Shown here in pieces: positions 1 to 64,000 of a stretch of 64,000 nucleotides of DNA. Position 1 is the stretch's first letter; every line of letters starts with the position of its first letter. The stretch is from assembly GCA_965218095.1 (NCBI GenBank), contig OZ244587.1, positions 4,608,001 to 4,672,000 of the forward strand, given 5' to 3'. The stretch comes from Candidatus Poribacteria bacterium. GTDB lineage: Bacteria; Poribacteria; WGA-4E; PCPOR2b. The notes beneath the pieces were generated by a model. The model ran no database searches. It saw only the letters and a list, made by a program, of their open reading frames with translations, and was not told the origin of the DNA. The position numbers and the translations under genes were made by a program.

Positions 1-2
1 CC

Positions 3-353
3 CGTCTCGGTGAGGTATGGCTGTCAGGCGTCTATTTTACAGATCACTTCAATGGCTGGATTGTTGGGATTGACGGGCTTATTCTGTACACAGCCGATGG
101 CGGGAACACATGGAGGCGTCAAAAAAGTTACGCGGACAGTTTTCTGCGCAGGGTCTTTTTCCTCAATCCGAACGAGGGCTGGGTTGTCGGAGGCAAAGGC
201 ACAGTGCTTCACACAATCAATGGCGGAGAAAACTGGCGTCCGCAAAGGTGCGAGACTCGCTACAATCTGAATTCAATCTATATGACAAGCCCTGAAAATG
301 GCTGGATTGTCGGCGATCTCGGGATTATGTTGAAGTATGTCGTTGATGAGTAA
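3..353 (+). CDS. YCF48-like/BNR-repeat beta-propeller protein, 3' part only (runs off window start)
   Basis: My frame-3 translation (not in the ORF track): ...VYFTDHFNGWIVGIDGLILYTADGGNTW...VFFLNPNEGWVVGGKGTVLHTINGGENW...GWIVGDLGIMLKYVVDE*. It shows repeated GWxVG...TxDGGxxW units. Confidence 0.85.
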   Translation, partial: RLGEVWLSGVYFTDHFNGWIVGIDGLILYTADGGNTWRRQKSYADSFLRRVFFLNPNEGWVVGGKGTVLHTINGGENWRPQRCETRYNLNSIYMTSPENGWIVGDLGIMLKYVVDE

Positions 354-556
354 AAGCGCCGTATCGCCTCCCAAATTACGTGAAAAGGTAGGGTGAGGCG
401 TCGGGATTTGACGTTTTCGGCAATCTGTCAAATTTTCTGTCCCAGATCACTCAAAGAAAACTAGCACACCTTGAAGGGAATGGAAGAGAGGACAGGTTCC
501 CCTTCCATTCTTCCAGACGGATACCGATCCTACAAAACGACAAACCGGAATCCGTA

Positions 557-1339
557 CTAAACAACCGCTGACAATCCCCCATCAATATTGATCGCCGCCC
601 CCGTAATGTACGAAGCCCGATCCGAAACGAGAAAGGCAACGAGGTCGCCAACTTCGTTGGGTTCACCCAGGCGTCCAAGCGGGTGCTCACGACCACGCGC
701 CTCCCAATATTCCTCAAGCGTGTCGGGGGCCCCTTCCCTTTTCCACGCACGTTTTCCCTGTGCACTCTTGATTGAAGTCAAACAAACAGTATTGACGAGG
801 ATCTTGTCAGCGAGCAGTTCTTTGGAGAGGGCTTTTGTCATCGCGATTCCTGCCGCTCGACTGACAGAGGTCGGACAGGAGCCTGCGTCCGGCTGTTTGC
901 CGCCGGGGTGTGTAATATTAATGATGCGTCCCCCACCAGCGGCTCTGATGTGAGGGATAGCCAACCGCGCACACCGCACTGCACCCATCAACTTGAGATC
1001 GAGATCTTCGTACCACGCCTCATCAGTTACCTCTTCAAAATTCCCGCCCGCAGAACGTCCTGCGTTGTTGATCAGAATATCGATCCGTCCGAAATGCTCA
1101 ACGGTTTGGTTGATGAAGTTTTCGAGCGTTTCCGGCTTCGTCACATCAGCGGAGATGGCAAGGACGTCGCCCCTCGTCGCGTCACGAATTTCCTCTGCTG
1201 CCTGTTGCAAGACATCATCACGGCGAGCGCAAATGGCGACCTTCGCTCTTTCTTCTGAGAGCCGCAGGGCGATTCCTTTACCAATACCTTCACTGCCGCC
1301 CGTGATGACGGCAATCTTTCCTGCTAATTCGAGATTCAT
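557..1339 (-). CDS. Short-chain dehydrogenase/reductase (SDR) family oxidoreductase
   Basis: TGGSEGIG Rossmann motif, NNAG motif, C-terminal PLGRLGEP..ITGAAINIDGG; RBS-like GGAG upstream. Confidence 0.92.
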   Translation of the reverse strand: MNLELAGKIAVITGGSEGIGKGIALRLSEERAKVAICARRDDVLQQAAEEIRDATRGDVLAISADVTKPETLENFINQTVEHFGRIDILINNAGRSAGGNFEEVTDEAWYEDLDLKLMGAVRCARLAIPHIRAAGGGRIINITHPGGKQPDAGSCPTSVSRAAGIAMTKALSKELLADKILVNTVCLTSIKSAQGKRAWKREGAPDTLEEYWEARGREHPLGRLGEPNEVGDLVAFLVSDRASYITGAAINIDGGLSAVV

Positions 1340-1753
1340 GGCAATCTCCTGTGATTGAGTTTACTTAGTAGACGATTACAAAAGGTCTACTGAACCCAGT
1401 TGTCATCAATAGGGAAGCCCCCTGATTGCAAAAGCAAATGGGACAAGGGCTTTGGCGCGTTTTGGCTTAACAACGGTTAAAAGACTGGACGATCCGATAA
1501 GAAAGTGGGATTCTCCTTTTGTCAATTCAATTGGAAAAATCGAAAGGAGAATACCAATCAATGCGCCATATCATAACCTACCAGAAACCTTCAGTCAAGG
1601 GTTGTTTAGTTTGCTCAATGACGTCGAGGCACTGGGCATTGACCCCCAAGAACTCTTTGCCTATTGCTGCTTCCAATGGTTTGAGACAATTTTCAAACCA
1701 CCGAAACGGTTGCCCGGCAACGAAGCGTGGGAAAAATAAAATTGAATTCGGTC

Positions 1754-2782
1754 TTACGTACGATGGCGCCCGTTTCGATAGTGCAAACGGAGTAGGTCTA
1801 CACCGAAATCATCTTCGATATGTCGCCAAACGGTGTGAATATGGTTCGCGTTATTTTGCGTGTTGTCATATTCTACGAAGAAGAAGGGTCCGTGAAGGCG
1901 GTAGTAATGCGGCTGTCTACGATTTGCCGGTCCCGCCCAGGCGAAATGGATGTCATTTACACCGGCATCGCGCAGCTTCTGCTCCTCAATTTTGGCTAAC
2001 TCGTCGGGCAGTCGATCGATGTACGCCTCAATGAGCTTCGCCAAAACCTCACGTTGTCCAGTTGTCATTGACTCTGCTGCCAGTCCTTCAGCAGTACCAA
2101 ACTCGACTTTCGGCTCTGCCTGCGTGATGATGTCTCTGGGAGCGGTTGCATTGATAACCGTTTTCGCTTTCTGATCAGCATTCAGGCACCCTAGGAGTTG
2201 CCGCGCAAGGTCCTCCTCCGCCGATAAGATCCGCAGCCCTTTCTTGGGCCCATGCCGTACCTCTGCGGGGTTGGTGCCAAAGAAGAAGGGATTTGGAGTA
2301 ATCAACTTCCGATTCACAACAGTAAAATGGAGCGATACATGATGTCCCTCCGACCGCCAACTCCACGCTTTATGATTCGTCGGATCACCAAAGATGCTAA
2401 AAGCGTAAAACTCCGGATCGCGGGCAAGCCGGGCAGTCCCCTCCGACCGCTCCTGCTCACCGAGCGTGGTCTCCAGATCGATAATCGCTGTCGCCTTTTG
2501 ATAGCCTCTCTGACTTAATCCAGTGGCAAACAGGTTGAAAGCTGCACCCTGTTGCTTCTCATTCATCTCCTCGAGGAATACCCCTTTGCGCTCAAACATC
2601 TCCCGCGGGAAGTAGTGCCAACGCTGCCGTTCAGCGTCTTCAAACGGAAGTTCCGCCTTTCGCCGCAGATCGGGCGTCAAGGTTTCCAAAAAATTCACGC
2701 AAGCGACCGCCATCCGCTCGGCTGTCTCTGACGCGGGAATCACTGTAGATGCAGGTGAAATGTTATGCGTATGTTCTGTCAT
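1754..2782 (-). CDS. DUF3500-family protein
   Basis: Motifs WHYFP, W.W.EGHH.SL, YYRLHGP..VEYDN, NHIHTVWR..DFG.DLL..HY are typical of DUF3500. Confidence 0.85.
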   Translation of the reverse strand: MTEHTHNISPASTVIPASETAERMAVACVNFLETLTPDLRRKAELPFEDAERQRWHYFPREMFERKGVFLEEMNEKQQGAAFNLFATGLSQRGYQKATAIIDLETTLGEQERSEGTARLARDPEFYAFSIFGDPTNHKAWSWRSEGHHVSLHFTVVNRKLITPNPFFFGTNPAEVRHGPKKGLRILSAEEDLARQLLGCLNADQKAKTVINATAPRDIITQAEPKVEFGTAEGLAAESMTTGQREVLAKLIEAYIDRLPDELAKIEEQKLRDAGVNDIHFAWAGPANRRQPHYYRLHGPFFFVEYDNTQNNANHIHTVWRHIEDDFGVDLLRLHYRNGRHRT

Positions 2783-2797
2783 GTTGAAACCTCCCTG

Positions 2798-3925
2798 TTA
2801 GTGATGCGTGAAACGTGAAAACGGTACCAATTGTACCTTAATCGAATTTTTCGCCGCCTGAACCATCTCAAACCCTTTGATGTATTCTGCTAGTGGTAAT
2901 TGATGCGTGACGATGGGACTGACGTTGATTAGCCCGCGATGGATGTAGTCAATTGCCAGTGGATAAGCGTGCGGCCCGAGATGTGCGCCATGGATGTTGA
3001 GTTCCTTTGTGTCACCGATAATCGTCCAATCTACCGTGACCGGCTCACGCATCACGCTGAATTCGACGAAGGTGCCTGCCTTCCGTATCATCCGAAGCCC
3101 CTGCTCCACCGCGCTCGGATACCCCGTCGCTTCAATGTAGACATCGCAGCCGTAGCCTTCCGTCAGGTCGAGCACTTTCTGCACGGCATCTTCTTTGCCT
3201 AGATTGATTGCCAAATCTGCGCCGAGTTTCTTCGCAATCTCTAGGCGAGAGTCTACGAGGTCCACAGAAATCAGCAGACCGGGGTTTTTCAGCCGGGCCG
3301 CGCCGACCATCCCCAACCCAAGCGTCCCCGCCCCAGCAATCACGACGACGTCGCCAAACTCAATCTCTCCGCGTTGCACAGCGTGGATGGAACAAGACAA
3401 CGGCTCGATCATCGCCGCGCTTGCCGGCGGTATATCTTTTGGGACCTTGTAGATAAGCGAGCTCGCCGGAAACTTCATATACTCCGCCATCCCGCCATTC
3501 ACGACGTGCTGAAATCCGTAAATGTTGTGAACCTGACAGAGCCAGTATTTTCCGGTGTGACAGTAGCGGCAATTCCAACACGGGACAATCTGCTCGGAGA
3601 TTGCGGTGTCACCGAGTGCCAATTCATGCTTTTCGCCGGCCCTCTCACCTAGCTGGACGACTTCACCGATGAACTCATGACCGGCAATTACGGGGCCATC
3701 AACGTAAGGCTTACGGTGCTCATCTCCCCAGAAAAGCGGTGCCCCTGTGTAACACTTTATATCGCTGGCACACACGCCGCACGCCTGCAATTTAATCACG
3801 ACTTCGCCCGGCCCCGCTCGCGGTGTTTGCACCTCCTCCAGACGATAATCCCACGGCCCATGACACATAACGGCTTGCATCGTCTTGGGTGTTGACTCGG
3901 ATTGAGTAGGTGTCGACATCGGCAT
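2798..3925 (-). CDS. Zinc-dependent polyol dehydrogenase (MDR family, erythritol/L-threitol dehydrogenase-like)
   Basis: CGVCASD, GHEF.GEV, structural Zn site CWNCRYC..C, GAGTLG; the FWGD insert resembles EltD-type enzymes. Confidence 0.85.
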   Translation of the reverse strand: MPMSTPTQSESTPKTMQAVMCHGPWDYRLEEVQTPRAGPGEVVIKLQACGVCASDIKCYTGAPLFWGDEHRKPYVDGPVIAGHEFIGEVVQLGERAGEKHELALGDTAISEQIVPCWNCRYCHTGKYWLCQVHNIYGFQHVVNGGMAEYMKFPASSLIYKVPKDIPPASAAMIEPLSCSIHAVQRGEIEFGDVVVIAGAGTLGLGMVGAARLKNPGLLISVDLVDSRLEIAKKLGADLAINLGKEDAVQKVLDLTEGYGCDVYIEATGYPSAVEQGLRMIRKAGTFVEFSVMREPVTVDWTIIGDTKELNIHGAHLGPHAYPLAIDYIHRGLINVSPIVTHQLPLAEYIKGFEMVQAAKNSIKVQLVPFSRFTHH

Positions 3926-3999
3926 ATCCTCTTGAGGTATAGAGCTAGGTCTTTGTGAAGGTTCAAAACCTTCGCAAGGTTAGAAATTCTAACACCTTC

Positions 4000-4770
4000 T
4001 CACGCGACCTTGCGCAGGCGTCGTTTCACATACTGACGAGCAATCGACACATCAAAGTCAATCTCCGAACGGCTCGACATACCGAGATTGATAGCGTGCG
4101 CCGTTTCCAGTTCAAATCCCCAGCGGATCCAATCTTCAAAATCCGATTCCGGGATGTCCCCGGCGGCGATTACTTTCATGATGCTAATCCCTTTGCCGAG
4201 ATTGTAGGCACGCTGGAGGTATTCAAGATGACGATCGAAAGAACCACCCTCTAGCATTCTGCCCTCTTTGTTCGCCGTCGCCAGAATGATCTGAATCTCC
4301 GGATGATTAATCACAGCATCCATGACGGGGCCGGTGTAGACATGCGTTGAGCAACCGATGACGCGGACAATTCCTTCGCTTTTCGCATCCAGGAATGCGG
4401 ACAACGCCCCTTCCCGTGATTCCAAATCTTCAGGCGAGGAAACACCATGCAGCAAGAGCACATCGATGTAATCGGTTCCCATCTCTCGGAGGGAGCGTTC
4501 AATGCTCTTCCGCGTGCCGTCGTAATCTTTCGCGCCGGTTTTCGTCTGGATGACCACCTGACCACGGTCTATGCCCTTTAACGCCACGTCCAGGTGCGGC
4601 TGACTGCCATAGCTTTCAGCCGTATCCCAGAAGGTGATACCTTGATCTAACGCCTCGTAGAGCAGGTCGCCGCCTTCCGCGTAACTCGCACACACATTAT
4701 TGAGATGCCCTGCCCCAAGGCAGAGCCGTGAGATTTCGAGTCCGGTGTTTCCGTATTCAAGACGTTCCAT
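4000..4770 (-). CDS. Aldo/keto reductase
   Basis: GNTGLEISRLCLG, GITFWDTAESYG, SL..MGTDYIDVLLLH; start reassigned to ATG 4770 behind GGAGG. Confidence 0.88.
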   Translation of the reverse strand: MERLEYGNTGLEISRLCLGAGHLNNVCASYAEGGDLLYEALDQGITFWDTAESYGSQPHLDVALKGIDRGQVVIQTKTGAKDYDGTRKSIERSLREMGTDYIDVLLLHGVSSPEDLESREGALSAFLDAKSEGIVRVIGCSTHVYTGPVMDAVINHPEIQIILATANKEGRMLEGGSFDRHLEYLQRAYNLGKGISIMKVIAAGDIPESDFEDWIRWGFELETAHAINLGMSSRSEIDFDVSIARQYVKRRLRKVA

Positions 4771-4781
4771 TTTGCCCTCCT

Positions 4782-5207
4782 TCACTCTAAAAGCCCGTTT
4801 TCCTTGTACCATTCGGTGTTTGGATACAAAGCCATAACGGATTTATGTTTTAAGAATCCCAATTTTCTATAGAAGCCTTCTTGCCCAATCACGCAGGCGA
4901 GAAGAACCTTGTCAGCGTGTAACCTTTCGAGCATCGCGTTCATGATGCGTGTTCCTATCCCCTGGCGTTGAAACTCTGGTGAGACGACGATGTCGCAGAC
5001 AAAGGCGAAATATTCTCCATCAGACAATGCCCGTCCGGCGGCAACCAACTGTGTCCCGCGATATACAAAGCAGCAGACATTGCTCTTTTCGTAAGTACGC
5101 TGTAGCCGCTCCGGGTCGTATGTGCCTAATGGCGCCAGTTAGTACACTTCAGCCAATTCTGTCCAATTGACGGAATCGATTGAATACACAAGCGTAATGT
5201 CATCCAT
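4782..5207 (-). pseudogene. GNAT acetyltransferase interrupted by an in-frame TAA at codon 23
   Basis: Reads MDDITLVYSIDSVNWTELAEVY*LAPLG...DIVVSPEFQRQGIG...GFYRKLGF; stop at 5139-5141; GGAGG upstream of ATG 5207. Confidence 0.85.
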
Positions 5208-5256
5208 ATTGATTTCCTCCTCTGTCCCATTCGATCTGACAGATGGCATTTCACTA

Positions 5257-6084
5257 GGTTCTGTTGACATTTGAGTATAAGGTTGTGGCATAATAGAAGA
5301 ATGATGCCAATAACTTTACCCGATGACCCATGGAAAAAGATATACAGATTTCTTCTAAGTTGCCCCACCATCTATGTTGGCAACGAAGCGACAACGCGCC
5401 GCTTTGTCGAAGCGGTTCTGTGGGTGACTCGTAGCGGCGCTCAATGGCGGCTTCTGCCAGACACCTATGGCAAATGGAACACCCTCTACAAGCGGTTTGC
5501 TCGATGGTGCGACAAAGATGTTTTGACACAGATGCACCACCACTTCGCCTCTGCGAGTCGATTATTATTGACAGTACCATCTGCTGCGCTCACCCGTCTG
5601 CGGCGGGCGCCTTAAAAAGCTGGCGCCTTAAAAAAAAGGGTGGGACTGAAAGCCAAGCATTAGGTCGCTCTCAAGGTGGCTTCAGTACAAAAAATCGCAT
5701 CGCAGTTGACGGACTAGGCAATCCCCTAAGAATTCATCTGACCCCCGGTCAGAGACACGACATAGTTGAGGCGGAAGGGTTGATAATCGGATATAACAGT
5801 GAATATGTAATTGGAGACAAGAGATACGATTCGGACGCTTTTATCGCGGTTATCAAGGCGAATGGAGCGATTGCGGTGATACCGCCCAAAAGTCATCGTG
5901 TTGACCAAAGAACGTATGACAAACATTTATACAAAGAGAGACATCGGGTTGAATGTTTCATCAACAAGATAAAATGGTATCGTCGCATCTTCTCTCGGTT
6001 CGAGAAGTTAGCTGTCCGTTATTTTGGATTTCTCAGCTTTGTCTCCACTTCCTTATATGGCTCCGTTGAAATGTCAACAGAACC
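5257..6084 (+). mobile_element. IS5-family insertion sequence with a degenerate two-ORF transposase
   Basis: Terminal inverted repeats GGTTCTGTTGACATTT / AAATGTCAACAGAACC flanked by TA. OrfA has R.G.QWR.LP..YG.W.T.Y.RF.RW; OrfB has IIDST, GDK.YDS, YKERH.VECF.NK.K..RR...R.EK. There is an extra frameshift and a duplicated GGCGCCTTAAAAA at the slippery A run. Confidence 0.92.
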
Positions 6085-6134
6085 TAATGATTCTACTGAG
6101 AATTTCATCAGCCATTCTTTCTTTCCCTCGGCTG

Positions 6135-6860
6135 CTAACCATCATACCGCTGCCCATCTTTCGCAACCCAAAGCCGATCGGTAAACGGCTCATTATTCCT
6201 TGCGTTCTTGGCGTGAGCCGGTATATACTGGATAATATAGGCTTTGCGGATGCTATCCGTCAGATTCGGACCGCTCCGATGAAAGAGGAGGGATGAGAAG
6301 ACAGCCATGCTCCCCTTTTTCAGGGGCACTGCGATACCCGGATTATTGCCGAAGTAGCCGACCTGCCCGAGTTCCTTTCGCTCATGGGGTTGTGTGCCAA
6401 GTTTATGACTTTCAGGCAGCACCCAGATGCAGCCGTTTTCCAGCGTTGCATCACTGAGCGCCAGCCAACAGGTGTAATACTGTTCCGGGTCTAGTGGCGT
6501 GTACCCGTTGTCTTGATGCCACGGAAATTCTTGTGGGGTCTCAGGGTATTTGAAAACCGCCTGATTCCAGTAGAGACGCACATCAGGACCGATGAGTCCC
6601 GTCGTCAGTTGGACAAATGGATCCTGTTTGACGAAGGATTGAATCTTCTCGTTCTTTTCCGCAATGAAGGCGGTAAACACGATCTCGTCTGGGCGGCTAA
6701 TTCTCTTGTTGCCAGCCTCCTTGAGTTGTTGGTTTGCTTCGTTAACATACGTTTCAATCTCGGCGGTGAGGTTGTTGATCTCGGACCCGTCGAAGATATC
6801 TTCAAGGACGAAAAATCCCTTTTCGTCAAACCGTTTTTTCTGTGCTTCGCTAATCAGCAT
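6135..6860 (-). CDS. Phytanoyl-CoA dioxygenase (PhyH) family Fe(II)/2-oxoglutarate oxygenase
   Basis: PWHQD, W.AL.DAT.ENGC..V.P.SH and HRSGPN motifs. Confidence 0.9.
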   Translation of the reverse strand: MLISEAQKKRFDEKGFFVLEDIFDGSEINNLTAEIETYVNEANQQLKEAGNKRISRPDEIVFTAFIAEKNEKIQSFVKQDPFVQLTTGLIGPDVRLYWNQAVFKYPETPQEFPWHQDNGYTPLDPEQYYTCWLALSDATLENGCIWVLPESHKLGTQPHERKELGQVGYFGNNPGIAVPLKKGSMAVFSSLLFHRSGPNLTDSIRKAYIIQYIPAHAKNARNNEPFTDRLWVAKDGQRYDG

Positions 6861-7007
6861 ATTTTCCCTCTGTGAATGTAGAAACCAATTTCACGATAGT
6901 TTAGCATCACGAGAGGAAAGAATCAAGCGTAAAACGCGATGTGGGAAAGATTGCGTGACAGCGCTTTGTGGAACAATCGGAATGGCTATGCACTCCCTAT
7001 TCAGATA

Positions 7008-7754
7008 ATGATGCGAAATATCAAACTCACCATTGAATACGATGGCACAAACTATCACGGCTGGCAGATCCAGCCCAACGCGATAACGATTCAAGCAGCC
7101 ATCCAGGATGCGCTCACAAAGATTACCAAGACGCAGACGCAAATCATTGGGGCAGGGCGGACGGACAGGGGTGTACATGCCGCCGGTCAGGTTGCCAATT
7201 TCCATGCCCGTTCCCAGATGCCGCCAATCGCGTTTCAAAAGGCGCTCAACGCTACTCTGCCGCGAGACATCGCGATTATTGATGCAGAAGAAGCCTCTCC
7301 CGATTTTCACGCCCGTTTCAGCGCGACAAGTCGGACCTATCGGTACACGATTCTCAACCGTACATATCCTTCCGCATTCTTATGGAACAATGCCTATTTT
7401 CTGCCTCACCCAATAATCAACGTGCACCCGGTGGACGCCATCTGCCGGGCGTTAGTCGGCAAGGGGGATTTTTCCTCGTTCCAGCGTACAGGGAGCGATC
7501 GAATCAACCCGATCTGTGAAATTTACGAATCCCGCTGTTGGAGAGAAGGAGATCTGATCTACTTCGAGATTAAGGCGGATGCCTTTCTGCGGGGTATGGT
7601 TCGCGCGATTGTCGGCACCGTCTTGAAACTGCATGGCAGAAAGGATGGAGTCGATCGGTTGCACAGGATTCTTGATGCGCGGGATAGGTCTGCGGCGGGA
7701 CCTTCCGCGCCTGCGCACGGTTTGTCACTCCTATGCGTAAAATATAATATGTAA
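7008..7754 (+). CDS. truA: tRNA pseudouridine(38-40) synthase TruA
   Basis: IEYDGTNYHGWQ.Q, GAGRTD.GVHA.GQ, FHARFSA..R.Y.Y, FLRGMVR.IVG, APAHGL.L. Confidence 0.97.
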   Translation: MMRNIKLTIEYDGTNYHGWQIQPNAITIQAAIQDALTKITKTQTQIIGAGRTDRGVHAAGQVANFHARSQMPPIAFQKALNATLPRDIAIIDAEEASPDFHARFSATSRTYRYTILNRTYPSAFLWNNAYFLPHPIINVHPVDAICRALVGKGDFSSFQRTGSDRINPICEIYESRCWREGDLIYFEIKADAFLRGMVRAIVGTVLKLHGRKDGVDRLHRILDARDRSAAGPSAPAHGLSLLCVKYNM

Positions 7755-7837
7755 AACCAGCATAAAAATCGGTTGGCACATTCCTTGCTGCGACTCCATT
7801 GACTTTCAAATTGCCCAGACTCAGAAAGGAGCGCGAG

Positions 7838-8876
7838 ATGAATCGAATAAACATCTCAAGAGTTGCTTCGATCGTATTTAGAATGACGCTAGTTGCTCTG
7901 TATAAGTGGTGTAGTTCCCTTGACAAACTTTCAAGCGCAAGTGCACTCAAAGGTGCAGATTGCTTTTGTCTCCGAGCGAAATGGGAACCGTGAAATCTAT
8001 GTGATGGATGGACGTGGGAAGAATCTCCGCAACCTGACAAACCATCCTGCGACTCACGGCGATCCAGTGTGGTCTCCTGGTAGTCGAGAGATTGCCTTCA
8101 GGCGGGAAAGGGATGAACAGGATGGGCACCACGGGAAACCGGCTATCTAACCGGCTATCTATGTGATGCGCGCTGATGGGAAGAACGTCCGTAAATTGAC
8201 AAACGATCCCGCCGGTGCTGTCCACCCCGCCTGGTCCCCTGATGGCCGTTAGATTGCCTTCTCATCCTTTCGAGATGGGGATTCAGGACCCCAAATCTAT
8301 GTAATGAAAGCTGATGGCACAAACGTCCGCAGGCTCACAGACCATCCTGCATTGGATTACTTTCCCGTCTGGTCCCCTGATGGTGGCAGGATTGCCTTTC
8401 AATCGGATCGAGACTGGGGCATAAGGCTGGACGATGACATCTATGTGATGGATGCCAATGGCAAGAAAATCCAAAACTTGACAAAACACCTTGGACGCGA
8501 CCGACATCCCGCATGGTCGCCAAACGGTCGCCAGATTGCGTTTTCCTCCATACGAGTCGGAAATTTTGGCAACGGAAACTACGACATTTACGTCATGGAT
8601 GCCAATGGGAAAAACGTCCGCCGTATGACAGAAGATCGAAGCGATGATATTCTGCCAGCCTGGTCACCTAACGGCCAAAAGATCGCCTTTTCCTCAAGAC
8701 GGGAGGGGAATTTTGACATGTATGTGATGAATGCCGATGGAACAAACGTCCGCCAGCTCACAAACCACCCAGCAGATGACTGGGGACCAACCTTTGGTTT
8801 CACTGTTGCCCTCTCTGTTTCCTCTTCAGGCAAATGGGCAACGAGATGGGGGAGGCTGAAGCAGATCCGCAAATAA
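7838..8876 (+). pseudogene. TolB-like (PD40 repeat) beta-propeller exported protein with C-terminal WG-K motif; disrupted
   Basis: Repeated IYVM.ADG.N.R.LT..PA.D..P.WSPDG..IAF.S units. Lesions: a frameshift near 7900, a 12-bp duplication (8137-8160) creating TAA, and an in-frame TAG near 8250. Ends SVSSSGKWATRWGRLKQIRK. Confidence 0.88.
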
Positions 8877-9033
8877 ATTCGCACCAAATCGTCAGTAGCT
8901 GATGTGAAGAGTTTGCCCAATTCCGTGCAACAGCGGCGCTCTGAACGGTGAAGACGTCGCTTTTGAGGCTGGCACACACCTTGCAATTTCATGTCTCCGA
9001 TTTACACTCCATGCGTAAGGATGTAATTTTGTC

Positions 9034-9939
9034 ATGAAGTTGCCAACAGTTGCTATCGGCTCGCACCGGATAAGCCGATTAATCATCGGTGGAAACCCAT
9101 ATAGCGGCATTTCCCATCATTCCCCCGCGAAGTCGAAGGAGATGGAGGATTACTACACCGCAGATCGGATGATGGCAGACCTACGGGAAGCGGAACGGTG
9201 CGGAATTAACACTGTCTTGGCGCGGGCGGACCGGCATATCATGCGGGTTTTGAACGAGTATCGAAACGCTGGTGGTCGGATTCAGTGGATTGCGCAGACG
9301 GCAAAAGGGAGTGAGTATGCCGACCTGATGGAGCATATTCGACGAATCGCTCGCTACCAGCCGATTGCCATCTACCATCATGGTGGCACTACAGATCAAC
9401 TCTACGATGCTGGAAAACTAGGTGATACGTTGCACGATGCGTTGAAACTGATCCGAGAGCTCGGCTTTGCTTCTGGTTTGGGGACGCATGACCCATCCAT
9501 TCTAAAAGAGTGCGACGATGAAGGCTACGACGTCGATTTCTACGTCTGTGCGCTTTACAATCACACCCGCCATCGTGAGATGTACCTCCACACAGATCGA
9601 GATACAGCGATTGCAGCAATTCAAACTGTAAATCTTCCGGTGATTGCGATTAAAGTCCTCGCCGCCGGGCGAAGTCAGCCGCTACCGGCGTTTCGATTTG
9701 CGCTCGAAGGTATCAAGCCAATTGACGCAATCGCGGTCGGGATGTATACAAATCGTCAGCCAGATCAGGTCTGCGACAACGTAACGGCGGTTGCTCATCT
9801 AATCCAAGAACAGAAAAAAAGGAGAGTCCATGAAACGCATTTTAGAACCCGAAGTGATGGACACCCGCGAGGAAGCGGAAGCATACAACGCAATGGATCA
9901 CACCGAAGTCAACACGGCATTTGTGGAGCGCGTGGTTGA
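9034..9939 (+). CDS. Hypothetical protein of aldo/keto-reductase-like TIM-barrel type
   Basis: ISRLIIGGNP N-terminus, IAIKVLAAGR and AVGM near the C-terminus. The last ~36 aa overlap the next gene, suggesting a lost stop codon near 9810. Confidence 0.65.
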   Translation: MKLPTVAIGSHRISRLIIGGNPYSGISHHSPAKSKEMEDYYTADRMMADLREAERCGINTVLARADRHIMRVLNEYRNAGGRIQWIAQTAKGSEYADLMEHIRRIARYQPIAIYHHGGTTDQLYDAGKLGDTLHDALKLIRELGFASGLGTHDPSILKECDDEGYDVDFYVCALYNHTRHREMYLHTDRDTAIAAIQTVNLPVIAIKVLAAGRSQPLPAFRFALEGIKPIDAIAVGMYTNRQPDQVCDNVTAVAHLIQEQKKRRVHETHFRTRSDGHPRGSGSIQRNGSHRSQHGICGARG

Positions 9940-10489
9940 ACTCGGTGCGAGCGAAGGGCATTTTCTAGACATCGGGACAGGGCCCGCCCAAATTGCCATC
10001 TTTTTAGCCCAGCGCTGCCCAAAGATCCGGATTACGGCTATCGATCTCTCAGTAAACATGCTCAAACTTGGCGGGAAGCATGTCGCTGAAGCTGGATTGG
10101 CGGATCGGATCTCATTGGAACATGTCGATGCGAAAGACCTGTCCTATTCCGATCAATCCTTTGACGGCGTGATTTCCAACAGCATTATCCACCACCTGCG
10201 AGACCCGATTCCTGCCTTCCGCGGAATAAGCCACGTCATTTGTCCCGGTGGTCTAATCCTCATCCGCGATCTGATGCGTCCCGAAACTCCCGACGCCGCC
10301 CTGGCACTTGTTGATTGTTACGCAGCAAACGACACGCCCTACCAAAAGAAGCTGTTCTACGATTCCTTCCTTGCCTCTCTCACCCTCCCTGAAATCGAAG
10401 CCATGCTTGCCCAGGTAGACCTACCCGGCACCGTTGTCGTTCAGAGTTCAGATCGGCATTGGTCTATCGAGCGCCCTGCAAATGATTAG
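9830..10489 (+). CDS. Class I SAM-dependent methyltransferase
   Basis: FLDIGTGPA motif I, AIDLS, FD.VISNSIIHH, PGG.ILIRDL; AGGAG RBS. Confidence 0.92.
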   Translation: MKRILEPEVMDTREEAEAYNAMDHTEVNTAFVERVVELGASEGHFLDIGTGPAQIAIFLAQRCPKIRITAIDLSVNMLKLGGKHVAEAGLADRISLEHVDAKDLSYSDQSFDGVISNSIIHHLRDPIPAFRGISHVICPGGLILIRDLMRPETPDAALALVDCYAANDTPYQKKLFYDSFLASLTLPEIEAMLAQVDLPGTVVVQSSDRHWSIERPAND

Positions 10490-10568
10490 GTCATATTTGA
10501 AGTTTTTTTCACTTCCAATTTTTTCCTTTGTGTGATAAAATAAATGAAAACGTGTAACAGGAGCAGCA

Positions 10569-11903
10569 ATGAAACCGGCTCGATTTCTCCGTAAACTCCG
10601 TCTCCCAGGCATAGTGCTTCTGGCTTTACTGATCGCTGGAATAGGAACGGGTTACTATCTGACTCGCCGGTATTCTAAAGAATGGAATTACTGGAAAAAC
10701 CTCCCCGGATCGGAGAAAAGTTTAGCTATTGAATTAGAGATTGAACGTTTCTGGCATCGGATTTTCCCACCTTCCCCTCAGCCTGAACGCTACGCCCATG
10801 TGACAGCGGAAAAATTGGAGAACTCTATACATCTTGGCGCGAATTGGATTCTCGCTATGCAAGAGCATCACGGGCGGTTTCAATACTGGTATAATCCCGT
10901 TGGCGACGAGTTCAGTAGTAAGAGTAATGATAACTTTTTGCGCCAGGCAGGCACCTCATTCTCGCTGGTGCTAGCTTATGAAATGACAGGAGAACCCCGT
11001 TATTTGAAGGCGGCGCGCCGGAGTGTCCAGTACTTATTGACATTCACAGAACAACTTGACGCTGACAAAGCTTACTTCCTTTTCTACAGAAAAGCGAAGC
11101 TAGGCGGAATTAGCCTTCCAATGTTAACCATGCTCAAAATTCGTCAGCTTACGGGGACCACCGAATTCGATGAGATCTTGACGAAATTGGCAAACATGAT
11201 CCTGTTTCTACAAGAAAAATATAATAGCGGACAATATAAAAGCACGTATGTATATCGCGGCGATTACGAATATGAAAAAAACTCCGGTTGGGAATCGAAG
11301 ATTTATCCCGGTGAGGCGCTTTTTGCGTTAGCAAACATGTATCGAGCTTTTGGGGATAGGCGCTATAAGCAGAGTATGGACTGGGCGTTAGAATTCTATT
11401 ATCTCGAAAAATGGAAGTCCCATGCGTTTCTCCCCTGGACAATTTCCGCTTTCACTTCCCTTTATGAGCAGACAGGTGAACAGAAATACGCCGATTATGT
11501 TTTCTTCTTGAGCGATCACCTGCTGACGCAGCAAAATTTAGATAGTGATGATGAGGCTTATGGCAGTTTTCATGGATTACCCTCCGCCAATACAGGAAGT
11601 TACATGGAAGGGCTGGGCGATGCCATTCATCTCGCACGACTGACACGAGATGAACACCGATTACGCCTTTATCAGGAACGCGCCAAAATGGGATACCGCT
11701 GGTTAGTGATGCTGCAATACACAGCATCCGATATTGCCGATTTGGAGCGTCCTGAACTGGCGATTGGTGGTTTTCGGAAGACCCTCACTGATTTTCAATT
11801 ACGGATTGATAACACCCAACATGCGATTAGCGCTTTTGCGAAAGGCTTACGCTTCGTTTTTGGGGCACAGCCCGCCGTGCAAGCTGTAGATCGCTTCCAA
11901 TAG
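10569..11903 (+). CDS. Membrane-anchored alpha/alpha-toroid-like hypothetical protein (RIDxTQH motif)
   Basis: N-terminal TM helix; motifs GRFQY.Y, RQAG, YPGEAL.AL, MEGL, GGF...LRIDNTQH; paralogous to the next gene. Confidence 0.6.
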   Translation: MKPARFLRKLRLPGIVLLALLIAGIGTGYYLTRRYSKEWNYWKNLPGSEKSLAIELEIERFWHRIFPPSPQPERYAHVTAEKLENSIHLGANWILAMQEHHGRFQYWYNPVGDEFSSKSNDNFLRQAGTSFSLVLAYEMTGEPRYLKAARRSVQYLLTFTEQLDADKAYFLFYRKAKLGGISLPMLTMLKIRQLTGTTEFDEILTKLANMILFLQEKYNSGQYKSTYVYRGDYEYEKNSGWESKIYPGEALFALANMYRAFGDRRYKQSMDWALEFYYLEKWKSHAFLPWTISAFTSLYEQTGEQKYADYVFFLSDHLLTQQNLDSDDEAYGSFHGLPSANTGSYMEGLGDAIHLARLTRDEHRLRLYQERAKMGYRWLVMLQYTASDIADLERPELAIGGFRKTLTDFQLRIDNTQHAISAFAKGLRFVFGAQPAVQAVDRFQ

Positions 11904-11909
11904 GATGTC

Positions 11910-13151
11910 ATGAACGAAAACAATGCGAATCGAACGATGCAAACAAAAAACTGGTTATTTCACATAGTCTTAGTGGCAGGGACGCTAAGTCTGGTCACGT
12001 TCTTTGTCTTACTGGTGGCCTCCTGTCGTTCCGAGCAACCCAGGCGACTGAACCGTGCGATTCTTGACCGTTCACTTGAACTTGGGACTCAGTTTATGAT
12101 CAATCACCAGAAGCCGGAGGGAAATTTTGACTACGAGTACGATTGGATTAAAAAGACCTACACGCCTGGCGACTTTCAGGTTCGGCAGGCTGGGGCGATG
12201 TGGGGTTTGGCGCTGATATATAACGATCAGCCAGATCCGAAAGTTGGGGAAGTCGTAGAGAAAGCGATGGACTTCTTCGCACAAAAGTCAAAGCTTACGC
12301 CCGATGGTCTCCGCTATGTAGTCTATCCAGGGACTGATTTCGGAAGTACAGGGACTGTGGCGCTTTGTGCGCTAGCGCATATTGACTACCTGCGTGCTGC
12401 CAAGCCCAGAATCGCCGAAGAGAAATTCCAGAAATACCAAGACCTTCTCGAAGAGTATCTCGAATTTCTCATCAAGGCGCGTATACAAACGGAACCAAAG
12501 GCTGGACTTTGGCATCGAAGCTACAGCATCTCCAGCGGACACCCCTACGGTCAGTCCTCCCCCTACTTTGACGGTGAATCCCTACTCGCACTGGTTAAAG
12601 CAGCAAAGTATATGGGGCGTGAAGATTTGCGCCCAATTATCATCGCTTCGGCTGATGCCGGCTATCGACATAATATTCAAGAAGCTCTTCGGGATGATCC
12701 GGATTCAGACATCACGAAGGGTTACTATCAATGGAGCTCCATGAGTTTTTTCGAGATTGCCACTAGTAGCTGGGAGGGGGTGGAAAAGTACGGGGATTAC
12801 CTCATCGATCTCGCTGACTGGATGATCGACGTTCACGAGACGCTAAGACGGAGGCGCAACACCGGTTATGCTTATGAGGGAATTATCCACGCTTATCAAC
12901 TAGCTGTGCAACGCAACGATACCCGGCATGTCAAGAAATTCGCCGGCGTTATCAATACCGGTTTGGCAAAATTAACTTCATGGCAGGTCGGTAGTCCACT
13001 AATGAACAAGTTTATCCGCAGCCATCCCACGGACGATCCGCTTGCGATAGGTGGCATACAGAATCATCGCCGCGAATCTCCTCTGCGCATTGATGTAACA
13101 CAACACCAGATGCATGCGGTTATTCTCGCTCGCCGTTATGTGTACAAATAA
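11910..13151 (+). CDS. Exported/lipoprotein alpha/alpha-toroid-like hypothetical protein (RIDxTQH motif)
   Basis: Hydrophobic N-terminus ending LVASC (possible lipobox); GNFDYEY, RQAG, YFDGESL.AL, YEGI, GGI...LRIDVTQH. Confidence 0.6.
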   Translation: MNENNANRTMQTKNWLFHIVLVAGTLSLVTFFVLLVASCRSEQPRRLNRAILDRSLELGTQFMINHQKPEGNFDYEYDWIKKTYTPGDFQVRQAGAMWGLALIYNDQPDPKVGEVVEKAMDFFAQKSKLTPDGLRYVVYPGTDFGSTGTVALCALAHIDYLRAAKPRIAEEKFQKYQDLLEEYLEFLIKARIQTEPKAGLWHRSYSISSGHPYGQSSPYFDGESLLALVKAAKYMGREDLRPIIIASADAGYRHNIQEALRDDPDSDITKGYYQWSSMSFFEIATSSWEGVEKYGDYLIDLADWMIDVHETLRRRRNTGYAYEGIIHAYQLAVQRNDTRHVKKFAGVINTGLAKLTSWQVGSPLMNKFIRSHPTDDPLAIGGIQNHRRESPLRIDVTQHQMHAVILARRYVYK

Positions 13152-13170
13152 TTTTTTTTGTCTTTTATTG

Positions 13171-13199
13171 TTGACAAAGTTTTTGAGGTGTGCTATACT
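13171..13199 (+). promoter_or_regulatory. Sigma70-type promoter upstream of dprA
   Basis: TTGACA-17 bp-TATACT with an extended -10 TG. Confidence 0.7.
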
Positions 13200-13364
13200 T
13201 GCGCTGTCATTCCGATATGGAGTGCAATAAGTGCTGTTTGACATGTGTGAAAAAGCGTGACGACAAGGTTTGACTTTGTGAAACGAGCTTCAAATTTATT
13301 CGATGAATTTGTAAGACGTGTCAAACCGCAATGGAGTCAGAGCTTTGAGGCCATATAATGAGTT

Positions 13365-14303
13365 ATGTCCGGACGAGAATTTTGGTTCGCGCTCGCATCA
13401 GTAGAAGGTGTCGGCCCAATGCGAATTAAGCGATTGCTCAATCGCTTTGGGACAATTGAGGCAGTCTTTGATGCAGATCTCTCCGAGATTGCGCGGGTAC
13501 CGCTCTTTAACCCACTGTTGGCGGCACGGGTTCTAAAGGCAAGGATACGGGCTGCTGAATTCCGCCGTCAGATCAAGTGGTTCAACAGTCGTGGTATCGA
13601 AATTCTCTCTCTTGAAGATCCGGATTATCCCGAACAACTCAAGAAAATCCCGGACGCACCGGTGATCCTTTGCAAAAAAGGGAGTTCATCTCAGTTCAGC
13701 CAGCCGGCTGTCGCTATTGTCGGTACGACGAACCCCACAGAGTTAGGAATCCTGACAACGCTTGAACTGTCAACAATCCTTGTTCAAGCAGGATTTACCA
13801 TCGTCAGTGGGCTCGCCAAAGGAATTGACACCGCTGCTCATTTTGGAGCATTATCAGCAAACGGCACAACTGTTGGTGTTCTGGGGTGTGATCTGTTTTC
13901 AATCTATCCGAGTGAAAACCGCGAACTTGCAGATCGGATCTGTGAGAATGGCGCTTTATTTTCGGAACACCCTTTTACGATACAACCCACGCCCGTAAAT
14001 CTGATTCTTCGGAATCGGATTATTAGTGGGCTTTCAATGGGGACAATTGTTATTGAATCCGGTGAAAACGGTGGTGCGATTCGCACTGCAACGTTTGCCC
14101 TGGAACAAGATCGTTTCGTGTTTGCTTGTGATTGGCAGGGTCAGTATCGATTGAGTGAGGGTCCACGCAGCCTTATTCAACAAGGCGCGTATCCGATCTC
14201 ACCCAATCGATTGGAGGATGTCGTTGACATCTTGTTGAACCCTGATAGCTTGAAAAAGGTTGAACGGGCTAACCTTACAGGTGAACAGATGAAGTTGTTC
14301 TAG
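13365..14303 (+). CDS. dprA: DNA-protecting protein DprA
   Basis: GVGP HhH N-terminus, YPE.L..IPD.P, VAIVGT, IVSGLAKGIDTAAH, RNRIISGLS, GAI.TA..AL.Q.R.VFA. Confidence 0.95.
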   Translation: MSGREFWFALASVEGVGPMRIKRLLNRFGTIEAVFDADLSEIARVPLFNPLLAARVLKARIRAAEFRRQIKWFNSRGIEILSLEDPDYPEQLKKIPDAPVILCKKGSSSQFSQPAVAIVGTTNPTELGILTTLELSTILVQAGFTIVSGLAKGIDTAAHFGALSANGTTVGVLGCDLFSIYPSENRELADRICENGALFSEHPFTIQPTPVNLILRNRIISGLSMGTIVIESGENGGAIRTATFALEQDRFVFACDWQGQYRLSEGPRSLIQQGAYPISPNRLEDVVDILLNPDSLKKVERANLTGEQMKLF

Positions 14304-14383
14304 GAATGCAAAGGCTGGATTCAGTCCTTTGAAAAAAAAATATTGGGAAACCAAATTTTGATGAAAAAATGTGAAGATTTCTC

Positions 14384-14412
14384 TTTACAAAATTCACAAA
14401 ATTTGGTAGAAT
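14384..14412 (+). promoter_or_regulatory. Putative sigma70 promoter overlapped by an inverted repeat
   Basis: TTTACA-17 bp-TAGAAT; ACCAAATTTTG (14350-14360) is inverted at 14397-14407. Confidence 0.5.
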
Positions 14413-14690
14413 TTTAACATTGTGCAACGTGGGAATCCTACTATTCAATATTCCAATATTGAAAATCAGGGGGATTCGTCACTAATGATAAGCGCAAAAA
14501 CTAAAGCGCCGTTTTTATCCATGTATCGGTGCTGGATTTTTTTGAATCTATATTTGGATGCGGTTTCATTCGCGACTTAATCTTATTAGAAAGTTGTATG
14601 AATTTGCGCGACTCGCTATCAAGAGAAGGTCACGAGAAGTGCATACTGCACAAGATCTATAAACCCCTATTTAGGAGGAGCAACAAAACA

Positions 14691-15440
14691 ATGTATCAAA
14701 TCACGCAGCACAAATTCTGGGGAGCATTAGCTCTCATAATGTCTATCATGTTAGTTGTCTTCATGGTCGCCTGCGGTGACGACGATGATGATGATAATGA
14801 CACCGGAGACGACGACGATGATGATAACAACAATAACAACAATGATGCTGGGGAGCCACCACCACCCAAGGCGACAACAGTCACTGGAGATCCTGCGCCC
14901 GGCGGTGCGGCAATTCCATCGAATACCGAATTCAAACTCACGTTTGACCAGGGCGTCAAGAGCGCTACTATTAATGGTGGACCCACTGTGGGATCGGGAC
15001 TTAGCTTTAGCGGGCCAGCGCCAGACATTGCAAGCGGCCAGAGCGCAATCCTTAAAATCGCGTGGGTAAACAGAGACGACAGCCCCGGCAGTGCAACTCT
15101 TGGCCCTTATACAATTGAAGACCCGGATGAGCAGGCGCCAGAGGTTCAAGATAGTACAGTGAACAATGGGGATGATGCGGTTGATCCAGCGGCGGTCAAT
15201 GCCAGTGGTATCAACGTGAATTTCACCGAAGATGTTACAGGCTCCATTAAACTCACCCTGGAGGATGGGACTGACAACAAGTGGAGTGGGAACGTCGCAG
15301 GTCGGACAGCGAGCCTTACTGTTGTCGCAGGGCAGGAACTCGCCAACGAGACAGCGTATAAGGTTGAGATCGACGTTAAGGATGGTGCGGGTAATGTAAC
15401 GAAACTCACAATTGAGTTCACCACCAAACCCAAAGACTAA
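14691..15440 (+). CDS. Lipoprotein with a poly-Asp/Asn linker and two Ig-like (Big/SbsA-type) modules
   Basis: AGGAGG RBS, signal ending MVAC lipobox, DDDDDDNDTGDDDDDDNNNNNND tract, beta-rich modules ending DGAGN...IEFTTK. Confidence 0.75.
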   Translation: MYQITQHKFWGALALIMSIMLVVFMVACGDDDDDDNDTGDDDDDDNNNNNNDAGEPPPPKATTVTGDPAPGGAAIPSNTEFKLTFDQGVKSATINGGPTVGSGLSFSGPAPDIASGQSAILKIAWVNRDDSPGSATLGPYTIEDPDEQAPEVQDSTVNNGDDAVDPAAVNASGINVNFTEDVTGSIKLTLEDGTDNKWSGNVAGRTASLTVVAGQELANETAYKVEIDVKDGAGNVTKLTIEFTTKPKD

Positions 15441-15475
15441 ATCAAACCATTTCGTTTAAGGTTCCAATGTTTGAC

Positions 15476-15512
15476 AAAGGGCAACATGTCACAGACATGT
15501 TGCCCTTTTTTT
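15476..15512 (+). terminator. Rho-independent terminator
   Basis: 15-bp perfect stem AAAGGGCAACATGTC/GACATGTTGCCCTTT followed by a T run, 36 nt after the stop codon. Confidence 0.85.
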
Positions 15513-15644
15513 GGGTGCCGGTGAGTCGGCTTACATTGCAGGTGGGCTATCGTCCACATGGTCGGCAATCATGTTTTCATCGGTCCGGGCGTGACGTTCC
15601 TCTGGCGCCCACCCTGTCCTCTTTCCACGCGTTGACAGTGAGGT

Positions 15645-16466
15645 TTACTGGTATCGCGTTTCGGGATGGAATCGGTGATCGCCCAACACCTTGAGCAGGC
15701 GTTCGCTTGCATCCTCAAGGAGATGTTTGGGCATCTTGTATTTGATGTAGGTATTGTAACGTGGAAAGGGCCATCTCGTTCCGTATTGCTGCTGGAACAG
15801 ATAGCGGACGCGATTCGACTAGTTTGGTGTCCCGCGATGCCAGCATTGCGGATTGTGCAGGTAGATGTCACCTGCCTTGCAAGGGACTGACACCGGGCCT
15901 CGTCCTTCAAATTCCGGCGTTTCTGTTTTCGGCGGCTGTCGGCCGGAATAATGGCTGCCTGGGACGTACTGCGACGGCCCATGGTCAATTGATTCGATGT
16001 CCGTCAGCGGAACCTGCACGGTCAGCCACAAGATCGGTAGATCAATGCGCGGATCGTGGCGGGGGACGTCGTCTATCAGTGGAAAAAACAGGGCGTCATC
16101 CACATGCCACCGGTCTATCGCGTTGGTGTGGTCAGTTCTCAGCACGTTCATGCCGCACTGCTGGCAGTCCGGCCCAAAAATCGCTTCCATCAGACTGATA
16201 ATCGGCTCACGAACTAGCATATCACAGAAGGTGCGGTCCAGTTCATTAAGGTGCCAGAGGATGAAGTGATTTTCCCGTAAGTGGCCGCTCTGAATCATTT
16301 CGGGGTCATCGAACAGTTCGTCGGTCTTCTCTCGAAGCGCTTCCATTTCGTCTTGTTCAAGTACATTCGGAATCAGGACAAACCCCTCTCGTTTGAAATC
16401 GCGGATGATTTCACGAGTGCGTTCTTCACTGAAAGGCTTTCCGTTTTTAATCGGGCTTCGATTCAA
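15645..16466 (-). pseudogene. PhyH-family dioxygenase with an in-frame TAG
   Basis: WHVDD, VPGSH, WHRGTPN* and then a plausible in-frame continuation SNRVRYLFQQQYGTRW...ERLLKVLG...YQ* to 15645. Confidence 0.82.
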
Positions 16467-16820
16467 GTGATTATCCTCCTCTGTTTTCTAACCCCGATCT
16501 TTAATCGGGGTTCAGCAGGGAATGTGCTTCGCAGTTGGCTGTCAAATCCGCCCACCCAAAAGACTCTGTTTTGTTAGAAGCCTTCCCAAGGTTTACTAGG
16601 AACTCATTGTGGGTAGTTTCTTGGAAGTCTAATAGAGCGCAGCGAAGAATCTCCTCGTTAAGGTGCAAGAGATCCGTCCCTTCGTTGAGGCTGACGGGAG
16701 AAGCGCGCGTTCTACTCGCTATAAGTTCAAGCCTAAAAAGTATTATGTCCTTTGCTCCAGGGACGAAGTTCAGCCTCAAACAAGTCTATCAATTTTTCCG
16801 CCTTGTGTCAATCATTTTTA

Positions 16821-16848
16821 TTGACATACCTCTGCAATCGGATATAAT
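16821..16848 (+). promoter_or_regulatory. Sigma70-type promoter
   Basis: TTGACA-16 bp-TATAAT upstream of the Gfo/Idh/MocA gene. Confidence 0.7.
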
Positions 16849-16995
16849 ATCCAACAATGGAGAAGCAGGGTATGGGTGAATCGACGGGGCTACGAATCTT
16901 CTTACGTTTCACGCATCACACCTCACGCTTCGCGCTTCAGCCCATACTTGAGCCTAGCAACACTACCCAAAAGAAAACCGGAGGAAGAAAAAACC

Positions 16996-18036
16996 ATGCC
17001 GAATCGATATTGTGTCTGTATTATCGGATGTGGCAGAATGGGTGGAACCATTGACGAAGAGGTGAAAGGGGGGCCGAATGGGGCATTGCCATATTCTCAT
17101 GCCGCCGGATATACAGCTTACGAGCGAACAACTATCGTTGCAGCGTCAGATGTCGTCGAGGAAAAGGCAAAGTATGTCTGCTCGAAGTGGAATATCCCCA
17201 AACAGTATGCTGACTACCGGGAGATGATCGAGAAAGAACAACCGGATATTGTGAGCGTGGCAACTCGCCCCGGAAATCATGCAGAAATCACCATCTTCGC
17301 GGTAGAACACGGGGTGAAGGGGATTTACTGTGATAAGCCGCTGTGTGCGTCGATGGACGAAGCGGATGCCATGTATGACGCTTGCGAGCGGTATAGGGTG
17401 AAATTTAATTTGGGAACGCAGCGCCGGTTCTCCCCTGGTTATATCAAGATGCGAGAGATTGTCGAGAGTGGCGAGATAGGCGAGCGGCGTTCGGTCATCG
17501 CCTATTCCGGCGGTTCGGCGCTTTGGGGATATACGCATGCCGCAGATATGCTCCTCTTTTTAGCAAGCGATTCTGAAGTGGAATACGTCCAGGGTAACGT
17601 TGCCGTTGATGACGCTGACTTCGAGGACAACCGCACCGAATCTGACCCCGGCATCGTTATGGGGTACGTCCGATTCAAAAATGGCGCCCATGGGGTCAGT
17701 ATCCCAGGAAGTGCATACGAATTTGAAGTCGATTGCAGCGACGGAATGGTACGGTCGCTGAATAACGGATCGGGGTTCCAACTGCGCAGACGAGGGGGAC
17801 AATTCAATGAGATATTGGATCCCGAATATCCACCCTTTGAGCGGAAAAGTGGTACTGTCGGCTGCATTGAGGATATCGTCGAGGCGATTGAAACCGGTCG
17901 AGAGACGAAAGGAAATATCCGCCTGGCACGTATCAGCACAGAAATCACTTTCGGCATCGTTGATTCACAACGCCAAAAAGGCGCCCAGGTAAGTATGCCG
18001 ATGGAAAACCGATCGCTGTATCTGGGACGGTGGTAG
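16996..18036 (+). CDS. Gfo/Idh/MocA family oxidoreductase
   Basis: IIGCGRMG, PDIVSVAT...H, YCDKP; start placed at ATG 16996 after GGAGG. Confidence 0.9.
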   Translation: MPNRYCVCIIGCGRMGGTIDEEVKGGPNGALPYSHAAGYTAYERTTIVAASDVVEEKAKYVCSKWNIPKQYADYREMIEKEQPDIVSVATRPGNHAEITIFAVEHGVKGIYCDKPLCASMDEADAMYDACERYRVKFNLGTQRRFSPGYIKMREIVESGEIGERRSVIAYSGGSALWGYTHAADMLLFLASDSEVEYVQGNVAVDDADFEDNRTESDPGIVMGYVRFKNGAHGVSIPGSAYEFEVDCSDGMVRSLNNGSGFQLRRRGGQFNEILDPEYPPFERKSGTVGCIEDIVEAIETGRETKGNIRLARISTEITFGIVDSQRQKGAQVSMPMENRSLYLGRW

Positions 18037-18119
18037 CAATAGGCAAAATAGCGAATAGGCGAATGGATGGAATTTGCAGTTTCGCGAATTGACTCATCAC
18101 TCACCGAGAAAGAAAATGA

Positions 18120-18292
18120 GTAACCGTTCAGGTAGTGACAACGAAGACAGGCTTTGACGCAATCTAACAGATTGCGTTACAAGCCTAACACTTACGCATG
18201 TTGTAACGCAAATCCCGATGCTGTAATCCCAATCTTTCGATTGTGAACAACGTCGGGACTGTCAGTTTGCGCCGCCCCACCTGAACGGTTAC
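18120..18292. mobile_element. 173-bp non-autonomous IS66-type MITE
   Basis: Perfect 14-bp terminal IRs GTAACCGTTCAGGT / ACCTGAACGGTTAC; GTAA ends are characteristic of IS66; no coding capacity and no intact target duplication. Confidence 0.75.
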
Positions 18293-18464
18293 CTTTAGAG
18301 ATGGTATTCTGCTTGACAAGGCATTGGGGGGTATAATAAAATGTTGAAAATCTGGAGTGGATTTGGATTAAACTCTCTATAGCATCGGATCTAGGAAGGA
18401 CAGCCAGCGAAGGAGACGACATCATGGCGAAAATGAAGCGAACTGATGCGACAGCAAAGCGAAA

Positions 18465-19078
18465 GTGGAACGGAGTATCATTGATGTTCTCAAGGATGTT
18501 CCCGTTTTTGAGGAATTGAACAATCGCGAAATTCAAAACATCGCACGTATCGCCTATCGGCGACATTATAGTGCAGGAGAAGTTGTGATCCACGAAGGGC
18601 AAAATGCAGCGGGAATGTATATCATGATGGATGGAGAGGCGGAGGTTACTAAAGAATTTGAAGATGGTACAATTCTACACCTTACGACGTTAGAAGATAG
18701 CGGATTATTCGGTGACGTCGGGTTATTGGATAGGTCTGCACGGACAGCCACAGTCACAGCCACCCGCGACTCAAGCATTATCGGTTTGTTCCGACCGGAG
18801 CTCCTTCAGTTAATGGATTCGGATCCAAGGCTAGCATCCAAGGTCCTCTTTAAGCTTGCCAGATCCTCACTATGCGCCTTCGGTTTATACACAACGAATT
18901 TGAGAAAGCACAGGCAGAAATTGATCGTTTGAAGACACTGCTAACAGCGGCGTCGGATACAAAGGGCGAGGAGATAAGTGTGGTCTACAGTGAAACCCCT
19001 ATCCGCGCATCGAGGTTGGAGATTGAAGCACTTGATTGCATCAGGCCTGATGCAATCGAAGAGGAGGAAAACCGATGA
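18465..19078 (+). pseudogene. Cyclic-nucleotide-binding (Crp-type cNMP) domain protein, frameshifted
   Basis: LKDVPVFEEL, EG.....MYI...GEAEV, FGDVGLLD...RTATV.A. The frame shifts near 18860 and the C-helix (LRFIHNEF...) continues in another frame. Confidence 0.78.
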
Positions 19079-20766
19079 ACGAATCTGCCAATCAGAATGC
19101 GACTCTGCATCAATCCACTGAGGAAGCGACTTCGCTCAAAGCAGTCGAGTCCTCCAGTCAGATCGAAGCAGACCAAGCATACGCGCAGACCACCGTACTT
19201 GCAAGAGAGACCGTCATTCCGTTGGCGCAAAATATCGAGGCGATGACGTCGGATATCCGGTTAATTGTCCGTGAAAGCCGTGACACAGACACGTCAAGCA
19301 CGGGTAATGAATGCCTCTTTGAAAATCATCGCTTTTGGCACAATGCTGATTTCACTTGCAATTCTCGTCGGCGTTGTCTACCTGCTCAAGGATATTCTTG
19401 CGCTGGTGGTGATTTCGTTTCTCATCGTCTATATATTAAGTCCGATTGTCGATATCATAGAGCGAAGAGGGGTTAACCGGACACTTGTGGTCATTATCAT
19501 GATGCTGTTAATTCTTAGCAGTTTTGCCTTTCTTTCAACAATGGCTGTGAGCAGTATCACCGGAAAATCACGAACTTCGGCAAAGATGTAAGAAATCTGT
19601 TACTGTTTAGTGTGGGATTGGACCTCGAAAATGATGTAGACCTTGGCAAAATCCCAGAGGATTTACGACAGCAGTTTGTGACTCACGGTGTCACACTTCC
19701 TCAAAATGCCATGATTTCCGTTGAAGAGGCAGGTAACAAATGGAAACTAGCCAATCCGCATAATAACCGGATATACAATGTCAGGAAAGAAGAAGGTCAA
19801 CTAAAGGTTTACAAAACGTTTGATCACCTTGTCGATACAGCCGCAACAGGGCTGAATCGAATACTAACATTCCTCCGCACCCCCGTCCTCAACTATCTTG
19901 AGGAGCGTGAAAGAGCCGAAGACAAGGTTAGAGCCTTTGAGAATATCCTCATCCAAGACGCTGACGTTCTCGACGAGGGTGATATGGTGATGCCACCGGC
20001 GACAACCGAGTCTGCGAATTCCAAAGAAGAAGTCGTCGATCGTGAACGGGTGGAGCACCTTGTCGAGCGGGCGCAAAAGAAAATTTCCGTATTTGTTATC
20101 GGACAATCTCAACAAATTATCAATGCGATTAGTAGCTCTGCGAAAGGCGTGTTTTCAGCTTTCACAACTGGTGTCATTATTCTATTCTTAACCTTTTTCC
20201 TGCTCAATGGCGGACAGCAGATGAAGAAAGCCTTCATTCAGATTGTGCCGAATCGTTTCTTTGAACCGGCCTAGTTGCTGATTGAGGAACTCGATCAGCA
20301 ACTAGGGGACTACCTTCGCAGCCGTTTGGTTCAAACAATTATACTCTCCATCCTTGCCGCAATTGGGTACTAGATCTTGGGATTACGGTTTGCAATCCTC
20401 CTTGGGATTATTGCTGGAATGGCGAATCTGATTCCCTATATTGGTCCGTTCATTGGGGCAATCCCTGCAATCATTGCTGTTTTCCTCGACGCCCGATTCG
20501 GGATCGGCTGGAGCCTGTTAGCCGTTATCATTTTGACGCTTGTGATACAGATCATCGATAACGCGATTATTACGCCACTGGTCATTGGCAAAAGTGTTGA
20601 GCTCGGTCCCGTAACAACAATTGTCGTGGTCTTGCTTGGCGACCAGTTACTCGGCTTAATCGGTTTGCTGATGGCGGTACCGATTGCCGCAATGTGCAAA
20701 TTAATCTTCCAGGAAGTATGGAGGCAGTTTAAGGGATATTCGCGATCGATTCTTCTGGGGCACTAA
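19075..20766 (+). pseudogene. AI-2E (PerM) family transporter, fragmented
   Basis: Fragments YILSPIVD.IE.RG, LTFFLL, NLIPYIGP.IG, IQ.IDN.I..P.V.GK, L.AVP.AA spread over several frames; in-frame TAGs near 20272 and 20370. Confidence 0.88.
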
Positions 20767-20862
20767 ATGCGGATTGATAATAGGGCGTAACGATGATACA
20801 ATTCAATTACCGTACTGAAGATGAATTTTATCAGAATAGATGAGTAGAGGATTTAAAGACTC

Positions 20863-23499
20863 ATGACAGACATTCCAAAAACATATTCACCACACGACAT
20901 CGAAGAAAAATGGTACAAGTTCTGGCAGGACAAGGATTATTTCCATGCCGCCGACACATCCGAGAAGCCCCCTTACTCAATCGTAATTCCGCCGCCGAAT
21001 ATCACGGGGAGCCTGCATATTGGACACGCGCTCAATAATACATTGCAGGACACGCTCATCCGTTGGAGACGCATGCAGGGCTACAACACCCTCTGGATGC
21101 CGGGTACAGACCATGCGGGCATCGGCACAGAAATCATCATGGAAAAACAACTCGCCGGTTGGGGAACGAACCGTGATGAACTCGGACGTGAGAAATTCAT
21201 TGAGAAGATGTGGGGCTGGAAGGATGAAACGCACGCAACCATCATTGATCAGTTGGAGCAACTCGGTTGTTCCTGTGATTGGAAGCGTGAACGATTCACG
21301 ATGGATGAAGGGCTATCCAGGGCAGTCCGCACGGCATTTGTCAAACTCTACAACGAGGGCTTAATCTATCGCGGCACAAACTTGGTCAATTGGTGCCCAA
21401 ACTGCCGCACCGTCATTTCCGACCTTGAGGTTGAGCCGGTCGAGATCGACGGGAATTTCTATCACATCAAATACCCGATCAAGGATTCAGAGACGTTTGT
21501 TGAAATCGCAACAACGCGCCCGGAAACGATGCTTGGTGATACGGCGGTTGCTATCCACCCGGAAGATGGGCGTTACCAACACCTCATCGGCAAAACGGCA
21601 GTCTTACCGATTCTTGAGCGTCAACTTCCGATTATCGCAGATCCATATGTAGACCAGGAATTTGGTACGGGAGCATTGAAGGTCACGCCAGCACACGATC
21701 CAAACGACTACGAAATCGGTCAGCGGCATGAACTTGAGCAGGTCAACATACTTAATCCGGATGGCACATTGAATGAAAATGCGGGTGCAACGTATCAGGG
21801 CATGGATCGGCTTCAATGCCGCGAAGCCCTGGTCGAAGAGCTGCATGAACAGGGGTATCTGCTCAAAATTGTCCCACACAGACACGCGGTTGGACATCAT
21901 GAGCGATGTGACCGGATCATTGAACCCTATATCTCGTCGCAATGGTATCTCAATGTTAAGCCGCTTGCAGAATGCGCGATTGAAGCGACGAAGCGCGGTG
22001 AAATTGTATTTCTCCCGGAGCGTGAGGAAAGACGATTTTATCAATGGATGGAAAATATTGAGCCGTGGCCGATTTCCCGTCAACGCTGGTGGGGACACAA
22101 ACTCCCAATCTGGCACTGCGACGATTGCGACGAAATCACGGTGGCGGTGGCCCCACCTTCTCAGTGCTCTCACTGTGATTCTGAGAAGATTCGGCAAGAA
22201 GAGGAGGTTCTCGATACATGGTTCAGCTCGGGACTCTGGCCCTTCTCGACAATGGGCTGGCCCGATGATACGGAGCTCCTCAAGACTTTCTATCCGACCT
22301 CTGTATTGGTGACTGCGTGGGACATCCTCTTCTTCTGGGTCGCCCGGATGACGATGTTCGGGCTCCAGTGTATGGACGAAGTCCCGTTTCGTTGCGTCTA
22401 TCTCCATGCATTGGTTGCGGATGAACATGGGCAGAAACAGAGTAAGTCGAAAGGTAACGCGATTGACCCTGTGCCAACCATCCACAAGTACGGTGCCGAT
22501 GTGTTTCGCTTCGCGCTTGTATTCTCCGCTGTGCCCAATCCATATATTGCGTTGGCTGAATCCCAAATTGAGGCAGGAAAGCGGTTCGCCAACAAGATCT
22601 GGAATGCCTCTCGATTCTTGCTCATGAATCTTGACGACTTTCAGCCCGCACCGCCAACCTCCCTCAGCTTGTGCGATCGGTGGATTCGTAGCTGTTTCAA
22701 CGCAACCGTGCAGAATGTGACGACATACCTTGAGCAGTTTCGTTTCAGTGATGCAGCACACTGCCTCTATGAGTTTCTCTGGCACGAGTTCTGTGACTGG
22801 TATATCGAGCTGATTAAGCAGCGGTTATATTACTCCACGGATGCGACAGCGAAGCACACAGCGCAAACGATCGCGGGCGAAATCCTCGAAGGCACCATGC
22901 GTTTGTTGCACCCGATTATGCCGTTCATCACCGAAGAGATCTGGGGTCGGCTGCCACATAAAGGTAAGAGCATTGTCGTCGCCCCCTGGCCAGAGCCAAA
23001 TGGAGAGTGGGAAGATGAACAAGCAGCGGATGTGATGAAAACAATCATGACTGTTATCGAGGCCATCCGCAGCATCCGCGGCGAGATGAATGTCCCGCCG
23101 TCTAGCGAAATCGAGATCTTGATCCAAGCACCTGACCCCGCAATTCGTGCTCTTCTGGATGAACACTTGCAAGAATATCTTCCGGCGTTTACACGCTTTT
23201 CACGAATCTCTATCGCGGAACATCAAGATAGGCCCGATGCAGCAGCCGCAGCGGTGATTGGAGATACAGTAATCTATATCCCGCTCGCGGAGATCATTGA
23301 TATCGAAGCGGAAAAGGCACGCTTGCGGAAACGGTTGGACAAAGTTATCAAAGATCTTACCGGCACGCAGAAAACCCTCAACAATCCGGCGTTCATCGAA
23401 CGTGCGCCAAAAGCGGTTGTCGAACAGAAACACGCTCGACTTGCAGAACTCGAATCGGAGAAAGAGAAGTTAGAAGCGAATTTGGAAATGTTGAGGTGA
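20863..23499 (+). CDS. valS: Valine--tRNA ligase
   Basis: PPPNITGSLHIGH, PGTDHAGI, ATTRPET, FGTGALKVTPAHD, ISRQ.WWGH, DTWFSS, KQSKSKGN and a C-terminal coiled coil. Confidence 0.98.
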   Translation: MTDIPKTYSPHDIEEKWYKFWQDKDYFHAADTSEKPPYSIVIPPPNITGSLHIGHALNNTLQDTLIRWRRMQGYNTLWMPGTDHAGIGTEIIMEKQLAGWGTNRDELGREKFIEKMWGWKDETHATIIDQLEQLGCSCDWKRERFTMDEGLSRAVRTAFVKLYNEGLIYRGTNLVNWCPNCRTVISDLEVEPVEIDGNFYHIKYPIKDSETFVEIATTRPETMLGDTAVAIHPEDGRYQHLIGKTAVLPILERQLPIIADPYVDQEFGTGALKVTPAHDPNDYEIGQRHELEQVNILNPDGTLNENAGATYQGMDRLQCREALVEELHEQGYLLKIVPHRHAVGHHERCDRIIEPYISSQWYLNVKPLAECAIEATKRGEIVFLPEREERRFYQWMENIEPWPISRQRWWGHKLPIWHCDDCDEITVAVAPPSQCSHCDSEKIRQEEEVLDTWFSSGLWPFSTMGWPDDTELLKTFYPTSVLVTAWDILFFWVARMTMFGLQCMDEVPFRCVYLHALVADEHGQKQSKSKGNAIDPVPTIHKYGADVFRFALVFSAVPNPYIALAESQIEAGKRFANKIWNASRFLLMNLDDFQPAPPTSLSLCDRWIRSCFNATVQNVTTYLEQFRFSDAAHCLYEFLWHEFCDWYIELIKQRLYYSTDATAKHTAQTIAGEILEGTMRLLHPIMPFITEEIWGRLPHKGKSIVVAPWPEPNGEWEDEQAADVMKTIMTVIEAIRSIRGEMNVPPSSEIEILIQAPDPAIRALLDEHLQEYLPAFTRFSRISIAEHQDRPDAAAAAVIGDTVIYIPLAEIIDIEAEKARLRKRLDKVIKDLTGTQKTLNNPAFIERAPKAVVEQKHARLAELESEKEKLEANLEMLR

Positions 23500-23600
23500 A
23501 ACCTGATCGGTAACTTTGTCGAGAACCTGACGAAATTATCGACAGAAAGACGCCTGGTTGGTAATGCGTAAATTTTACAATCGGAACAGCGGACAAAATC

Positions 23601-23977
23601 ATGGGGCGAATTATTAAAACGACTGAAATTGAGAGGCAGCCGGCTGTCGCTCTGTTCGACGGCGGAGCGGTGTACACTTAGTCTGTTCCCCTCTGGTGCA
23701 GAATGTGCCCAGGAAGTCAGTGAGCCGGCCAGTTCGCGTGACTTTAGAGGGGCAAGGGATTGACATTCGGGAACTATGCTTCATCGAAGGAAAAATCGGG
23801 GGACTGGACTTTTTTGCTGATGTGGTTCCTGCCGCCAAACTGGGTTAGGCGGATGGCCACAATTTGGACACGATCATCGGAGCGCTCACAATGGAAAGGT
23901 GGGAGATCAAACTTGACCTCAAAAACGGCACGCTGGATTTGGAAGGGCTTCTGCGTCGGGCGTTCACCGGATTTTGA
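23601..23977 (+). pseudogene. Retropepsin-like (clan AA) aspartyl protease remnant
   Basis: My translation: MGRIIKTTEIERQPAVALFDGGAVYT*...(frameshift)...GKIGGLDFFADVVPAAKLG*ADGHNLDTIIGALTMERWEIKLD...; degenerate ALFD(T)GA and IIG motifs. Confidence 0.7.
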
Positions 23978-24027
23978 ACATTTGCGTGGATCGATGGTCA
24001 GATTAGGAGACGTTCAACAGCGTATGA

Positions 24028-24564
24028 TTACGCCTCACGCAGCTTAATCGTGAGCGCTTCCTTGTAAGCTGTCACCGCCTCACGACGTTGCCCTTGCGCT
24101 GCATAAGCAGACCCGAGTCGAGAATACGCTTCAGCGTTATTCGGTGCCAGCGCAATCGTCTGTTGATAGGATTGAATCGCCTCATCGTAACGTTCGAGCA
24201 ACTGGCAGACAAGTCCTAGATTCAGGTGAATGGCCGGATCGCTAGGTTCACAGACAATTGCCCGTTTGTACGAAGCCACCGCGTTATCATAATCCCCAAC
24301 CATGAAATAGCTCAAACCAAGATAGAAATGCCCATCCGCGGATTCTCGATTGTGCTGCAACGCCTCTTGGAATGCCCCAATTGCCCTCTGATAATCTTTT
24401 GCATTCAGTGCTGCAACCGCCCGATCGAGGTGTTCTGCTGCGGCTTGATCGGATTATATATATGCTTGACCCCGCTGAATCAGATCTTCCTGGGATATAC
24501 CCTTCGTTATCGTATCATCAGAGGAGATTAAGGCGTGGTCTGGATCTTCTTTGCGATTTTTCAT
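24028..24564 (-). pseudogene. Tetratricopeptide-repeat protein with an in-frame TAA at codon 37
   Basis: ATG overlaps the upstream TGA (ATGA); stop at 24454-24456; TPR units (FYLGLSY..GDY..A...YK.AI...P) follow in the same frame. Confidence 0.85.
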
Positions 24565-25685
24565 GTTTTGATGATCTCCACATTTGCGCGCGGTAGGGTA
24601 ATGTAACTTCCATCCGCCAGTTCAACCTCCAACACGCGAACCTTTGCTTCGGTTTCAAGCTGTTGAAGTTTGACCGGCAGGGCGGAAACCCGTCCTAGCT
24701 GTCCGAAATAGGGTTCACGGATAATGCGAATTGGCGTTCCGATATTGAGTTCAACCCCGCTGGCGGTTTCTTTTTCCATCATTTGCTTGTGCGGCTGGAA
24801 GGGAATGACGATCTCCGGACGCAGAACACCGGCTCGAATCTGTGTTGCACCATTGATCGAAGCGGTCATGCCTTCTCGTTCCTTGAGGAGATTGAAGGTT
24901 CGTGATGCTATACCGATCTCTCCAAACCCTTCTGTGATGATGAGCGTAATCCCAAGCGTTTCTGAACCTGTAATTGCGACGCCGAGCTCGTAGCCCAACA
25001 GGTCGCGGAGATCGCTGTCATGAATACCCCCCACAATCAGCCCCTTGACGCCCTGGTGAATCGCCTCCTGGATGGTGTCATTCCGAACGACAGAACCGCC
25101 GAGGAGGATCTTGTCCTGATGCGCTGGTCGAATGAGATCGGGTGTTAATGGGGCATCCGGCGAATCCGCCACGACTTCAAGCCTGCCGACCGTCTCCCCG
25201 CCGACGCCGAAGATCCCTTGAATGTACGTCCCATAAGTTTCCACGACTGCCCCTTCGTTGGGGACAACCTCGACAATTAATCCCTCAACATAACCCTTGA
25301 CATTGATGGGGATTGGCGCTTCACGAAGGACTGCCTGTCCTGTTACATCGGAAATGCTTTCGATTGTCCCATCAATTGGGGCTCGTACTTGCGATTTGAA
25401 GAGTCCAAAAAAGCCCTTTGTCGTTGCGAGGAGCTCATCTTTCTCGACGGTTTCTCCCTCTTTTTTGAGCATGTAGTCCTTTACATCTCCGGGGGGAATA
25501 CTCAGTAAATTTGTGATATTCACAAGCTGAACATTTCCCGGCAGATCTGCTTTTGCAACAACACCTTCTGCTTCGACTTTATCCCCCACTTGAACGATCA
25601 CTTCTCCTTCGATTGGGAGCCGGCGCTCAACCTGTATTGTTATGTCTGCCGCAACTTTGAGTCCGGGAGTATATGCGTGCGCCAT
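24561..25685 (-). CDS. Conserved hypothetical protein (MAHAYTPGL N-terminus; barrel-sandwich-hybrid-like repeats and KOW-like C-terminus)
   Basis: 374-aa ORF with RBS; GEV.V.VGD.V and APIDG.I motifs; C-terminal G..IRIIREPYFG.LG.V. Confidence 0.7.
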   Translation of the reverse strand: MAHAYTPGLKVAADITIQVERRLPIEGEVIVQVGDKVEAEGVVAKADLPGNVQLVNITNLLSIPPGDVKDYMLKKEGETVEKDELLATTKGFFGLFKSQVRAPIDGTIESISDVTGQAVLREAPIPINVKGYVEGLIVEVVPNEGAVVETYGTYIQGIFGVGGETVGRLEVVADSPDAPLTPDLIRPAHQDKILLGGSVVRNDTIQEAIHQGVKGLIVGGIHDSDLRDLLGYELGVAITGSETLGITLIITEGFGEIGIASRTFNLLKEREGMTASINGATQIRAGVLRPEIVIPFQPHKQMMEKETASGVELNIGTPIRIIREPYFGQLGRVSALPVKLQQLETEAKVRVLEVELADGSYITLPRANVEIIKT

Positions 25686-25930
25686 AAATTAAACCTCTTA
25701 GGTGAAATGCAAGACGTATTGCGTAATGTGTGACGCGCAAGAATCGGCGAAATGGAAGATCACCTTTATGATAGCAGATTCCCTTTCAAAAGACAACGCA
25801 ATTTCGATAGCGAGGAAATCGCTTGCCTTCATGCTTGATCGGGGTTATACTTCATTAGCATTTTTCGGAATTTGTGTAATGGTCAACAGGATGATAGACA
25901 CTTTTGCTCACCAAATCTAAGCGACAAATC

Positions 25931-25990
25931 GTAGGGTGGGCACTGCCCATCGCGTGCTTCGGTGCTTTTGGTGGGCGGTGCCCACCCTAC
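25931..25990. repeat. GTAG-type REP doublet (REPIN-like)
   Basis: GTAGGGTGGGCACTGCCCA ... TGGGCGGTGCCCACCCTAC inverted pair. Confidence 0.8.
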
Positions 25991-26069
25991 AAGGAATGAT
26001 GTCTACCATCTTCCTGACCAATACAATTTTTCGGAATTTGCTTATTTCTCCCTTGATAAGGAGGTTACC

Positions 26070-28694
26070 TTGCGACAAAAATATCGTTCTGTTTTCATTG
26101 GAATTGTCGGCATATTACTGATAGCTACGCCAACGCAATCACAGATTATCAGCCCAGAGGAAGCAATCGGCTTTCCTGTCGGGTCAGATTACAAGTTAGC
26201 ACGTTGGGAGGCGATCATCGGCTATCTGCGATCGCTGGCAGCACACGCTGATCGGGTAATGCTGGAAGACCGCGGCAAAACCACCGAAGGACTCGATTTT
26301 GTGTTAGCGCTGATCTCTTCGCCGAGAAATTTGGCGAACCTTGACCATTACAAAGCCATTCAGCGAAAACTTGCTGATCCGCGTGGGCTGGACGTAGCAG
26401 AGTTAGAGCGCCTTTCCCAAGAGGGAAAAGCGGTTGTCATGATCAATTGCAACCTGCATTCGACAGAGATTGCGTCATCACAGATGTCGATGGAGCTGGC
26501 TTATCAATTGGCGACGGAAGACACGCCGCAGGTCAAAGAAATTTTGGAAAACGTGATGATCCTGCTCATTCCTTCCGCGAATCCCGATGGACTGAACATG
26601 GTCGTCGATTGGTACAATCGCACCGTCGGTACGCCGTATGAGGGTTCGCCGATGCCCTGGCTCTACCACAAATACGCGGGGCACGATAACAACCGGGATT
26701 GGTTTATGCTGACGCAGGTTGAATCGCAGATTCTGACTAGGATACTCTATGAAGAGTGGTTTCCTGAAGTTATCTACGATGTCCACCAGATGGGGAATGC
26801 GGGGGCGCGGTTCGTCATCCCCCCTTATTTTGACCCCGTCAATCCAAATATCCACCCTCTCTTGCAGCGTGAACTTTCCCTAATCGGCGCACAAATGGCG
26901 TTAGATCTCACTTCGCAGGGGTTCACCGGCGTGCTGTCCAATGCGGTATATGATACATGGTGGCACGGCGGATTCCGCACGGCGCCGTATCGTCACAACA
27001 TGGTGGGCATCTTGACAGAGGCCGCAAGTGTCAACATCGCTTCGCCGATCTTTCAACCTAGATCCAGTTTGCAGGGGCATCAACGCGGTTTGAGCAGATA
27101 CGCGCAACAGACTAACTTTCCTGAGCCGTGGCCAGGGGGCTGGTGGCGGTTACGCGACATCATTGATTACGAGAAAACGGCGGTGTATTCGATCCTTTCA
27201 CTCGTTGCCAAACAGAAAGCGTTGTTTCTCTCGAATTTTTACAAGATGGGATTGCGCGCAGTCGAAAAGGGAAGGCATGAACCGCCTCGCGCCTTTCTCG
27301 TGCCGGCGGAGCAGCGGGATGCCAATACCATGCTCAAGATGTTGGCACTCTTACAGCGAGGCGGCGTGGGAATCCATCAGGCAAACGCGGATTTCACAGC
27401 CGATGGGGTCGAATACCCCCAGGGCGCTTACGTCATCTCGATGGCGCAGCCGTTTCGCGCACATGCCAAAGATCTCCTTGAGGTGCAGCATTATCCCCAA
27501 CGCCGCGTGTCACCGGGAGCGTCGCCCGAACGTCCGTATGACATCGCTGGCTGGACGCTGCCGCTGCAGATGGGCGTCAGGACCATCACGGTGGTCAGCG
27601 AATTTCAGGTGGATCTGACGCTTGTCGAAGACTTGCCTGCAGCAGAAGGTAGACTCCATGTTGGGGATGCCGATCTCTGGGAAGGTTCGGAACCAATTGT
27701 GTATCTGTTCAAAAATCAGACGAATTCGGGGGCAATCGCTCTCAATCGATTGCTCCAAAGAGAGGAATATACGCTCCGCCAGTCGCCATCAAAATTTATC
27801 GTTAAAGACCAGCATTTTCCCCGCGGATCAATCTTCATTACATCAGACCTGGGAACAGATGTTGTGTCTGCAGAGCTGCGTGACCTCGCCGAGTCGCTTG
27901 GCATCGAGCTCTATGCGTTTAACCATCAACCACTGGAGATGCCAAAGGCGCATTTAATGTTGCCGCGTCTAGGGCTTTACAAGCCTTGGGTGGCGAACAT
28001 CGATGAGGGGTGGACACGATTTGTACTGGAACAACACGAGTTCCCCTATCGCAATCTGACAGATGCCGAGATTCGCGCTGGAAATTTAGCTGAGCAGTAC
28101 AATGTGATCATTCTGCCTGACATGAAGGTGTCAATGATGATCAACGGTCACGCTGATGGCAGTCTACCCCCAGAGTATGTCGGGGGGATTGGATTGGAGG
28201 GTACAGCGAACCTCCGCACGTTTGTTGAGGAGGGTGGAACGCTTATCTGTTTGAACGGGGCGACAGAGCTACCCACGGAATATTTCGGACTGGAAATCAC
28301 CAACGTCCTCGATTCATCAAACCAATCGAACCAGAACCAATCTAAGGGAAAGGGGTTTTTCTGCCCCGGTTCGCTGCTGCGTGTTTTCGTCGAGACGACC
28401 CACCCAATCGGCTACGGGCTCGAACGGGAGATGGCAGTATTTTTCAAGTCAGGTCCGGCGTTTGAGGTAAGAGGTGGGAAAAAGGTTGCCTCCTATCCCG
28501 ACTTCAATCCGTTAATGAGTGGCTGGATCGAGGGAGATAAACGCATTCGTGGGAAAGGGGCGCTCTGGGATGTCAATCTGGGTAAAGGGCATGTCATCTT
28601 GTTTGGCTTTAAGCCGCAGCATCGCGGTCAATCGCACGGGACGTTTAAGCTGTTGTTTAATGCGATCTACTATAGTGTTGTTGAACGCCAGTGA
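26070..28694 (+). CDS. M14-family zinc metallocarboxypeptidase with signal peptide and C-terminal glutamine-amidotransferase-like domain
   Basis: H.TE zinc motif (NLHSTE), NPDG, DNNRD, DVHQMG, YD.AGWTLP, DEGW.R; TTG start after AGGAGG. Confidence 0.9.
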   Translation: MRQKYRSVFIGIVGILLIATPTQSQIISPEEAIGFPVGSDYKLARWEAIIGYLRSLAAHADRVMLEDRGKTTEGLDFVLALISSPRNLANLDHYKAIQRKLADPRGLDVAELERLSQEGKAVVMINCNLHSTEIASSQMSMELAYQLATEDTPQVKEILENVMILLIPSANPDGLNMVVDWYNRTVGTPYEGSPMPWLYHKYAGHDNNRDWFMLTQVESQILTRILYEEWFPEVIYDVHQMGNAGARFVIPPYFDPVNPNIHPLLQRELSLIGAQMALDLTSQGFTGVLSNAVYDTWWHGGFRTAPYRHNMVGILTEAASVNIASPIFQPRSSLQGHQRGLSRYAQQTNFPEPWPGGWWRLRDIIDYEKTAVYSILSLVAKQKALFLSNFYKMGLRAVEKGRHEPPRAFLVPAEQRDANTMLKMLALLQRGGVGIHQANADFTADGVEYPQGAYVISMAQPFRAHAKDLLEVQHYPQRRVSPGASPERPYDIAGWTLPLQMGVRTITVVSEFQVDLTLVEDLPAAEGRLHVGDADLWEGSEPIVYLFKNQTNSGAIALNRLLQREEYTLRQSPSKFIVKDQHFPRGSIFITSDLGTDVVSAELRDLAESLGIELYAFNHQPLEMPKAHLMLPRLGLYKPWVANIDEGWTRFVLEQHEFPYRNLTDAEIRAGNLAEQYNVIILPDMKVSMMINGHADGSLPPEYVGGIGLEGTANLRTFVEEGGTLICLNGATELPTEYFGLEITNVLDSSNQSNQNQSKGKGFFCPGSLLRVFVETTHPIGYGLEREMAVFFKSGPAFEVRGGKKVASYPDFNPLMSGWIEGDKRIRGKGALWDVNLGKGHVILFGFKPQHRGQSHGTFKLLFNAIYYSVVERQ

Positions 28695-28842
28695 ATTCGG
28701 AAGTTCACAGTTTTCGCCTTCAATGCTCCGTCGGATTGCTAACTCCGACGGTTCTGGCGTGGATTTGGCAATTGCTTGCATCCCAATCGGGGCCACGCCG
28801 AGCATTTTCCAGACCTGTCAAGTGAACGTCTGTCAGAGCGAT

Positions 28843-29510
28843 TCAGACCCGCTCCGGAAATTCCTTACCTCGGATGCGCATAAAACGAAAAGCACCCGGC
28901 GGCTTTCCGCATTCAGTCCGGAGACGTGATTCCTCATCGTCAATCCCAAGGTACTTCGTCTCGGCGCGGATATAGTGCAGCGCCAGACCGCGGCGACGGT
29001 TCGGCGTTGGATTGGCGCCGGTCCGGTGGAAGTTCAGACTGTGGTGGAATATGCAGCGCCCAGCCTTCAACTCCACAGGCGCCGGACTGACAATCTCCGG
29101 GTCAGCGAGGAATGTCTGCTTATACTCACGCGCGACGGGGCTCCACTTGTGACTGCCCGGGATGACGGTCATACAGCCGTTTTCGACGGTGGTGTCGTCC
29201 AATGCAACCTAACAGGTCACATGATCTTGCGGCACGAAAAAAGGCCAAGCGAGTGAGTCCTGGTGCCAGTCGGTAACGGTTCCATTATAACGGGGCTTCA
29301 TCATCAGTTGGTCGGTGTGGTTGTATCTTTACCGTCCTGGAAAGCCGCTTCAAGCTGGATGTAGCGCGGCGGCAGGTGGGTGAGCCGTCCTTCAGCAATA
29401 TCCTCGCTGCGTTGACACAGTACCTCCAATTCCTCGTCAGACAGCACGCGCTTGTAAGGCAAATAACCGTACTTCTGGAAAAACGCTTTCTGATCGGCCA
29501 TAAGCGTCAT
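28843..29510 (-). pseudogene. PhyH-family dioxygenase with an internal deletion/frameshift and a nonsense codon
   Basis: N-terminus FFQKYGYL joins out of frame to DQLMMKP..DWHQD..VTC*VALDD.TVENGCM.VIPGSHKW...HRTGAN; TAG replaces the conserved Trp near 29209. Confidence 0.85.
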
Positions 29511-29599
29511 AATGGGTCTCCTTGTTACCACAAGCTAAATCGCAATCAATTTTGCCTTGACATATTACCGCAACACTTATTTCACTGATTTGAGGTAAT

Positions 29600-29641
29600 T
29601 TGACTTTGGTAAATTAAAAAGCGCTCATCGGCCAAAGTCAA
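29600..29641. repeat. Small element bounded by TTGACTTTG/CAAAGTCAA inverted repeats (related copy at 47697-47826)
   Basis: Both copies have 10-bp IRs and share internal GCTCATCGGCCAA in opposite orientations; the TGACTTTGTTACATT left end recurs at 35912. Confidence 0.55.
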
Positions 29642-29665
29642 GGTAAGACGTGGATCATATTGTTC

Positions 29666-30739
29666 CTATTTTTTTACCCTGAGTCCACCATAAAACTCAC
29701 TTTCGCGTCGGCAGAACAGATCAAGGAAATTGTTCGGATAAGGACGGGGCGGCTCACTGACTTCCCTCAATTCACTCACCTCCTCATCGGAGAGCTGAAA
29801 GCTCAACGTTTCGAGAAGGTCTGAGAATTGTTCCAACCGGGAGACGCCCACCAGCGTGACATCGCAGGTCCCTGCCTGAAGCAACCAGCGCGTGGCCACA
29901 TTAGCGATTGTCTTCCCATGTCCTTTGGCAATGCGATCCAGGGCATCTAGCGTCGCCCAATTTCTCTCGACAGCGAGGTTTTTCCAGGAGGAACTCTCGA
30001 CGTCCTCCATTAGTTCAAATCGGCTGTCCGGCGCTGGCTCTTTAGCACCCCGGCGGTACCTGCCCGTCAGGAATCCCTGCGCCAAGGCGCCCCAGACGAT
30101 AATGGAGACGCTCTGGTCCCGACAGGCCGGAATGATGGCGTTCTCAGCGACCCGATCCGCGAGGTTGTACCAGATTTGGTTGGAAACCAGGGGGGTCAAT
30201 CCCTCGAACCTAGCATACGTATTTGCCTTCACAACGTGCCACCCATCCCAGTTGCTGACCCCGATATAGCGAATCTTTCCTGCCCTGACAAAGTCATCCA
30301 GAACCCGCATCGTCTCTTCCACCGGCGTATAGAAATCCCAGACGTGGCACTGGTAGAGATCAATGTAGTCTGTATTGAGTCGCCGCAGGCTGGCTTCGAT
30401 CTGGGTTGCCAGATAGGTACGGGAGAGACCGACACTGTTCGGTCGGACCTCGTCCTCCATCAGCCAGTACCCCTTGGTCTCGATAACGAACCGGTCTCGT
30501 CTACCCTTGACAACCTTTCCAACCATCCGCTCCGAGGTCCCTGCCATGTCGGTGTTCGTGCTGCGGAGTCCCCCGCCGTATAGGTTTGCTGTATCTAACA
30601 GGTTGCCACCGGCATCGTAATACATGTCCACAATTCTCTGGCTTGTTTTTTTATCCAGCGTGGTACCGAAAGGAATTGCCCCCAGACCGATGCGCGACAC
30701 CTGCAATCCAGAATTCCCCAAATGACAGTATTCCATCAT
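29666..30739 (-). CDS. Aldo/keto reductase (Tas/YajO-like)
   Basis: LGNSGLQVSRIGLG, DTANLYG, SLRRLNTDYIDLYQCH, GKIRYIGVSN, YNL; real start MMEY at 30739 rather than 31063. Confidence 0.92.
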   Translation of the reverse strand: MMEYCHLGNSGLQVSRIGLGAIPFGTTLDKKTSQRIVDMYYDAGGNLLDTANLYGGGLRSTNTDMAGTSERMVGKVVKGRRDRFVIETKGYWLMEDEVRPNSVGLSRTYLATQIEASLRRLNTDYIDLYQCHVWDFYTPVEETMRVLDDFVRAGKIRYIGVSNWDGWHVVKANTYARFEGLTPLVSNQIWYNLADRVAENAIIPACRDQSVSIIVWGALAQGFLTGRYRRGAKEPAPDSRFELMEDVESSSWKNLAVERNWATLDALDRIAKGHGKTIANVATRWLLQAGTCDVTLVGVSRLEQFSDLLETLSFQLSDEEVSELREVSEPPRPYPNNFLDLFCRRESEFYGGLRVKK

Positions 30740-30882
30740 TTCCTCCCTAAATAAATTGAAATAATAGATAGAAGAATGAAAGGACGGGAAGAGAGTGGTG
30801 GCTTTCTTCCATCTTTCCCTTCCTGATTTTCTTCCGATGCCGAAAAAGAATCGGAATACGACTTTTTCAGTTAGCGAACGCC

Positions 30883-30961
30883 GGTTGAGTAGCGAAGCGT
30901 ATCGAAACCAAGTGAGCGACATCGGGTGGGTTTCGATACGTCGCAGTGCTCCTACTCGACC
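30883..30961. repeat. Long palindromic intergenic repeat element
   Basis: GGTTGAGTAG..CGTATCGAAACC / GGTTTCGATACG..CTACTCGACC nested inverted repeats. Confidence 0.75.
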
Positions 30962-31076
30962 AGCGCAACTCCGCGTCGCCGGTGCTGAGGCAGACAATCT
31001 CAGGGAACGCGGCGTTCCACTTGCTCTCAGGGTCTCAATATACCGTGACGTGCTGAAGCTCATTTACTGTAGCCAT
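30962..31076 (-). pseudogene. 5' remnant of a probable BNR/sialidase-like gene, truncated at the palindromic element
   Basis: AGGAGA RBS, then MATVNELQHVTVY*DPESKWNAAFPEIVCLSTGD, resembling the ..AFP....L..GD start of sialidase-type propellers. Confidence 0.5.
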
Positions 31077-31108
31077 TGGTTTCTCCTTTTCAACGTTAGT
31101 GGTTGTCA

Positions 31109-32602
31109 CTAAGGCGTAAAGGCGCAGCGAAAGCCAATGCCGGAGTTCGTGGTCGTGGGAGCGCGCCCGCCCCGTCTCAGCACGCTCACCTGATCGCCGA
31201 GGGTGCTGAAAAACGCCCCGCCGCGCGTCACACGCCGCGTGTCAACATTTGTGAAATCATCATTCACAAAAGCAACCGGGCCGCCGGCGATTGGGTTGTG
31301 CCTTGGGCTATTTGCGTAGAAGTCCTCCTGATACTCATCCATGCACCACTCGAAGACGTTCCCCGCCATGTCGTGCAAGCCGTAGCCGTTGGGTGGAAAG
31401 CTTCCCACAGGCGCCGTTTGTTCCCACTCATCGTTGCCTTCGACGCCCAGGGTATTGGCGTTACGGACGCGCTCATCCCCCCACGGCAACTTCTTGCCCT
31501 TCAGTTTCCCGCGGGCTGCCTTCTCCCACTCCGCTTCCGTCGGCAGCCGTTTGCCCGACCACTGCGCATACGCGGCGGCGCCGTACCAACTCACTTGAAT
31601 CACCGGATGATCCGCGAACCCCGCCTTCGGGCGGTACTGCCCCCCATCCAATTCTATCAACTCGCTGCCGCCGGCCTCAAGGTTGAACCAGGTCTTGCCA
31701 TCATCCCCCACATGCTTCCCAACCGCATTGAGGAATTTGGCGTACATGGCGTTGGTCACTTCCGTCACGTCAATGTAGAAGTCGTCGAGCTCGACGATGT
31801 GGACCGGGCGTGCGGTGCCGTCGTGGGCTCCATTGAAATGGTCGCCCATCTCAAACTCACCGGCGGGGATTAGCTGCATCGTCGCCCCGTCCGCGTCCCA
31901 GGTGAGCTCCGTCTTCCGCCTGATGGATATCGGCATTGTCTGCTCCGCCGTGACGGGGGGAGAAGTGCTGTTGCGGACCGTGAGCGTGATTGTATATATT
32001 CCTGAAGCGGTGTAGGTGTGTTCAGCGGTGAATTCTGTAGTAAATTCTGTCTGCTCCCCGTCTCCCCAATCCCAACTCACATCTTTAATCTCGCCCTGCG
32101 CCGCTTCGGAAGTACTCGCATCGACTTGGACATGGCCGTTTTCCAATTCTTCAGCATCTGACGCGGTAACCGTGAATCTGGCGAACAGTTTCGGGGCGTC
32201 TTTAACCGTGATAGACACACGGTTTTCCCCATCGATTAAAAGATTAACTGTCCCCTTCCCTTCAAACAAAACAACCCCGTCCTGTAAGATTTGGACCGTG
32301 ACGAACCGATCATCACCGGAGAGAATGTCTCTGACCGTGACTTCATGCGTTTGATTACTCCCCGCTTGGATAGTGAGATTTTGGTTTGTCGTGATGGGTT
32401 CATCAATGCCTGGCCCGGCAATCGTAATCGCTGCGACGTACTCCCCGTCCGCTGTGACGTTTGAAAAATTCATCACGATTTTTGCAGAAGTTGGGGTGGC
32501 TTCCTCCTCCTCTTCCCCACAACCGGATAAAAAGAGGGTGAAGCCAATCAACGGAAGTGTGATGAAACTTAAGAACTTTGTGATGAACTGTTGTGCAACC
32601 AT
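31109..32602 (-). CDS. Lipoprotein: Ig-like + PKD + FGE-sulfatase (C-type-lectin-fold) domain, copy 1
   Basis: LSGC lipobox, WDWGDG..H.Y...G.Y.ITLTV PKD motif, F.MG, EVTN..Y, RLPTEAEWEKAARG, NGYGL.DM.GNV.EW, RGG..GFRC; start MVAQQ after AAGGAG. Confidence 0.93.
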   Translation of the reverse strand: MVAQQFITKFLSFITLPLIGFTLFLSGCGEEEEEATPTSAKIVMNFSNVTADGEYVAAITIAGPGIDEPITTNQNLTIQAGSNQTHEVTVRDILSGDDRFVTVQILQDGVVLFEGKGTVNLLIDGENRVSITVKDAPKLFARFTVTASDAEELENGHVQVDASTSEAAQGEIKDVSWDWGDGEQTEFTTEFTAEHTYTASGIYTITLTVRNSTSPPVTAEQTMPISIRRKTELTWDADGATMQLIPAGEFEMGDHFNGAHDGTARPVHIVELDDFYIDVTEVTNAMYAKFLNAVGKHVGDDGKTWFNLEAGGSELIELDGGQYRPKAGFADHPVIQVSWYGAAAYAQWSGKRLPTEAEWEKAARGKLKGKKLPWGDERVRNANTLGVEGNDEWEQTAPVGSFPPNGYGLHDMAGNVFEWCMDEYQEDFYANSPRHNPIAGGPVAFVNDDFTNVDTRRVTRGGAFFSTLGDQVSVLRRGGRAPTTTNSGIGFRCAFTP

Positions 32603-32756
32603 TGTTTTCTCCTTTTTATCATCAGAAGTGAATGCCACGGACTTAAGCGGAATAATGCCGCTATCACCGCATTTACCTGCCATTGCCTGCCTGTGCGGTG
32701 CACGCAGACAGGCAATGGCAGATAGGCCGCGATTGTGTGATAAGGGAGTAAAGGAA

Positions 32757-34265
32757 TTAAGGTGTAAAGGCGCAACGAAAACCAAGGCCGGCGATCGAGC
32801 GCGTTGGAGCGGTACTATTCCGCACATACACGCGCAGTTCGTGGGCGTGGTTGTTGAAATACGAACCGCCGCGAAAGACGCGACGCGTGTCAACATTTGC
32901 GAAATCATCATTCACAAAAGCAACCGGGACGCCGGCGATTGGGTTGTGCCTTGGGCTATTTGCGTAGAAGCCTTCATCCCACTCATCCATGCACCACTCC
33001 GAGACGTTCCCAACCACATCGTGCACGCCGTAGCCGTTGGCTGGAAAGCTCCCCACAGGCGCCGTTTGTTCCCACTCATCGTCGCCCTCGACGCCTGCAT
33101 TCATGCCTCCATAATTGGCGTCATCATGGGTGAGTTCATCCCCCCACGGAAATGGCTTGCCCTTTAGTTTCCCGCGGGCTGCCTTCTCCCACTCCGCTTC
33201 CGTCGGCAGCCGTTTGCCCGACCACTGCGCATACGCGCCGGCGCCGTACCAACTCACTTGAACCACCGGATGATCCGCGAACCCCGCCTTCGGGCGGTAC
33301 TGCCCCCCATCCAATTCTATCAACTCGCTGCCGCCGGCCTCAAGGTTCAACCATATCTTGCCATCATCCCCCACATGCTTCCCAACCGCATTGAGGAATT
33401 TGGCGTACATGGCATTGGTCACCTCCATTGCGTCGATGTAGAAGTCGTCAAGTTCGACGATGTGGACCGGGCGTGCGTTTGCGTCGTGGACTCCATCGAA
33501 ATGGTCGCCCATCTCAAACGCACCGGCGGGGATCAGCCGCATCGTCGCCCCATCCGCGTCCCAGGTGAGCTCCGCCTTCCGCGCGACGGATATCGTGTTT
33601 GTCTGCTCCGCCGTGACGGGAACAGGGTCATCGTTTCGGACAGTGAGCGTGATTGTAAATTTTCCTGAAGCGGTGTAGGTATGTTCAGCGGTGAGTTCTG
33701 TAGTAAATTCTGTCTGCTCCCCGTCTCCCCAATCCCAACCCACATCTTTAATCTCGCCCCGCGCCGCTTCGGAAGTACTCGCATCGACTTGGACATGGCC
33801 GTTTTCCAATTCTTCAGCATCTGACGCAGTAACCGTGAATCTAGCGAACAGTTTCGGGGCGTCTTTAACCGTGATAGACACACGGTTTGCCCCTTCGATT
33901 AAAAGATTAGCTATCCCGTTCCCTTCAAACAAAACAACCCCGTCCTGTAAGATTTGGACCGTGACGAACCGATCATCACCGGAGAGAATATCTCTGACCG
34001 TGACTTCATGCGTTTGATCGCCCCCCGGTTGGATAGTGAGATTCTTGTTTGACGTGATGGGTTCAGCAATGCCTGGCCCGGCAATCGTAATCGTTGCGAC
34101 GTACTCCCCCTGCGCCGTGACGTTTGAAAAATTCATCACGATTTTTGCAGAAGTTGGGGTGGCTTCCTCCTCCTCTTCCCCACAACCGGATAAAAAGAGG
34201 GTGAAGCCAATCAACGGAAGTGTGATGAAACTTAAGAACTTTGTGATGAACTGTTGTGCAACCAT
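32757..34265 (-). CDS. Lipoprotein: Ig-like + PKD + FGE-sulfatase domain, copy 2
   Basis: Near-identical to copies 1 and 3; start MVAQQ at 34265. Confidence 0.93.
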   Translation of the reverse strand: MVAQQFITKFLSFITLPLIGFTLFLSGCGEEEEEATPTSAKIVMNFSNVTAQGEYVATITIAGPGIAEPITSNKNLTIQPGGDQTHEVTVRDILSGDDRFVTVQILQDGVVLFEGNGIANLLIEGANRVSITVKDAPKLFARFTVTASDAEELENGHVQVDASTSEAARGEIKDVGWDWGDGEQTEFTTELTAEHTYTASGKFTITLTVRNDDPVPVTAEQTNTISVARKAELTWDADGATMRLIPAGAFEMGDHFDGVHDANARPVHIVELDDFYIDAMEVTNAMYAKFLNAVGKHVGDDGKIWLNLEAGGSELIELDGGQYRPKAGFADHPVVQVSWYGAGAYAQWSGKRLPTEAEWEKAARGKLKGKPFPWGDELTHDDANYGGMNAGVEGDDEWEQTAPVGSFPANGYGVHDVVGNVSEWCMDEWDEGFYANSPRHNPIAGVPVAFVNDDFANVDTRRVFRGGSYFNNHAHELRVYVRNSTAPTRSIAGLGFRCAFTP

Positions 34266-34392
34266 TGTTTTCTCCTTTTTATCATCAGAAGTGAATGCCA
34301 CGGACTTAAGCGGAATAATGCCGCTATCACTGTATTTACCTGCCTGTGCAACAGCATACAGGCCGCGATTGTGTGACAGGGGGGTAAAGGAA

Positions 34393-35892
34393 TTAACGTG
34401 TAACGGCGCAGCGAAAACTAGTGCCGGAGGTCGTGCGCGTGGGAGCGGTACTATTCCGCACATAACAGGTCAGGTTCAACGCTGGGTGGGCGTTGAACCA
34501 CGCCCCGCCGCGAAAGACGCGACGCGTGTCAACATTTGCGAAATCATCATTCACAAAAGCAACCGGGACGCCGGCAATTGGGTTGTGCCTTGGGCTATTT
34601 GCGTAGAAGCCTTCATCCCACTCATCCATGCACCACTCCGAGACGTTCCCCGCCATGTCGTGCAAGCCGTAGCCGTTGGCTGGAAAGCTCCCCACAGGCG
34701 CCGTTTGTTCCCACTCATCGTCGCCTTCGACACCGGCATAATTGGCGTCATCATGGGTAACATCATCTCCCCACGGAAACTTCTTGCCCTCAAGTTCCCC
34801 GCGGGCTGCCTTCTCCCACTCCGCTTCCGTCGGCAACCGTTTGCCCGCCCACTGTGCATACGCGCCGGCGCCGTACCAACTCACTTGAACCACCGGATGA
34901 TCCGCGAACCCCGCCTTCGGGCGGTACTGCCCCTCAACCAATTCTATCAACTCGCTGCCGCCGGCCTCAAGGTTGAACCATATCTTGCCATCATCCCCCA
35001 CATGCTTCCCAACCACATTGAGGAATTTGGCGTACATGGCATTGGTCACCTCCATTGCGTCGATGTAGAAGTCGTCAAGTTCGACGATGTGGACCGGGCG
35101 TGCGTTTGCGTCGTGGACTCCATCGAAATGGTCGCCCATCTCAAACGCACCGGCGGGGATCAGCCGCATCGTCGCCCCATCCGCGTCCCAGGTGAGCTCC
35201 GCCTTCCGCTTGACGAGTATCGTGTTTGTCTGCTCCGCCGTGACGGGAACAGGGTCATCGTTTCGGACAGTGAGCGTGATTGTATATAATCCTGCACCGG
35301 TGTAGGTATGTTCAGCGGTGAATTCTGTAGTAAATTCTGTCTGCTCCCCGTCTCCCCAATCCCAACTCCCATCTTTAATCTCGCCCCGCGTCGCTTCGGA
35401 AGCACTCGCATCAACTTGGACATAGCCGTTTTCCAATTCTTCAGCATCTGACGCAGTAACCGTGAATCTAGCGAACAGCTTCGGGGCGTCTTTAACCGTG
35501 ATAGGCACGCGGTTTGCCCCTTCGATTGAAAGGTTAACTGTCCCCTTCCCTTCAAACAAAACAACCCCGTCCTGTAAGATTTGGACCGTGACGAACCGAT
35601 CATCACCGGAGAGAATGTCTCTGACCGTGACTTCATGCGTTTGATCGCCCCCCGGTTGGATAGTGAGATTCTTGTTTGACGTGATGGGTTCGTCAATGCC
35701 TGGCCCGGCAATCGTAATCGTTGCGACGTACTCCCCCTGCGCCGTGACGTTTGAAAAATTCATCACGATTTTTGCAGAAGTTGGGGTGGCTTCCTCCTCC
35801 TCTTCCCCACAACCGGATAAAAAGAGGGTGAAGCCAATCAACGGAAGTATGATGAAACTTAAGAACTTTGTGATGAACTGTTGTGTAGTCAT
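34393..35892 (-). CDS. Lipoprotein: Ig-like + PKD + FGE-sulfatase domain, copy 3
   Basis: Near-identical to copies 1 and 2; AAGGAG RBS. Confidence 0.93.
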   Translation of the reverse strand: MTTQQFITKFLSFIILPLIGFTLFLSGCGEEEEEATPTSAKIVMNFSNVTAQGEYVATITIAGPGIDEPITSNKNLTIQPGGDQTHEVTVRDILSGDDRFVTVQILQDGVVLFEGKGTVNLSIEGANRVPITVKDAPKLFARFTVTASDAEELENGYVQVDASASEATRGEIKDGSWDWGDGEQTEFTTEFTAEHTYTGAGLYTITLTVRNDDPVPVTAEQTNTILVKRKAELTWDADGATMRLIPAGAFEMGDHFDGVHDANARPVHIVELDDFYIDAMEVTNAMYAKFLNVVGKHVGDDGKIWFNLEAGGSELIELVEGQYRPKAGFADHPVVQVSWYGAGAYAQWAGKRLPTEAEWEKAARGELEGKKFPWGDDVTHDDANYAGVEGDDEWEQTAPVGSFPANGYGLHDMAGNVSEWCMDEWDEGFYANSPRHNPIAGVPVAFVNDDFANVDTRRVFRGGAWFNAHPALNLTCYVRNSTAPTRTTSGTSFRCAVTR

Positions 35893-35929
35893 TGTTTTCT
35901 CCTTTTTAATGTGACTTTGTTACATTCGT

Positions 35930-35954
35930 CCCCCGGCCCCCAATTCTGGGGGAG
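35930..35954. repeat. Dispersed CCCCCGGCCCCCAATTCTGGGGGAG repeat family (related copies near 37432, 47715 and, inverted, 53511)
   Basis: The GGCCCCCAATTC core is seen at four intergenic sites. Confidence 0.75.
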
Positions 35955-36053
35955 GATTCCCGTCCGCCGATGAATCAGCGGGCTACAGGGCTGCGTCCGA
36001 TAAATCGGACTGAGAAGATCTGTCATAGTATACAGCATGTTGGCGTAAGTTCT

Positions 36054-36128
36054 TGACCCCCTCTAACTCCCCCTGCAAGGGGGAGAACCGATTTCTCCTC
36101 CCCTCGTAGGGGAGGCCGGGAGGGGTCA
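36054..36128. repeat. GC-rich double-hairpin intergenic repeat
   Basis: TGACCCC...CTCCCCC/GGGGGAG...CCTCCCCT/AGGGGAGG...GGGGTCA. Confidence 0.65.
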
Positions 36129-36196
36129 GATACTTCTGCCGACGTGTAATACGGACTTGTGAAACGCACCACTAAGCGTCAATTTGAACAACGATG

Positions 36197-36230
36197 AAAA
36201 AAAAAGCCCGCATCGCTGAAGGATACGGGC
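36197..36230 (-). terminator. Rho-independent terminator after the LamG gene
   Basis: Minus strand reads GCCCGTATC-loop-GATGCGGGC followed by T9. Confidence 0.8.
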
Positions 36231-36317
36231 AGATTAAACCAGTTAGAGCGTGTTGCCATCTGCCCCAACTATGTGTCTCACATTCCTAGAAAATGAACCA
36301 TCCCAATTGTCGTAAAG

Positions 36318-37229
36318 CTAATACTGTGTTTTCACACGGCCCCAGGTTGTTGTGACTTTTTTCTTGCCAGGATCAACTGCAAAGGGGTGCTGAAAGTTTG
36401 AGTCAGCCTGCTTCGCATCCATCGTAAAGTCATAAATCCGGACAAGATGGACTGAGCCGTTCATGTTCCGATGCTCTTCACCAAGAACCTGGCAAAATAT
36501 GGCGTTAAAGTTCATATCGGCGCCTTTGTCGAAGTCCTGCTCCGGAAAGCCGAGGTTACCGATAAACTCGCCATCCAGGTACTGTTTAACTTGCTTCTTC
36601 GCATCATCGTAAGTGTATATGATGTGGACCCACCTGGTTCCGACCGTCAGGCCGACATCGTGGTGATTCTTCCGTTTGTCGTATACGGTATTAGCCCCCA
36701 GGAGGTAGATCCAGACGTCATCCACATCCGGTCCAAATATCCAGTTTGTAAAGCCAATCATAATCCACTGGGCTCCGGTGGCAAAAGCTTTGCCATCTTT
36801 CGTGGAATGAAAGCCCATTACTTGATGCTCTGCACCTTTCATGGGGCCGTTGCGTTTCATGATGACCTCGAAGCTCCAGTTCTCCAGATGTAGGTTCGGA
36901 GTGAAGCCGGCTGGGGCGGCAAACATCTGGTTTATATCGGTAGTTTTGAACGCTGTCGGCGCCGGACCTCCTGGTTCGTAAAACTCTTCCCCTTTTTCAA
37001 GTTTCGGAGTTCCCTTTCCCAAGTCTGCTCCACCGGGAATTTCGTCCCCGGCCGTGCCGATGTTCTGCCAGGCGCCGTTTTTGAACTGCGCTTCGCCAGC
37101 GAGCATCAAGAGCTGGGGCTCCTCTGGGATTATACCTTGCACTATCGAACCGCTCATGGCAAAGAGAAACACGCCAAGAATGGCAACTCCTTTTATGTGA
37201 TGGTGATTGAATTGATTCAAGCGTAACAT
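36318..37229 (-). CDS. Exported LamG/concanavalin-A-like protein with C-terminal WG-K motif
   Basis: Signal-like N-terminus, W.HI..TYD, YLDG, NGS...VR.YD; ends AVDPGKKKVTTTWGRVKTQY; start after GGAGG. Confidence 0.85.
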   Translation of the reverse strand: MLRLNQFNHHHIKGVAILGVFLFAMSGSIVQGIIPEEPQLLMLAGEAQFKNGAWQNIGTAGDEIPGGADLGKGTPKLEKGEEFYEPGGPAPTAFKTTDINQMFAAPAGFTPNLHLENWSFEVIMKRNGPMKGAEHQVMGFHSTKDGKAFATGAQWIMIGFTNWIFGPDVDDVWIYLLGANTVYDKRKNHHDVGLTVGTRWVHIIYTYDDAKKQVKQYLDGEFIGNLGFPEQDFDKGADMNFNAIFCQVLGEEHRNMNGSVHLVRIYDFTMDAKQADSNFQHPFAVDPGKKKVTTTWGRVKTQY

Positions 37230-37288
37230 ATTAATACCTCCGTAATGAAATTCGCAACAACTTCTGTTGCAGGTTAGTTGAAGCTTCG

Positions 37289-37333
37289 TCATAAATGTCG
37301 TGTTCAGGCGTGGCCTGAACACGACATTTATGA
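37289..37333. repeat. Perfect 21-bp hairpin in the leader of the LamG gene
   Basis: TCATAAATGTCGTGTTCAGGC-GTG-GCCTGAACACGACATTTATGA. Confidence 0.9.
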
Positions 37334-37385
37334 TCAACCTCAGTTAGTTCGTTGGAATGGTTCATTTTTCAGGAAGGGTTAAAAG

Positions 37386-37414
37386 ATTATACCCGATAAA
37401 TCTACTTTTGTCAA
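37386..37414 (-). promoter_or_regulatory. Consensus sigma70 promoter for LamG gene 36318-37229
   Basis: Minus strand TTGACA-17 bp-TATAAT. Confidence 0.8.
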
Positions 37415-37640
37415 TCAATATTAAACCAACGCCCCCCGGCCCCCAATTCCCCGATGGATCGGGGCAGGCTTCAGGAGTTTTTGCAATTCTCCCCTTCCCC
37501 CCAAAGTTGGGGGGATTGAGGTCTCGGACTCTCGGTCGAAGACCGGAGGGGGCGGGGACCGCCGGACAAGCCGAAGATCCCGACCTAAGGTCGAGGGGGC
37601 ACGGAGAATTAAATGCCCCTAGTCAATATTAGATCTGGAG

Positions 37641-38525
37641 TTAATAGCCCCGTTTCACACGGCCCCAGGTGGTTGTGAGTTTATCAGCAGGTTCAACAGC
37701 CAATGAAGCTATGAAGTTGTTGCGAACCCCACCTGCGCCAAGATCCTCGTCATACACCCGGACGATGGTGATTGAACCGTTGAAGGTCGAATTTACGAAG
37801 TTCTGGTCGCCCGGTTGTGCAACGAGGACAAAGTTCTGCCCCATGGCCGTGCCTTTGTTGAATTTTTCCACTTTGCGCGCTTGGTCCGCCTTGCCATCTA
37901 TGTAGGACTGGACGGTTTTACCGTCGTGGGTGAGCACTACTTGGTGCCAGTCTCCTGTTCTGATACCTTCATCGGTTTTGAGAGTGACAGCTTTCTTACC
38001 TTTAGGTTTGATCTCGGCTATGATCTGTCCCTTTGCCCCCTTGTCTACGAGCATGCGAATATACTGCCACTCCTTATTGGCTTCCGCTGCCTCGAGGTTG
38101 GGATCACCCCCTTCAACGAAGCCGAAGAAGAGAATTCCGTTCTCCTCTGCGCCTTTGAACGCTTCGCCGTTGCGCCTCAACCAGACCTCGACGGTCCAAT
38201 TCCCCAGCTTTATCTCCGGCGCTGTGCCTCGCTTCCCGCCGAAGGAACTTTCCGGCGCCGAGGCGGTGAAGTGTGCCGGGTTTTTGCCTTCTGCCGCGGA
38301 AAATTTTGGCGGAGGTGGGAAGACATGCCCCCCAATGCGGCCAGCGTCTAGATTCAGGGGAAAGACGCCGCCCGCGGCGCCAAGGTTCCTCCACGACAAT
38401 TTAGCGGTGTCTGCAGCGTTAAGATCGATTAGAGCGCCTTCCTTAACATCTTGACCGAATGCCACTGGACTAACCATTGCCAAGACAAACGCCACGCTCA
38501 GAATTGCAATTAGTTGACGTCTCAT
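37641..38525 (-). CDS. Exported LamG-like protein with C-terminal WG-K motif
   Basis: Signal peptide MRRQLIAIL...AFG, WTVEVW, WHQVV.T.DG, YIDG, FNGSI..VRVYD; ends AVEPADKLTTTWGRVKRGY. Confidence 0.88.
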   Translation of the reverse strand: MRRQLIAILSVAFVLAMVSPVAFGQDVKEGALIDLNAADTAKLSWRNLGAAGGVFPLNLDAGRIGGHVFPPPPKFSAAEGKNPAHFTASAPESSFGGKRGTAPEIKLGNWTVEVWLRRNGEAFKGAEENGILFFGFVEGGDPNLEAAEANKEWQYIRMLVDKGAKGQIIAEIKPKGKKAVTLKTDEGIRTGDWHQVVLTHDGKTVQSYIDGKADQARKVEKFNKGTAMGQNFVLVAQPGDQNFVNSTFNGSITIVRVYDEDLGAGGVRNNFIASLAVEPADKLTTTWGRVKRGY

Positions 38526-38587
38526 TTTATATCTTCCTGTACTGCTTATTTTACAGAGCACTACCTTTATCAATATTAGATCTGGAG

Positions 38588-39481
38588 TTAATAGCCCTGT
38601 TTCACACGGCCCCAGGTGGTTGTGAGTTTATCAGCAGGTTCAACAGCCAATGAAGCTATGAAGTTGTTGCGAACCCCACCTGCGCCAAGATCCTCGCCAT
38701 ACACCCGGACGATGGCGAGTGAACCGTTGAAGCTCGACTTTACGAAGTCATGGTCGCCCGGTTGTGCAACGAAGACAAAGTTCTGACCCATCTTCGCGGC
38801 TTTGTCCCATCCTTCCACTTTGCTCGCTTGGTCCGCCTTGCTATCTATGTAGGACTGGACGGTTTTACCGTCGTAGGTGAGCGCTACCTGGTGCCAGTCT
38901 CCTGTTCCGATACCTTCATCGGTTTTGAGAGTGACAGCTTTCTTACCTTTAGGTTTGATCTCGGCTATGATCTGCCCCTTCGCCCCCTTGTCTACGAGCA
39001 TGCGAATATACTGTATGTCGTTAGCCATCGCTTCCTTGACAATGTCGCCAGCGTTGTGTAGATCTTCGGGGATGAAGCCGAAGAAGACAAACCCGTTCTC
39101 CTCTGCGGGTTCGACCATTTCGCCGTTGCGCCTCAACCAGACCTCGACGGTCCAATTCCCCAGCATTATCTCCGGCGCTGTGCCTCGCTTCCCGCCGAAG
39201 GAACTTTCCGGCACCGAGGCGGTAAAGTGTGCCGGGTTTTTGCCTTCTGCCGCGGAAAATTTTGGCGGAGGTGGGAAGATATGCCCCCCAATGCGGCCAG
39301 CGTCTAGATTCAGGGGAAAGACGCCGCCCGCGGCGCCAAGGTTCCTCCACGACAATTTAGCAGTGTCTGTAGCGTTAAGATCGATTAGAGCGCCTTCCTT
39401 AACACCTTGACCGAATGCCACTGGACTAACCATCGCCAAGACAAACGCCGCGCTCAGAATTGCAATTAGTTGACGTCTCAT
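38588..39481 (-). CDS. Exported LamG-like protein, tandem near-duplicate of 37641-38525
   Basis: Same architecture; ends AVEPADKLTTTWGRVKQGY; the 3' flank TCAATATTAGATCTGGAG is duplicated too. Confidence 0.88.
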   Translation of the reverse strand: MRRQLIAILSAAFVLAMVSPVAFGQGVKEGALIDLNATDTAKLSWRNLGAAGGVFPLNLDAGRIGGHIFPPPPKFSAAEGKNPAHFTASVPESSFGGKRGTAPEIMLGNWTVEVWLRRNGEMVEPAEENGFVFFGFIPEDLHNAGDIVKEAMANDIQYIRMLVDKGAKGQIIAEIKPKGKKAVTLKTDEGIGTGDWHQVALTYDGKTVQSYIDSKADQASKVEGWDKAAKMGQNFVFVAQPGDHDFVKSSFNGSLAIVRVYGEDLGAGGVRNNFIASLAVEPADKLTTTWGRVKQGY

Positions 39482-39625
39482 TTTATACTCTCCTATACTG
39501 TCTGGCAAAAAATTGCCATCATATACGTCACTCATGTTCAATATCTTTTTTGCTTAGATTATGAGCGACAACACCTTCACTTGACACTTGAGGTACAATC
39601 CATCATATAGAATGATTAACTAACT

Positions 39626-39654
39626 ATTCTATCACAATCCCAAATTCTTGTCAA
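39626..39654 (-). promoter_or_regulatory. Sigma70-type promoter for the LamG duplicate pair
   Basis: Minus strand TTGACA-17 bp-TAGAAT. Confidence 0.65.
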
Positions 39655-39781
39655 CCCTTTTTTCCATTCTCCGAGGGCTATTTATCTCCGAGGGCTATTT
39701 AATTTTCGATATTCGATGATACCAGGGTGGGGCGGTACTCCACCTTGGAAAGGTTACGATTTATCTGGACTTTGCGTAAAG

Positions 39782-40669
39782 CTAATATCCCCTTTTCACA
39801 TGGCCCCAGGTGGTTGTGAGTTTATCGGCAGGCTCAACAGCCAAAAAATCTATGAAGTTCGTACGAACCCCACCCGCGCCAAGCGCCTTGTCATACACCC
39901 GGATGATACTGAGTGAACCGTTGAAGCTCTCCCCGTTGCGGTCCCAGTCAAGTTGTCCAAGGAAAACCATGTTCTGATCCATAACCTCAGGCACGAAGGC
40001 CACATCCACGTCGTGCAACTTTTGCGCCTTGCCATCTATGTAGGACTGGAGTGTTTTGCCATCACCCTTGTATTCGACCGCAAACTGGCGCCACTCTCCT
40101 GTTCCGATACCCTCTTCGGTTCTGAAAGTCAGAATTTTGCCCTGTGGCACTTTGACCTTGAAGACTATCTGCCCCGCTGCCCCATCTGCTACGAACATAC
40201 GAATATACTGCACGTTGGGGGCATCGAGTTCAAATACGCGTGCCGCTTGATCTACCTTCTCCGACCCGAGGCCGAAGTAGGCAAGTCCGTTCTCGTCGCC
40301 CTGTTCCCACGCTTCGCCGTTGCGCCTCAACCAGATCTCAATGGTCCAGCTCGTCCCCAGCTTGAAGTGCGAAGCGGTGCCGCGTATTGAGCCGAAGGAG
40401 CTAGACGGTACCTCGCTGGTGTAATGTGCCGGCTCGTCACCCTCGGCCTTTACGTGTTTGGGCGGAGGTGGGATTTTCGACCAGTTGTCTGCATTTAGGG
40501 CAAATTTTCCGCCGGACGTGCCATCATTCCCCCAAAACAATGGCCTAGCATTCTCGCTCGCCGCGTTAAGCTCTATCTGGGCGCCAGGGGCAACACCGAA
40601 TGCCATTGAACCGGCCATTGTCAAGACAAATGCCGCGCTCAGAATTGAAATCGGTTTTAGGCGTATCAT
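39782..40669 (-). CDS. Exported LamG-like protein with C-terminal WG-K motif
   Basis: More diverged paralog; WTIEIWLRRNG, QYIRM, FNGSL..IRVYD; ends AVEPADKLTTTWGHVKRGY. Confidence 0.88.
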   Translation of the reverse strand: MIRLKPISILSAAFVLTMAGSMAFGVAPGAQIELNAASENARPLFWGNDGTSGGKFALNADNWSKIPPPPKHVKAEGDEPAHYTSEVPSSSFGSIRGTASHFKLGTSWTIEIWLRRNGEAWEQGDENGLAYFGLGSEKVDQAARVFELDAPNVQYIRMFVADGAAGQIVFKVKVPQGKILTFRTEEGIGTGEWRQFAVEYKGDGKTLQSYIDGKAQKLHDVDVAFVPEVMDQNMVFLGQLDWDRNGESFNGSLSIIRVYDKALGAGGVRTNFIDFLAVEPADKLTTTWGHVKRGY

Positions 40670-41053
40670 TTTATATCCTCTTGTATCGTAAGTAACTATG
40701 CGAAATATTCTTGCACTTTTGATCCTGCAAGAAACTACACACCACAAAAAACCGTTCAAATTTTATCAGAAAACGAAAATTTTGTCAATCCTTAACTTTA
40801 AAACTCAGGTGGATCGGAGTAAACTCTGCTCAGATTCATCGGAGGGAGCACGTTGCTTATTCTCCCTGCTCCTTTTCTACCCTGTTTCCCCTCTGAATAC
40901 GCACGACGCCCAATGCCTATCGGTTTGGGATAAACACTGGAACTTCCTAAGTGCGATCGCCCTGAGGTAAGGAGGGATTAATACGAGTTTTTCACTGAGC
41001 GGTTGGAGCCAGGATATGCCTGATTTTCCCCTACAACTGAAAAAGTCGTAGAA

Positions 41054-42025
41054 TTAGGGTGTAAGTGCGCAGCGAAAACCAACGTTGTTGCGCGTGTCCG
41101 TTGGGTCGCGGCTGTTGCGGCTCGCCACGCGCAAGTGACGAAAATGGAGGTTCCAACTCCCGCCGCGAAGGACGCGCACTGTATTAACACTTGTGAAACT
41201 ATTGTTCATAAAAGATATTAGCCCGCCTGCAATCGGGTTCTCCTTCGGACTGTTCGCATAAAAGCCTGACTGGTACTCATCCATGCACCACTCCCAGACG
41301 TTCCCCGCCATGTCGTGCAAGCCATAGCCGTTGGGTGGGAAGCTGCCGACGGGAGAAGTTCGTTCCCACTGCTTGGCTCCCTCTGCGCCGAGATAATTGG
41401 CGTTATCCTGAGAGATCTCATTGCCCCACGGATACCGCTTACCGTCTAATCCACCACGAGCGGCTTTCTCCCACTCTGCTTCGGTGGGCAGGCGTTTCTC
41501 CGCCCACTGGGCATAAGCAGCGGCGCCATACCAGCTCACCTTAGTTACCGGATGATCCGCGAAGCCCGCCTTCGGGCGATACTCTCCGTAAACCAATTTA
41601 ATCAACGCGTTTGCGTCGTCAACCTCCAACCATTCTTTTCCATCATCCCCCACATGCTGACTGACAGCATTGAGGAACTTCGCGTACTGGGCGTTGGTCA
41701 CTTCGTAAACGTCGAGGTAGAAATCGTCGAGATAGACGGAATGTCGAGGCACTTCATCTTCAAAAGATGAACGTTGAACTGCAAAGAAAGCAAAGTCAAG
41801 CACTAATTGATCAGCCTCTGCTTCGGTAGTTCCCATCTCAAACTCCCCGGCGGGGATGAGCTGCATCGTCGCGGTCGCGTCATCCTTTTCGGTGATAATT
41901 TCTTCCGGGTTCTGAGGTGGCGTATCTTCTTCAGTCAATAGGTCGGGTGTATCGTTAGCACAGCCCGTCAATAAAAGGCAGGGCAAGGAAAAGGCGCATA
42001 TTGAGATGACTGTAAATTTCCACAT
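41054..42025 (-). CDS. Lipoprotein with FGE-sulfatase (C-type-lectin-fold) domain, no PKD
   Basis: LTGC lipobox; RLPTEAEWEKAARGG, GNVWEW, RVLRGGSW...R.N.VGFRC. Confidence 0.92.
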   Translation of the reverse strand: MWKFTVISICAFSLPCLLLTGCANDTPDLLTEEDTPPQNPEEIITEKDDATATMQLIPAGEFEMGTTEAEADQLVLDFAFFAVQRSSFEDEVPRHSVYLDDFYLDVYEVTNAQYAKFLNAVSQHVGDDGKEWLEVDDANALIKLVYGEYRPKAGFADHPVTKVSWYGAAAYAQWAEKRLPTEAEWEKAARGGLDGKRYPWGNEISQDNANYLGAEGAKQWERTSPVGSFPPNGYGLHDMAGNVWEWCMDEYQSGFYANSPKENPIAGGLISFMNNSFTSVNTVRVLRGGSWNLHFRHLRVASRNSRDPTDTRNNVGFRCALTP

Positions 42026-42288
42026 TGATTCGAACTCCTTAAAGGTTGGAAGTAATCATAACAGATGCCGGTTGAGTCGCGTACTAGGGCTGGATTGAGC
42101 GGTGAATTGGTAGGCAAAACCATATCGAAACAAGTATCGAACAGTTTTTCAACTTTGTTGCTTTCAGCCCCCTTCACCTCTTCGACTGTACTATTGCTAA
42201 ATCCGTGAGAAAATCCGTTTGGCGGCCCTCGATGCCCTGCCGCGTCGTTCAGCGATACAAGCTCTTCATCAGTCCTGAACGATTACGA

Positions 42289-44196
42289 TTAGATAAACCG
42301 ATTAAGCAGATTTCTGCCGAGAAGCGTTCCCAACAAGCCCCAGAAGCTCACCATGACGAAGTCCCCCAGAACAAGACCGATGAAAAATACGCTTGCCCTG
42401 CGATGAAGGGCTAACCCACCAAATTTCAAGATAATCCATTTTAAGAGCCAGCTTATGAATATCGAAAACCAGAGGATTCCAGACGACGGCCAGGGCCCGC
42501 CGAGAAGATATCCCATCGGGTGGAACGGCCACCAGATAAAGACGCGGTGCATAAAAAGTAAAAAGAACCCGATAAAGGCGCCAAACCCCATTGTAACCAG
42601 GGAAAGGACATCCGCGGGCTGGGGGTAGAGAAGCCGGTTCGTCAGCATATTGAATATGCTCCACTGGTCGCTGCCGGCATGGGGACCGCCCTTTATCTGA
42701 TATGAAGAATGGAGTACCGCCCAGCATGCGGCAAACGTGCCGATGATAATCGCCAGAACCATCCCCCAAATCAACATTTTATCTATCTTGAGCCGCATCC
42801 GCTCGGCCATCTTAAACGTCTCCAGTTGATAAGGTTGTGGGTTGCCCCTGTGACCACTGGTCAGAAAATAGAGAAAGGGAAACAGCGTCAAACTCTTGGG
42901 GCCAATCCGGCGAGTTCCCACAGCTGCCACCACGATGAGATCACTCCAGAGCCCCTCATGCATCGGATAGCCGACCTCCGCTCGGATGCGCGTGACAACC
43001 AGCGAAATGGCGAAGAAAATCAGGAAGAACATCGCAGCTACCCAGACTTTCATCCCCGCATAGGAAAGAAACCCCACCAGATATCCGAAGCTCAGGAGAA
43101 GCCCTAAAACCGCCCATCTATACCCCTTTAACTCAGCGGCGTCTCCCTCAGTATGACCGAAAAAGCTTCTTAGGATCTTCAACGCCTGAAACCGATACAT
43201 CCAGAGGGAAAAAAGCAGGATGGCAGCGGAAGTGCCGACGGCCTGTTCCCATTCGAACGGAAATCCCTGCAAGGCCCCCACCCCTGTGAGCCTTCCCAGT
43301 ACCCGCTCAAAACGCCAGACCCAATAGAAAAACCACATGGAGAAGGACATCTCCAGCGGCATGAAATAAGCTAAACCAATCACAAAGGGATGAAAAGCTC
43401 CGCTAACCCCGCCAAGGGCGTCCCATGGCCGGGTCGTGAAGTATTGACTCAACGAGAACCCCTCAACGAGGATGCCCGGAACATTCGGGTAGAGATAGTG
43501 AAAGCCGTTTATCAAGGTCCTCCCGGCGGCGAGGGCAAACCCTATCCATAAAAGCCCGCTCTTGAACAGCCCTGCGCCTTTGTCTATCATCTCCAGAGGG
43601 ATTTGCGTCAGCGGATAGGAGAGTCTTTCATGCTCTATCCATTGACGACGCACCAGAATCGTTGTGCAGAGCATAAATAACACCGCCGCTATGGTCACCA
43701 TAGCCCATGCGATGGAAGGGATGAGCCATGTCCTTATATATTCCTTCACGTAGAGGGTGCTTTCACCTGTGTAATATCCATCGAGGACCAACTTATCGCT
43801 GACCACGAGCCATCTGGGGATGTAGGGATGAAAAAGCTTCCACTCGTTTTCCGGCGTCGCGTAATAGAAGGCATGCCCCAGCCCAGGATAGAGATGTTGA
43901 AGCATGTCATGCCCGGCGAGTCCAGATGAGATGGATAACATCGCATGCAGGAGCAGCATCTCCGTCTTGGTCAGGGCAACCGAAGGGAGAAACCGCTTGA
44001 GGGGGATGTTCAGGAAGCACAGGACGAAGAGGATTGAGACAACGTTCATGAAGAGGGAGAAACGGGTGAAATTCACCCCGTATCCGAGATAACCCGTATG
44101 TATCACCCACAGGGTGTTCAACGGCATAAGGATCAGGGTGAAAAAAATGAGTTTTATCGTTGTAAAGGAACCCGCTCTATGTCTCTTTTTATCCAA
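42289..44196 (-). CDS. Large polytopic membrane protein (DUF6785/DUF6784-like, putative transporter)
   Basis: Many TM segments; RRQW...ERL.YPL, RIRAE.G.P, WWPFHP.GY, W.LK..IL.FGG and FF.GL.LG-type motifs. Confidence 0.75.
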   Translation of the reverse strand: MDKKRHRAGSFTTIKLIFFTLILMPLNTLWVIHTGYLGYGVNFTRFSLFMNVVSILFVLCFLNIPLKRFLPSVALTKTEMLLLHAMLSISSGLAGHDMLQHLYPGLGHAFYYATPENEWKLFHPYIPRWLVVSDKLVLDGYYTGESTLYVKEYIRTWLIPSIAWAMVTIAAVLFMLCTTILVRRQWIEHERLSYPLTQIPLEMIDKGAGLFKSGLLWIGFALAAGRTLINGFHYLYPNVPGILVEGFSLSQYFTTRPWDALGGVSGAFHPFVIGLAYFMPLEMSFSMWFFYWVWRFERVLGRLTGVGALQGFPFEWEQAVGTSAAILLFSLWMYRFQALKILRSFFGHTEGDAAELKGYRWAVLGLLLSFGYLVGFLSYAGMKVWVAAMFFLIFFAISLVVTRIRAEVGYPMHEGLWSDLIVVAAVGTRRIGPKSLTLFPFLYFLTSGHRGNPQPYQLETFKMAERMRLKIDKMLIWGMVLAIIIGTFAACWAVLHSSYQIKGGPHAGSDQWSIFNMLTNRLLYPQPADVLSLVTMGFGAFIGFFLLFMHRVFIWWPFHPMGYLLGGPWPSSGILWFSIFISWLLKWIILKFGGLALHRRASVFFIGLVLGDFVMVSFWGLLGTLLGRNLLNRFI

Positions 44197-44348
44197 TGGT
44201 CTCCCACCTTCTCATTCACACCAAACATCATCGTATTTCAACAAGGCTTCCCATATGCTTTCAAATACGCCGGCTTGGACCCACCGCCGAAAACGGTGCG
44301 TACCGTTGAGCTTGGGACATTAGTCTTTAGCACTACAACGAAATTTTT

Positions 44349-44381
44349 GTAGGAGAACAAGCTGCTAGCTTGTTCTCCTAC
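44349..44381. repeat. GTAG-type perfect palindrome (REP-like, possible terminator)
   Basis: GTAGGAGAACAAGCT-GCT-AGCTTGTTCTCCTAC. Confidence 0.75.
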
Positions 44382-44421
44382 AGCGCGGATCTTGGAAGAT
44401 AACCGCGCGGCTCAAGGAACG

Positions 44422-46281
44422 CTAATACCAGTTGAGACTCTCGTTAGAGACAAATCGCCTCACCTTTCGCCAGCGGGGGTTGTCGTCACGATAGTGCTGG
44501 CGCTGATAGAGCGGACAGTACTTCCCTGGCGGATCAATTGCCACGACCTCATTCCCCTTGCGCACCACGACATATCGACGCTTCTCCACGTGCACCTCCT
44601 CCGTTTGTTCAGCGATGGGGAATGTCACTGTGGCTATGTTCCCCGGATGCAGACTGCCGACTTGAGCATATCGACCATCCCATCCGATGTTCCGGTCGGC
44701 GCCGTTCACTTGGACGCGTGTGTCTTTGGGTGTGACCCACTCCGGAATGCGAACGGACAGATCCACCGATTGCTTCGCCTTTATCTCCACACGCCCTTGA
44801 TAAGGAATATAGCTGTCGATATCCGCCCACCTCGAAGCCCGGTTCAGAAGCAAGTTTACTTTGAGCTTGCCATCCTTGTAGGTGAGGGTACGGTCCCAAA
44901 TAAGATACAAGGCACGCGCCCCATTTGCTGTACAGCAGTGCATGATACCGGCACCATTGCCGACATACCAATCGTTGGCGGCAGGCCAGCCCGCGAAGGC
45001 GCCCAAATTGCACTCCCCCACCCGATCAGTGGACTGAAAGGTGGCATCCATCTGACTCGGAATGGCATGACGCGGTTGGGGCTTGGTCCAGCCCGCCTCG
45101 GGCAAACGGTTAATCCAGTCTGTTCTGAGCAACTGCCCCTCGGCAAACATATTGCGCACCCACCGGTCAGCTTCATCCCAGTAGTCACCTACCCCTTCCT
45201 CGCTAAGTCGTAAGGCGAGCGAGATCATGTCGGAGACCTCACAGATCTCGGACGTCTGGTATTCTGGACTGTTGGCAAACTCCGGAAAATAGCCAAGCAG
45301 CGTATTACCTTGGGTCTTAGCATATTCATAGCTCTTCAGCACAAACTCCATCAGTTCTTGGTCATTTGTGACCAGCGAATACTCCATCATTGACAGGAGA
45401 CCGTGGGTGTGGGCGTGAAAGTGAGCATTCATCGGAGTGTTCGGCAGACAAAGGTAGGTACCGTCAGGGGTGAAAAAGTTCTCAACTTGGTAAGTAATCA
45501 ACTTACGAGCCAGCGCCAGGGCAGGTTCATAGTCGATTTGTTTGTAGGCGTGCACTAAACCAAGGGGAACTCGCGAGCTTTCCGCGTCGTGGCGGTGACT
45601 CACCGGTGGTGAAACATCCGTTGGATGCGTCTTCTCGCCGCACAAAGGGCTTGGCCAGAAGTAGGCACCGTGCCCATCGTCCACAGCCAGCTCGATAAGG
45701 CCATCCACCAAACGGCGGATCGCCTCTTTCCACATCGTGCCGCTATCGCGTATGGAATACAGTGACATCGTGCTCAGCGTCCGACCATTGGTGAAAGGAT
45801 GAATCCATTGATCAACATCAGCTAATCGGTGAACCCAGGGGTCGGAATTTCTGTGATAGGCCCAAGGGCGGCCCCTCACAGGAATGTAGATAAGTCCATC
45901 GGGCCCTTGCTGTTTTAGCATTATCTCCATCCAGCGACGTTCTACGTGAAGGTTCTGTTCACTGCCACTCATCATTCGCATCAAGGACAGAGCCTCTTGA
46001 AATTTGGGCGTAATCGAATGGTCGACCCAGTTATTCTCCATCATAGGGGGAGTGCTGCGGAAAAAGACCAACCAGTAGATCTCATAGTCTGCCAGAGGGT
46101 TGGTAGGTTCAGTCATACCATGGACAGCTAAAGTCGCTCGTTCAGCCAGATCCAACGTGTCAGGTACCAGTACTTCGTAACTCTCGCCGCGATAAGATGG
46201 CAAATCAAACACGGGTATCTCCGACCGAATGTAACCAATGGGATCACCCGGCTTCCAGTTTTGATTATAGTTTGTAGACAT
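44422..46281 (-). CDS. GH127/DUF1680-like glycoside hydrolase homolog
   Basis: HFHAH, E.CE..D, RN...E.Q, HCC..NG.RALY, PY.G.V, RIPEW, GN.VV.IDP.G motifs; start MSTNY. Confidence 0.7.
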   Translation of the reverse strand: MSTNYNQNWKPGDPIGYIRSEIPVFDLPSYRGESYEVLVPDTLDLAERATLAVHGMTEPTNPLADYEIYWLVFFRSTPPMMENNWVDHSITPKFQEALSLMRMMSGSEQNLHVERRWMEIMLKQQGPDGLIYIPVRGRPWAYHRNSDPWVHRLADVDQWIHPFTNGRTLSTMSLYSIRDSGTMWKEAIRRLVDGLIELAVDDGHGAYFWPSPLCGEKTHPTDVSPPVSHRHDAESSRVPLGLVHAYKQIDYEPALALARKLITYQVENFFTPDGTYLCLPNTPMNAHFHAHTHGLLSMMEYSLVTNDQELMEFVLKSYEYAKTQGNTLLGYFPEFANSPEYQTSEICEVSDMISLALRLSEEGVGDYWDEADRWVRNMFAEGQLLRTDWINRLPEAGWTKPQPRHAIPSQMDATFQSTDRVGECNLGAFAGWPAANDWYVGNGAGIMHCCTANGARALYLIWDRTLTYKDGKLKVNLLLNRASRWADIDSYIPYQGRVEIKAKQSVDLSVRIPEWVTPKDTRVQVNGADRNIGWDGRYAQVGSLHPGNIATVTFPIAEQTEEVHVEKRRYVVVRKGNEVVAIDPPGKYCPLYQRQHYRDDNPRWRKVRRFVSNESLNWY

Positions 46282-46626
46282 CTGCTTCCTCCTATAAGAA
46301 AAGTGAAAAGTCAGAAACAAGGAGAACAAGGGACTACCCCCGATAAATCAGGGTAGAGCCTGGTCTCGCATAGCGGACTCCGAGAATCGGAGAGCGTTGC
46401 CCTCCCGGGGGGGGGTAGCAAACCATCAATCTTCACGTATGTTTCATAGACAACCTGGACGGTTATACTCATGTAGGTTATTATTTGTGAATTTCTATGT
46501 GAAGAGATATCGCATCCAGGAAGAAAGGGAAGGAGGAGAAGGAATGGAAGAAAGGCGAAATTCCTTCCTTTCCCTCCATTCTTCCTTTCCTTCCAAACTT
46601 GAAATTATAAGTTCACATTTCTCGTT

Positions 46627-47646
46627 TTACGGCTCTTCAGGCTTACCCTCATCGGATTCGGGTTGAGGGGCGGAATCATCAGTAGCAGGAGGTTCGCCTT
46701 CTGATTCCTCCTCTGCCTTCGGTGTTTCGGGGATTCGATCTGGGAAGGTTTGAACCTTCGCCCGCTCGTGGAGCCGCATTAGCCACTCGTTCATGAGGTT
46801 TTCACGCTTTTGACGTTCAGCGCCGCTTTCCACATTTCGGCGGACACGGTCTTCTTCAAGCGTCCGTTGGCGTGCTTCTTTGTGTTCCTCCTTACGGAAG
46901 ATCATGTAATATTGCACCTCTCGGATTTCGATGGACAGGATCTCCTCGGCCATTTGACCGGCTTCCAGAGCAAACGCCGCATCAGCGAAAGCTTTTGCCC
47001 TCGCAGCATAGGCAGAATGACTGAAAAAGCCGGTGTCGCCCGGATTTTTGGGATTTGCCGCAGGTCCCGCCGTCAATTCTCCTCCATCCGATAGTTCTTT
47101 GGCAACTTTCTTGATGTCCTCCCCATTCTTGATCCGCTGGAAGATTTCATTCGCTCGCTCTTCGTCCGCGAGGGTAATGCATGTCAGGCGCACCTGCTCT
47201 GCCTCGATATAATCGCTCTTATTCTCTTCATAGTAAAGCCGGTAGTCTTCCTCGGTCAACTTGAGTTTTTGATCAACTTCCTGTCCTGTGATTCTATCAA
47301 TCATCAGTTCGTGAAAGTACTCCTGCACATTCTTCAGGATTTCGGGATCTTCATCAAGCTTCTTCTCTTTGGCAAGGAAGAGGATCAAACGACTCTCTGC
47401 CATGAGGTTTATGTATTCCTCAAGTCCCGCTTTATCTTGATACTGTGGTTGCTTGTACTCAGGAAGTTCGCTAATCTCCTGTTGCAGCTCTTCAAGCGTG
47501 ATATGGTGTTTCCCGTTCCATTCAAACTCAACAACTACAGTTCCATCAGCCCCGGTTGCCTTTCCACCACAGCCGTTGAAAGAGATGCCAGCGACAGCGG
47601 CGCTGAATAAGATGAAACTCATGATTCCTAATGTCTTCATAGTCAT
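46627..47646 (-). CDS. PpiC/parvulin-type peptidyl-prolyl isomerase (PrsA/SurA-like) lipoprotein
   Basis: FNGC lipobox, I...EL, L...AK...LD, YY..NK..Y, A.E.S, GDTGFF, F.DAAFAL..G. Confidence 0.85.
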   Translation of the reverse strand: MTMKTLGIMSFILFSAAVAGISFNGCGGKATGADGTVVVEFEWNGKHHITLEELQQEISELPEYKQPQYQDKAGLEEYINLMAESRLILFLAKEKKLDEDPEILKNVQEYFHELMIDRITGQEVDQKLKLTEEDYRLYYEENKSDYIEAEQVRLTCITLADEERANEIFQRIKNGEDIKKVAKELSDGGELTAGPAANPKNPGDTGFFSHSAYAARAKAFADAAFALEAGQMAEEILSIEIREVQYYMIFRKEEHKEARQRTLEEDRVRRNVESGAERQKRENLMNEWLMRLHERAKVQTFPDRIPETPKAEEESEGEPPATDDSAPQPESDEGKPEEP

Positions 47647-47907
47647 ACCTCCTTAGATTTTGAGTGGTGCGTGAAAAGCCTTATGTATACTGCGATTTGA
47701 CTTTGTTACATTTGCCCTCCGGCCCCCAATTCTGAGGGAGTTTGTGCGATTCTCCCTCCAGCATTGGGGGGCCGGGGGAGGGCAAGCTGCCAGTGGATTG
47801 GCCGATGAGCCCTCATACAAAGTCAAGATAAATTACACTTTCGCAAAGTCGCAACGATATCAGTTCTGACCTGCAGCAATATATTACGCATGAGGTTTTA
47901 CGTTTCG

Positions 47908-48864
47908 CTATTCCTCAGATTTTTCCTTTTTGGCATCTTCCTCCGCTGGTGGAGGCACCGGAATGCGGTCTGGATAAACCTTGATCTTACCTTTCCTTAT
48001 GATCCCTTCTACCCATTCCTTGAGGCGTTCTCGTTTCTTCTCTTTTGCCACGTCCCACTCAATATTCTCCTTAACCTCTTCAAAAGGTTGTTGGCGCTTA
48101 GGTTTGTACTCTTCCTTGCGGAAGAACACATAATAGGTCTCATCCTCGATTTCGACTTCAAAAACGCGGTCAGGTATTTCGCCAATCTCCGCTTCAAAGA
48201 CTGCGTCGACAAACTCCTGCCAATGCGGGTAAGCATTTCGGGTAAAGAAGGCCGTATCACTCGGATCGGTCGGGTTGGGGCCTGGCAGAGCCAGTTTTCC
48301 TTTTCTCGAAAGTTCCTCCGCCATGTCAATGATGTCTTTACCTCCCTTAATCTGCTCTAATACTTCATACGCGAAATCTTCATCGGTGAGTGAGATGGAG
48401 GTTGCCCGCGCTTTGGCCTTCTGCACAAACTCGTCTTTGTGCACCTCGTAATACGCCCGGAGCTCCGCGTCCGTAACGGAAATCTTCTCATCAACTTCAA
48501 TTTCTGTCAAGCGCTCGATCATAAGTGTGTGTTTATAGTTTTCTACTTTTTTGAGCAATTCCTCGTTTTTATCGAATCCCGCATCAGCAGCCGCGAGGCG
48601 TTTTAGCTTTTCGTTGATGGATTCCTCAAGATATGTTACTTTATCTTTTTTGGATTCGTATTTTGATCGGCGGTAATCCGGCTCATCTGCAATCATTGCG
48701 TTGAGCGCTGCAAGCGGAATCTTTTGCGTGCCGTTCCACTCGTATTGAGCCACAATAATCTGGCTTTCATCCATAGGCCCGGCGGCATTTTGCGACTGGA
48801 CAATCTGCCAACCCATTAAACCGATTGCCGCAATCGCGACGAGAACTATCAATGTTTTTTTCAT
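47908..48864 (-). CDS. PpiC/parvulin-type peptidyl-prolyl isomerase (PrsA/SurA-like), signal/TM anchored
   Basis: Paralog of the adjacent gene; VTDAELRAYYE.HK.EF, F.DAVF....GEI, PFEEVK..I. Confidence 0.85.
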   Translation of the reverse strand: MKKTLIVLVAIAAIGLMGWQIVQSQNAAGPMDESQIIVAQYEWNGTQKIPLAALNAMIADEPDYRRSKYESKKDKVTYLEESINEKLKRLAAADAGFDKNEELLKKVENYKHTLMIERLTEIEVDEKISVTDAELRAYYEVHKDEFVQKAKARATSISLTDEDFAYEVLEQIKGGKDIIDMAEELSRKGKLALPGPNPTDPSDTAFFTRNAYPHWQEFVDAVFEAEIGEIPDRVFEVEIEDETYYVFFRKEEYKPKRQQPFEEVKENIEWDVAKEKKRERLKEWVEGIIRKGKIKVYPDRIPVPPPAEEDAKKEKSEE

Positions 48865-49008
48865 TGTGTGTTTCTCCTTCCTGATTCACATAAAAAGCGA
48901 AAATACTGTTTTCGCGGTCAGTTAGGGTGGGTTAGCTTGAGGGAACGCTTTGGGGGTGATCCCTCCGATATTCAATAGAAGTACCGAGAATCCTTAACCA
49001 GTGTCATT

Positions 49009-50496
49009 CTACTCAAGCGCCCCGATTTTTGCAGTTTCTGGCGCTTTGGTCGGCAGCTTCTGCTTTGCCATCCGATCTTCTGGCACATAACCGGAGTAAT
49101 CTGAAATTGAACCGTGTGTCAGTGCGTAGACCGCGACATTGGTCATGAAACGATAGACGCCGGGGGAGTAATGCACGCCCCGGGTGGGTAAACTGACCGA
49201 CTCCATCGCACACATATAGTCACGACGGACCATCAGGACTGAAAGTTTTTCGCCAACGGAAACGCCTTCAAGGAAATTCCGCTTGTTCTCTCTGAATCGC
49301 AAACCCCAGAAATGGGCAAAACCGACCGGTGGTCCACCCATCTCATAGAAGTTATCGTAGACTTCGTGGTCGTTGGGAACACGCTGAACCTGATATTCGG
49401 GCATCACATATCGCATCTGAGCGAGGAACAAGCGGGTTATGCCGTGGGCCGCCGCGTTTATACCGCAGTCGTCAAAGACGAAGAAACCACCTCTTTCAAC
49501 GAAATACCGCCGCAATGCAGCGGCCTCCGCCTCGGTAAATTTGTTACCTATCTTTTGACCGCCGCCACCGCCGCCGCGTCTAATCAAGTTCTGCCCCTTG
49601 GCCATTGCGGGATCATGGCCTGTCATGAAGATTAACGGGCATTTCTGCAAGTTGGCGTCAGTCAATTTCAACGCGCCGCCTTGAACATTCATGTCCGTTT
49701 TGATCTGCGTTCGGTGATTGAGCCAGTTGGTAAATGCGTTCAGTGAAGACGCATCCGCCCACCAGTCAGAAAGAGTGTGGCGCACGCGCGTGAAGCGGAA
49801 TACACCTCGAATGTCACGACCTTTACCGATGACTCGACCGCCCGGTTCGCCGCGTGGCAGCGGCGGCACTTCAACGTTACCCAGCATGATGTTCTCAACC
49901 ACATCACTCAAGGCGTCGCGAGCGGCTCCTACATGCTCAACCATCGCAAGCCCCGCCGGACGCTTGAAAGCAACCTTCACCTGCACAAGACCGCCCATAC
50001 CACGACCGATGTTCGCCGGCGCGGCGCTTGGAGCCGTTGCAACAGGGGCAGAAAATGCCAACGCACCGGGCGCATCAGAAACGGGCAGGTCAGCGTGCGT
50101 TACCACTTGAGGCACCGGAACATTGGGGTTGACTACTTTCGGAACGTTTGGATTGATAGGTGCATCCAGTTTAACAACTTTATTCGAGAATTCAAGCACA
50201 GTTTGCGGTTGGACTGCGGTCGGACGAACGACAGCCGCCGTCGTCACTCGCGGTTGGACTTGAACTTGCTCAACAACGACGGTACTCGTGGTCGGAACCG
50301 TTGGCTTGACAACCGGTTTGATAACCGGTTTGCGAACCTGGGGTTTGGGGGGATCCTTCGCTTTTAGGACCTCAGCGCCCACTAAATCTTTGAACTGTTG
50401 GGTTTGGGTGACGAGATAGATACCGGCGATAAAGGCAATCACGCCGTGAAGAATCAACGAGATCATCAAAGCTCCTGAAGTTTGCTTGACACTCAT
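49009..50496 (-). CDS. DUF4159-domain protein with N-terminal TM anchor and Pro/Val-rich linker
   Basis: SLILH TM helix; DWW.D.S, P.I.MTGH, LR.Y..E.GG....DDCG, H.VY..FY, D.MCA.E, F.TN...Y. Confidence 0.8.
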   Translation of the reverse strand: MSVKQTSGALMISLILHGVIAFIAGIYLVTQTQQFKDLVGAEVLKAKDPPKPQVRKPVIKPVVKPTVPTTSTVVVEQVQVQPRVTTAAVVRPTAVQPQTVLEFSNKVVKLDAPINPNVPKVVNPNVPVPQVVTHADLPVSDAPGALAFSAPVATAPSAAPANIGRGMGGLVQVKVAFKRPAGLAMVEHVGAARDALSDVVENIMLGNVEVPPLPRGEPGGRVIGKGRDIRGVFRFTRVRHTLSDWWADASSLNAFTNWLNHRTQIKTDMNVQGGALKLTDANLQKCPLIFMTGHDPAMAKGQNLIRRGGGGGGQKIGNKFTEAEAAALRRYFVERGGFFVFDDCGINAAAHGITRLFLAQMRYVMPEYQVQRVPNDHEVYDNFYEMGGPPVGFAHFWGLRFRENKRNFLEGVSVGEKLSVLMVRRDYMCAMESVSLPTRGVHYSPGVYRFMTNVAVYALTHGSISDYSGYVPEDRMAKQKLPTKAPETAKIGALE

Positions 50497-50642
50497 TTGT
50501 TACCTCCAAAATTATTATGATTTGCATTAGCAATTGGACACCCCGTTGCATTATCTTGCAGGGGAAACCAAAGTCTGTTTACTATCCTAGGCGAACTATT
50601 TAACTAACTCCAGGGTTCAAGGGCGAGCAGTCAGGCGCCTCC

Positions 50643-52439
50643 CTATCGATAGAGCAACTCGTCCGAGGCAAACCGGGTGACTTTCTTCCAGTGCACCGTG
50701 TTGTCCCGGTAGTGCTCACGCTGGTAGAGCGGATGGTACACACCTGTTGGCTGGATGTTAACCACCTCGTTCCCCTTGCACACCAGATTGTACGGCTGCT
50801 TCTCGATCGTGACCCAGTGGGTGTGCTCCTCAATCGGGAAGGTCAGCGCCGCTACCGTGCCAGCCGCAGTCTGGCCCACCTGCGCGTAGCGCCCTTGCCA
50901 GCCGACCGTACGGACCTCACCATCCACCCGACAGGTGATTTGCTCCGGCTCGACCCACTCCGGGATGCGTATTGACAGCTCTACGTCCTGCTTGATCTTG
51001 ACATCAACCTGGCCCTCGTAGGGTAGGTAGCTGTCTATATCGGCCCAAGGCGACGTCCGGTTAAGCAGCAGATTCACCCGCAGCTTGCCCCCCTCATGGG
51101 TGAGAATGTGCTCCCAGATGAAGTAGAGTGCCCGTGAGCCAGTTCCGGAGCAGCAGCCGGCGAAGCCCATATTATGGCCGCCCATAAAGTCATTCGGCAA
51201 AGCAGAGCTGGTGAAGGCGCCTACACACGCGTCCCCGACACCTTCTGTCCGCTGGCGGCGAGGGTCCGTTTGGCTCCATGCTGTTGAGGACCCGTGTGGA
51301 CCTGACCAGGCCCGCCGCTCGATCCAGTCGCCGTGGGTTAACTGCTGCTCCACAAACTGGTTGCGCAGCCAACGGTCCACGTCGTCCCAGTAGTCACCCG
51401 CGCCGATAATGCTCAAGCGCAAGCCCAGGCCGATCATGTCCGCCAAGCCGCAGGTCTCGCACATCTGGAAGTTCTCCCGGAAGAGCAGCTCCGGAAAGTA
51501 GCCCGTCCGAGGTTCGCCGTGGACGCGGGCGAACTCGAACCCCTGCTGCGCAAACTCAATCAGTTCTTGGTCGCCGCCTGCAGCCAGGGCGTAGTCTAGG
51601 ATTTCCAGCAGGGAATGGACGTGGGCGTAGAAGTGGGCTTCGGGCCCCGGTCGGCGTTTGCACGCCCGAAAGCTGGCGTCAGGGCCGAAGTGGTTGCCGT
51701 GATTTTTGATGGTCCGCACCAGCTTGCCTGCCAGTTCCAGGCAAGGCTCGTAGCCGGTCTCCTGGAAAAAGAGGAGCAGCCCGTGCACCACCCACCCTCC
51801 ATGGGAGACCATGTGTGGGTTCGGCATGGTCGGATCGGTCCAGGGGATAACGCTCTGGGGAAAGTACGCGTAATCGCCCTTATCCACCACATTCGCCGCC
51901 AGCCCCTGCACCAGCCGCTCGCCGGTCTCTTTCCACAGAGACTCGCGGCTGCGATGATAGTAAAGCGCCAGGATGGTAAGTCCCCAGGCGCCCGTTAAGA
52001 TGGAGGTCCGATCGCCCGTGCTGGCGCCATGGGTCCCGAGCGAGTTGAAGGCCAGCCAGGGCCTTTCCTCGATCTTCTCGTAGAGCAGCCCATCCGGCGC
52101 TTGCATGTGCAGCAGGACCTTCGTCCAATGTTCCTCCACGTGCGTATTGAGGTCGCTGCCGCTCATAATCCGCATGAGTGGCAACTGATCGTGCCATAAC
52201 ATTTGATTCCAGATGTCCCAGTGCCAATGCCCGATAAAGGGAGGATTGCTCCCCAAAACTGTCACGTAGTAAATTTCGTAATCAGCCTCGGGATCGCTCC
52301 GGGATGTTATACTATGGATAGCCAGAGCCGCCCGCTCCTGCAGATCAAGGGTAGCGGGGACCATGGCTTCGTAGCGTTGTCCCTTATAGGGTGGAATCTC
52401 AAAAGCTGGAATCTCCTCACGTATGTACTTGAAATCCAT
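50643..52439 (-). CDS. GH127/DUF1680-like glycoside hydrolase homolog (paralog of 44422-46281)
   Basis: HFYAH, CETC..AD, RNQF.EQQ, GCC.G.G.RALY, PYEG.V, RIPEW. Confidence 0.7.
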   Translation of the reverse strand: MDFKYIREEIPAFEIPPYKGQRYEAMVPATLDLQERAALAIHSITSRSDPEADYEIYYVTVLGSNPPFIGHWHWDIWNQMLWHDQLPLMRIMSGSDLNTHVEEHWTKVLLHMQAPDGLLYEKIEERPWLAFNSLGTHGASTGDRTSILTGAWGLTILALYYHRSRESLWKETGERLVQGLAANVVDKGDYAYFPQSVIPWTDPTMPNPHMVSHGGWVVHGLLLFFQETGYEPCLELAGKLVRTIKNHGNHFGPDASFRACKRRPGPEAHFYAHVHSLLEILDYALAAGGDQELIEFAQQGFEFARVHGEPRTGYFPELLFRENFQMCETCGLADMIGLGLRLSIIGAGDYWDDVDRWLRNQFVEQQLTHGDWIERRAWSGPHGSSTAWSQTDPRRQRTEGVGDACVGAFTSSALPNDFMGGHNMGFAGCCSGTGSRALYFIWEHILTHEGGKLRVNLLLNRTSPWADIDSYLPYEGQVDVKIKQDVELSIRIPEWVEPEQITCRVDGEVRTVGWQGRYAQVGQTAAGTVAALTFPIEEHTHWVTIEKQPYNLVCKGNEVVNIQPTGVYHPLYQREHYRDNTVHWKKVTRFASDELLYR

Positions 52440-52603
52440 AGGGGTTGCCTCCTCAGATAGCAATTGGTTTTTGTAATCGTCCCCTGTGTAATCGTCCCCT
52501 GGTTGTGTTACATTGATTATGTTATGCGCTGCGAACCGAAAATTCTCACCAACTCAGGCGTAGCACCTTGGCTATATTCGGGATATTGCGGTCTGCTCTG
52601 CGT

Positions 52604-53347
52604 TTAGAAACTCTTTATCCGACCCCAGGCGGTTGTGAGTTTGGCTTCAGGTGAAACTGCGAAAAAATTCATATCTATCTTAGGAATCTCATCACCTGTA
52701 ATGACGACGTTATCGAAATGAACCTCGCAATTTCTTCCCAGGATTGCTGCAGCCCCTGTAGCTCGGAACCTACCTAGGAAATTACAAACTAACGTGTCGT
52801 TGATAAACATCCTGTAACGATTTCCATCAGCAACAATTCGCAATGCATACCATCTCCCCTCCTTAATAGGGAAATTGACAGCAACCTCAACAATGTCTGC
52901 GTCTCCTTGAAAGAAGAGTTCGCAAAAAGCCGCATTCCAGTCATCACCTTCTGTCGAAATCTTAACATCTGTACCAGTGATGAAGCCTTTTGTATCGTCG
53001 TAACGAACCCCAATGCTAAAGAATGGCCGCCGGGAGGGAAAATCACATCCAGCATGGAGGAAAGCTTGTTCAACTTTGGCTTGGCACTCAAACTCATAAT
53101 CTTTCCATGTATTATCGCCAATTCCAAGGGTGCTTGCCGATCGACAAACCCCTTGGGAAAGGCAAACCAGTTCGCCTTCTTCCACAAACCATTGGGCTGA
53201 TTCACCATGGATGAAAACATCTCCGGCCTTCCCTTCAAATAGCCGCCACCCATCAAGATTCCCATCGTCAAAGTTATCCCTTAATGTTCGTGCCCATGCC
53301 GATGTTGCCAGCAGGAATAGTATCAACCCAACCATTGTGTGTTTCAT
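52604..53347 (-). CDS. Exported DUF1080/ConA-like domain protein with C-terminal WG-K motif
   Basis: Signal MKHT...SAWA, DNFDDG...GW, W.DY, WY.LRI...G, HFDNVVITG; ends AVSPEAKLTTAWGRIKSF. Confidence 0.8.
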   Translation of the reverse strand: MKHTMVGLILFLLATSAWARTLRDNFDDGNLDGWRLFEGKAGDVFIHGESAQWFVEEGELVCLSQGVCRSASTLGIGDNTWKDYEFECQAKVEQAFLHAGCDFPSRRPFFSIGVRYDDTKGFITGTDVKISTEGDDWNAAFCELFFQGDADIVEVAVNFPIKEGRWYALRIVADGNRYRMFINDTLVCNFLGRFRATGAAAILGRNCEVHFDNVVITGDEIPKIDMNFFAVSPEAKLTTAWGRIKSF

Positions 53348-53718
53348 AACCTTCTCCTGTTTTGAAATTACAAACCACGTCTCCCTCCTCAGCGGGCTAA
53401 CCTTACTTTTACCTACAAGCACCGGCAAAGAGAAAGTGAGAACTCGCTCCCTTGCTTCCTCGCCTCCCTGCCCGATAGCCGCCGGATAAAAAGATCTGGG
53501 TAAAAGTAAGGAATTGGGGGCCAGGGGGCTAAGAACCTGTTTTAAAAACCCAAGTTGCTACTTGAAAAACACCGTTGAGAAATGCTCGGAAGTTGCATAC
53601 TTTTCATACTTTTCCGAGGAAACGGGAGAATTTGATAGAGACAAAAAAGGGTGAGAACTCACGCTAGGACTCATTTCTGGGCGGTTTGCACAGGAAGGGT
53701 ACTCGGAAAAGTACTCAG

Positions 53719-54220
53719 AAACCCAAGTTGCCACCTAAAGAATTGGAAGACTAGAAGATTGGAAGAGTTTATCCCTTCCAGCCTTCCAGTCTTTTTCCTT
53801 CCACCCCTTGCTCAAAATGTAAAGTTTATTCTTGAAACTTGCTTACCGGTGTGCGGAGGATGTTGTGTTTCGAGAAGGATGCCTCTCCCACAGCTCACCT
53901 AACCCCCCGCTAGACGGTTTTGATAATCTCAATGTCACAAATTGTCACAAATTGTCACATAATTTTATCGGATGCGGTCGGCGGGGCAAGGATGCCTCTC
54001 CCACAACCTACGGGGAGAAGCCAACCCCGGTCAAACTTTCCGCTTGCTGCAACTGTGCCCCTAGCAAACGGTTTTGATAATTACGATGTCACAATATATC
54101 ACAAATCGTCACATCAATGTGATATATTGTGACATCGGCAGGCTTTGAGTTAAAAGTGCGGCTTTTTATCCTCGTTGTCTCCATCAAGTTATTTCCTTTC
54201 TAAGGTGGCAACTTGGGTTT
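53719..54220. mobile_element. About 500-bp non-coding MITE-like element
   Basis: Perfect 18-bp IRs AAACCCAAGTTGCCACCT / AGGTGGCAACTTGGGTTT; a third degenerate end at 53546-53563; internal duplicated blocks. Confidence 0.7.
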
Positions 54221-54609
54221 TATTTAGCACTCCTTAACTCAAAAGCCCTAACGATAACATATGCAATTAAGGCAAATATAAATACCACTAAGTATAGCCA
54301 AGCAATCGCTTGAAGGGTTTCGATGATGGTTCGATATGCCTCTAGTATCCATCGATCACTATTCAACTCTAAAACCTGAGAATCTTCGGTAGGTGCACTT
54401 ATATATCTTTCTAGCTCATGTATTCTCACACCACCGGAAATACCAACTACATAAGCAGCAAATTTCACATACTTATGCCACGCACTGCTGATCTCGTCCT
54501 GAATGATGCGCCTAAATATGGTGGATATTGGCTTATTAAAGACCTGCACAACCCAAAATGAGACAACAGCCGCTAAGACGAATGTGACTAACAGTAATGT
54601 AAAAAACAT
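54220..54609 (-). CDS. Small AT-rich membrane protein (3 predicted TM), gene-cassette-like
   Basis: 129-aa ORF with GGAGG RBS, immediately preceded by an attC-like GCGTTAGC site. Confidence 0.8.
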   Translation of the reverse strand: MFFTLLLVTFVLAAVVSFWVVQVFNKPISTIFRRIIQDEISSAWHKYVKFAAYVVGISGGVRIHELERYISAPTEDSQVLELNSDRWILEAYRTIIETLQAIAWLYLVVFIFALIAYVIVRAFELRSAK

Positions 54610-54626
54610 ATATCCTCCATTTACAC

Positions 54627-54646
54627 GCTAACGCCCCAAGTTCAGT
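54627..54646 (-). other. Possible right half of an integron attC site
   Basis: Minus strand ACTGAACTTGGGGCGTTAGC, resembling the L'-spacer-R' (GTTRRRY-like) end of attC, 18 nt before the ATG. Confidence 0.45.
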
Positions 54647-54857
54647 TTGAGTACAGGGCACTTCACATCTTTCACCGCGCCGAGTTCGGGGTCGTAAACC
54701 GTGTCTGTAACTTCCTGCTCATGGATAAAACTGTTGATTAACTCCATCAGGTTATCGGGCTGTAGGATGTCTTCCCACAGGTAGGAGACCTTTAGCCCGA
54801 CGGGTTCAACTGCGCTTCGATGTGGTTTTCAAAGTCTGTTTCGGTATACGTGGGCAT
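54628..54857 (-). pseudogene. hsdR: Type I restriction subunit R (hsdR) remnant with large deletions
   Basis: MPTYTETDFENHIEAQLNPSG* joined out of frame to KVSYLWEDILQPDNLMELINSFIH, which resembles the HsdR N-domain end motif; lies directly after hsdS. Confidence 0.7.
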
Positions 54858-54860
54858 GGT

Positions 54861-56168
54861 CTAAACCTCGCTTCGGACATCTATCTTGCCGGTGACAACT
54901 TCGGAGATGAGGGATTGACGGTATTCTTTGAGGAGTTCAACTTTTCGCTGTTCTGCGGATATCAGTTCGTCGATCTGCTCGGTTTTGCGGTCAAGGAAGT
55001 CGGCGATTTGGGTTTGTTCAGAAAACGACGGGAAGATAGCAGATATATTCTTGAAATTATCATAATATAAGTTATGCCTCTGGTCTACTACTTGGTAAGA
55101 TGCCCTATCAAAGGTCGTTTTATACAAATCAGTCCGAAATAGATAATGAAAATACTTGGAAACTAACTTTGTAGTAGGGCGACAAACCTGATAGGCTGGA
55201 CTGACTATTCCTTCATAATCAGACATACCTATTCCACCTTTCCAAACTGTCATTACATTAAAAGCAATATCGCCAATTTTTACTCTCTTATAGAGAGATT
55301 TGTCCACAGATGAAACATCTTTTTGACCTGTTTCACTTTTTGGAATTATCCCCTTTATGCCAATTGAAAGTAAAATCAAATTTGGATAACCAACATCTCT
55401 AATTTGCTGGAATATAAACTTGTTGCGAATCACTTCCCAATGCTTCGGTATTTCCCCAATCCACTCTACGCCTGATGGTTTCATCTCCACATTTGGGTCA
55501 AGCCCCTTCGTCACTGCCTGATTTATCAGAACAGTTCGTTGTTCTTGCAGCAGTTCTATCTTTCGTTCCTTGATGCGGCTCAGTTCGTCTATCTGTTGGG
55601 TCTTGCGGTCGAGGAAGTTGGCGATTTGGGTTTGTTCTTGTTTGGGTGGTACTGATAGCAGTAACTCGTCAATAGACTGTGTATTAAGGTTAGCCAATCC
55701 AGTAGTCGTTTCACTTTGATATTTATACTGCTCTCGTGCGAGAGGGCAGTTCATGAAGTAGTGCAGAAATTTGCTGTTGATGTGGCTCTTGGGACAAATC
55801 CTTTGAACAAAGTTTGAGTAACAAACGAACATAGACTCGATTTTTTCATCAACGAGACCTGTTTTTCCAATGTGGTCTTGACTACCACTGGATTTCGTGA
55901 TTACCAAATCACCTTTCTTGAGCAAAAATCTTTCTGCTTCTTCCTTGCTAATCTCCCGTTTTATTAAACCCCGTAAATCCCAATGACCATCTATCGTGAT
56001 TTCCGTTGACCGAAGGACATAAGTACCAGTTCCAAATTCATCGTCTTGTCCCCAAATGCCACCAGAGTTTTCAGAGAGATGAAACTTAAACCTACTGCAT
56101 CTCCAATGCGCTGGTATCTCCCCAATCCAATCCACACCACTCTCTTTATATTCAGGATAACGCTTTAT
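54861..56168 (-). CDS. hsdS: Type I R-M specificity subunit HsdS (two TRDs); expected ATG reads ATA
   Basis: (I)KRYPEYKESGVDWIGEIP.HW, PP..EQ.QIA.FLD twice, AVTKGLDP.V.MK.SG.EWIGEIP.HW, L.EYRQSLISE.VTGKIDVR; an in-frame GTG at 56135 is an alternative start. Confidence 0.93.
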   Translation of the reverse strand: MKRYPEYKESGVDWIGEIPAHWRCSRFKFHLSENSGGIWGQDDEFGTGTYVLRSTEITIDGHWDLRGLIKREISKEEAERFLLKKGDLVITKSSGSQDHIGKTGLVDEKIESMFVCYSNFVQRICPKSHINSKFLHYFMNCPLAREQYKYQSETTTGLANLNTQSIDELLLSVPPKQEQTQIANFLDRKTQQIDELSRIKERKIELLQEQRTVLINQAVTKGLDPNVEMKPSGVEWIGEIPKHWEVIRNKFIFQQIRDVGYPNLILLSIGIKGIIPKSETGQKDVSSVDKSLYKRVKIGDIAFNVMTVWKGGIGMSDYEGIVSPAYQVCRPTTKLVSKYFHYLFRTDLYKTTFDRASYQVVDQRHNLYYDNFKNISAIFPSFSEQTQIADFLDRKTEQIDELISAEQRKVELLKEYRQSLISEVVTGKIDVRSEV

Positions 56169-56203
56169 AACGCCAACACCTCACTCAGCAAACCTTCACT
56201 TTT
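56165..56203 (-). pseudogene. Last ~12 codons of a probable hsdM
   Basis: KSEGLLSEVLAL* overlaps the hsdS start (ATAA in place of the usual ATGA) and resembles HsdM C-termini. Confidence 0.5.
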
Positions 56204-56204
56204 C

Positions 56205-56272
56205 CATCGGAAAGGAAATTGGCATCATTCTTCTATTATGCGACAACCTTCCACGCAAATGTCAGCAGAACC
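56205..56272 (-). mobile_element. Isolated left end of an IS5 element related to 5257-6084
   Basis: Minus strand GGTTCTGCTGACATTTGCGTGGAAGGTTGTCGCATAATAGAAGAATGATGCCAAT aligns with 5257-5311. Confidence 0.85.
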
Positions 56273-56284
56273 TAGCACCATTGG

Positions 56285-57136
56285 TTAATACTGCGTTTTC
56301 ACACTGCCCCAGGTTATTGCGAGTTTTGAGGCAGGCTCAACTGCTGCCGCCTCGGGGTTTTTGAAGTTGTTGCGAATTTCCGCATCGCTCAGCACCCGGT
56401 CATACACCCGGACAAGATGGATTGAACCGTTGAAGTTCCGACGCGCTTCAGAACGGACCTGGCAGAAGATCGCGTGATAGTTCATATTCACATCTTTGAC
56501 AAAGTCATGAACAGTCTTTATCGCCTTTTCTTTCTCGCCATCCATCCAGGGCTGAAGTTGGTTGCCTCCTCGTCCGCCTTTATCTTTGTAGGTGAATAAG
56601 ATGTGGTGCCACTTTCCTACCCCGATATCCATGACGCCGTAAGCCACCCGGTTTGCCAACGGGGTCTTCGCCCCTTTGAGGTACATCCACATCGCCCCCC
56701 CGTTCACCGTGTAGAAGCCCAACATGATCCACTGGCTTTGTTCTGTAAACCAACCGCCACCATCCACAGAATGGAAGCCAGCGACCTGGTGCTCATCGCC
56801 ATACGCTGGGCCGTTGCGCTTCAAGATGACCTCGACAGTAAAGTCCTCCAGATGCAGGGTCGGGTTAGCACCGGCCGGGCCGCCGAATATCTGGCTCCCC
56901 CTTTTAGCGGTGAACCGCGCCGGGTTCTTACCCTCGGCCGGTTCGAAAACCGGTGCCGACCCACCGGGTATCACCCCACCGGCGACGCCGCGGTTCTTCC
57001 AGCTACCGTTGACGAGGCTCGCTTCGTCAGCAATAAGCTCAAGCTGGGGGCCTTTGACGGCGCCTCGCGCCATAGAACCGGCCATTGCAAAAAGAAGCGT
57101 CAGACTGAGAATCGCAATTCCTTTTAGGTAGTTCAT
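56285..57136 (-). CDS. Exported LamG-like protein with C-terminal WG-K motif (paralog of 36318-37229)
   Basis: Signal peptide, FTVEV.LKRNG, WHHI.FTY, FNGSIHLVRVYDRVLS..EI; ends AVEPASKLAITWGSVKTQY. Confidence 0.88.
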   Translation of the reverse strand: MNYLKGIAILSLTLLFAMAGSMARGAVKGPQLELIADEASLVNGSWKNRGVAGGVIPGGSAPVFEPAEGKNPARFTAKRGSQIFGGPAGANPTLHLEDFTVEVILKRNGPAYGDEHQVAGFHSVDGGGWFTEQSQWIMLGFYTVNGGAMWMYLKGAKTPLANRVAYGVMDIGVGKWHHILFTYKDKGGRGGNQLQPWMDGEKEKAIKTVHDFVKDVNMNYHAIFCQVRSEARRNFNGSIHLVRVYDRVLSDAEIRNNFKNPEAAAVEPASKLAITWGSVKTQY

Positions 57137-57166
57137 TTTATATCATCCTTTTACTATAAAGTTATA

Positions 57167-57300
57167 TGAGGGTGGTTCATAATTCAATGTACGTCATTGC
57201 TGGCCTCGGGTAAGTTTGTAGTCGGGCGATTTATCGCCCGTCTCAACGCGCAATGAATTGCACTACTACCAACCGCACGATCTATTATGTTCCACCCTCA
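57167..57300. repeat. Inverted-repeat-bounded element containing a GTAG REP doublet (57218-57269)
   Basis: TGAGGGTGGTTCATAAT / ATTATGTTCCACCCTCA (15 of 17 match); inner GTAGTCGGGCGATTTATCGCCCG...GCAATGAATTGCACTACTAC. Confidence 0.7.
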
Positions 57301-57381
57301 ATTATATAACCTCTCTAAAAAGTCGTCAAGCCAAAAGTTGTAAAGCAGCCTCTTGACAGCGGATGCGTTTGAGTGTATAAT
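57301..57381. promoter_or_regulatory. Back-to-back divergent sigma70 promoters between two LamG genes
   Basis: Minus strand: TTGACG-17-TATAAT (57329-57301). Plus strand: TTGACA-17-TATAAT (57353-57381). Confidence 0.75.
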
Positions 57382-57399
57382 TCAAAGGTTGATAGGTGG

Positions 57400-57710
57400 A
57401 AGAGGCGTTGTGGACGTTTGTGCGCCTGGAGGGTGTGGAGCCAACAAATCACGCCGTGGAACGAGCGGTACGGTCGGGTGTGCTATAGCGCAAGGGGAGT
57501 TTCGGCCGTCTAGCACCGATGGCATCCGCTTTGTGGGACGGATTTGGACAGTGGTTGCCACACTCAGACAGCAAAAACGCAATGTCCTTGCATCTCTGAC
57601 GGAGGCCTGCGAAACCACGATTCAGGGCGAAAAGGCGCCATCGCTGCTTCCTAATGAGATGGTCGGCAGCCAACCGACTGGGTAACCTCTACGACCACCT
57701 GAACAGTTAG
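57400..57710 (+). mobile_element. IS66 remnant: TnpC transposase C-terminus plus right end
   Basis: Broken GVEPTN..ER..R....RKGSFG..S..G.RFV.RI.TVVATLRQQKRNVL..LT.AC....G..APSLLP; ends ACCTGAACAGTTAG (compare the MITE end ACCTGAACGGTTAC). Confidence 0.85.
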
Positions 57711-57736
57711 AAAAAACGAAAAAGGAGGAAATCAAA

Positions 57737-58567
57737 ATGAAAGGCATTATCACGAGATTCCTTTTCGTCTCTGTCAGTATCATTGTCGTGAGTCTTTGGT
57801 CTCCACTCCGGGGTTCTGCCGAAATTGACCTCAAAAACGTTGTGGGAATCTGGACCTTTGATGAGGGCACAGGTGACCTGGCCAAGGACATCTCTTTGAA
57901 AAGGAATCATGGAAAGCTTATTGCCCCAAAGAGAAATGATCCTCCAAAATGGGTCAAAGGAAAGTTTAGTCAGGCGTTGGAATTTGACGGGCAACCGTAT
58001 TTTGGGAATTATGTTGACATGGGGGATCCAGCGGACGGCTCTCTCGATTTTGGGAAAAACGATTTTTCCGTCACTTGGTGGTTCAAAACGACAGCGCTGG
58101 GCAAGTATATGGTTTCCAAAAAAGCTGCTGGTCACTTTGATGCAGGTTTTCATGCCAATCTGGATGGCCCAAGGGGGAATCTTCGTATCCTTCTGGCAGA
58201 TGGGAAGATAGATGCCAGCGTGGATGGGGAAACAGGGAACCTCCATAACGACAAATGGCATCATGGCGCTTTTGTGAGATCTGGAGATAAGTTACAGGTG
58301 TACGTGGATGGGAGGGCAAATAACTCGACGGCCGGCGTCGTAAACCTTGACATTAGCAGCACGACGAATTTTTATGCCGGTCGAGAGAACAATGGAAACA
58401 AGAGATACCCCGGCCTCCTCGACGACCTTGCCGCCTTTTCTGTTGCCTTAACGGAAGATGAGATTAAAGAGATCATGAACGAGGGGCTAAGAGAGGTAGT
58501 TCCGACTGCTGCCGTTTCCCCCAAAGGGAAACTTGCCACTGCTTGGGGCGCCATCAAAGCCCGATAA
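57737..58567 (+). CDS. Exported LamG (Laminin_G_3-like) protein with C-terminal WG-K motif
   Basis: VGIWTFDEG.G..AKD.S, WV.GKF..AL.FDG, KWHH.AFV, YVDG, G.LDDLA.F..AL..DEI..IM; ends AVSPKGKLATAWGAIKAR. Confidence 0.92.
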   Translation: MKGIITRFLFVSVSIIVVSLWSPLRGSAEIDLKNVVGIWTFDEGTGDLAKDISLKRNHGKLIAPKRNDPPKWVKGKFSQALEFDGQPYFGNYVDMGDPADGSLDFGKNDFSVTWWFKTTALGKYMVSKKAAGHFDAGFHANLDGPRGNLRILLADGKIDASVDGETGNLHNDKWHHGAFVRSGDKLQVYVDGRANNSTAGVVNLDISSTTNFYAGRENNGNKRYPGLLDDLAAFSVALTEDEIKEIMNEGLREVVPTAAVSPKGKLATAWGAIKAR

Positions 58568-58796
58568 CAAATCCCAAAAAAGGCAGGGTATGCGTAATAA
58601 ATCGTGGGCTTTTGAAGTTTTGGCATGAAAATTCAATTCAAAGAATTTTCTAACTGATCACGACTTGATAGGGATGAGCAAAGGGTTGGCTAAAATGTGC
58701 ATGGTGTAAAAGAGGAACCCATGAAACGCTACAACAATCCACTGCTTATAGCATTTGCGCTATGAGGGGCAGCCCTAACATAAAAAGGAGTTTCTT

Positions 58797-59627
58797 ATGA
58801 TGTTGCGTGTTGTCTGGATTATGTGCTTGGTTTTTATTGTCGTTTTCCCCCCACTTGTGCGTGGACAGGGGCAAGGCTTCCAATTGATGGAAGATGTTGT
58901 CTATCTGAAGAACGGGGGCATTGTCCGCGGTATGATCTACGAGCAGGTTCTGGGGGAATCGCTGAAGATACATACACAGGATGGCAGTGTGTTTGTCTTT
59001 GAAATAGAGGAAATTAGCAGAATCACGAAGGAACCCCCCGTGGTAAACAGATCTGCCCAAGCACCTCGCATGGAAGATGTTGTCTATCTGAAGAACGGGG
59101 GCATTGTCCGCGGTATGATCTACGAGCAGGTTCCGTGGGAATCGCTGAAGATACATACACAGGATGGCAGTGTGTTTGTCTTTGAAATGGGGGAGATTAG
59201 CAGAATCACGAAGGAACCCCCCGTGCCATCGGCTGCCAATGTGTCCGTCTCTGAAATAGAGGGGATTAGCAGGATCACGAAACGACCTCGCCGTTTCGCG
59301 TTTGGACCGAAAAATCCTGGACTCGCTTTTGTCTTATCGTTGCTGATCACTGGAGGGGGACAGATCTATAATGAGCAGTATGAAAAGGCAGCTGCTCAAG
59401 CGGGACTTGCGATTTTCGGGGCTGTCCTTGTGCTTGAGGACAGTGGCGATAATGCTGATATTGGCGCAATCCTTTGGATTAGTGCGGTTTTGTGGTCGAT
59501 TATTGATGCGCCAATATCAGCGAACGAAATCAATCTTCAAAGTCAGTCTGCAAGCCGGATTGAGGTTAGAATCGATCCGATGGTCTCACGGGAGGGGGCG
59601 GGGGCTATGGTGGCCCTCCGTTGGTAA
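58797..59627 (+). CDS. Exported/membrane hypothetical protein with a duplicated DVVYLKNG domain
   Basis: Signal peptide, two near-identical ~52-aa repeats (183-bp period), then a KNP.LA..LS....G.GQ.YN hydrophobic domain. Confidence 0.8.
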   Translation: MMLRVVWIMCLVFIVVFPPLVRGQGQGFQLMEDVVYLKNGGIVRGMIYEQVLGESLKIHTQDGSVFVFEIEEISRITKEPPVVNRSAQAPRMEDVVYLKNGGIVRGMIYEQVPWESLKIHTQDGSVFVFEMGEISRITKEPPVPSAANVSVSEIEGISRITKRPRRFAFGPKNPGLAFVLSLLITGGGQIYNEQYEKAAAQAGLAIFGAVLVLEDSGDNADIGAILWISAVLWSIIDAPISANEINLQSQSASRIEVRIDPMVSREGAGAMVALRW

Positions 59628-59630
59628 AAC

Positions 59631-60980
59631 ATGAGAAATCAGAGGAGAGAAATCAGACCGTTGCCATCGTTCCGGGTTCGGTATCATGTGCGGCGGACGA
59701 TGCGTCGACGACAAAATCGCTGGGCGTTGGCGATCACCCTTGTTTTGCATCTGATTGCGTTGTTTTTTCTGATACAACTGATCCCGCAGAAAATGGTGGA
59801 GCCAAATGTCATTCATGTGGATTTTGTAGAGATACCAGAGCCGAAGCGGACATTCATTAAGCCACGAAAAATCGAAGAGGCAGCGCCCGCCCGCACCCTG
59901 TCCGTATTCCGACAGGCAAGCACGACGGTAGCTGTGCAGTCGGTGCAACCCGAAATCCTAGAGCCCCCACCGTTAGGGACCTTGGCGCGATTGCCAGAGG
60001 CAGATAGCGGTCTGACTCGCGGGGATATGCAAACGGGAGTTCAACCCGCAGGCGGGCAGACGGGGCGCGGTGCGTTGGCGACAGGTGAATCTATCCGTCC
60101 CGCCGGCAGGGGGAGCGCCTTCGATGCGTTTCGGCTGGGCGGGCACGGGACAGACGAATCGACGCCGACGACTGCGGAACACGATTTATCGCCTCGTGTT
60201 GATGCAGATCGATTAGGGGCTGTGCTTGAAGGGACGGCTCAAGAACCGAGTGGACACATTCGGATTGTTCGACTGAAACACTCGCTTTCCGATTGGTGGC
60301 AGGATCCGAGCGCGATCCCTTCTTTTGCCCAGTGGCTAGAGGAAAATACCCATCTCCGCGTCGATATGAAGTTTGCGGGCGGTAGCTTGAAGCTGACCGA
60401 TCCGCGCATCCAAAGCGCGCCTCTGGTGATCATGACTGGGCACGATAAGGACACAGTGACTAGCCATAATCTCGGCACGCCGAACCGCGAAAAGGCAACC
60501 TTGGCGTCGGGTTTTTCTTCCGCAGAGCGGGCGGCATTGCGGAAGTATATCATCGAATCGAGGGGGATGCTATTTTTCGATGATTGTGGGTTTAACGGAT
60601 TGTTTGCGGCGATTGTCGCCAATGAGCTACGCTTGACGTTCCCAGAGTATGGACTGAGCCCCATCCCGTGGAATCATGAGATCTACCAAATCTATTATGA
60701 CCTGCCGCGCCCACCGACGGGCGGTGATGTCTTTTGGGCGTCTGAGAATAAGGCGCAACCCTCAAAGTTCAAACACCAGCGGGGGATCACGATTGGTCGG
60801 CGGCTCGCAGTGGTCTATAACCGAAAAGATTACATGTGCGCGATGGAGACTGTCGAGATTTCGAGCCGGACCATGTTGAGAATGCGGCGGTCGACAGATG
60901 TTCATCGCTTTATGACCAATTTACTCATTTACACCATGAAGTACGGTGGAAACACCGACCGCACTGGGTATCAGCGGTAG
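59631..60980 (+). CDS. DUF4159-domain protein with N-terminal TM anchor and Pro-rich linker
   Basis: TLVLH TM helix; HSLSDWW.D.S, PL.IMTGHD, DDCG, DYMCAME, RFMTN are shared with 49009-50496. Confidence 0.8.
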   Translation: MRNQRREIRPLPSFRVRYHVRRTMRRRQNRWALAITLVLHLIALFFLIQLIPQKMVEPNVIHVDFVEIPEPKRTFIKPRKIEEAAPARTLSVFRQASTTVAVQSVQPEILEPPPLGTLARLPEADSGLTRGDMQTGVQPAGGQTGRGALATGESIRPAGRGSAFDAFRLGGHGTDESTPTTAEHDLSPRVDADRLGAVLEGTAQEPSGHIRIVRLKHSLSDWWQDPSAIPSFAQWLEENTHLRVDMKFAGGSLKLTDPRIQSAPLVIMTGHDKDTVTSHNLGTPNREKATLASGFSSAERAALRKYIIESRGMLFFDDCGFNGLFAAIVANELRLTFPEYGLSPIPWNHEIYQIYYDLPRPPTGGDVFWASENKAQPSKFKHQRGITIGRRLAVVYNRKDYMCAMETVEISSRTMLRMRRSTDVHRFMTNLLIYTMKYGGNTDRTGYQR

Positions 60981-60988
60981 GAGGTTTT

Positions 60989-61375
60989 ATGATGTTACGA
61001 TTAAGCATAGGGTTCATCTTATGTCTTACCTTAGTGATCGGATGCGGTCCGAGCACTAAGGAGATTATGAACTCTTGGAAAGGGGCGCATGTGTCGAGGT
61101 TAATTAGGAGTTGGGGGCCACCTCAAGAAATAACGTCTGATGGCTTGGGTGGTCGAATTTACATTTGGCGAAGTGATGTTTACATTCCGATTACCAAAGG
61201 CACAACGAAAACGCGTGGCACTGTTACTTACAATCCGTATTCAAATCAGTTTCACACAAAGAGTAAGTCAACATATACACCGCCCGTCACTATTGAAGGT
61301 GAAAAGGTGCGGATGTTCTGGGTGAACTCACAGGGGATTATATATACTTGGAAAGCGAAAGGGTTTGTTTGGTAG
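60989..61375 (+). CDS. Small lipoprotein of unknown function
   Basis: GGAGG RBS, VIGC lipobox, MNSW.G.....LI..WGPP motif. Confidence 0.75.
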   Translation: MMLRLSIGFILCLTLVIGCGPSTKEIMNSWKGAHVSRLIRSWGPPQEITSDGLGGRIYIWRSDVYIPITKGTTKTRGTVTYNPYSNQFHTKSKSTYTPPVTIEGEKVRMFWVNSQGIIYTWKAKGFVW

Positions 61376-61398
61376 GTTGACAGTGAAAGGAGGTTTTT

Positions 61399-62262
61399 AT
61401 GATGCTGCGTTCCCGTATGTTTTCACTGTTGCTAGTGGGTTTGCTTCTCATCGGCTATGTGTTCGGATGCGGTGGCGATGATGTTGACGAGCCAAATAAT
61501 AAGAACCAAATTCCAACTATCACCATCGAGAAACTCCGTAGCGAGAAAACGGAAGAGAAAGACGTAAAATACTACAGGAATCGTATTGTACGGACCACAC
61601 GGGGTGTAGAAACGATCACGTGGCGGCTTAAAGCATACCCTGCTCCTAAAACCGATCTGGTGGTGAAGGTGGAGATAGGTGGCTCTCACTCCAAATGGGT
61701 ATTGATCCCTAAGTTGAAGAACAACTCAAAGGAGTTCACTGATATTGTAAGTTCCTCTCTAAATCTATCTGGTGTCGCAATTCTAATTTCCCCTGTACCC
61801 ATGGTCTACATTGTCGGCCAAGGTTTAGTGATTGACCTTAAGAGATTTCAACAGTCTATGCCCGATACTACACGCGAAGGCCACATAATCCCGGAGGACT
61901 TTGACTTCTCTCTTTATCAGATTGGAGAGAAGTCACACATCTTATGTGATCGCTGTGGTGTTATTGATAGGACCGAGGACATTATACTACCTAGGGTACC
62001 TAGGGCAACAAGGGTAACGGTAGATCCAGCCCCCGGCGGTGCGGCAATTCCATCGAATACCGAATTCAAACTCACGTTTGACCAGGGCGTCAAGAGCGCT
62101 ACTATTAATGGTGGACCCACTGTGGGATCGGGACTTAACTTTAGCGGGCCAGCGCCAGGCCTTGCAAGCGGCCAAACCGCAACCCTTAATATTGAGTGGG
62201 TAAACAGAGACGACTCCCCTGGGGCTGGGGCGGTTGGCCCTTATACTGTAATCAAAAAGTGA
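61399..62262 (+). CDS. Lipoprotein with a C-terminal Ig-like module shared with 14691-15440
   Basis: AGGAGG RBS, VFGC lipobox; the C-terminal DPAPGGAAIPSNTEFKLTFDQGVKSATINGGPTVGSGL is identical in both proteins. Confidence 0.8.
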   Translation: MMLRSRMFSLLLVGLLLIGYVFGCGGDDVDEPNNKNQIPTITIEKLRSEKTEEKDVKYYRNRIVRTTRGVETITWRLKAYPAPKTDLVVKVEIGGSHSKWVLIPKLKNNSKEFTDIVSSSLNLSGVAILISPVPMVYIVGQGLVIDLKRFQQSMPDTTREGHIIPEDFDFSLYQIGEKSHILCDRCGVIDRTEDIILPRVPRATRVTVDPAPGGAAIPSNTEFKLTFDQGVKSATINGGPTVGSGLNFSGPAPGLASGQTATLNIEWVNRDDSPGAGAVGPYTVIKK

Positions 62263-62966
62263 TACACTTTCACCCCTTGCCGCGATGCAGATTTGCTTCT
62301 TTGTAAGCCCCCCCTTCCCCCCCGCAAGCGGACACGCAAATCATAAGCAGAGCCCTGAGTTTGATGGGATTATATTCCATATTGGTTTGCCTCCATAAGT
62401 GCCCCAAAGTGCCGACGCTAATGTCGGCACTTTGTCGGTGCTTCCAAAATTACCTTTTTTCATCGTCGATTACACAATAGCGACGGGTTCGCCTGTTTTT
62501 CCGATCAAGAAGTATCGCATTTTCGACCAACTCCCGACATGCGGCGTTCACCTGTTTCGCCGATGACCACCTGATGCGCTTTGCAACTTCTCGCGCCGTT
62601 AAACACGGATGGATGGAGAGAAGGGGATATTTGAACAAAACATCTCCATATCCCCTTTATCCCCTTCTCTCCCTTGTTACACCTTGGGATTGTCATCGGT
62701 CTCAACGGCGCCGAGCCGCCTGTGCTGTGACTTTTGCCCACGCCCATTATTTTTCGCTAACAAAGGCAGGGGGGCTCCCCTGCCTTTGTTTTGAGTAATC
62801 TGAGGAGAGAAGTAGGGAGGGTGTAGAGGGCAAATTTCCTCAGAAACTCATCAACATTTCCGAATTTATCATTGACTGATTGGAAGATGGAAAACGGGTA
62901 AGATAACTCATTAACAGGCCCAAAACTGTTTAAAATGAGGAATCTTGCAGTTGGAAAGGAAAAGCT

Positions 62967-64000
62967 TTGGTCAAGACCCCACCTGAAAGAATCGCTCCCT
63001 TTGAAACCGAATATCTGGGTAAAATCGCAGGCTTGTTGGACGAAGAACCGAGGGGCTTAGCCCGCCCAATTGACGACCGGGAAGCTTGGCAAGTATTAGC
63101 CCGGTTGACGAACTTTCGGCGAGTGATTTCCGACGCCAAAAAATCACTGGACCAATCCCCGCTTGAGCTGACCGAGGGTATTTATCTGGACTTTATACGC
63201 GCTGGCGAGGCAAAGCTGTATACTTCCTACAGTACCCACACACGTTCGCGTTTCTGCAAATTTGTGTTGGCGGAGTGCCTTGAAAACCAGGGTCTGTTTT
63301 TACCCGACATTCACCAGATGATCCGGGTCCTGTGTGAGGAAAAAACTTGGGTTCATGCTTTTCACGATCCACGATTGACCAACTGGCACGGTGAAACAAC
63401 GCACATCGATCTGGACGCGGCGACCGTTGCCTGGAGCCTTGCCACGGCGCAATATTTCTTGGGAGATCGGCTTGAGACGGAGACTCAACAAATGATCCGG
63501 TGGGAGCTCAGGCATCGAATCTTTGATCCCTTCCTGAGAATGTTGGAGGGGGAATTAATTCTTCTAAACCAAACTCGCTCATGGTCATGGCTGGAGTTGA
63601 CGCATAACTGGAACGCGGTCTGTTTGGCTGGCGTAGTGGGGGCGGCTCTGACGATTATCAAGTCACGAGATGAACGCTCCATGTGCATTGCGGCTGCGGA
63701 AAGATACACTAGGAATTTTCTCTCAGGATTTCCTGAGGATGGTTCTTGCTCGGAGGGGATCGGCTACTGGAATTATGGTTTTGGCCACTTCCTCATGCTC
63801 AACGAAGCTATCTGGCAGGCCACGCGTGGCCGAATGGATCTGCTGGAGAACGAGCAGGTGAGACTGATTGCCCAATATGGGCCCCATTTGGAGATTATGC
63901 CCGGTGTGTATCCGGCCTTCGCCGATTGCGGGACCGGAACGTTCCCTGATACCAACGTAATGCGCTTTGTCAACCGACGGTACGGGATGGGTTTGGGGCA
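62967..64000 (+). CDS. Heparinase II/III-like protein, 5' part (runs off window end)
   Basis: My translation (not in the ORF track) from TTG 62967: DR.AW, LAECLEN.G.F, CEEKTW...H, IDL.AA, HNWNAVC, DG.C.EG.GYWNYGF, FAD; open to the window end. Confidence 0.8.
   Translation, partial: MVKTPPERIAPFETEYLGKIAGLLDEEPRGLARPIDDREAWQVLARLTNFRRVISDAKKSLDQSPLELTEGIYLDFIRAGEAKLYTSYSTHTRSRFCKFVLAECLENQGLFLPDIHQMIRVLCEEKTWVHAFHDPRLTNWHGETTHIDLDAATVAWSLATAQYFLGDRLETETQQMIRWELRHRIFDPFLRMLEGELILLNQTRSWSWLELTHNWNAVCLAGVVGAALTIIKSRDERSMCIAAAERYTRNFLSGFPEDGSCSEGIGYWNYGFGHFLMLNEAIWQATRGRMDLLENEQVRLIAQYGPHLEIMPGVYPAFADCGTGTFPDTNVMRFVNRRYGMGLG

Follow-up and report, generated by a model that had tools for sequence, protein, structure and literature searches.

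A conserved C-terminal tail on exported binding-module proteins of Poribacteria as a candidate undescribed address or docking label

Eight open reading frames in a single 64-kb stretch of poribacterial DNA (hereafter the window, meaning the whole stretch analyzed) end in the same short motif, which raises the question of whether this tail is a signal and, if so, for what. Poribacteria are dominant, uncultured sponge symbionts, and we know of no account of how their proteins are presented to the host matrix. A possible sorting domain for which no secretion pathway was found has already been noted in Poribacteria, in the accessible part of Kamke 2014. The tail described here has the appearance of a label for addressing or docking that has not been described before.

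The tail motif and its carriers

The C-terminal motif is real, and stronger than the first-pass annotation of the window had it. All eight of the open reading frames listed there were confirmed to end in it, 2-4 residues ahead of the stop (Table 1). The consensus, [LF]-[APS]-V-[ED]-P-x-x-K-L-[TAS]-T-T-W-[GA]-x-[ILV]-K, is about 17 residues long (about 17-20 aa); between it and the stop codon lie a further 1-12 residues. In the logo of 186 unique tails, the W and the final K are each present at 100%, followed by V (96%), K (95%), L (88%), and two T positions (86% and 82%). The six frames of the window give 823 stop-to-stop ORFs of ≥40 aa, of which 11 match the expression W[GA].{1,2}[IVLM]K; the listed C-termini account for eight, and the other three match internally, in ORFs of 63-78 aa. 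A degenerate DNA pattern of the tail has five window matches against 0.00 expected, and 0 of 100 shuffles contained any match. The tail is absent from every other ORF of the window, whether of a lipoprotein or of a cytoplasmic protein, as the annotation had stated.

Table 1. Tail-bearing genes of the window and the positions of their tails.
Feature	Coordinates	Strand	Details
PD40 beta-propeller pseudogene	~7893..8876	+	homologous frame with two in-frame stops
Degenerate tail LSVSSSGKWATRWGRLKQIRK	8811-8873	+	
LamG protein	36318..37229	-	303 aa from Met of relative P0006; Sec signal peptide; PF13385, 28 bits
Tail FAVDPGKKKVTTTWGRVKTQY	36321-36383	-	
LamG protein	37641..38525	-	294 aa; Sec signal peptide
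Tail LAVEPADKLTTTWGRVKRGY	37644-37703	-	
LamG protein	38588..39481	-	297 aa; tandem paralogue; relative P0002
Tail LAVEPADKLTTTWGRVKQGY	38591-38650	-	
LamG protein	39782..40669	-	295 aa from Met 31 of ORF; tandem paralogue; relative P0005
Tail LAVEPADKLTTTWGHVKRGY	39785-39844	-	
DUF1080/3keto-disac_hyd protein	52604..53347	-	247 aa; Sec signal peptide; relative P0061; PF06439
Tail FAVSPEAKLTTAWGRIKSF	52607-52663	-	
LamG protein	56285..57136	-	283 aa; Sec signal peptide; relative P0007
Tail AAVEPASKLAITWGSVKTQY	56288-56347	-	
LamG protein	57737..58567	+	276 aa; Sec signal peptide; AlphaFold-modelled; PF13385, 83.8 bits
Tail AAVSPKGKLATAWGAIKAR	58508-58564	+	

The window holds seven intact Sec-exported tail proteins and one PD40 pseudogene. 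The latter had been read as an intact protein at 8304-8876, but the frame from about 7893 is interrupted by a TAA at 8148-8150, which arises from a perfect 12-bp tandem duplication (8137-8148 / 8149-8160), and by a TAG at 8250-8252. No usable start or signal peptide was found for this remnant, and the count of Sec-type N-termini is therefore seven of eight rather than the eight originally claimed. The claim of different folds is likewise thin within the window, which offers six Laminin_G_3 proteins, one DUF1080/3keto-disac_hyd protein (a fold that we take to be ConA-like too), and the PD40 remnant, but it holds in other genomes. The LamG protein at 37641..38525 is 100% identical to its relative P0001 over the last 42 aa.

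In public genomes, all 157 matches to the DNA pattern are in frame and 1-12 codons ahead of a stop, with a distance of 2-5 codons in 134 of them, so the motif is not an internal one. Searched exhaustively by HMM, the tail yielded 779 cluster representatives at E ≤ 0.001; among the best 150 matches, the tail core lies ≤12 residues from the protein end in 144, and the protein ends exactly at the core in one. Codon third positions stand at 1.6-2.0 bits at the conserved residues, where positions 1 and 2 are fixed, and the pattern also holds at V(-10), a residue outside the search pattern. The tail is conserved by selection at the protein level. Labelled sources are almost all Poribacteria, in agreement with the similar tails on Poribacteria-like proteins mentioned in the first-pass annotation, and up to at least five tails per assembly occur among the matches listed.

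Beyond the final Lys, 31% of residues are K or R (n = 471 residues). At least one K/R is found there in 102 of 139 tails and at least two in 32; the last residue of the protein is R or K in 63 of the 139, with R the commonest (50/139). Kyte-Doolittle analysis of the last 25 aa of 92 proteins detected no membrane-spanning segment (best 15-residue window, mean 0.27 and maximum 1.01), which bears out the annotation on this point. Neither Pfam nor NCBIfam holds a model for the tail, as judged from whole proteins and from 99 isolated tails (E ≤ 10 for the tails), and a literature search with the motif strings found no paper, in line with the annotation, which knew of no named system for such tails.

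Passengers, neighbors, and predicted structure

The 75 full tail proteins that were assigned with Pfam comprise 39 LamG, 4 CBM9, 3 CBM_4_9, 3 DUF3108-like, 2 PD40, and 2 DUF1080 proteins, and 22 without any Pfam family. A Kelch passenger also occurs (P0068), and another member is labelled DUF4960 by its source. The tail is modular, as the same tag is found on at least six Pfam families and on unassigned passengers. The proteins are small, about 200-350 aa (median 273, maximum 351 aa), none of 85 ORFs runs off 1.5 kb of upstream sequence, and no enzyme domain was found among the tail-bearing passengers. A signal-peptide-like N-terminus is present in 245 of 254 tail proteins of ≥200 aa, consistent with the claim that the motif is absent from cytoplasmic proteins; a loose lipobox expression matches 13 of the 254, mostly within the h-region. 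Structurally, the LamG passenger matches a carbohydrate-binding domain of the arabinanase AbnA best. Among four tail-less relatives of this passenger, three differ at the N-terminus, where one has a prepilin-type domain and the two others look like lipobox proteins.

Tail genes occur in tandem arrays, and the window has a run of four; of the 279 ORFs in the sampled loci, 104 carry the tail. Across 80 loci, no non-tail family recurs in more than seven, and no candidate reader or machinery gene was found beside the tail genes; the dedicated machinery proposed in the first-pass annotation is thus not supported. The LamG-tail cluster is bordered by FGE-fold lipoproteins, which have the same fold as PorK/GldK of the T9SS ring and are the only T9SS-like components in the window. 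At one locus (L005), a cohesin+dockerin protein adjoins a tail gene. Tails on unrelated passengers are about as similar within an assembly (0.411) as between assemblies (0.400), a comparison that is underpowered at 66 within-assembly pairs and in which 356 of 2000 permutations reach the observed difference.

AlphaFold models were obtained for two of the window proteins. The LamG protein at 57737..58567 has a mean pLDDT of 82 with a core above 90, and its last two 10-residue blocks drop to 51-55; residues 262-275 are drawn as a low-confidence helix rather than a hairpin. The DUF1080 model is poor overall (mean pLDDT 59, 6 sequences) and renders the tail as coil with pLDDT <50. In both models confidence is lowest in the tail, which does not pack against the passenger and contributes no predicted strand to its fold, the outcome that favors the annotation.

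A proposed docking tag and its rivals

Taken together, these observations make it probable that the tail is some post-Sec C-terminal targeting or docking signal. The original proposal of a secretion, anchoring, or cleavage signal survives to the extent that the tag is modular, strictly C-terminal, and carried by exported proteins; a general secretion signal is disfavored because no enzyme or large protein bears the tail. The specific reading that we favor tentatively, at less than an even chance, is that of a tag for docking or retention, by which binding modules would be tethered to one conserved component of the envelope. The tag forms the very end of small binding proteins that have a single module and are exported by Sec, with a short variable stretch ahead of it; after export, it would probably fold as a beta-hairpin, with [LF]-A-V-[ED] as one strand, P-x-[GDSN]-K as the turn, and L-T-T-T-W as the other. 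The hairpin would bind non-covalently to a receptor protein or an envelope polymer, and otherwise free lectin-like modules would thereby be held on the cell. Its role would be that of the lipid anchor in surface glycan-binding lipoproteins or of the dockerin in cellulosomes.

We infer the hairpin conformation, the preference for docking over export or cleavage, and the single conserved receptor from several leads. The small, non-enzymatic binding-module passengers point to tethering over general secretion, as does the choice of another N-terminal feature by three of the tail-less LamG relatives, an argument that rests on only four proteins. A lead for the hairpin is that P-x-[GDSN]-K lies between two beta-branched stretches in the logo and that the front half of the tail matches the motif repeated in P0339, a repeat protein, and in the designed 'Bagel' proteins, which are beta-propellers. 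Against docking, no receptor was found among the neighbors, tails are no more alike within assemblies than between them in the underpowered comparison above, and AlphaFold gives a helix of low confidence in place of the hairpin. Known docking modules (dockerin, SLH, LysM) also occur away from the protein end, and a position strictly at the end would suit export or processing signals no less. A more novel reading is possible, and we hold it with more doubt: the tail would address proteins to a new, essentially Poribacteria-specific envelope system for sorting or attachment, and would be a new class of C-terminal signal, of about 17 residues and with neither a TM segment nor a folded CTD, whose own putative reader displays a lectin-like repertoire on the symbiont surface.

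The leading rival, which we consider unlikely, is that the tail signals export or attachment, being recognized and probably removed by a putative outer-membrane translocation or surface-attachment machinery according to the logic of T9SS CTDs or sortases, with a signal that is much shorter and has no TM segment. The strictly C-terminal position, the five of Haft's seven sorting-domain attributes that the tail shows, and the enrichment of basic residues past the final Lys agree with this, as do the flanking lipoproteins of the PorK/GldK fold, but the latter score only 129-135 bits, where the GldK cutoff is 350, and belong to a subfamily with members outside Poribacteria. Kamke 2014, in the part accessible to us, reports orphan hits of T9SS-CTD type from this phylum and found no Por genes, which would suit the same explanation. 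However, the T9SS CTD models do not match the tail, the low hydrophobicity leaves no TM segment for an intramembrane sortase, no machinery gene recurs beside the tail genes, and a general route of secretion would hardly be expected to leave out enzymes and large multidomain proteins, none of which bears the tail.

The low-confidence helix suggests a further, improbable reading, in which the tail anchors the protein in the plane of the membrane as a short amphipathic helix in direct contact with lipid or LPS, as in the C-terminal anchors of PBP5 and PBP6. The spacing of L(-4), W(0), and [ILV](+3) at i, i+4, and i+7 with flanking invariant Lys could be read in this way, and Trp and Lys would be typical interfacial residues. 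However, the helix reaches a pLDDT of only 51-55, the hydrophobicity is low, the conservation of Thr-Thr, Gly, Pro, and Val-[ED] would go far past what a generic amphipathic segment needs, and Thr-rich runs with Gly would disfavor a helix. More improbable again is an assembly tag, whereby tails bind each other or a neighboring subunit to give multivalent homo- or hetero-oligomers; lectins often gain avidity through oligomerization and the tail genes lie in tandem arrays, but a segment of about 13 residues would be short for a stable bundle, and a common acceptor groove on the passenger is unlikely because the passenger folds are diverse. The least probable is an intramolecular or propeptide role without sorting (an edge-strand cap, a folding aid, or a propeptide cut by a tail-specific protease), which the resemblance of the front half to a repeated strand-turn-strand motif and the existence of C-terminal processing peptidases in diderms would allow, but which the occurrence of one tail on six or more Pfam folds and its unpacked state in both models argue against.

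Whichever reading applies, a tag common to hundreds of small glycan-binding-type proteins makes a surface or secreted lectin repertoire listable from sequence alone, and the tag, as a peptide or an antibody epitope, is a handle with which to fish out its reader. If it is a sorting or docking signal, the grammar of bacterial C-terminal signals would be extended to a short, TM-less form, and the tag might serve as a compact display tag.

Comparison with known systems

Small C-terminal sorting domains have been characterized by seven attributes (Haft, 10.1101/2023.06.07.544157), and the tail shows five of the seven as set out in the accessible part of that source. With the tripartite signals LPXTG, PEP-CTERM, GlyGly-CTERM, and MYXO-CTERM it shares a small size and a place at the very end of the protein, several copies per genome (seven intact and one pseudogene in the 64-kb window), signature residues that do not vary, signal peptides at the N-terminus, and passengers that are otherwise unrelated. 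It differs from the signals of sortase, exosortase, rhombosortase, and myxosortase in having no hydrophobic TM segment and no clear Arg cluster (Haft's end cluster has 2-5 basic residues, and at least two K/R follow the final Lys in 32 of the 139 tails), and in that no cognate enzyme was found beside the tail genes. Lacking a membrane-spanning segment, the tail cannot be membrane-held for an intramembrane sorting enzyme.

With the T9SS CTD, the tail shares the character of a TM-less C-terminal signal on Sec-exported proteins of a diderm, and the PorK/GldK-fold lipoproteins add a likeness that stays far below the GldK cutoff. The T9SS CTD is a folded domain of 70-100 aa, its machinery includes PorK/L/M/N, SprA, and PorU/V, and its cargo includes many enzymes and large proteins, whereas the tail passengers are all small binding modules. 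The first-pass annotation was right that the tail is far shorter, at about 17 residues against models of 72 and 75 positions (TIGR04183 and PF18962). Neither model matches the tail in whole proteins or in the 99 isolated tails at E ≤ 10, and an identity with the CTD was rejected; the only sub-threshold matches fall inside the PD40 repeats (17.2 bits for TIGR04183, whose cutoff is 23, at residues 83-107; 13.5 bits for PF18962, whose cutoff is 27, at residues 87-109).

Three other assignments were also rejected. A beta-signal of outer-membrane proteins does not fit, as a terminal F, Y, or W is present in only 16 of 139 tails. Peptidoglycan attachment of the Lpp type through a terminal Lys conflicts with the 1-12 residues after the invariant Lys in 157 of 157 matches; trimming to the bare Lys may allow it. 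Encapsulin or microcompartment targeting peptides, which mark cytoplasmic cargo with no signal peptide, do not agree with the signal-peptide-like N-terminus of 245 of the 254 tail proteins.

Two other systems offer parallels to a docking tag. Dockerins, which bind cohesins in the cellulosome, are likewise modular appendages, and the tail could similarly tether diverse exported modules to a common receptor. A dockerin is a duplicated calcium-binding module of about 60-70 aa, and the tail itself is not one: PF00404, a model of 57 positions, has no match in the tails, and the tag is too short for it. Dockerins are also usually found on enzymes, whereas the tail is found on binding modules. The SusE/F-type glycan-binding lipoproteins of Bacteroidota, a functional analogy, are surface proteins anchored by an N-terminal lipid, unlike the tail proteins with their plain Sec signals (loose lipobox in 13/254). 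Both are small beta-sandwich modules of carbohydrate-binding type, which would be useful only if held at the cell surface.

A C-terminal peptide tag on exported poribacterial proteins

The tail, a motif of ∼17 residues, is a modular, phylum-wide C-terminal peptide tag on exported proteins and is under protein-level selection. Translation of the window confirmed that all eight open reading frames (ORFs) named in the first-pass annotation end in the motif, 2-4 residues ahead of the stop. In a six-frame translation of the window, 823 ORFs reach 40 aa, and a loose core regular expression matches 11 of them: the eight listed ones at their C-termini, and three others internally, in ORFs of 63-78 aa. 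A degenerate tail DNA pattern matches five times in the window against 0.00 expected, and 0 of 100 dinucleotide-preserving shuffles matched.

The C-terminal 42 residues of the eight window proteins were made into a profile and searched against a word-indexed set of 5.8 billion proteins; 92 of the 6505 candidates scored E<=1. The core regular expression lies within 10 residues of the end in 89 of them, and the other three (P0014, P0018, and P0048) carry a ...TTWGREK... variant in the same place. When 185,579 species genomes were scanned with the degenerate DNA pattern, which requires the Pro, at least 137 loci from at least 81 assemblies were found. The titles among the 137 loci listed comprise 129 Poribacteria, seven "uncultured bacterium", and one Chloroflexota, the last a 51-aa ORF that looks like a chance match; the first-pass statement that Poribacteria-like proteins carry similar tails is borne out. 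The motif is C-terminally restricted: among the matches listed, all 157 are in frame and lie 1-12 codons ahead of a stop, most of them (134) 2-5 codons ahead. A profile HMM of 99 tails was also compared exhaustively, without a word index, with 1.84 billion cluster representatives, and 779 of these reached E<=0.001. Among the best 150 of these 779, the core lies within 12 residues of the end in 144; five are short fragments (50-123 aa) whose 15-59 extra residues look like read-through, and the repeat protein P0339 (486 aa), which matches only the front half of the tail, is a false positive. Pro-less variants occur among LamG relatives P0427-P0446 (for example ...V-V-S-S-A-A-K-L-T-T-T-W-G... and ...V-Y-P-S-G-K-L-T-T-T-W-G...), so the Pro-requiring DNA pattern undercounts tails.

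The named sources are Candidatus Poribacteria plus three others. The label of a "Puniceicoccaceae" MAG is doubtful because its tail protein has 82-83% full-length identity to P0147 (labeled Poribacteria) and P0049, members of the same Poribacteria-labeled cluster; another source is a sponge genome assembly, presumably through symbiont DNA, and the third is a 4.4-kb contig of a Planctomycetota MAG. The tail is abundant in Poribacteria, and these figures do not establish strict restriction to the phylum.

The consensus of 186 unique tails is [LF]-[APS]-V(96%)-[E51/D19]-P(87%)-x-x-K(95%)-L(88%)-[T/A/S]-T(82%)-T(86%)-W(100%)-[G79/A18]-x-[I/L/V]-K(100%), where the DNA pattern prescribes P for tails taken from the loci but leaves V and E/D free. 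At conserved residues the third codon positions retain 1.6-2.0 bits of entropy while positions 1 and 2 are fixed, which places selection on the peptide rather than on a DNA or RNA element and rules out a DNA or RNA repeat as the source of the conservation.

Passengers and conformation of the tail

The window proteins had been described as eight exported proteins of different folds. The seven intact ones do have ordinary Sec signal peptides, and the PD40 "protein" (8304-8876) does not, being a pseudogene with in-frame stops and no start. Tail-bearing full-length PD40 relatives of 330-348 aa align to a single frame at ∼7893-8870, which contains an in-frame TAA (8148-8150) created at the junction of a perfect 12-bp tandem duplication (8137-8148/8149-8160) and a second in-frame stop, TAG, at 8250-8252. 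P0008, a relative from another large genome, is likewise short (177 aa). Fold diversity inside the window is thin, with six Laminin_G_3 passengers (the domains preceding the tail), one DUF1080 (3keto-disac_hyd), and the PD40 remnant; it is in other genomes that the passengers diversify.

The loci listed yield 75 full ORFs that are 200 aa or longer. Each of them starts with a signal-peptide-like hydrophobic segment, and Pfam (E<=1e-4) assigns the passengers to Laminin_G_3 (39), CBM9_1 (4), CBM_4_9 (3), DUF3108-like (3), PD40 (2), DUF1080 (2), or no family (22). Further passengers are Kelch (P0068) and, by one source's label, DUF4960. In line with the expected co-occurrence with Sec signals, 245 of the 254 unique tail proteins that reach 200 aa have a signal-peptide-like N-terminus, and the other nine look truncated or mis-started; a loose lipobox expression matches 13 of the 254, mostly within the h-region. 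Tail proteins are uniformly small: where the locus extends 1500 nt or more upstream (85 matches), no ORF runs off it (median 273 aa, maximum 351 aa), and the 35 proteins of at least 200 aa among the best 150 HMM matches span 221-317 aa except for the 486-aa false positive. No enzyme domain was found on tail proteins in the Pfam-scanned ORFs, the length-checked matches, or the best HMM matches. Structurally, the LamG passenger comes closest to carbohydrate-binding domain 4 of the GH43 arabinanase AbnA (E 6e-13); its other matches are generic lectin-like jelly rolls at 10-20% identity, a similarity at the level of fold only.

In an AlphaFold2 model of the LamG protein 57737-58567 (59 sequences, mean pLDDT 82, sandwich >90), the tail is predicted as a low-confidence helix (262-275) outside the sandwich strands, and the final two 10-residue blocks score 51 and 55. 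The DUF1080 protein model, built from six sequences, is poor (mean pLDDT 59), with residues 222-247 below 50 and in coil. Neither model, the DUF1080 one being weak, makes the tail an integral strand of its passenger. The tail sequence itself would favor a hairpin over a helix, because stretches with many beta-branched residues lie on either side of P-x-[G/D/S/N]-K. In a PDB profile search with the tail, the four matches at E<=10 cover the front half alone, and this half matches a repeated motif of P0339 and of designed "Bagel" proteins, which are beta-propellers. We regard these features as a lead to a hairpin, not a demonstration. With the tail segment, the ESM Atlas gave best scores of 0.81-0.87, below the usable range.

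Neighboring genes and candidate readers

No non-tail family occurs in more than 7 of 80 long loci (279 ORFs clustered, among the loci listed). The recurrent ones are a methyltransferase (7 loci), FG-GAP/ASPIC and cupin (5 each), and FGE-sulfatase, PhyH, and ECF sigma (4 each), and none is a candidate for tail machinery. Tail genes themselves form tandem arrays, with 104 of the 279 ORFs carrying the tail. Features near the tail genes are collected in the table; the DDE transposase and Type I S subunit genes hint at local rearrangement. The relatives of its tail proteins place the window itself in Poribacteria, and its DUF3500 gene has 66-67% nucleotide identity to three Poribacteria loci.

Features in the neighborhood of tail genes (window coordinates unless a locus is named)
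Feature	Coordinates	Strand	Remarks
DDE transposase gene	5444-6184	+	
Decayed PD40 beta-propeller gene with tail	7893-8876	+	In-frame stops; N-terminal signal-peptide region lost
Four FGE-sulfatase-fold lipoproteins, three with PKD domain	31109-35892 and 41054-42025	-	Flank four LamG-tail genes
Same-strand run	42289-52463	-	Between LamG-tail array and DUF1080-tail gene
DUF6785/DUF6784 membrane protein	within 42289-52463	-	
Two PPIC-type PPIase proteins	within 42289-52463	-	Lipoprotein-like N-termini
TM+DUF4159 protein	within 42289-52463	-	
Two proteins, ∼606 and 635 aa, no family	44422-46329 and 50643-52463	-	Strings at both termini look alike
Type I restriction-modification specificity (S) subunit gene	54861-56135	-	Between two tail genes
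Exported 276-aa protein, N-terminal Lepto_7_Nterm (NF047433, 47.2 bits vs cutoff 43)	58797-59627	+	C-terminus ...VALRW; directly downstream of LamG-tail gene
Second DUF4159 gene	59631-60980		Adjoins another tail gene
548-aa protein, cohesin + dockerin	2100-3743 of L005 (Poribacteria chromosome locus)	-	Adjoins tail-bearing LamG gene; neighbor family in 2 loci

The FGE-fold lipoproteins are the only concrete receptor candidate, because the tail core loosely resembles the sulfatase motif bound by FGE, C-x-P-x-R...L-T-G-R. With the long starts assigned to them, ORFs 31109-32911 and 32757-34463 overlap; both starts are probably over-extended. In NCBIfam the lipoproteins match the T9SS ring lipoprotein PorK/GldK best, but their 129-135 bits fall far short of its cutoff of 350. 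They have no cysteine opposite the C-H-D-S-Y-C segment of Streptomyces FGE (2q17), the site of the catalytic cysteine pair, and would on that basis be structural or binding proteins with no catalytic role. The idea that the tail is a pseudo-substrate of these proteins was rejected, as the lipoprotein subfamily is very large, with 5125 matches at E<=1e-30, and extends beyond Poribacteria; a single predicted docking run of FGE domain and tail scored 0.00 and speaks neither for nor against binding. Tails on unrelated passengers are about as similar within an assembly (0.411) as between assemblies (0.400), a difference reached by 356 of 2000 permutations; this null result, from a weak test, is compatible with one conserved reader.

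Interpretation and relation to known C-terminal signals

We tentatively favor a docking or retention tag on three grounds. The passengers are all small binding modules, which would be of little use unless held on something; the tag was found on no enzyme or large protein, which disfavors general secretion; and three of four tail-less relatives of the LamG passengers, a very small sample, instead carry an N-terminal pilin-type or lipoprotein-like feature. The main rival, which we hold less likely, is an export or attachment signal that some putative machinery would read and might remove; the strict end position of the tail fits it well. Direct membrane binding as a helix, oligomerization, and an intramolecular or propeptide role are lesser possibilities.

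In the tail region no Pfam or NCBIfam model matches, be it in whole proteins or in 99 isolated tails, apart from one unrelated match per library at E<=10. Literature searches for the tail motif or its tryptic-peptide strings found nothing, and those combining Poribacteria with LamG, sorting, dockerin, or secretion found nothing relevant; within the libraries and literature searched, the tail is undescribed. The sole TIGR04183 (T9SS CTD) signal here is sub-threshold (17.2 bits; cutoff 23) and maps to residues 83-107 of ORF 8304-8876, inside the PD40 repeats and not in the tail. Kamke 2014 reports putative TIGR04183 domains on poribacterial repeat proteins and no Por genes; PD40-repeat cross-matches to this model could account for published T9SS-type domains without T9SS genes.

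The tail does not reach the length of a T9SS CTD or a dockerin, only 16 of 139 tails end in the aromatic residue that typifies the OMP beta-signal, and the invariant Lys is non-terminal. A further comparison is with small C-terminal sorting domains, for which Haft's preprint (10.1101/2023.06.07.544157) sets out seven attributes, in passages that make no mention of Poribacteria. By that account the tail shares five of the seven. Unlike those domains it has no TM segment (best 15-residue Kyte-Doolittle window mean 0.27, maximum 1.01), and its terminal basic bias is weak (31% K/R after the final Lys; at least two K/R in 32 of 139 tails). That the tag marks a truly new sorting system seems doubtful; we rate it as belonging with C-terminal sorting or docking tags.

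Follow-up and report, generated by a model that had tools for sequence, protein, structure and literature searches.

[quoted passage not shown] In solved DGR variable proteins, the VR position is the ligand-binding face. Insert 2, which sits between α2 and β2, supports the VR (PMC5006420). We found no report of DGRs in Poribacteria or sponge symbionts in the literature that we searched. Multigene families that evolve in concert while their variable regions stay protected are a general phenomenon.

Here, we analyse a stretch of 64,000 nucleotides (the window) at 4608-4672 kb of the genome (G000) of a sponge-associated Candidatus Poribacteria, which consists of one 6.35-Mb contig. A preliminary description had proposed that three tandem genes of this window are remote or former DGR targets, or else a ligand-binding repertoire under strong diversifying selection.

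Architecture and fold of the tandem genes

Genes A (31109..32602, 497 aa), B (32757..34265, 502 aa, 84% identical to A) and C (34393..35892, 499 aa, 82% identical to A) are minus-strand open reading frames of about 1.5 kb, placed as previously described, with overall identities of 82-84%. They start at 32602, 34265 and 35892, with the ATG in each case 6-7 nt downstream of a Shine-Dalgarno sequence (AAGGAG). All three share one architecture: a putative lipobox (LSGC in A), an N-terminal beta-sandwich domain, a PKD domain and an FGE-sulfatase/CLec domain. Gene D (41054..42025, minus strand, 323 aa) is a shorter paralogue with a putative lipobox (LTGC) and the FGE domain only. Bacterial lipoboxes follow the pattern [LVI][ASTVI][GAS]C at the end of the signal peptide; judged by eye, the N-termini (...FTLFLSGCGEEEEE in A-C, ...LLLTGCAND in D) fit it. 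Pfam finds FGE-sulfatase in A, B and C (E 3.1e-59, 6e-61 and 9.6e-58), together with PKD in all three (PKD_4 in A, E 1.7e-13), and in D (E 4.8e-66) with no second domain. The FGE-sulfatase (PF03781) scores of 196-224 bits, against a gathering cut-off of 23.3, place the proteins in this superfamily.

The fold leads to the same group. The AF2 model of gene A has a mean pLDDT of 78, with low confidence in the divergent segment discussed below (block means 51-56 over residues 461-480). Its top Foldseek match is FGE (2q17/6muj; probability 1.00, E 6e-18, target-normalised TM-score 0.67). FGE is also matched in sequence (E 6e-38; S. coelicolor 2q17/6muj, with human 1y1e as a further structure), as is TvpA (2y3c, E 1.6e-9). 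In the alignment to 6muj/2q17, the residues of A that face the catalytic Cys pair of FGE are non-Cys or gap. The corresponding segment has no Cys in B and a single one in C, at another position than the FGE pair. The genes do encode FGE/CLec-fold proteins, probably lipoproteins, devoid of the catalytic pair, as the preliminary description had claimed. We rejected formylglycine-generating enzyme proper (SUMF1), since this pair of the C-terminal segment is missing, and the GldK/PorK lipoprotein of the type IX secretion ring, since TIGR03525 reaches 129.6 bits where its cut-off is 350. Judged from sequence, the FGE-type domain of A, B and C is probably non-catalytic, and it may bind a ligand instead.

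Divergent islands, their age and their stability

In windows of 20 codons, the nucleotide identity between A, B and C is mostly 0.82-1.00 along the gene, and it drops in two islands. Island 1 is the minus-strand segment between RGG and FRC, which by translation spans 28 codons in A (31133..31216) and B (32781..32864) and 29 in C (34417..34503). The extra codon (CCA) of C is the one-codon indel noticed before. Identity over codons 471-490 is 0.54/0.47/0.75 (AB/AC/BC), so that the sharp divergence first reported for this segment is real (47-75%), and the four peptides then quoted, including that of gene D (41078..41158, minus strand), are exact and flanked by RGG and FRC. The earlier list lacked island 2 (codons 371-392, minus strand), where identity is 0.62/0.62/0.83 with a 4-codon indel. 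In gene A, the identity drop, the indels and the secondary structure of the model place it at 31430..31507, in the loop (residues 366-391) after helix 356-364; in B it covers 33078..33170, with a 4-codon insertion (GGMN), and in C, by alignment and translation, 34717..34797. The topology of the model suggests that island 2 occupies the place of CLec insert 2, and the two islands may form one surface. A further divergent spot, at codons 201-230 (identity of A to B/C 0.72-0.78), was also absent from the earlier list. In the genome as a whole, all 15 FGE domains, drawn from 22 FGE-sulfatase matches after exclusion of broken, partial and stop-containing ones, have the RGG/RGS...(F/I)R framework in common and differ in what fills it. 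Partial copies are limited to two, a frameshifted gene (1624 kb) and a truncated fragment (4107 kb), neither of which matches the A, B or C segments.

Non-synonymous differences are more frequent in the segment than in the scaffold (Fisher p 2.8e-16, 2.7e-18 and 3.9e-11 for the three gene pairs). The dN/dS of the segment, a measure called for by the preliminary description, is higher (1.05, 1.73 and 1.74) than that of the scaffold (0.5-0.6). Since its bootstrap 95% intervals (0.47-2.51, 0.89-3.82 and 0.62-7.08) all include 1, selection for diversity is not demonstrated. Synonymous divergence is also higher in island 1 than in the scaffold (0.52/0.37/0.18 vs 0.09/0.11/0.05; Fisher p 8.3e-5, 0.011, 0.054), an increase of 3.5-5.7 fold. 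Among codons that encode the same amino acid in both copies, silent changes number 8/25, 4/24 and 4/33 in the tail (AB/AC/BC; p 6.4e-5, 0.08 and 0.029, the excess being weak for AC) and 3/15, 3/13 and 5/20 in island 2, vs 17/349, 22/341 and 11/359 in the scaffold. Judged from silent divergence, the islands predate the scaffold that carries them.

The genes have a mosaic history. Of the variable sites, 191 in number, A stands apart from the other two copies at 107, B at 29 and C at 45, while the remaining 10 differ in all three. Sites of one pattern lie together in clusters (longest-run permutation p 0.0017 for BC and 0.0079 for AC), with no significant conversion run for the pair AB (p 0.35).

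The segments are stable across strains. We compared the consensus proteins of cluster members from other assemblies (of 6.27 Mb and 5.30 Mb, and a 45.8-kb contig). The variable alignment columns among them number 18 for A, 54 for B and 5 for C, none of them in the segment. The last 62 columns, segment included, are identical in 4/4 members for C and, for B, in 4 of 6, which are the four that reach the C-terminus. The preliminary description had also suggested looking for variation within populations; on Logan metagenome contigs from four runs (X1-X4) of three studies, each segment is found in 3-4 of the 4 runs with 0-1 differences, figures which, like the consensus proteins, are blind to rare variants and may in some runs come from the assembled strain itself. 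For gene A (contig over 31068-31311) there are 0 differences in X1 and X2 and 1 in X3; for B (32638-32895), 0 in X1, X2 and X4 and 1 in X3; for C (34301-34534), 0 in 4/4 runs. Hence, the three segment versions are fixed: variation exists between paralogues only, and the word hypervariable, first used for these segments, applies to the copies and not to the strains. A repertoire remains the better of the options first proposed, without the strong selection attached to it, given that the dN/dS intervals include 1 and the variants are conserved across strains.

Some short metagenome contigs have a different composition. In their products, another N-terminal half is joined to a C-terminal part identical to that of A, B or C, over a length of roughly 100 to 180 alignment columns, depending on the protein.

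We consider it fairly probable that A, B and C are an array of paralogues in which gene conversion homogenises the scaffold and the two binding-site islands are kept distinct. The array would have originated by tandem duplication of a cell-envelope lipoprotein gene. Gene conversion or unequal recombination among the copies would then keep most of the repeat unit near-identical, and the two islands (the RGG...FRC segment and the loop after helix α2) would escape homogenisation and persist as three stable versions. The outcome would likely be three binding specificities on a common scaffold. Selection, and not sequence divergence alone, presumably shields the islands from conversion.

DGRs in relatives and alternative histories

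DGRs do occur in the same family. Among the 61 genomes searched, the Avd profile (NF033474) is above cut-off in three, G002, G014 and G017. G002 (L043) and G017 (L044) have textbook DGRs on tandem FGE lipoproteins, with Avd (116-119 bits), an RT of 352 aa and a template repeat (TR) whose core (26-27 codons) is as long as the gene D segment. These elements rewrite exactly RGG...GFRC, i.e. the same alignment columns as the segment of A, B and C, which therefore lies at a DGR variable-region position, as first stated. Between VR and TR, mismatches fall on 15-23 of the 31-33 A sites, whereas of the 66-68 non-A sites 0 (four VRs) or 6 (two VRs) are affected. Fragments of RT and Avd adjoin the G002 element. 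G014 (L082) has a decayed DGR that lacks an RT but retains Avd (119 bits, cut-off 80), a TR remnant of 46 nt and two targets.

The genome under study has none of these parts. A search for a TR with the last 200 nt of A-D (blastn, word size 7) returned paralogues only across the whole genome; the VRs of G002 and G017, with 0-6 non-A mismatches, were the positive controls. RVT_1 has no match in the window, as had been noted, and three in the genome, at two loci. We rejected both as DGR RTs: the one at 599 kb is a frameshifted group II intron RT (TIGR04416) and the one at 1095 kb the defence RT Drt4 (NF041749, 505 bits, cut-off 450). With tblastn, the DGR RTs of the relatives retrieve only these two RTs of the genome (24-30% identity) and their Avd gives no match below E 1.8; the Avd profile has 0 matches. 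The TR, RT and avd search advised by the preliminary description is thus negative here and positive in G002 and G017. The TRs of the relatives match only gene D, gene E and a pseudogene in this genome, at 70-76%. The gene D segment is mismatched to the G002 TR at 16/33 A sites and 17/66 non-A sites, and so D is no current target. No retroelement acts on A, B and C at present. As there is none in the genome to do so and the three versions are fixed, we regard these genes as an ordinary inherited family, with no hypermutation system.

Could they be fossil targets? An ancestral DGR of the G002/G017 type might have diversified the three copies and then been lost, leaving VRs that froze and drifted. 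The presence of DGRs on tandem FGE lipoproteins in the same family, the decay caught in G014, the fragments beside the G002 element and the exact coincidence of the segment with the VR speak for this history. So does the tree, where the DGR targets of the relatives and genes A-E form separate clades that are near neighbours. The mutation signature argues against it. The differences between the segments are spread alike over the three codon positions (15/12/12, 12/15/13 and 9/7/7 for the three pairs, 34 codons), whereas DGR pairs of the relatives, both active and orphaned, give 10/8/1, 10/9/1 and 12/9/2, and third positions account for 32/102 of the pooled differences vs 4/62 in DGR pairs (Fisher p 1.6e-4). 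The conserved third-position C that had been taken as a trace of mutagenesis holds for the five codons then quoted, but over the whole segment differences are as frequent at third positions as at the other two. At non-adenine sites, the segments of A, B and C mismatch the TRs of the relatives by 27-35%, within the 16-46% spanned by the 11 non-DGR FGE genes of the relatives that served as controls, whereas the orphaned targets of G014 retain the signature (12/9/2, with 12-15% non-adenine mismatch to foreign TRs). Hence, the differences between A, B and C are not adenine mutagenesis.

The 3' half of the segment may be an exception, as it looks AAC-derived in a comparison noticed post hoc. There, B differs from the G002 TR at 12/15 A sites and 1/24 non-A sites, and non-A mismatches are few in A (3/24) and C (3/24) as well, vs 4-11/24 in the 11 controls; this low value is not reproduced with the G017 TR (4/25). 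Other observations stand against a fossil DGR: the segments differ in length, with 28, 28 and 29 codons where the TR core has 26-27, conserved residues inside and next to the segment have their silent changes at bases other than adenine, and island 2 lies outside any VR. Moreover, A-E group with non-DGR genes of G003, G007, G013 and G018, genomes with no RVT_1 match. In such non-DGR FGE genes, orthologues keep similar segments across species and paralogues differ. The claim of former targets is therefore not borne out, given codon positions hit equally, non-adenine mismatch at control level, indels and a separate clade. We regard the fossil history as unlikely; a very old DGR origin is conceivable but would have left no signature.

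A tentative, and likewise unlikely, extension of the paralogue-array account is a retroelement-free counterpart of DGRs. Island cassettes would be discrete alleles, reshuffled by recombination onto scaffolds homogenised within each genome, both from one tandem copy to another and across symbiont strains that occur together, and the system was perhaps seeded by the DGR still at work in sister genera and decaying in G014. The mixed metagenome contigs hint at such recombinational reshuffling.

Another alternative bears on function alone and does not conflict with the paralogue array: A, B and C could be periplasmic enzymes of the SUMF1/EgtB/PvdO superfamily that act on different substrates. Homologues are named 'SUMF1/EgtB/PvdO family nonheme iron enzyme' in one source, there are partial NCBIfam matches to EgtB, SenA and PvdO, and the best structural matches are enzymes. 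Yet all NCBIfam scores are far under their cut-offs (94.9 vs 360 for EgtB, 61.6 vs 500 for PvdO, besides GldK), the DinB-type domain found in EgtB is lacking along with the FGE Cys pair, and the closest relatives with a known diversification route are the DGR binding proteins. We find an enzymatic role rather improbable.

It is still less probable that the genes are recent duplicates in which positive selection drove a fast divergence of the binding loops by point mutation, gene conversion playing no part. The low scaffold dS (0.05-0.11), the contrast in dN/dS between segment and scaffold and the single clade formed by A, B and C (support 100/100) would fit this scenario. However, silent divergence at unchanged amino acids is up in both islands, which positive selection would not raise, the island dS is several-fold that of the scaffold, and sites that share a pattern occur in clusters.

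Lastly, active rewriting in trans by a remote RT and TR is largely refuted and extremely improbable: Wu et al. (2018, PMC5758913) document remote targets of chromosomal DGRs, with over 100 kb between target and RT, and a CheckM-type completeness of 93.9% means that an extrachromosomal element could be missing, but the single contig has no TR, DGR RT or Avd, segments of unequal length have no common template, and they are unchanged in other assemblies and in the metagenome contigs.

Comparison with known systems

The array of paralogues that we favour resembles several known systems in part. FGE is the best sequence and fold match of the A, B and C domain, but the two catalytic cysteines of the enzyme sit within the RGG-FRC segment and are not found in A and B, with one misplaced Cys in C. 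TvpA shares with the array the FGE-subclass C-type lectin fold and a divergent segment at the C-terminus before the last invariant strand, and formylglycine-generating activity is expected in neither. In TvpA, a DGR rewrites this segment with a TR as its source, whereas A, B and C have three fixed alleles with no TR, RT or Avd, and carry an additional beta domain and a PKD domain. Families under concerted evolution have the same near-identical units, clustered conversion-like tracts and islands of older divergence; in A, B and C, by contrast, nothing points to programmed switching at high frequency, and silent donor cassettes are absent.

The DGR loci of G002, G017 and G014 are the closest comparison. 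They also consist of tandem lipobox proteins with an FGE domain, in their case preceded by an N-terminal Ig-like part, with scaffolds that are 81-98% identical and diverge in RGG...GFRC. Unlike A, B and C, they have DGR parts, and their targets belong to a clade apart from A-E. It follows that tandem near-identical FGE genes differing only at the VR position are insufficient to call a DGR target, which calls for caution in DGR surveys. The same lectin-fold site has thus been diversified by two routes in one bacterial family, by a retroelement in G002 and G017 (decaying in G014) and as fixed inherited paralogues in this genome, providing a natural comparison for the recognition of ligands by sponge symbionts through such lipoproteins.

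Architecture of the tandem lipoprotein genes

Genes A, B and C lie in tandem on the minus strand (31109-32602, 32757-34265 and 34393-35892); the window itself was placed at G000:C1:4608001-4672000, on one 6.35-Mb contig. Their start codons (ATG at 32602, 34265 and 35892) are each preceded at 6-7 nt by AAGGAG, and the products of 497, 502 and 499 aa match the FGE-sulfatase Pfam family with E-values of 3.1e-59, 6e-61 and 9.6e-58, B and C being 84% and 82% identical to A. In all three the domain order is the same: after a putative signal peptide ending in LSGC come a beta-rich domain, PKD and FGE-sulfatase. We take the LSGC end to fit the lipobox pattern. There are two further paralogues. Gene D (41054-42025) is shorter, its domain content being limited to FGE (E 4.8e-66) behind a putative lipobox, while gene E (G000:C1:4686795-4688282), 15 kb past the end of the window, is a fourth full-length copy and 64% identical to A. 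The source names of the homologues are Candidatus Poribacteria proteins, and sponge metagenome labels occur among the neighbours of the sequencing runs holding the region.

The intervening stretch (36318-40759, minus strand), which D follows, encodes four tandem secreted Laminin_G_3 (concanavalin-like lectin) proteins with a common ending (...TTTWGRVK.. then Y), the two middle genes being near-duplicates. This quartet is a second array of lectin-fold paralogues adjoining the FGE array. Then come two adjacent minus-strand ORFs of 635 aa each (42289-44196 and 44422-46329). The first matches DUF6785 and DUF6784 (E 2.4e-141) and reads as a putative multi-pass membrane protein; the second, like 50643-52463, has only a sub-threshold match to the GH127 middle domain.

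The preliminary description of near-identical scaffolds diverging between RGG and FRC is borne out: the four peptide segments quoted for A, B, C and D are exact, as are the flanking RGG and FRC. In windows of 20 codons, nucleotide identity among A, B and C is 0.82-1.00 across most of the gene, and falls to 0.54, 0.47 and 0.75 (AB, AC and BC) in codons 471-490. Non-synonymous differences are far more frequent in this segment, whose length is unequal among the copies, than in the rest of the gene, the scaffold (p 2.8e-16 to 3.9e-11). A second island at codons 371-392 has identities of 0.62, 0.62 and 0.83 and a 4-codon insertion in B, and at codons 201-230 A is unlike both B and C.

Diversity-generating retroelements in related genomes and in G000

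Diversity-generating retroelements (DGRs) with tandem FGE lipoproteins as targets exist in this bacterial family. A profile search for RVT_1 in 31 related genomes gave matches in 14, and two 352-aa reverse transcriptases (RTs) adjoining FGE genes were found, in G002 and G017. The G002 locus (G002:C1:4849000-4859000) has, in locus coordinates, two tandem lipobox-FGE genes (2354-3523 and 4011-5114), an accessory protein Avd (5235-5594; NF033474, 117.7 bits), an RT (5591-6649) and a three-copy family of 114-nt repeats that includes the template repeat (TR, 6736-6849). Its variable regions (VRs) differ from the TR at 20 and 15 of 33 adenine sites and at 0/66 other sites. The DGR of this Poribacteria genome, from the same family, is complete and serves two tandem FGE lipoproteins. 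A C-terminal RT fragment between the targets (3646-3933) and a broken second Avd (G002:C1:4848799-4848984) suggest that the cassette underwent duplication and decay.

G017, from another genus, has the same cassette on the minus strand (G017:C1:2842000-2854000; TR 5376-5489, RT 5576-6634, Avd 6631-6981) with four targets (VRs 725-838, 3568-3681, 7134-7247 and 8912-9025). One of these is a 912-aa WD40-repeat and FGE protein, an architecture that also appears among the targets listed in Wu et al. 2018 (PMC5758913). Over both genomes, adenine sites number 31-33 per TR, and 15-23 of them are mismatched in each of the six VRs. The remaining 66-68 sites have 0 mismatches in four VRs and 6 in two, both in G017, and these two may be drifting away from the template's reach. 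All six VRs occupy exactly RGG...GFRC, so the variable segment of A-C had been rightly placed at the VR position. In G014 (G014:C1:1150000-1164000), we found two large FGE-domain targets (2236-4347 and 5731-7665), an Avd (7835-8182; 119 bits) and a 46-nt TR remnant, half a repeat (8320-8365), with no RT. This is a decayed DGR with orphaned former targets, whose VRs keep most of their differences at codon positions 1 and 2 (12/9/2 by position).

No DGR acts on A-C in G000, and the proposal that these genes are remote or former DGR targets found no support there, with neither TR, DGR RT nor Avd in the genome, and no adenine signature in the genes. Across the whole genome, RVT_1 has matches at two loci only. 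One (L003:1072-2595, at ~1095 kb) is a Drt4 defence RT (NF041749, 505 bits for a cut-off of 450; PADLOC Drt4, E 2.9e-161). At the other (L001:1060-2873, at ~599 kb), a frameshift has broken a group II intron RT/maturase with an HNH tail into ORFs of 244 and 364 aa. Queried by tblastn with the RT and Avd of a genuine DGR in a relative, G000 returned just these Drt4 and intron RTs (24-30% identity) and nothing for Avd, and the Avd family NF033474 has 0 matches. When the last 200 nt of each of A-D were compared with G000 (blastn, word size 7), only paralogues were retrieved.

Two dead FGE genes in G000 were considered separately, and neither matches the segments of A-C. The first (G000:C1:4107858-4108127) is a C-terminal fragment whose Asn-rich, VR-like tail raised the suspicion of a TR. 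We rejected it, as its blastn matches to FGE genes span the conserved upstream part only; no RT-like ORF is evident in the ORF list within 7 kb, and the tblastn searches with DGR RT and Avd gave no hit there. The second (G000:C1:1623988-1624775) is a gene of the D/E type with a frameshift. Considered as a possible DGR relic, it has a non-adenine mismatch to the G002 TR of 11/66, which is close to the 13/66 of an ordinary paralogue and hence uninformative.

Silent divergence and the origin of the islands

In their sequences, A-C resemble neither active nor orphaned DGR targets. Differences at codon positions 1, 2 and 3 number 10/8/1, 10/9/1 and 12/9/2 in pairs of true or orphaned VRs, and 15/12/12, 12/15/13 and 9/7/7 in pairs of A-C segments. 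The pooled share of third positions is thus 32/102 in A-C and 4/62 in the VRs (p 1.6e-4). Every paralogue is enriched in differences at TR-adenine positions, and given this high baseline we used only the non-adenine mismatch rate to the relatives' TRs, compared with 11 non-DGR FGE genes of the relatives. This rate is 27-35% in A-C, 16-46% in the controls and 12-15% in the G014 orphans. There is one weak hint of a DGR past: the 3' half of B's segment mismatches the G002 TR at 12/15 adenine sites and 1/24 others (4-11/24 in the 11 controls; a post hoc observation), a bias not reproduced with the G017 TR. An FGE-domain tree built after removal of the segment places the DGR targets in a separate clade (81/97). 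Genes A, B, C, E and D group together (99/99) within a clade shared with non-DGR genes (100/99), some of which come from genomes with zero RVT_1 matches (G003, G007, G013 and G018).

Silent divergence is unevenly distributed along the genes. For AB, AC and BC, dS is 0.52, 0.37 and 0.18 in the segment and 0.09, 0.11 and 0.05 in the scaffold (p 8.3e-5, 0.011 and 0.054). Restricting the count to codons with the same amino acid in both copies removes any effect of selection on the protein and leaves silent differences at 8/25, 4/24 and 4/33 codons of the C-terminal tail, with scaffold counts of 17/349, 22/341 and 11/359 (tail vs scaffold: p 6.4e-5, 0.08 and 0.029) and second-island counts of 3/15, 3/13 and 5/20. 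They are not confined to adenines. Among 191 variable sites, A is the odd copy at 107, B at 29 and C at 45, and all differ at 10; the site patterns are clustered along the alignment for BC and AC (permutation p 0.0017 and 0.0079; AB, 0.35). Together with the identity of the 30 nt upstream of A and B, the heterogeneous silent divergence and the clustering fit a model in which the repeat unit of these tandem paralogues would be homogenised by gene conversion, and two islands would escape it and keep an older divergence. Sequence divergence alone could shield the islands from conversion. The segment was also proposed to be a ligand-binding repertoire under strong diversifying selection. The repertoire is a better reading than a DGR, and diversifying selection may plausibly have acted: dN/dS is 1.05-1.74 in the segment against 0.5-0.6 in the scaffold, with bootstrap intervals that include 1 in the segment.

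The segments are stable across assemblies. Clustering at 90% identity joins A, B and C with members from further assemblies (of 6.27 and 5.30 Mb, and a 45.8-kb contig). The three clusters vary at 18, 54 and 5 alignment columns, all of them outside the segment, and within each cluster every member reaching the C-terminus has the same last 62 residues. Gene E is the exception, with 4/19 variable columns inside its segment across three assemblies. Logan contigs that span the three segments (31068-31311, 32638-32895 and 34301-34534) each recur in 3-4 of 4 runs, drawn from 3 studies, with 0-1 differences; rare variants are invisible in such contigs, and some of the runs may hold the assembled strain itself. 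Contig joints between copies have short sides (24-50 nt) and were left out of the evidence. Over 31244-31426, all four runs also contain a second version, which lacks 9 nt at 31270, carries other changes too and is often deeper than the window's own version. The deletion coincides with a 3-residue alignment gap in protein P0006, suggesting that the samples also contain a related strain.

Some homologues appear to be mosaics. Short JGI contigs (2.3-3.1 kb) encode products that share a different N-terminal half (the 'J' type) and have C-terminal parts (~100 to ~180 alignment columns, depending on the protein) identical to A (P0004), B (P0005 and P0135) or C (P0133). Their breakpoints fall in two distinct positions. 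Taken at face value, they would mean cassette exchange between scaffolds. They could also be chimeric assemblies, since a related strain co-occurs in all four runs. A metagenome scan for their DNA gave 37 loci, none close (best 56% identity). The family-wide genome search with P0005 gave matches at E 1e-120 in 11/29 genomes, the best outside G000 being 48-52% identical, and no genome with the 'J' N-terminus; hence the mosaics rest on the 2.3-3.1-kb contigs, possibly chimeras.

Fold, putative function and relation to known systems

The catalytic Cys pair of true FGE, which in the enzyme sits inside this same segment, is absent from A-C, as had been noted and as alignment to 6muj and 2q17 confirms. 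The best matches of the AlphaFold2 model are FGE structures; its pLDDT averages 78 overall and 51-56 by block across residues 461-480. Matches to EgtB, PvdO, SenA and GldK are all far below the family cut-offs. Given the fold, these sub-cut-off matches to enzymes and structural proteins, and a neighbourhood rich in lectin folds, we read A, B and C as putative envelope-anchored binding proteins with three specificities.

In the FGE-type C-type-lectin fold, C-terminal strands build the ligand-binding site. Where structures of DGR variable proteins have been solved, inserts support the VR, chiefly insert 2 between alpha2 and beta2 (PMC5006420). In our model, the second island follows the helix 356-364 and precedes the strands 386-393, which is the predicted topological place of insert 2. 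The two islands therefore probably form one surface.

Among the papers listed for Poribacteria or sponge symbionts with DGRs, none dealt with DGRs of these bacteria, and among the matches listed for Poribacteria with formylglycine and sulfatase none concerned these genes. In the survey of Wu et al. (PMC5758913), 19% of the DGRs have FGE-sulfatase targets. What makes the A-C array more instructive is that related genomes carry DGRs, probably active or in decay, on its sister genes.
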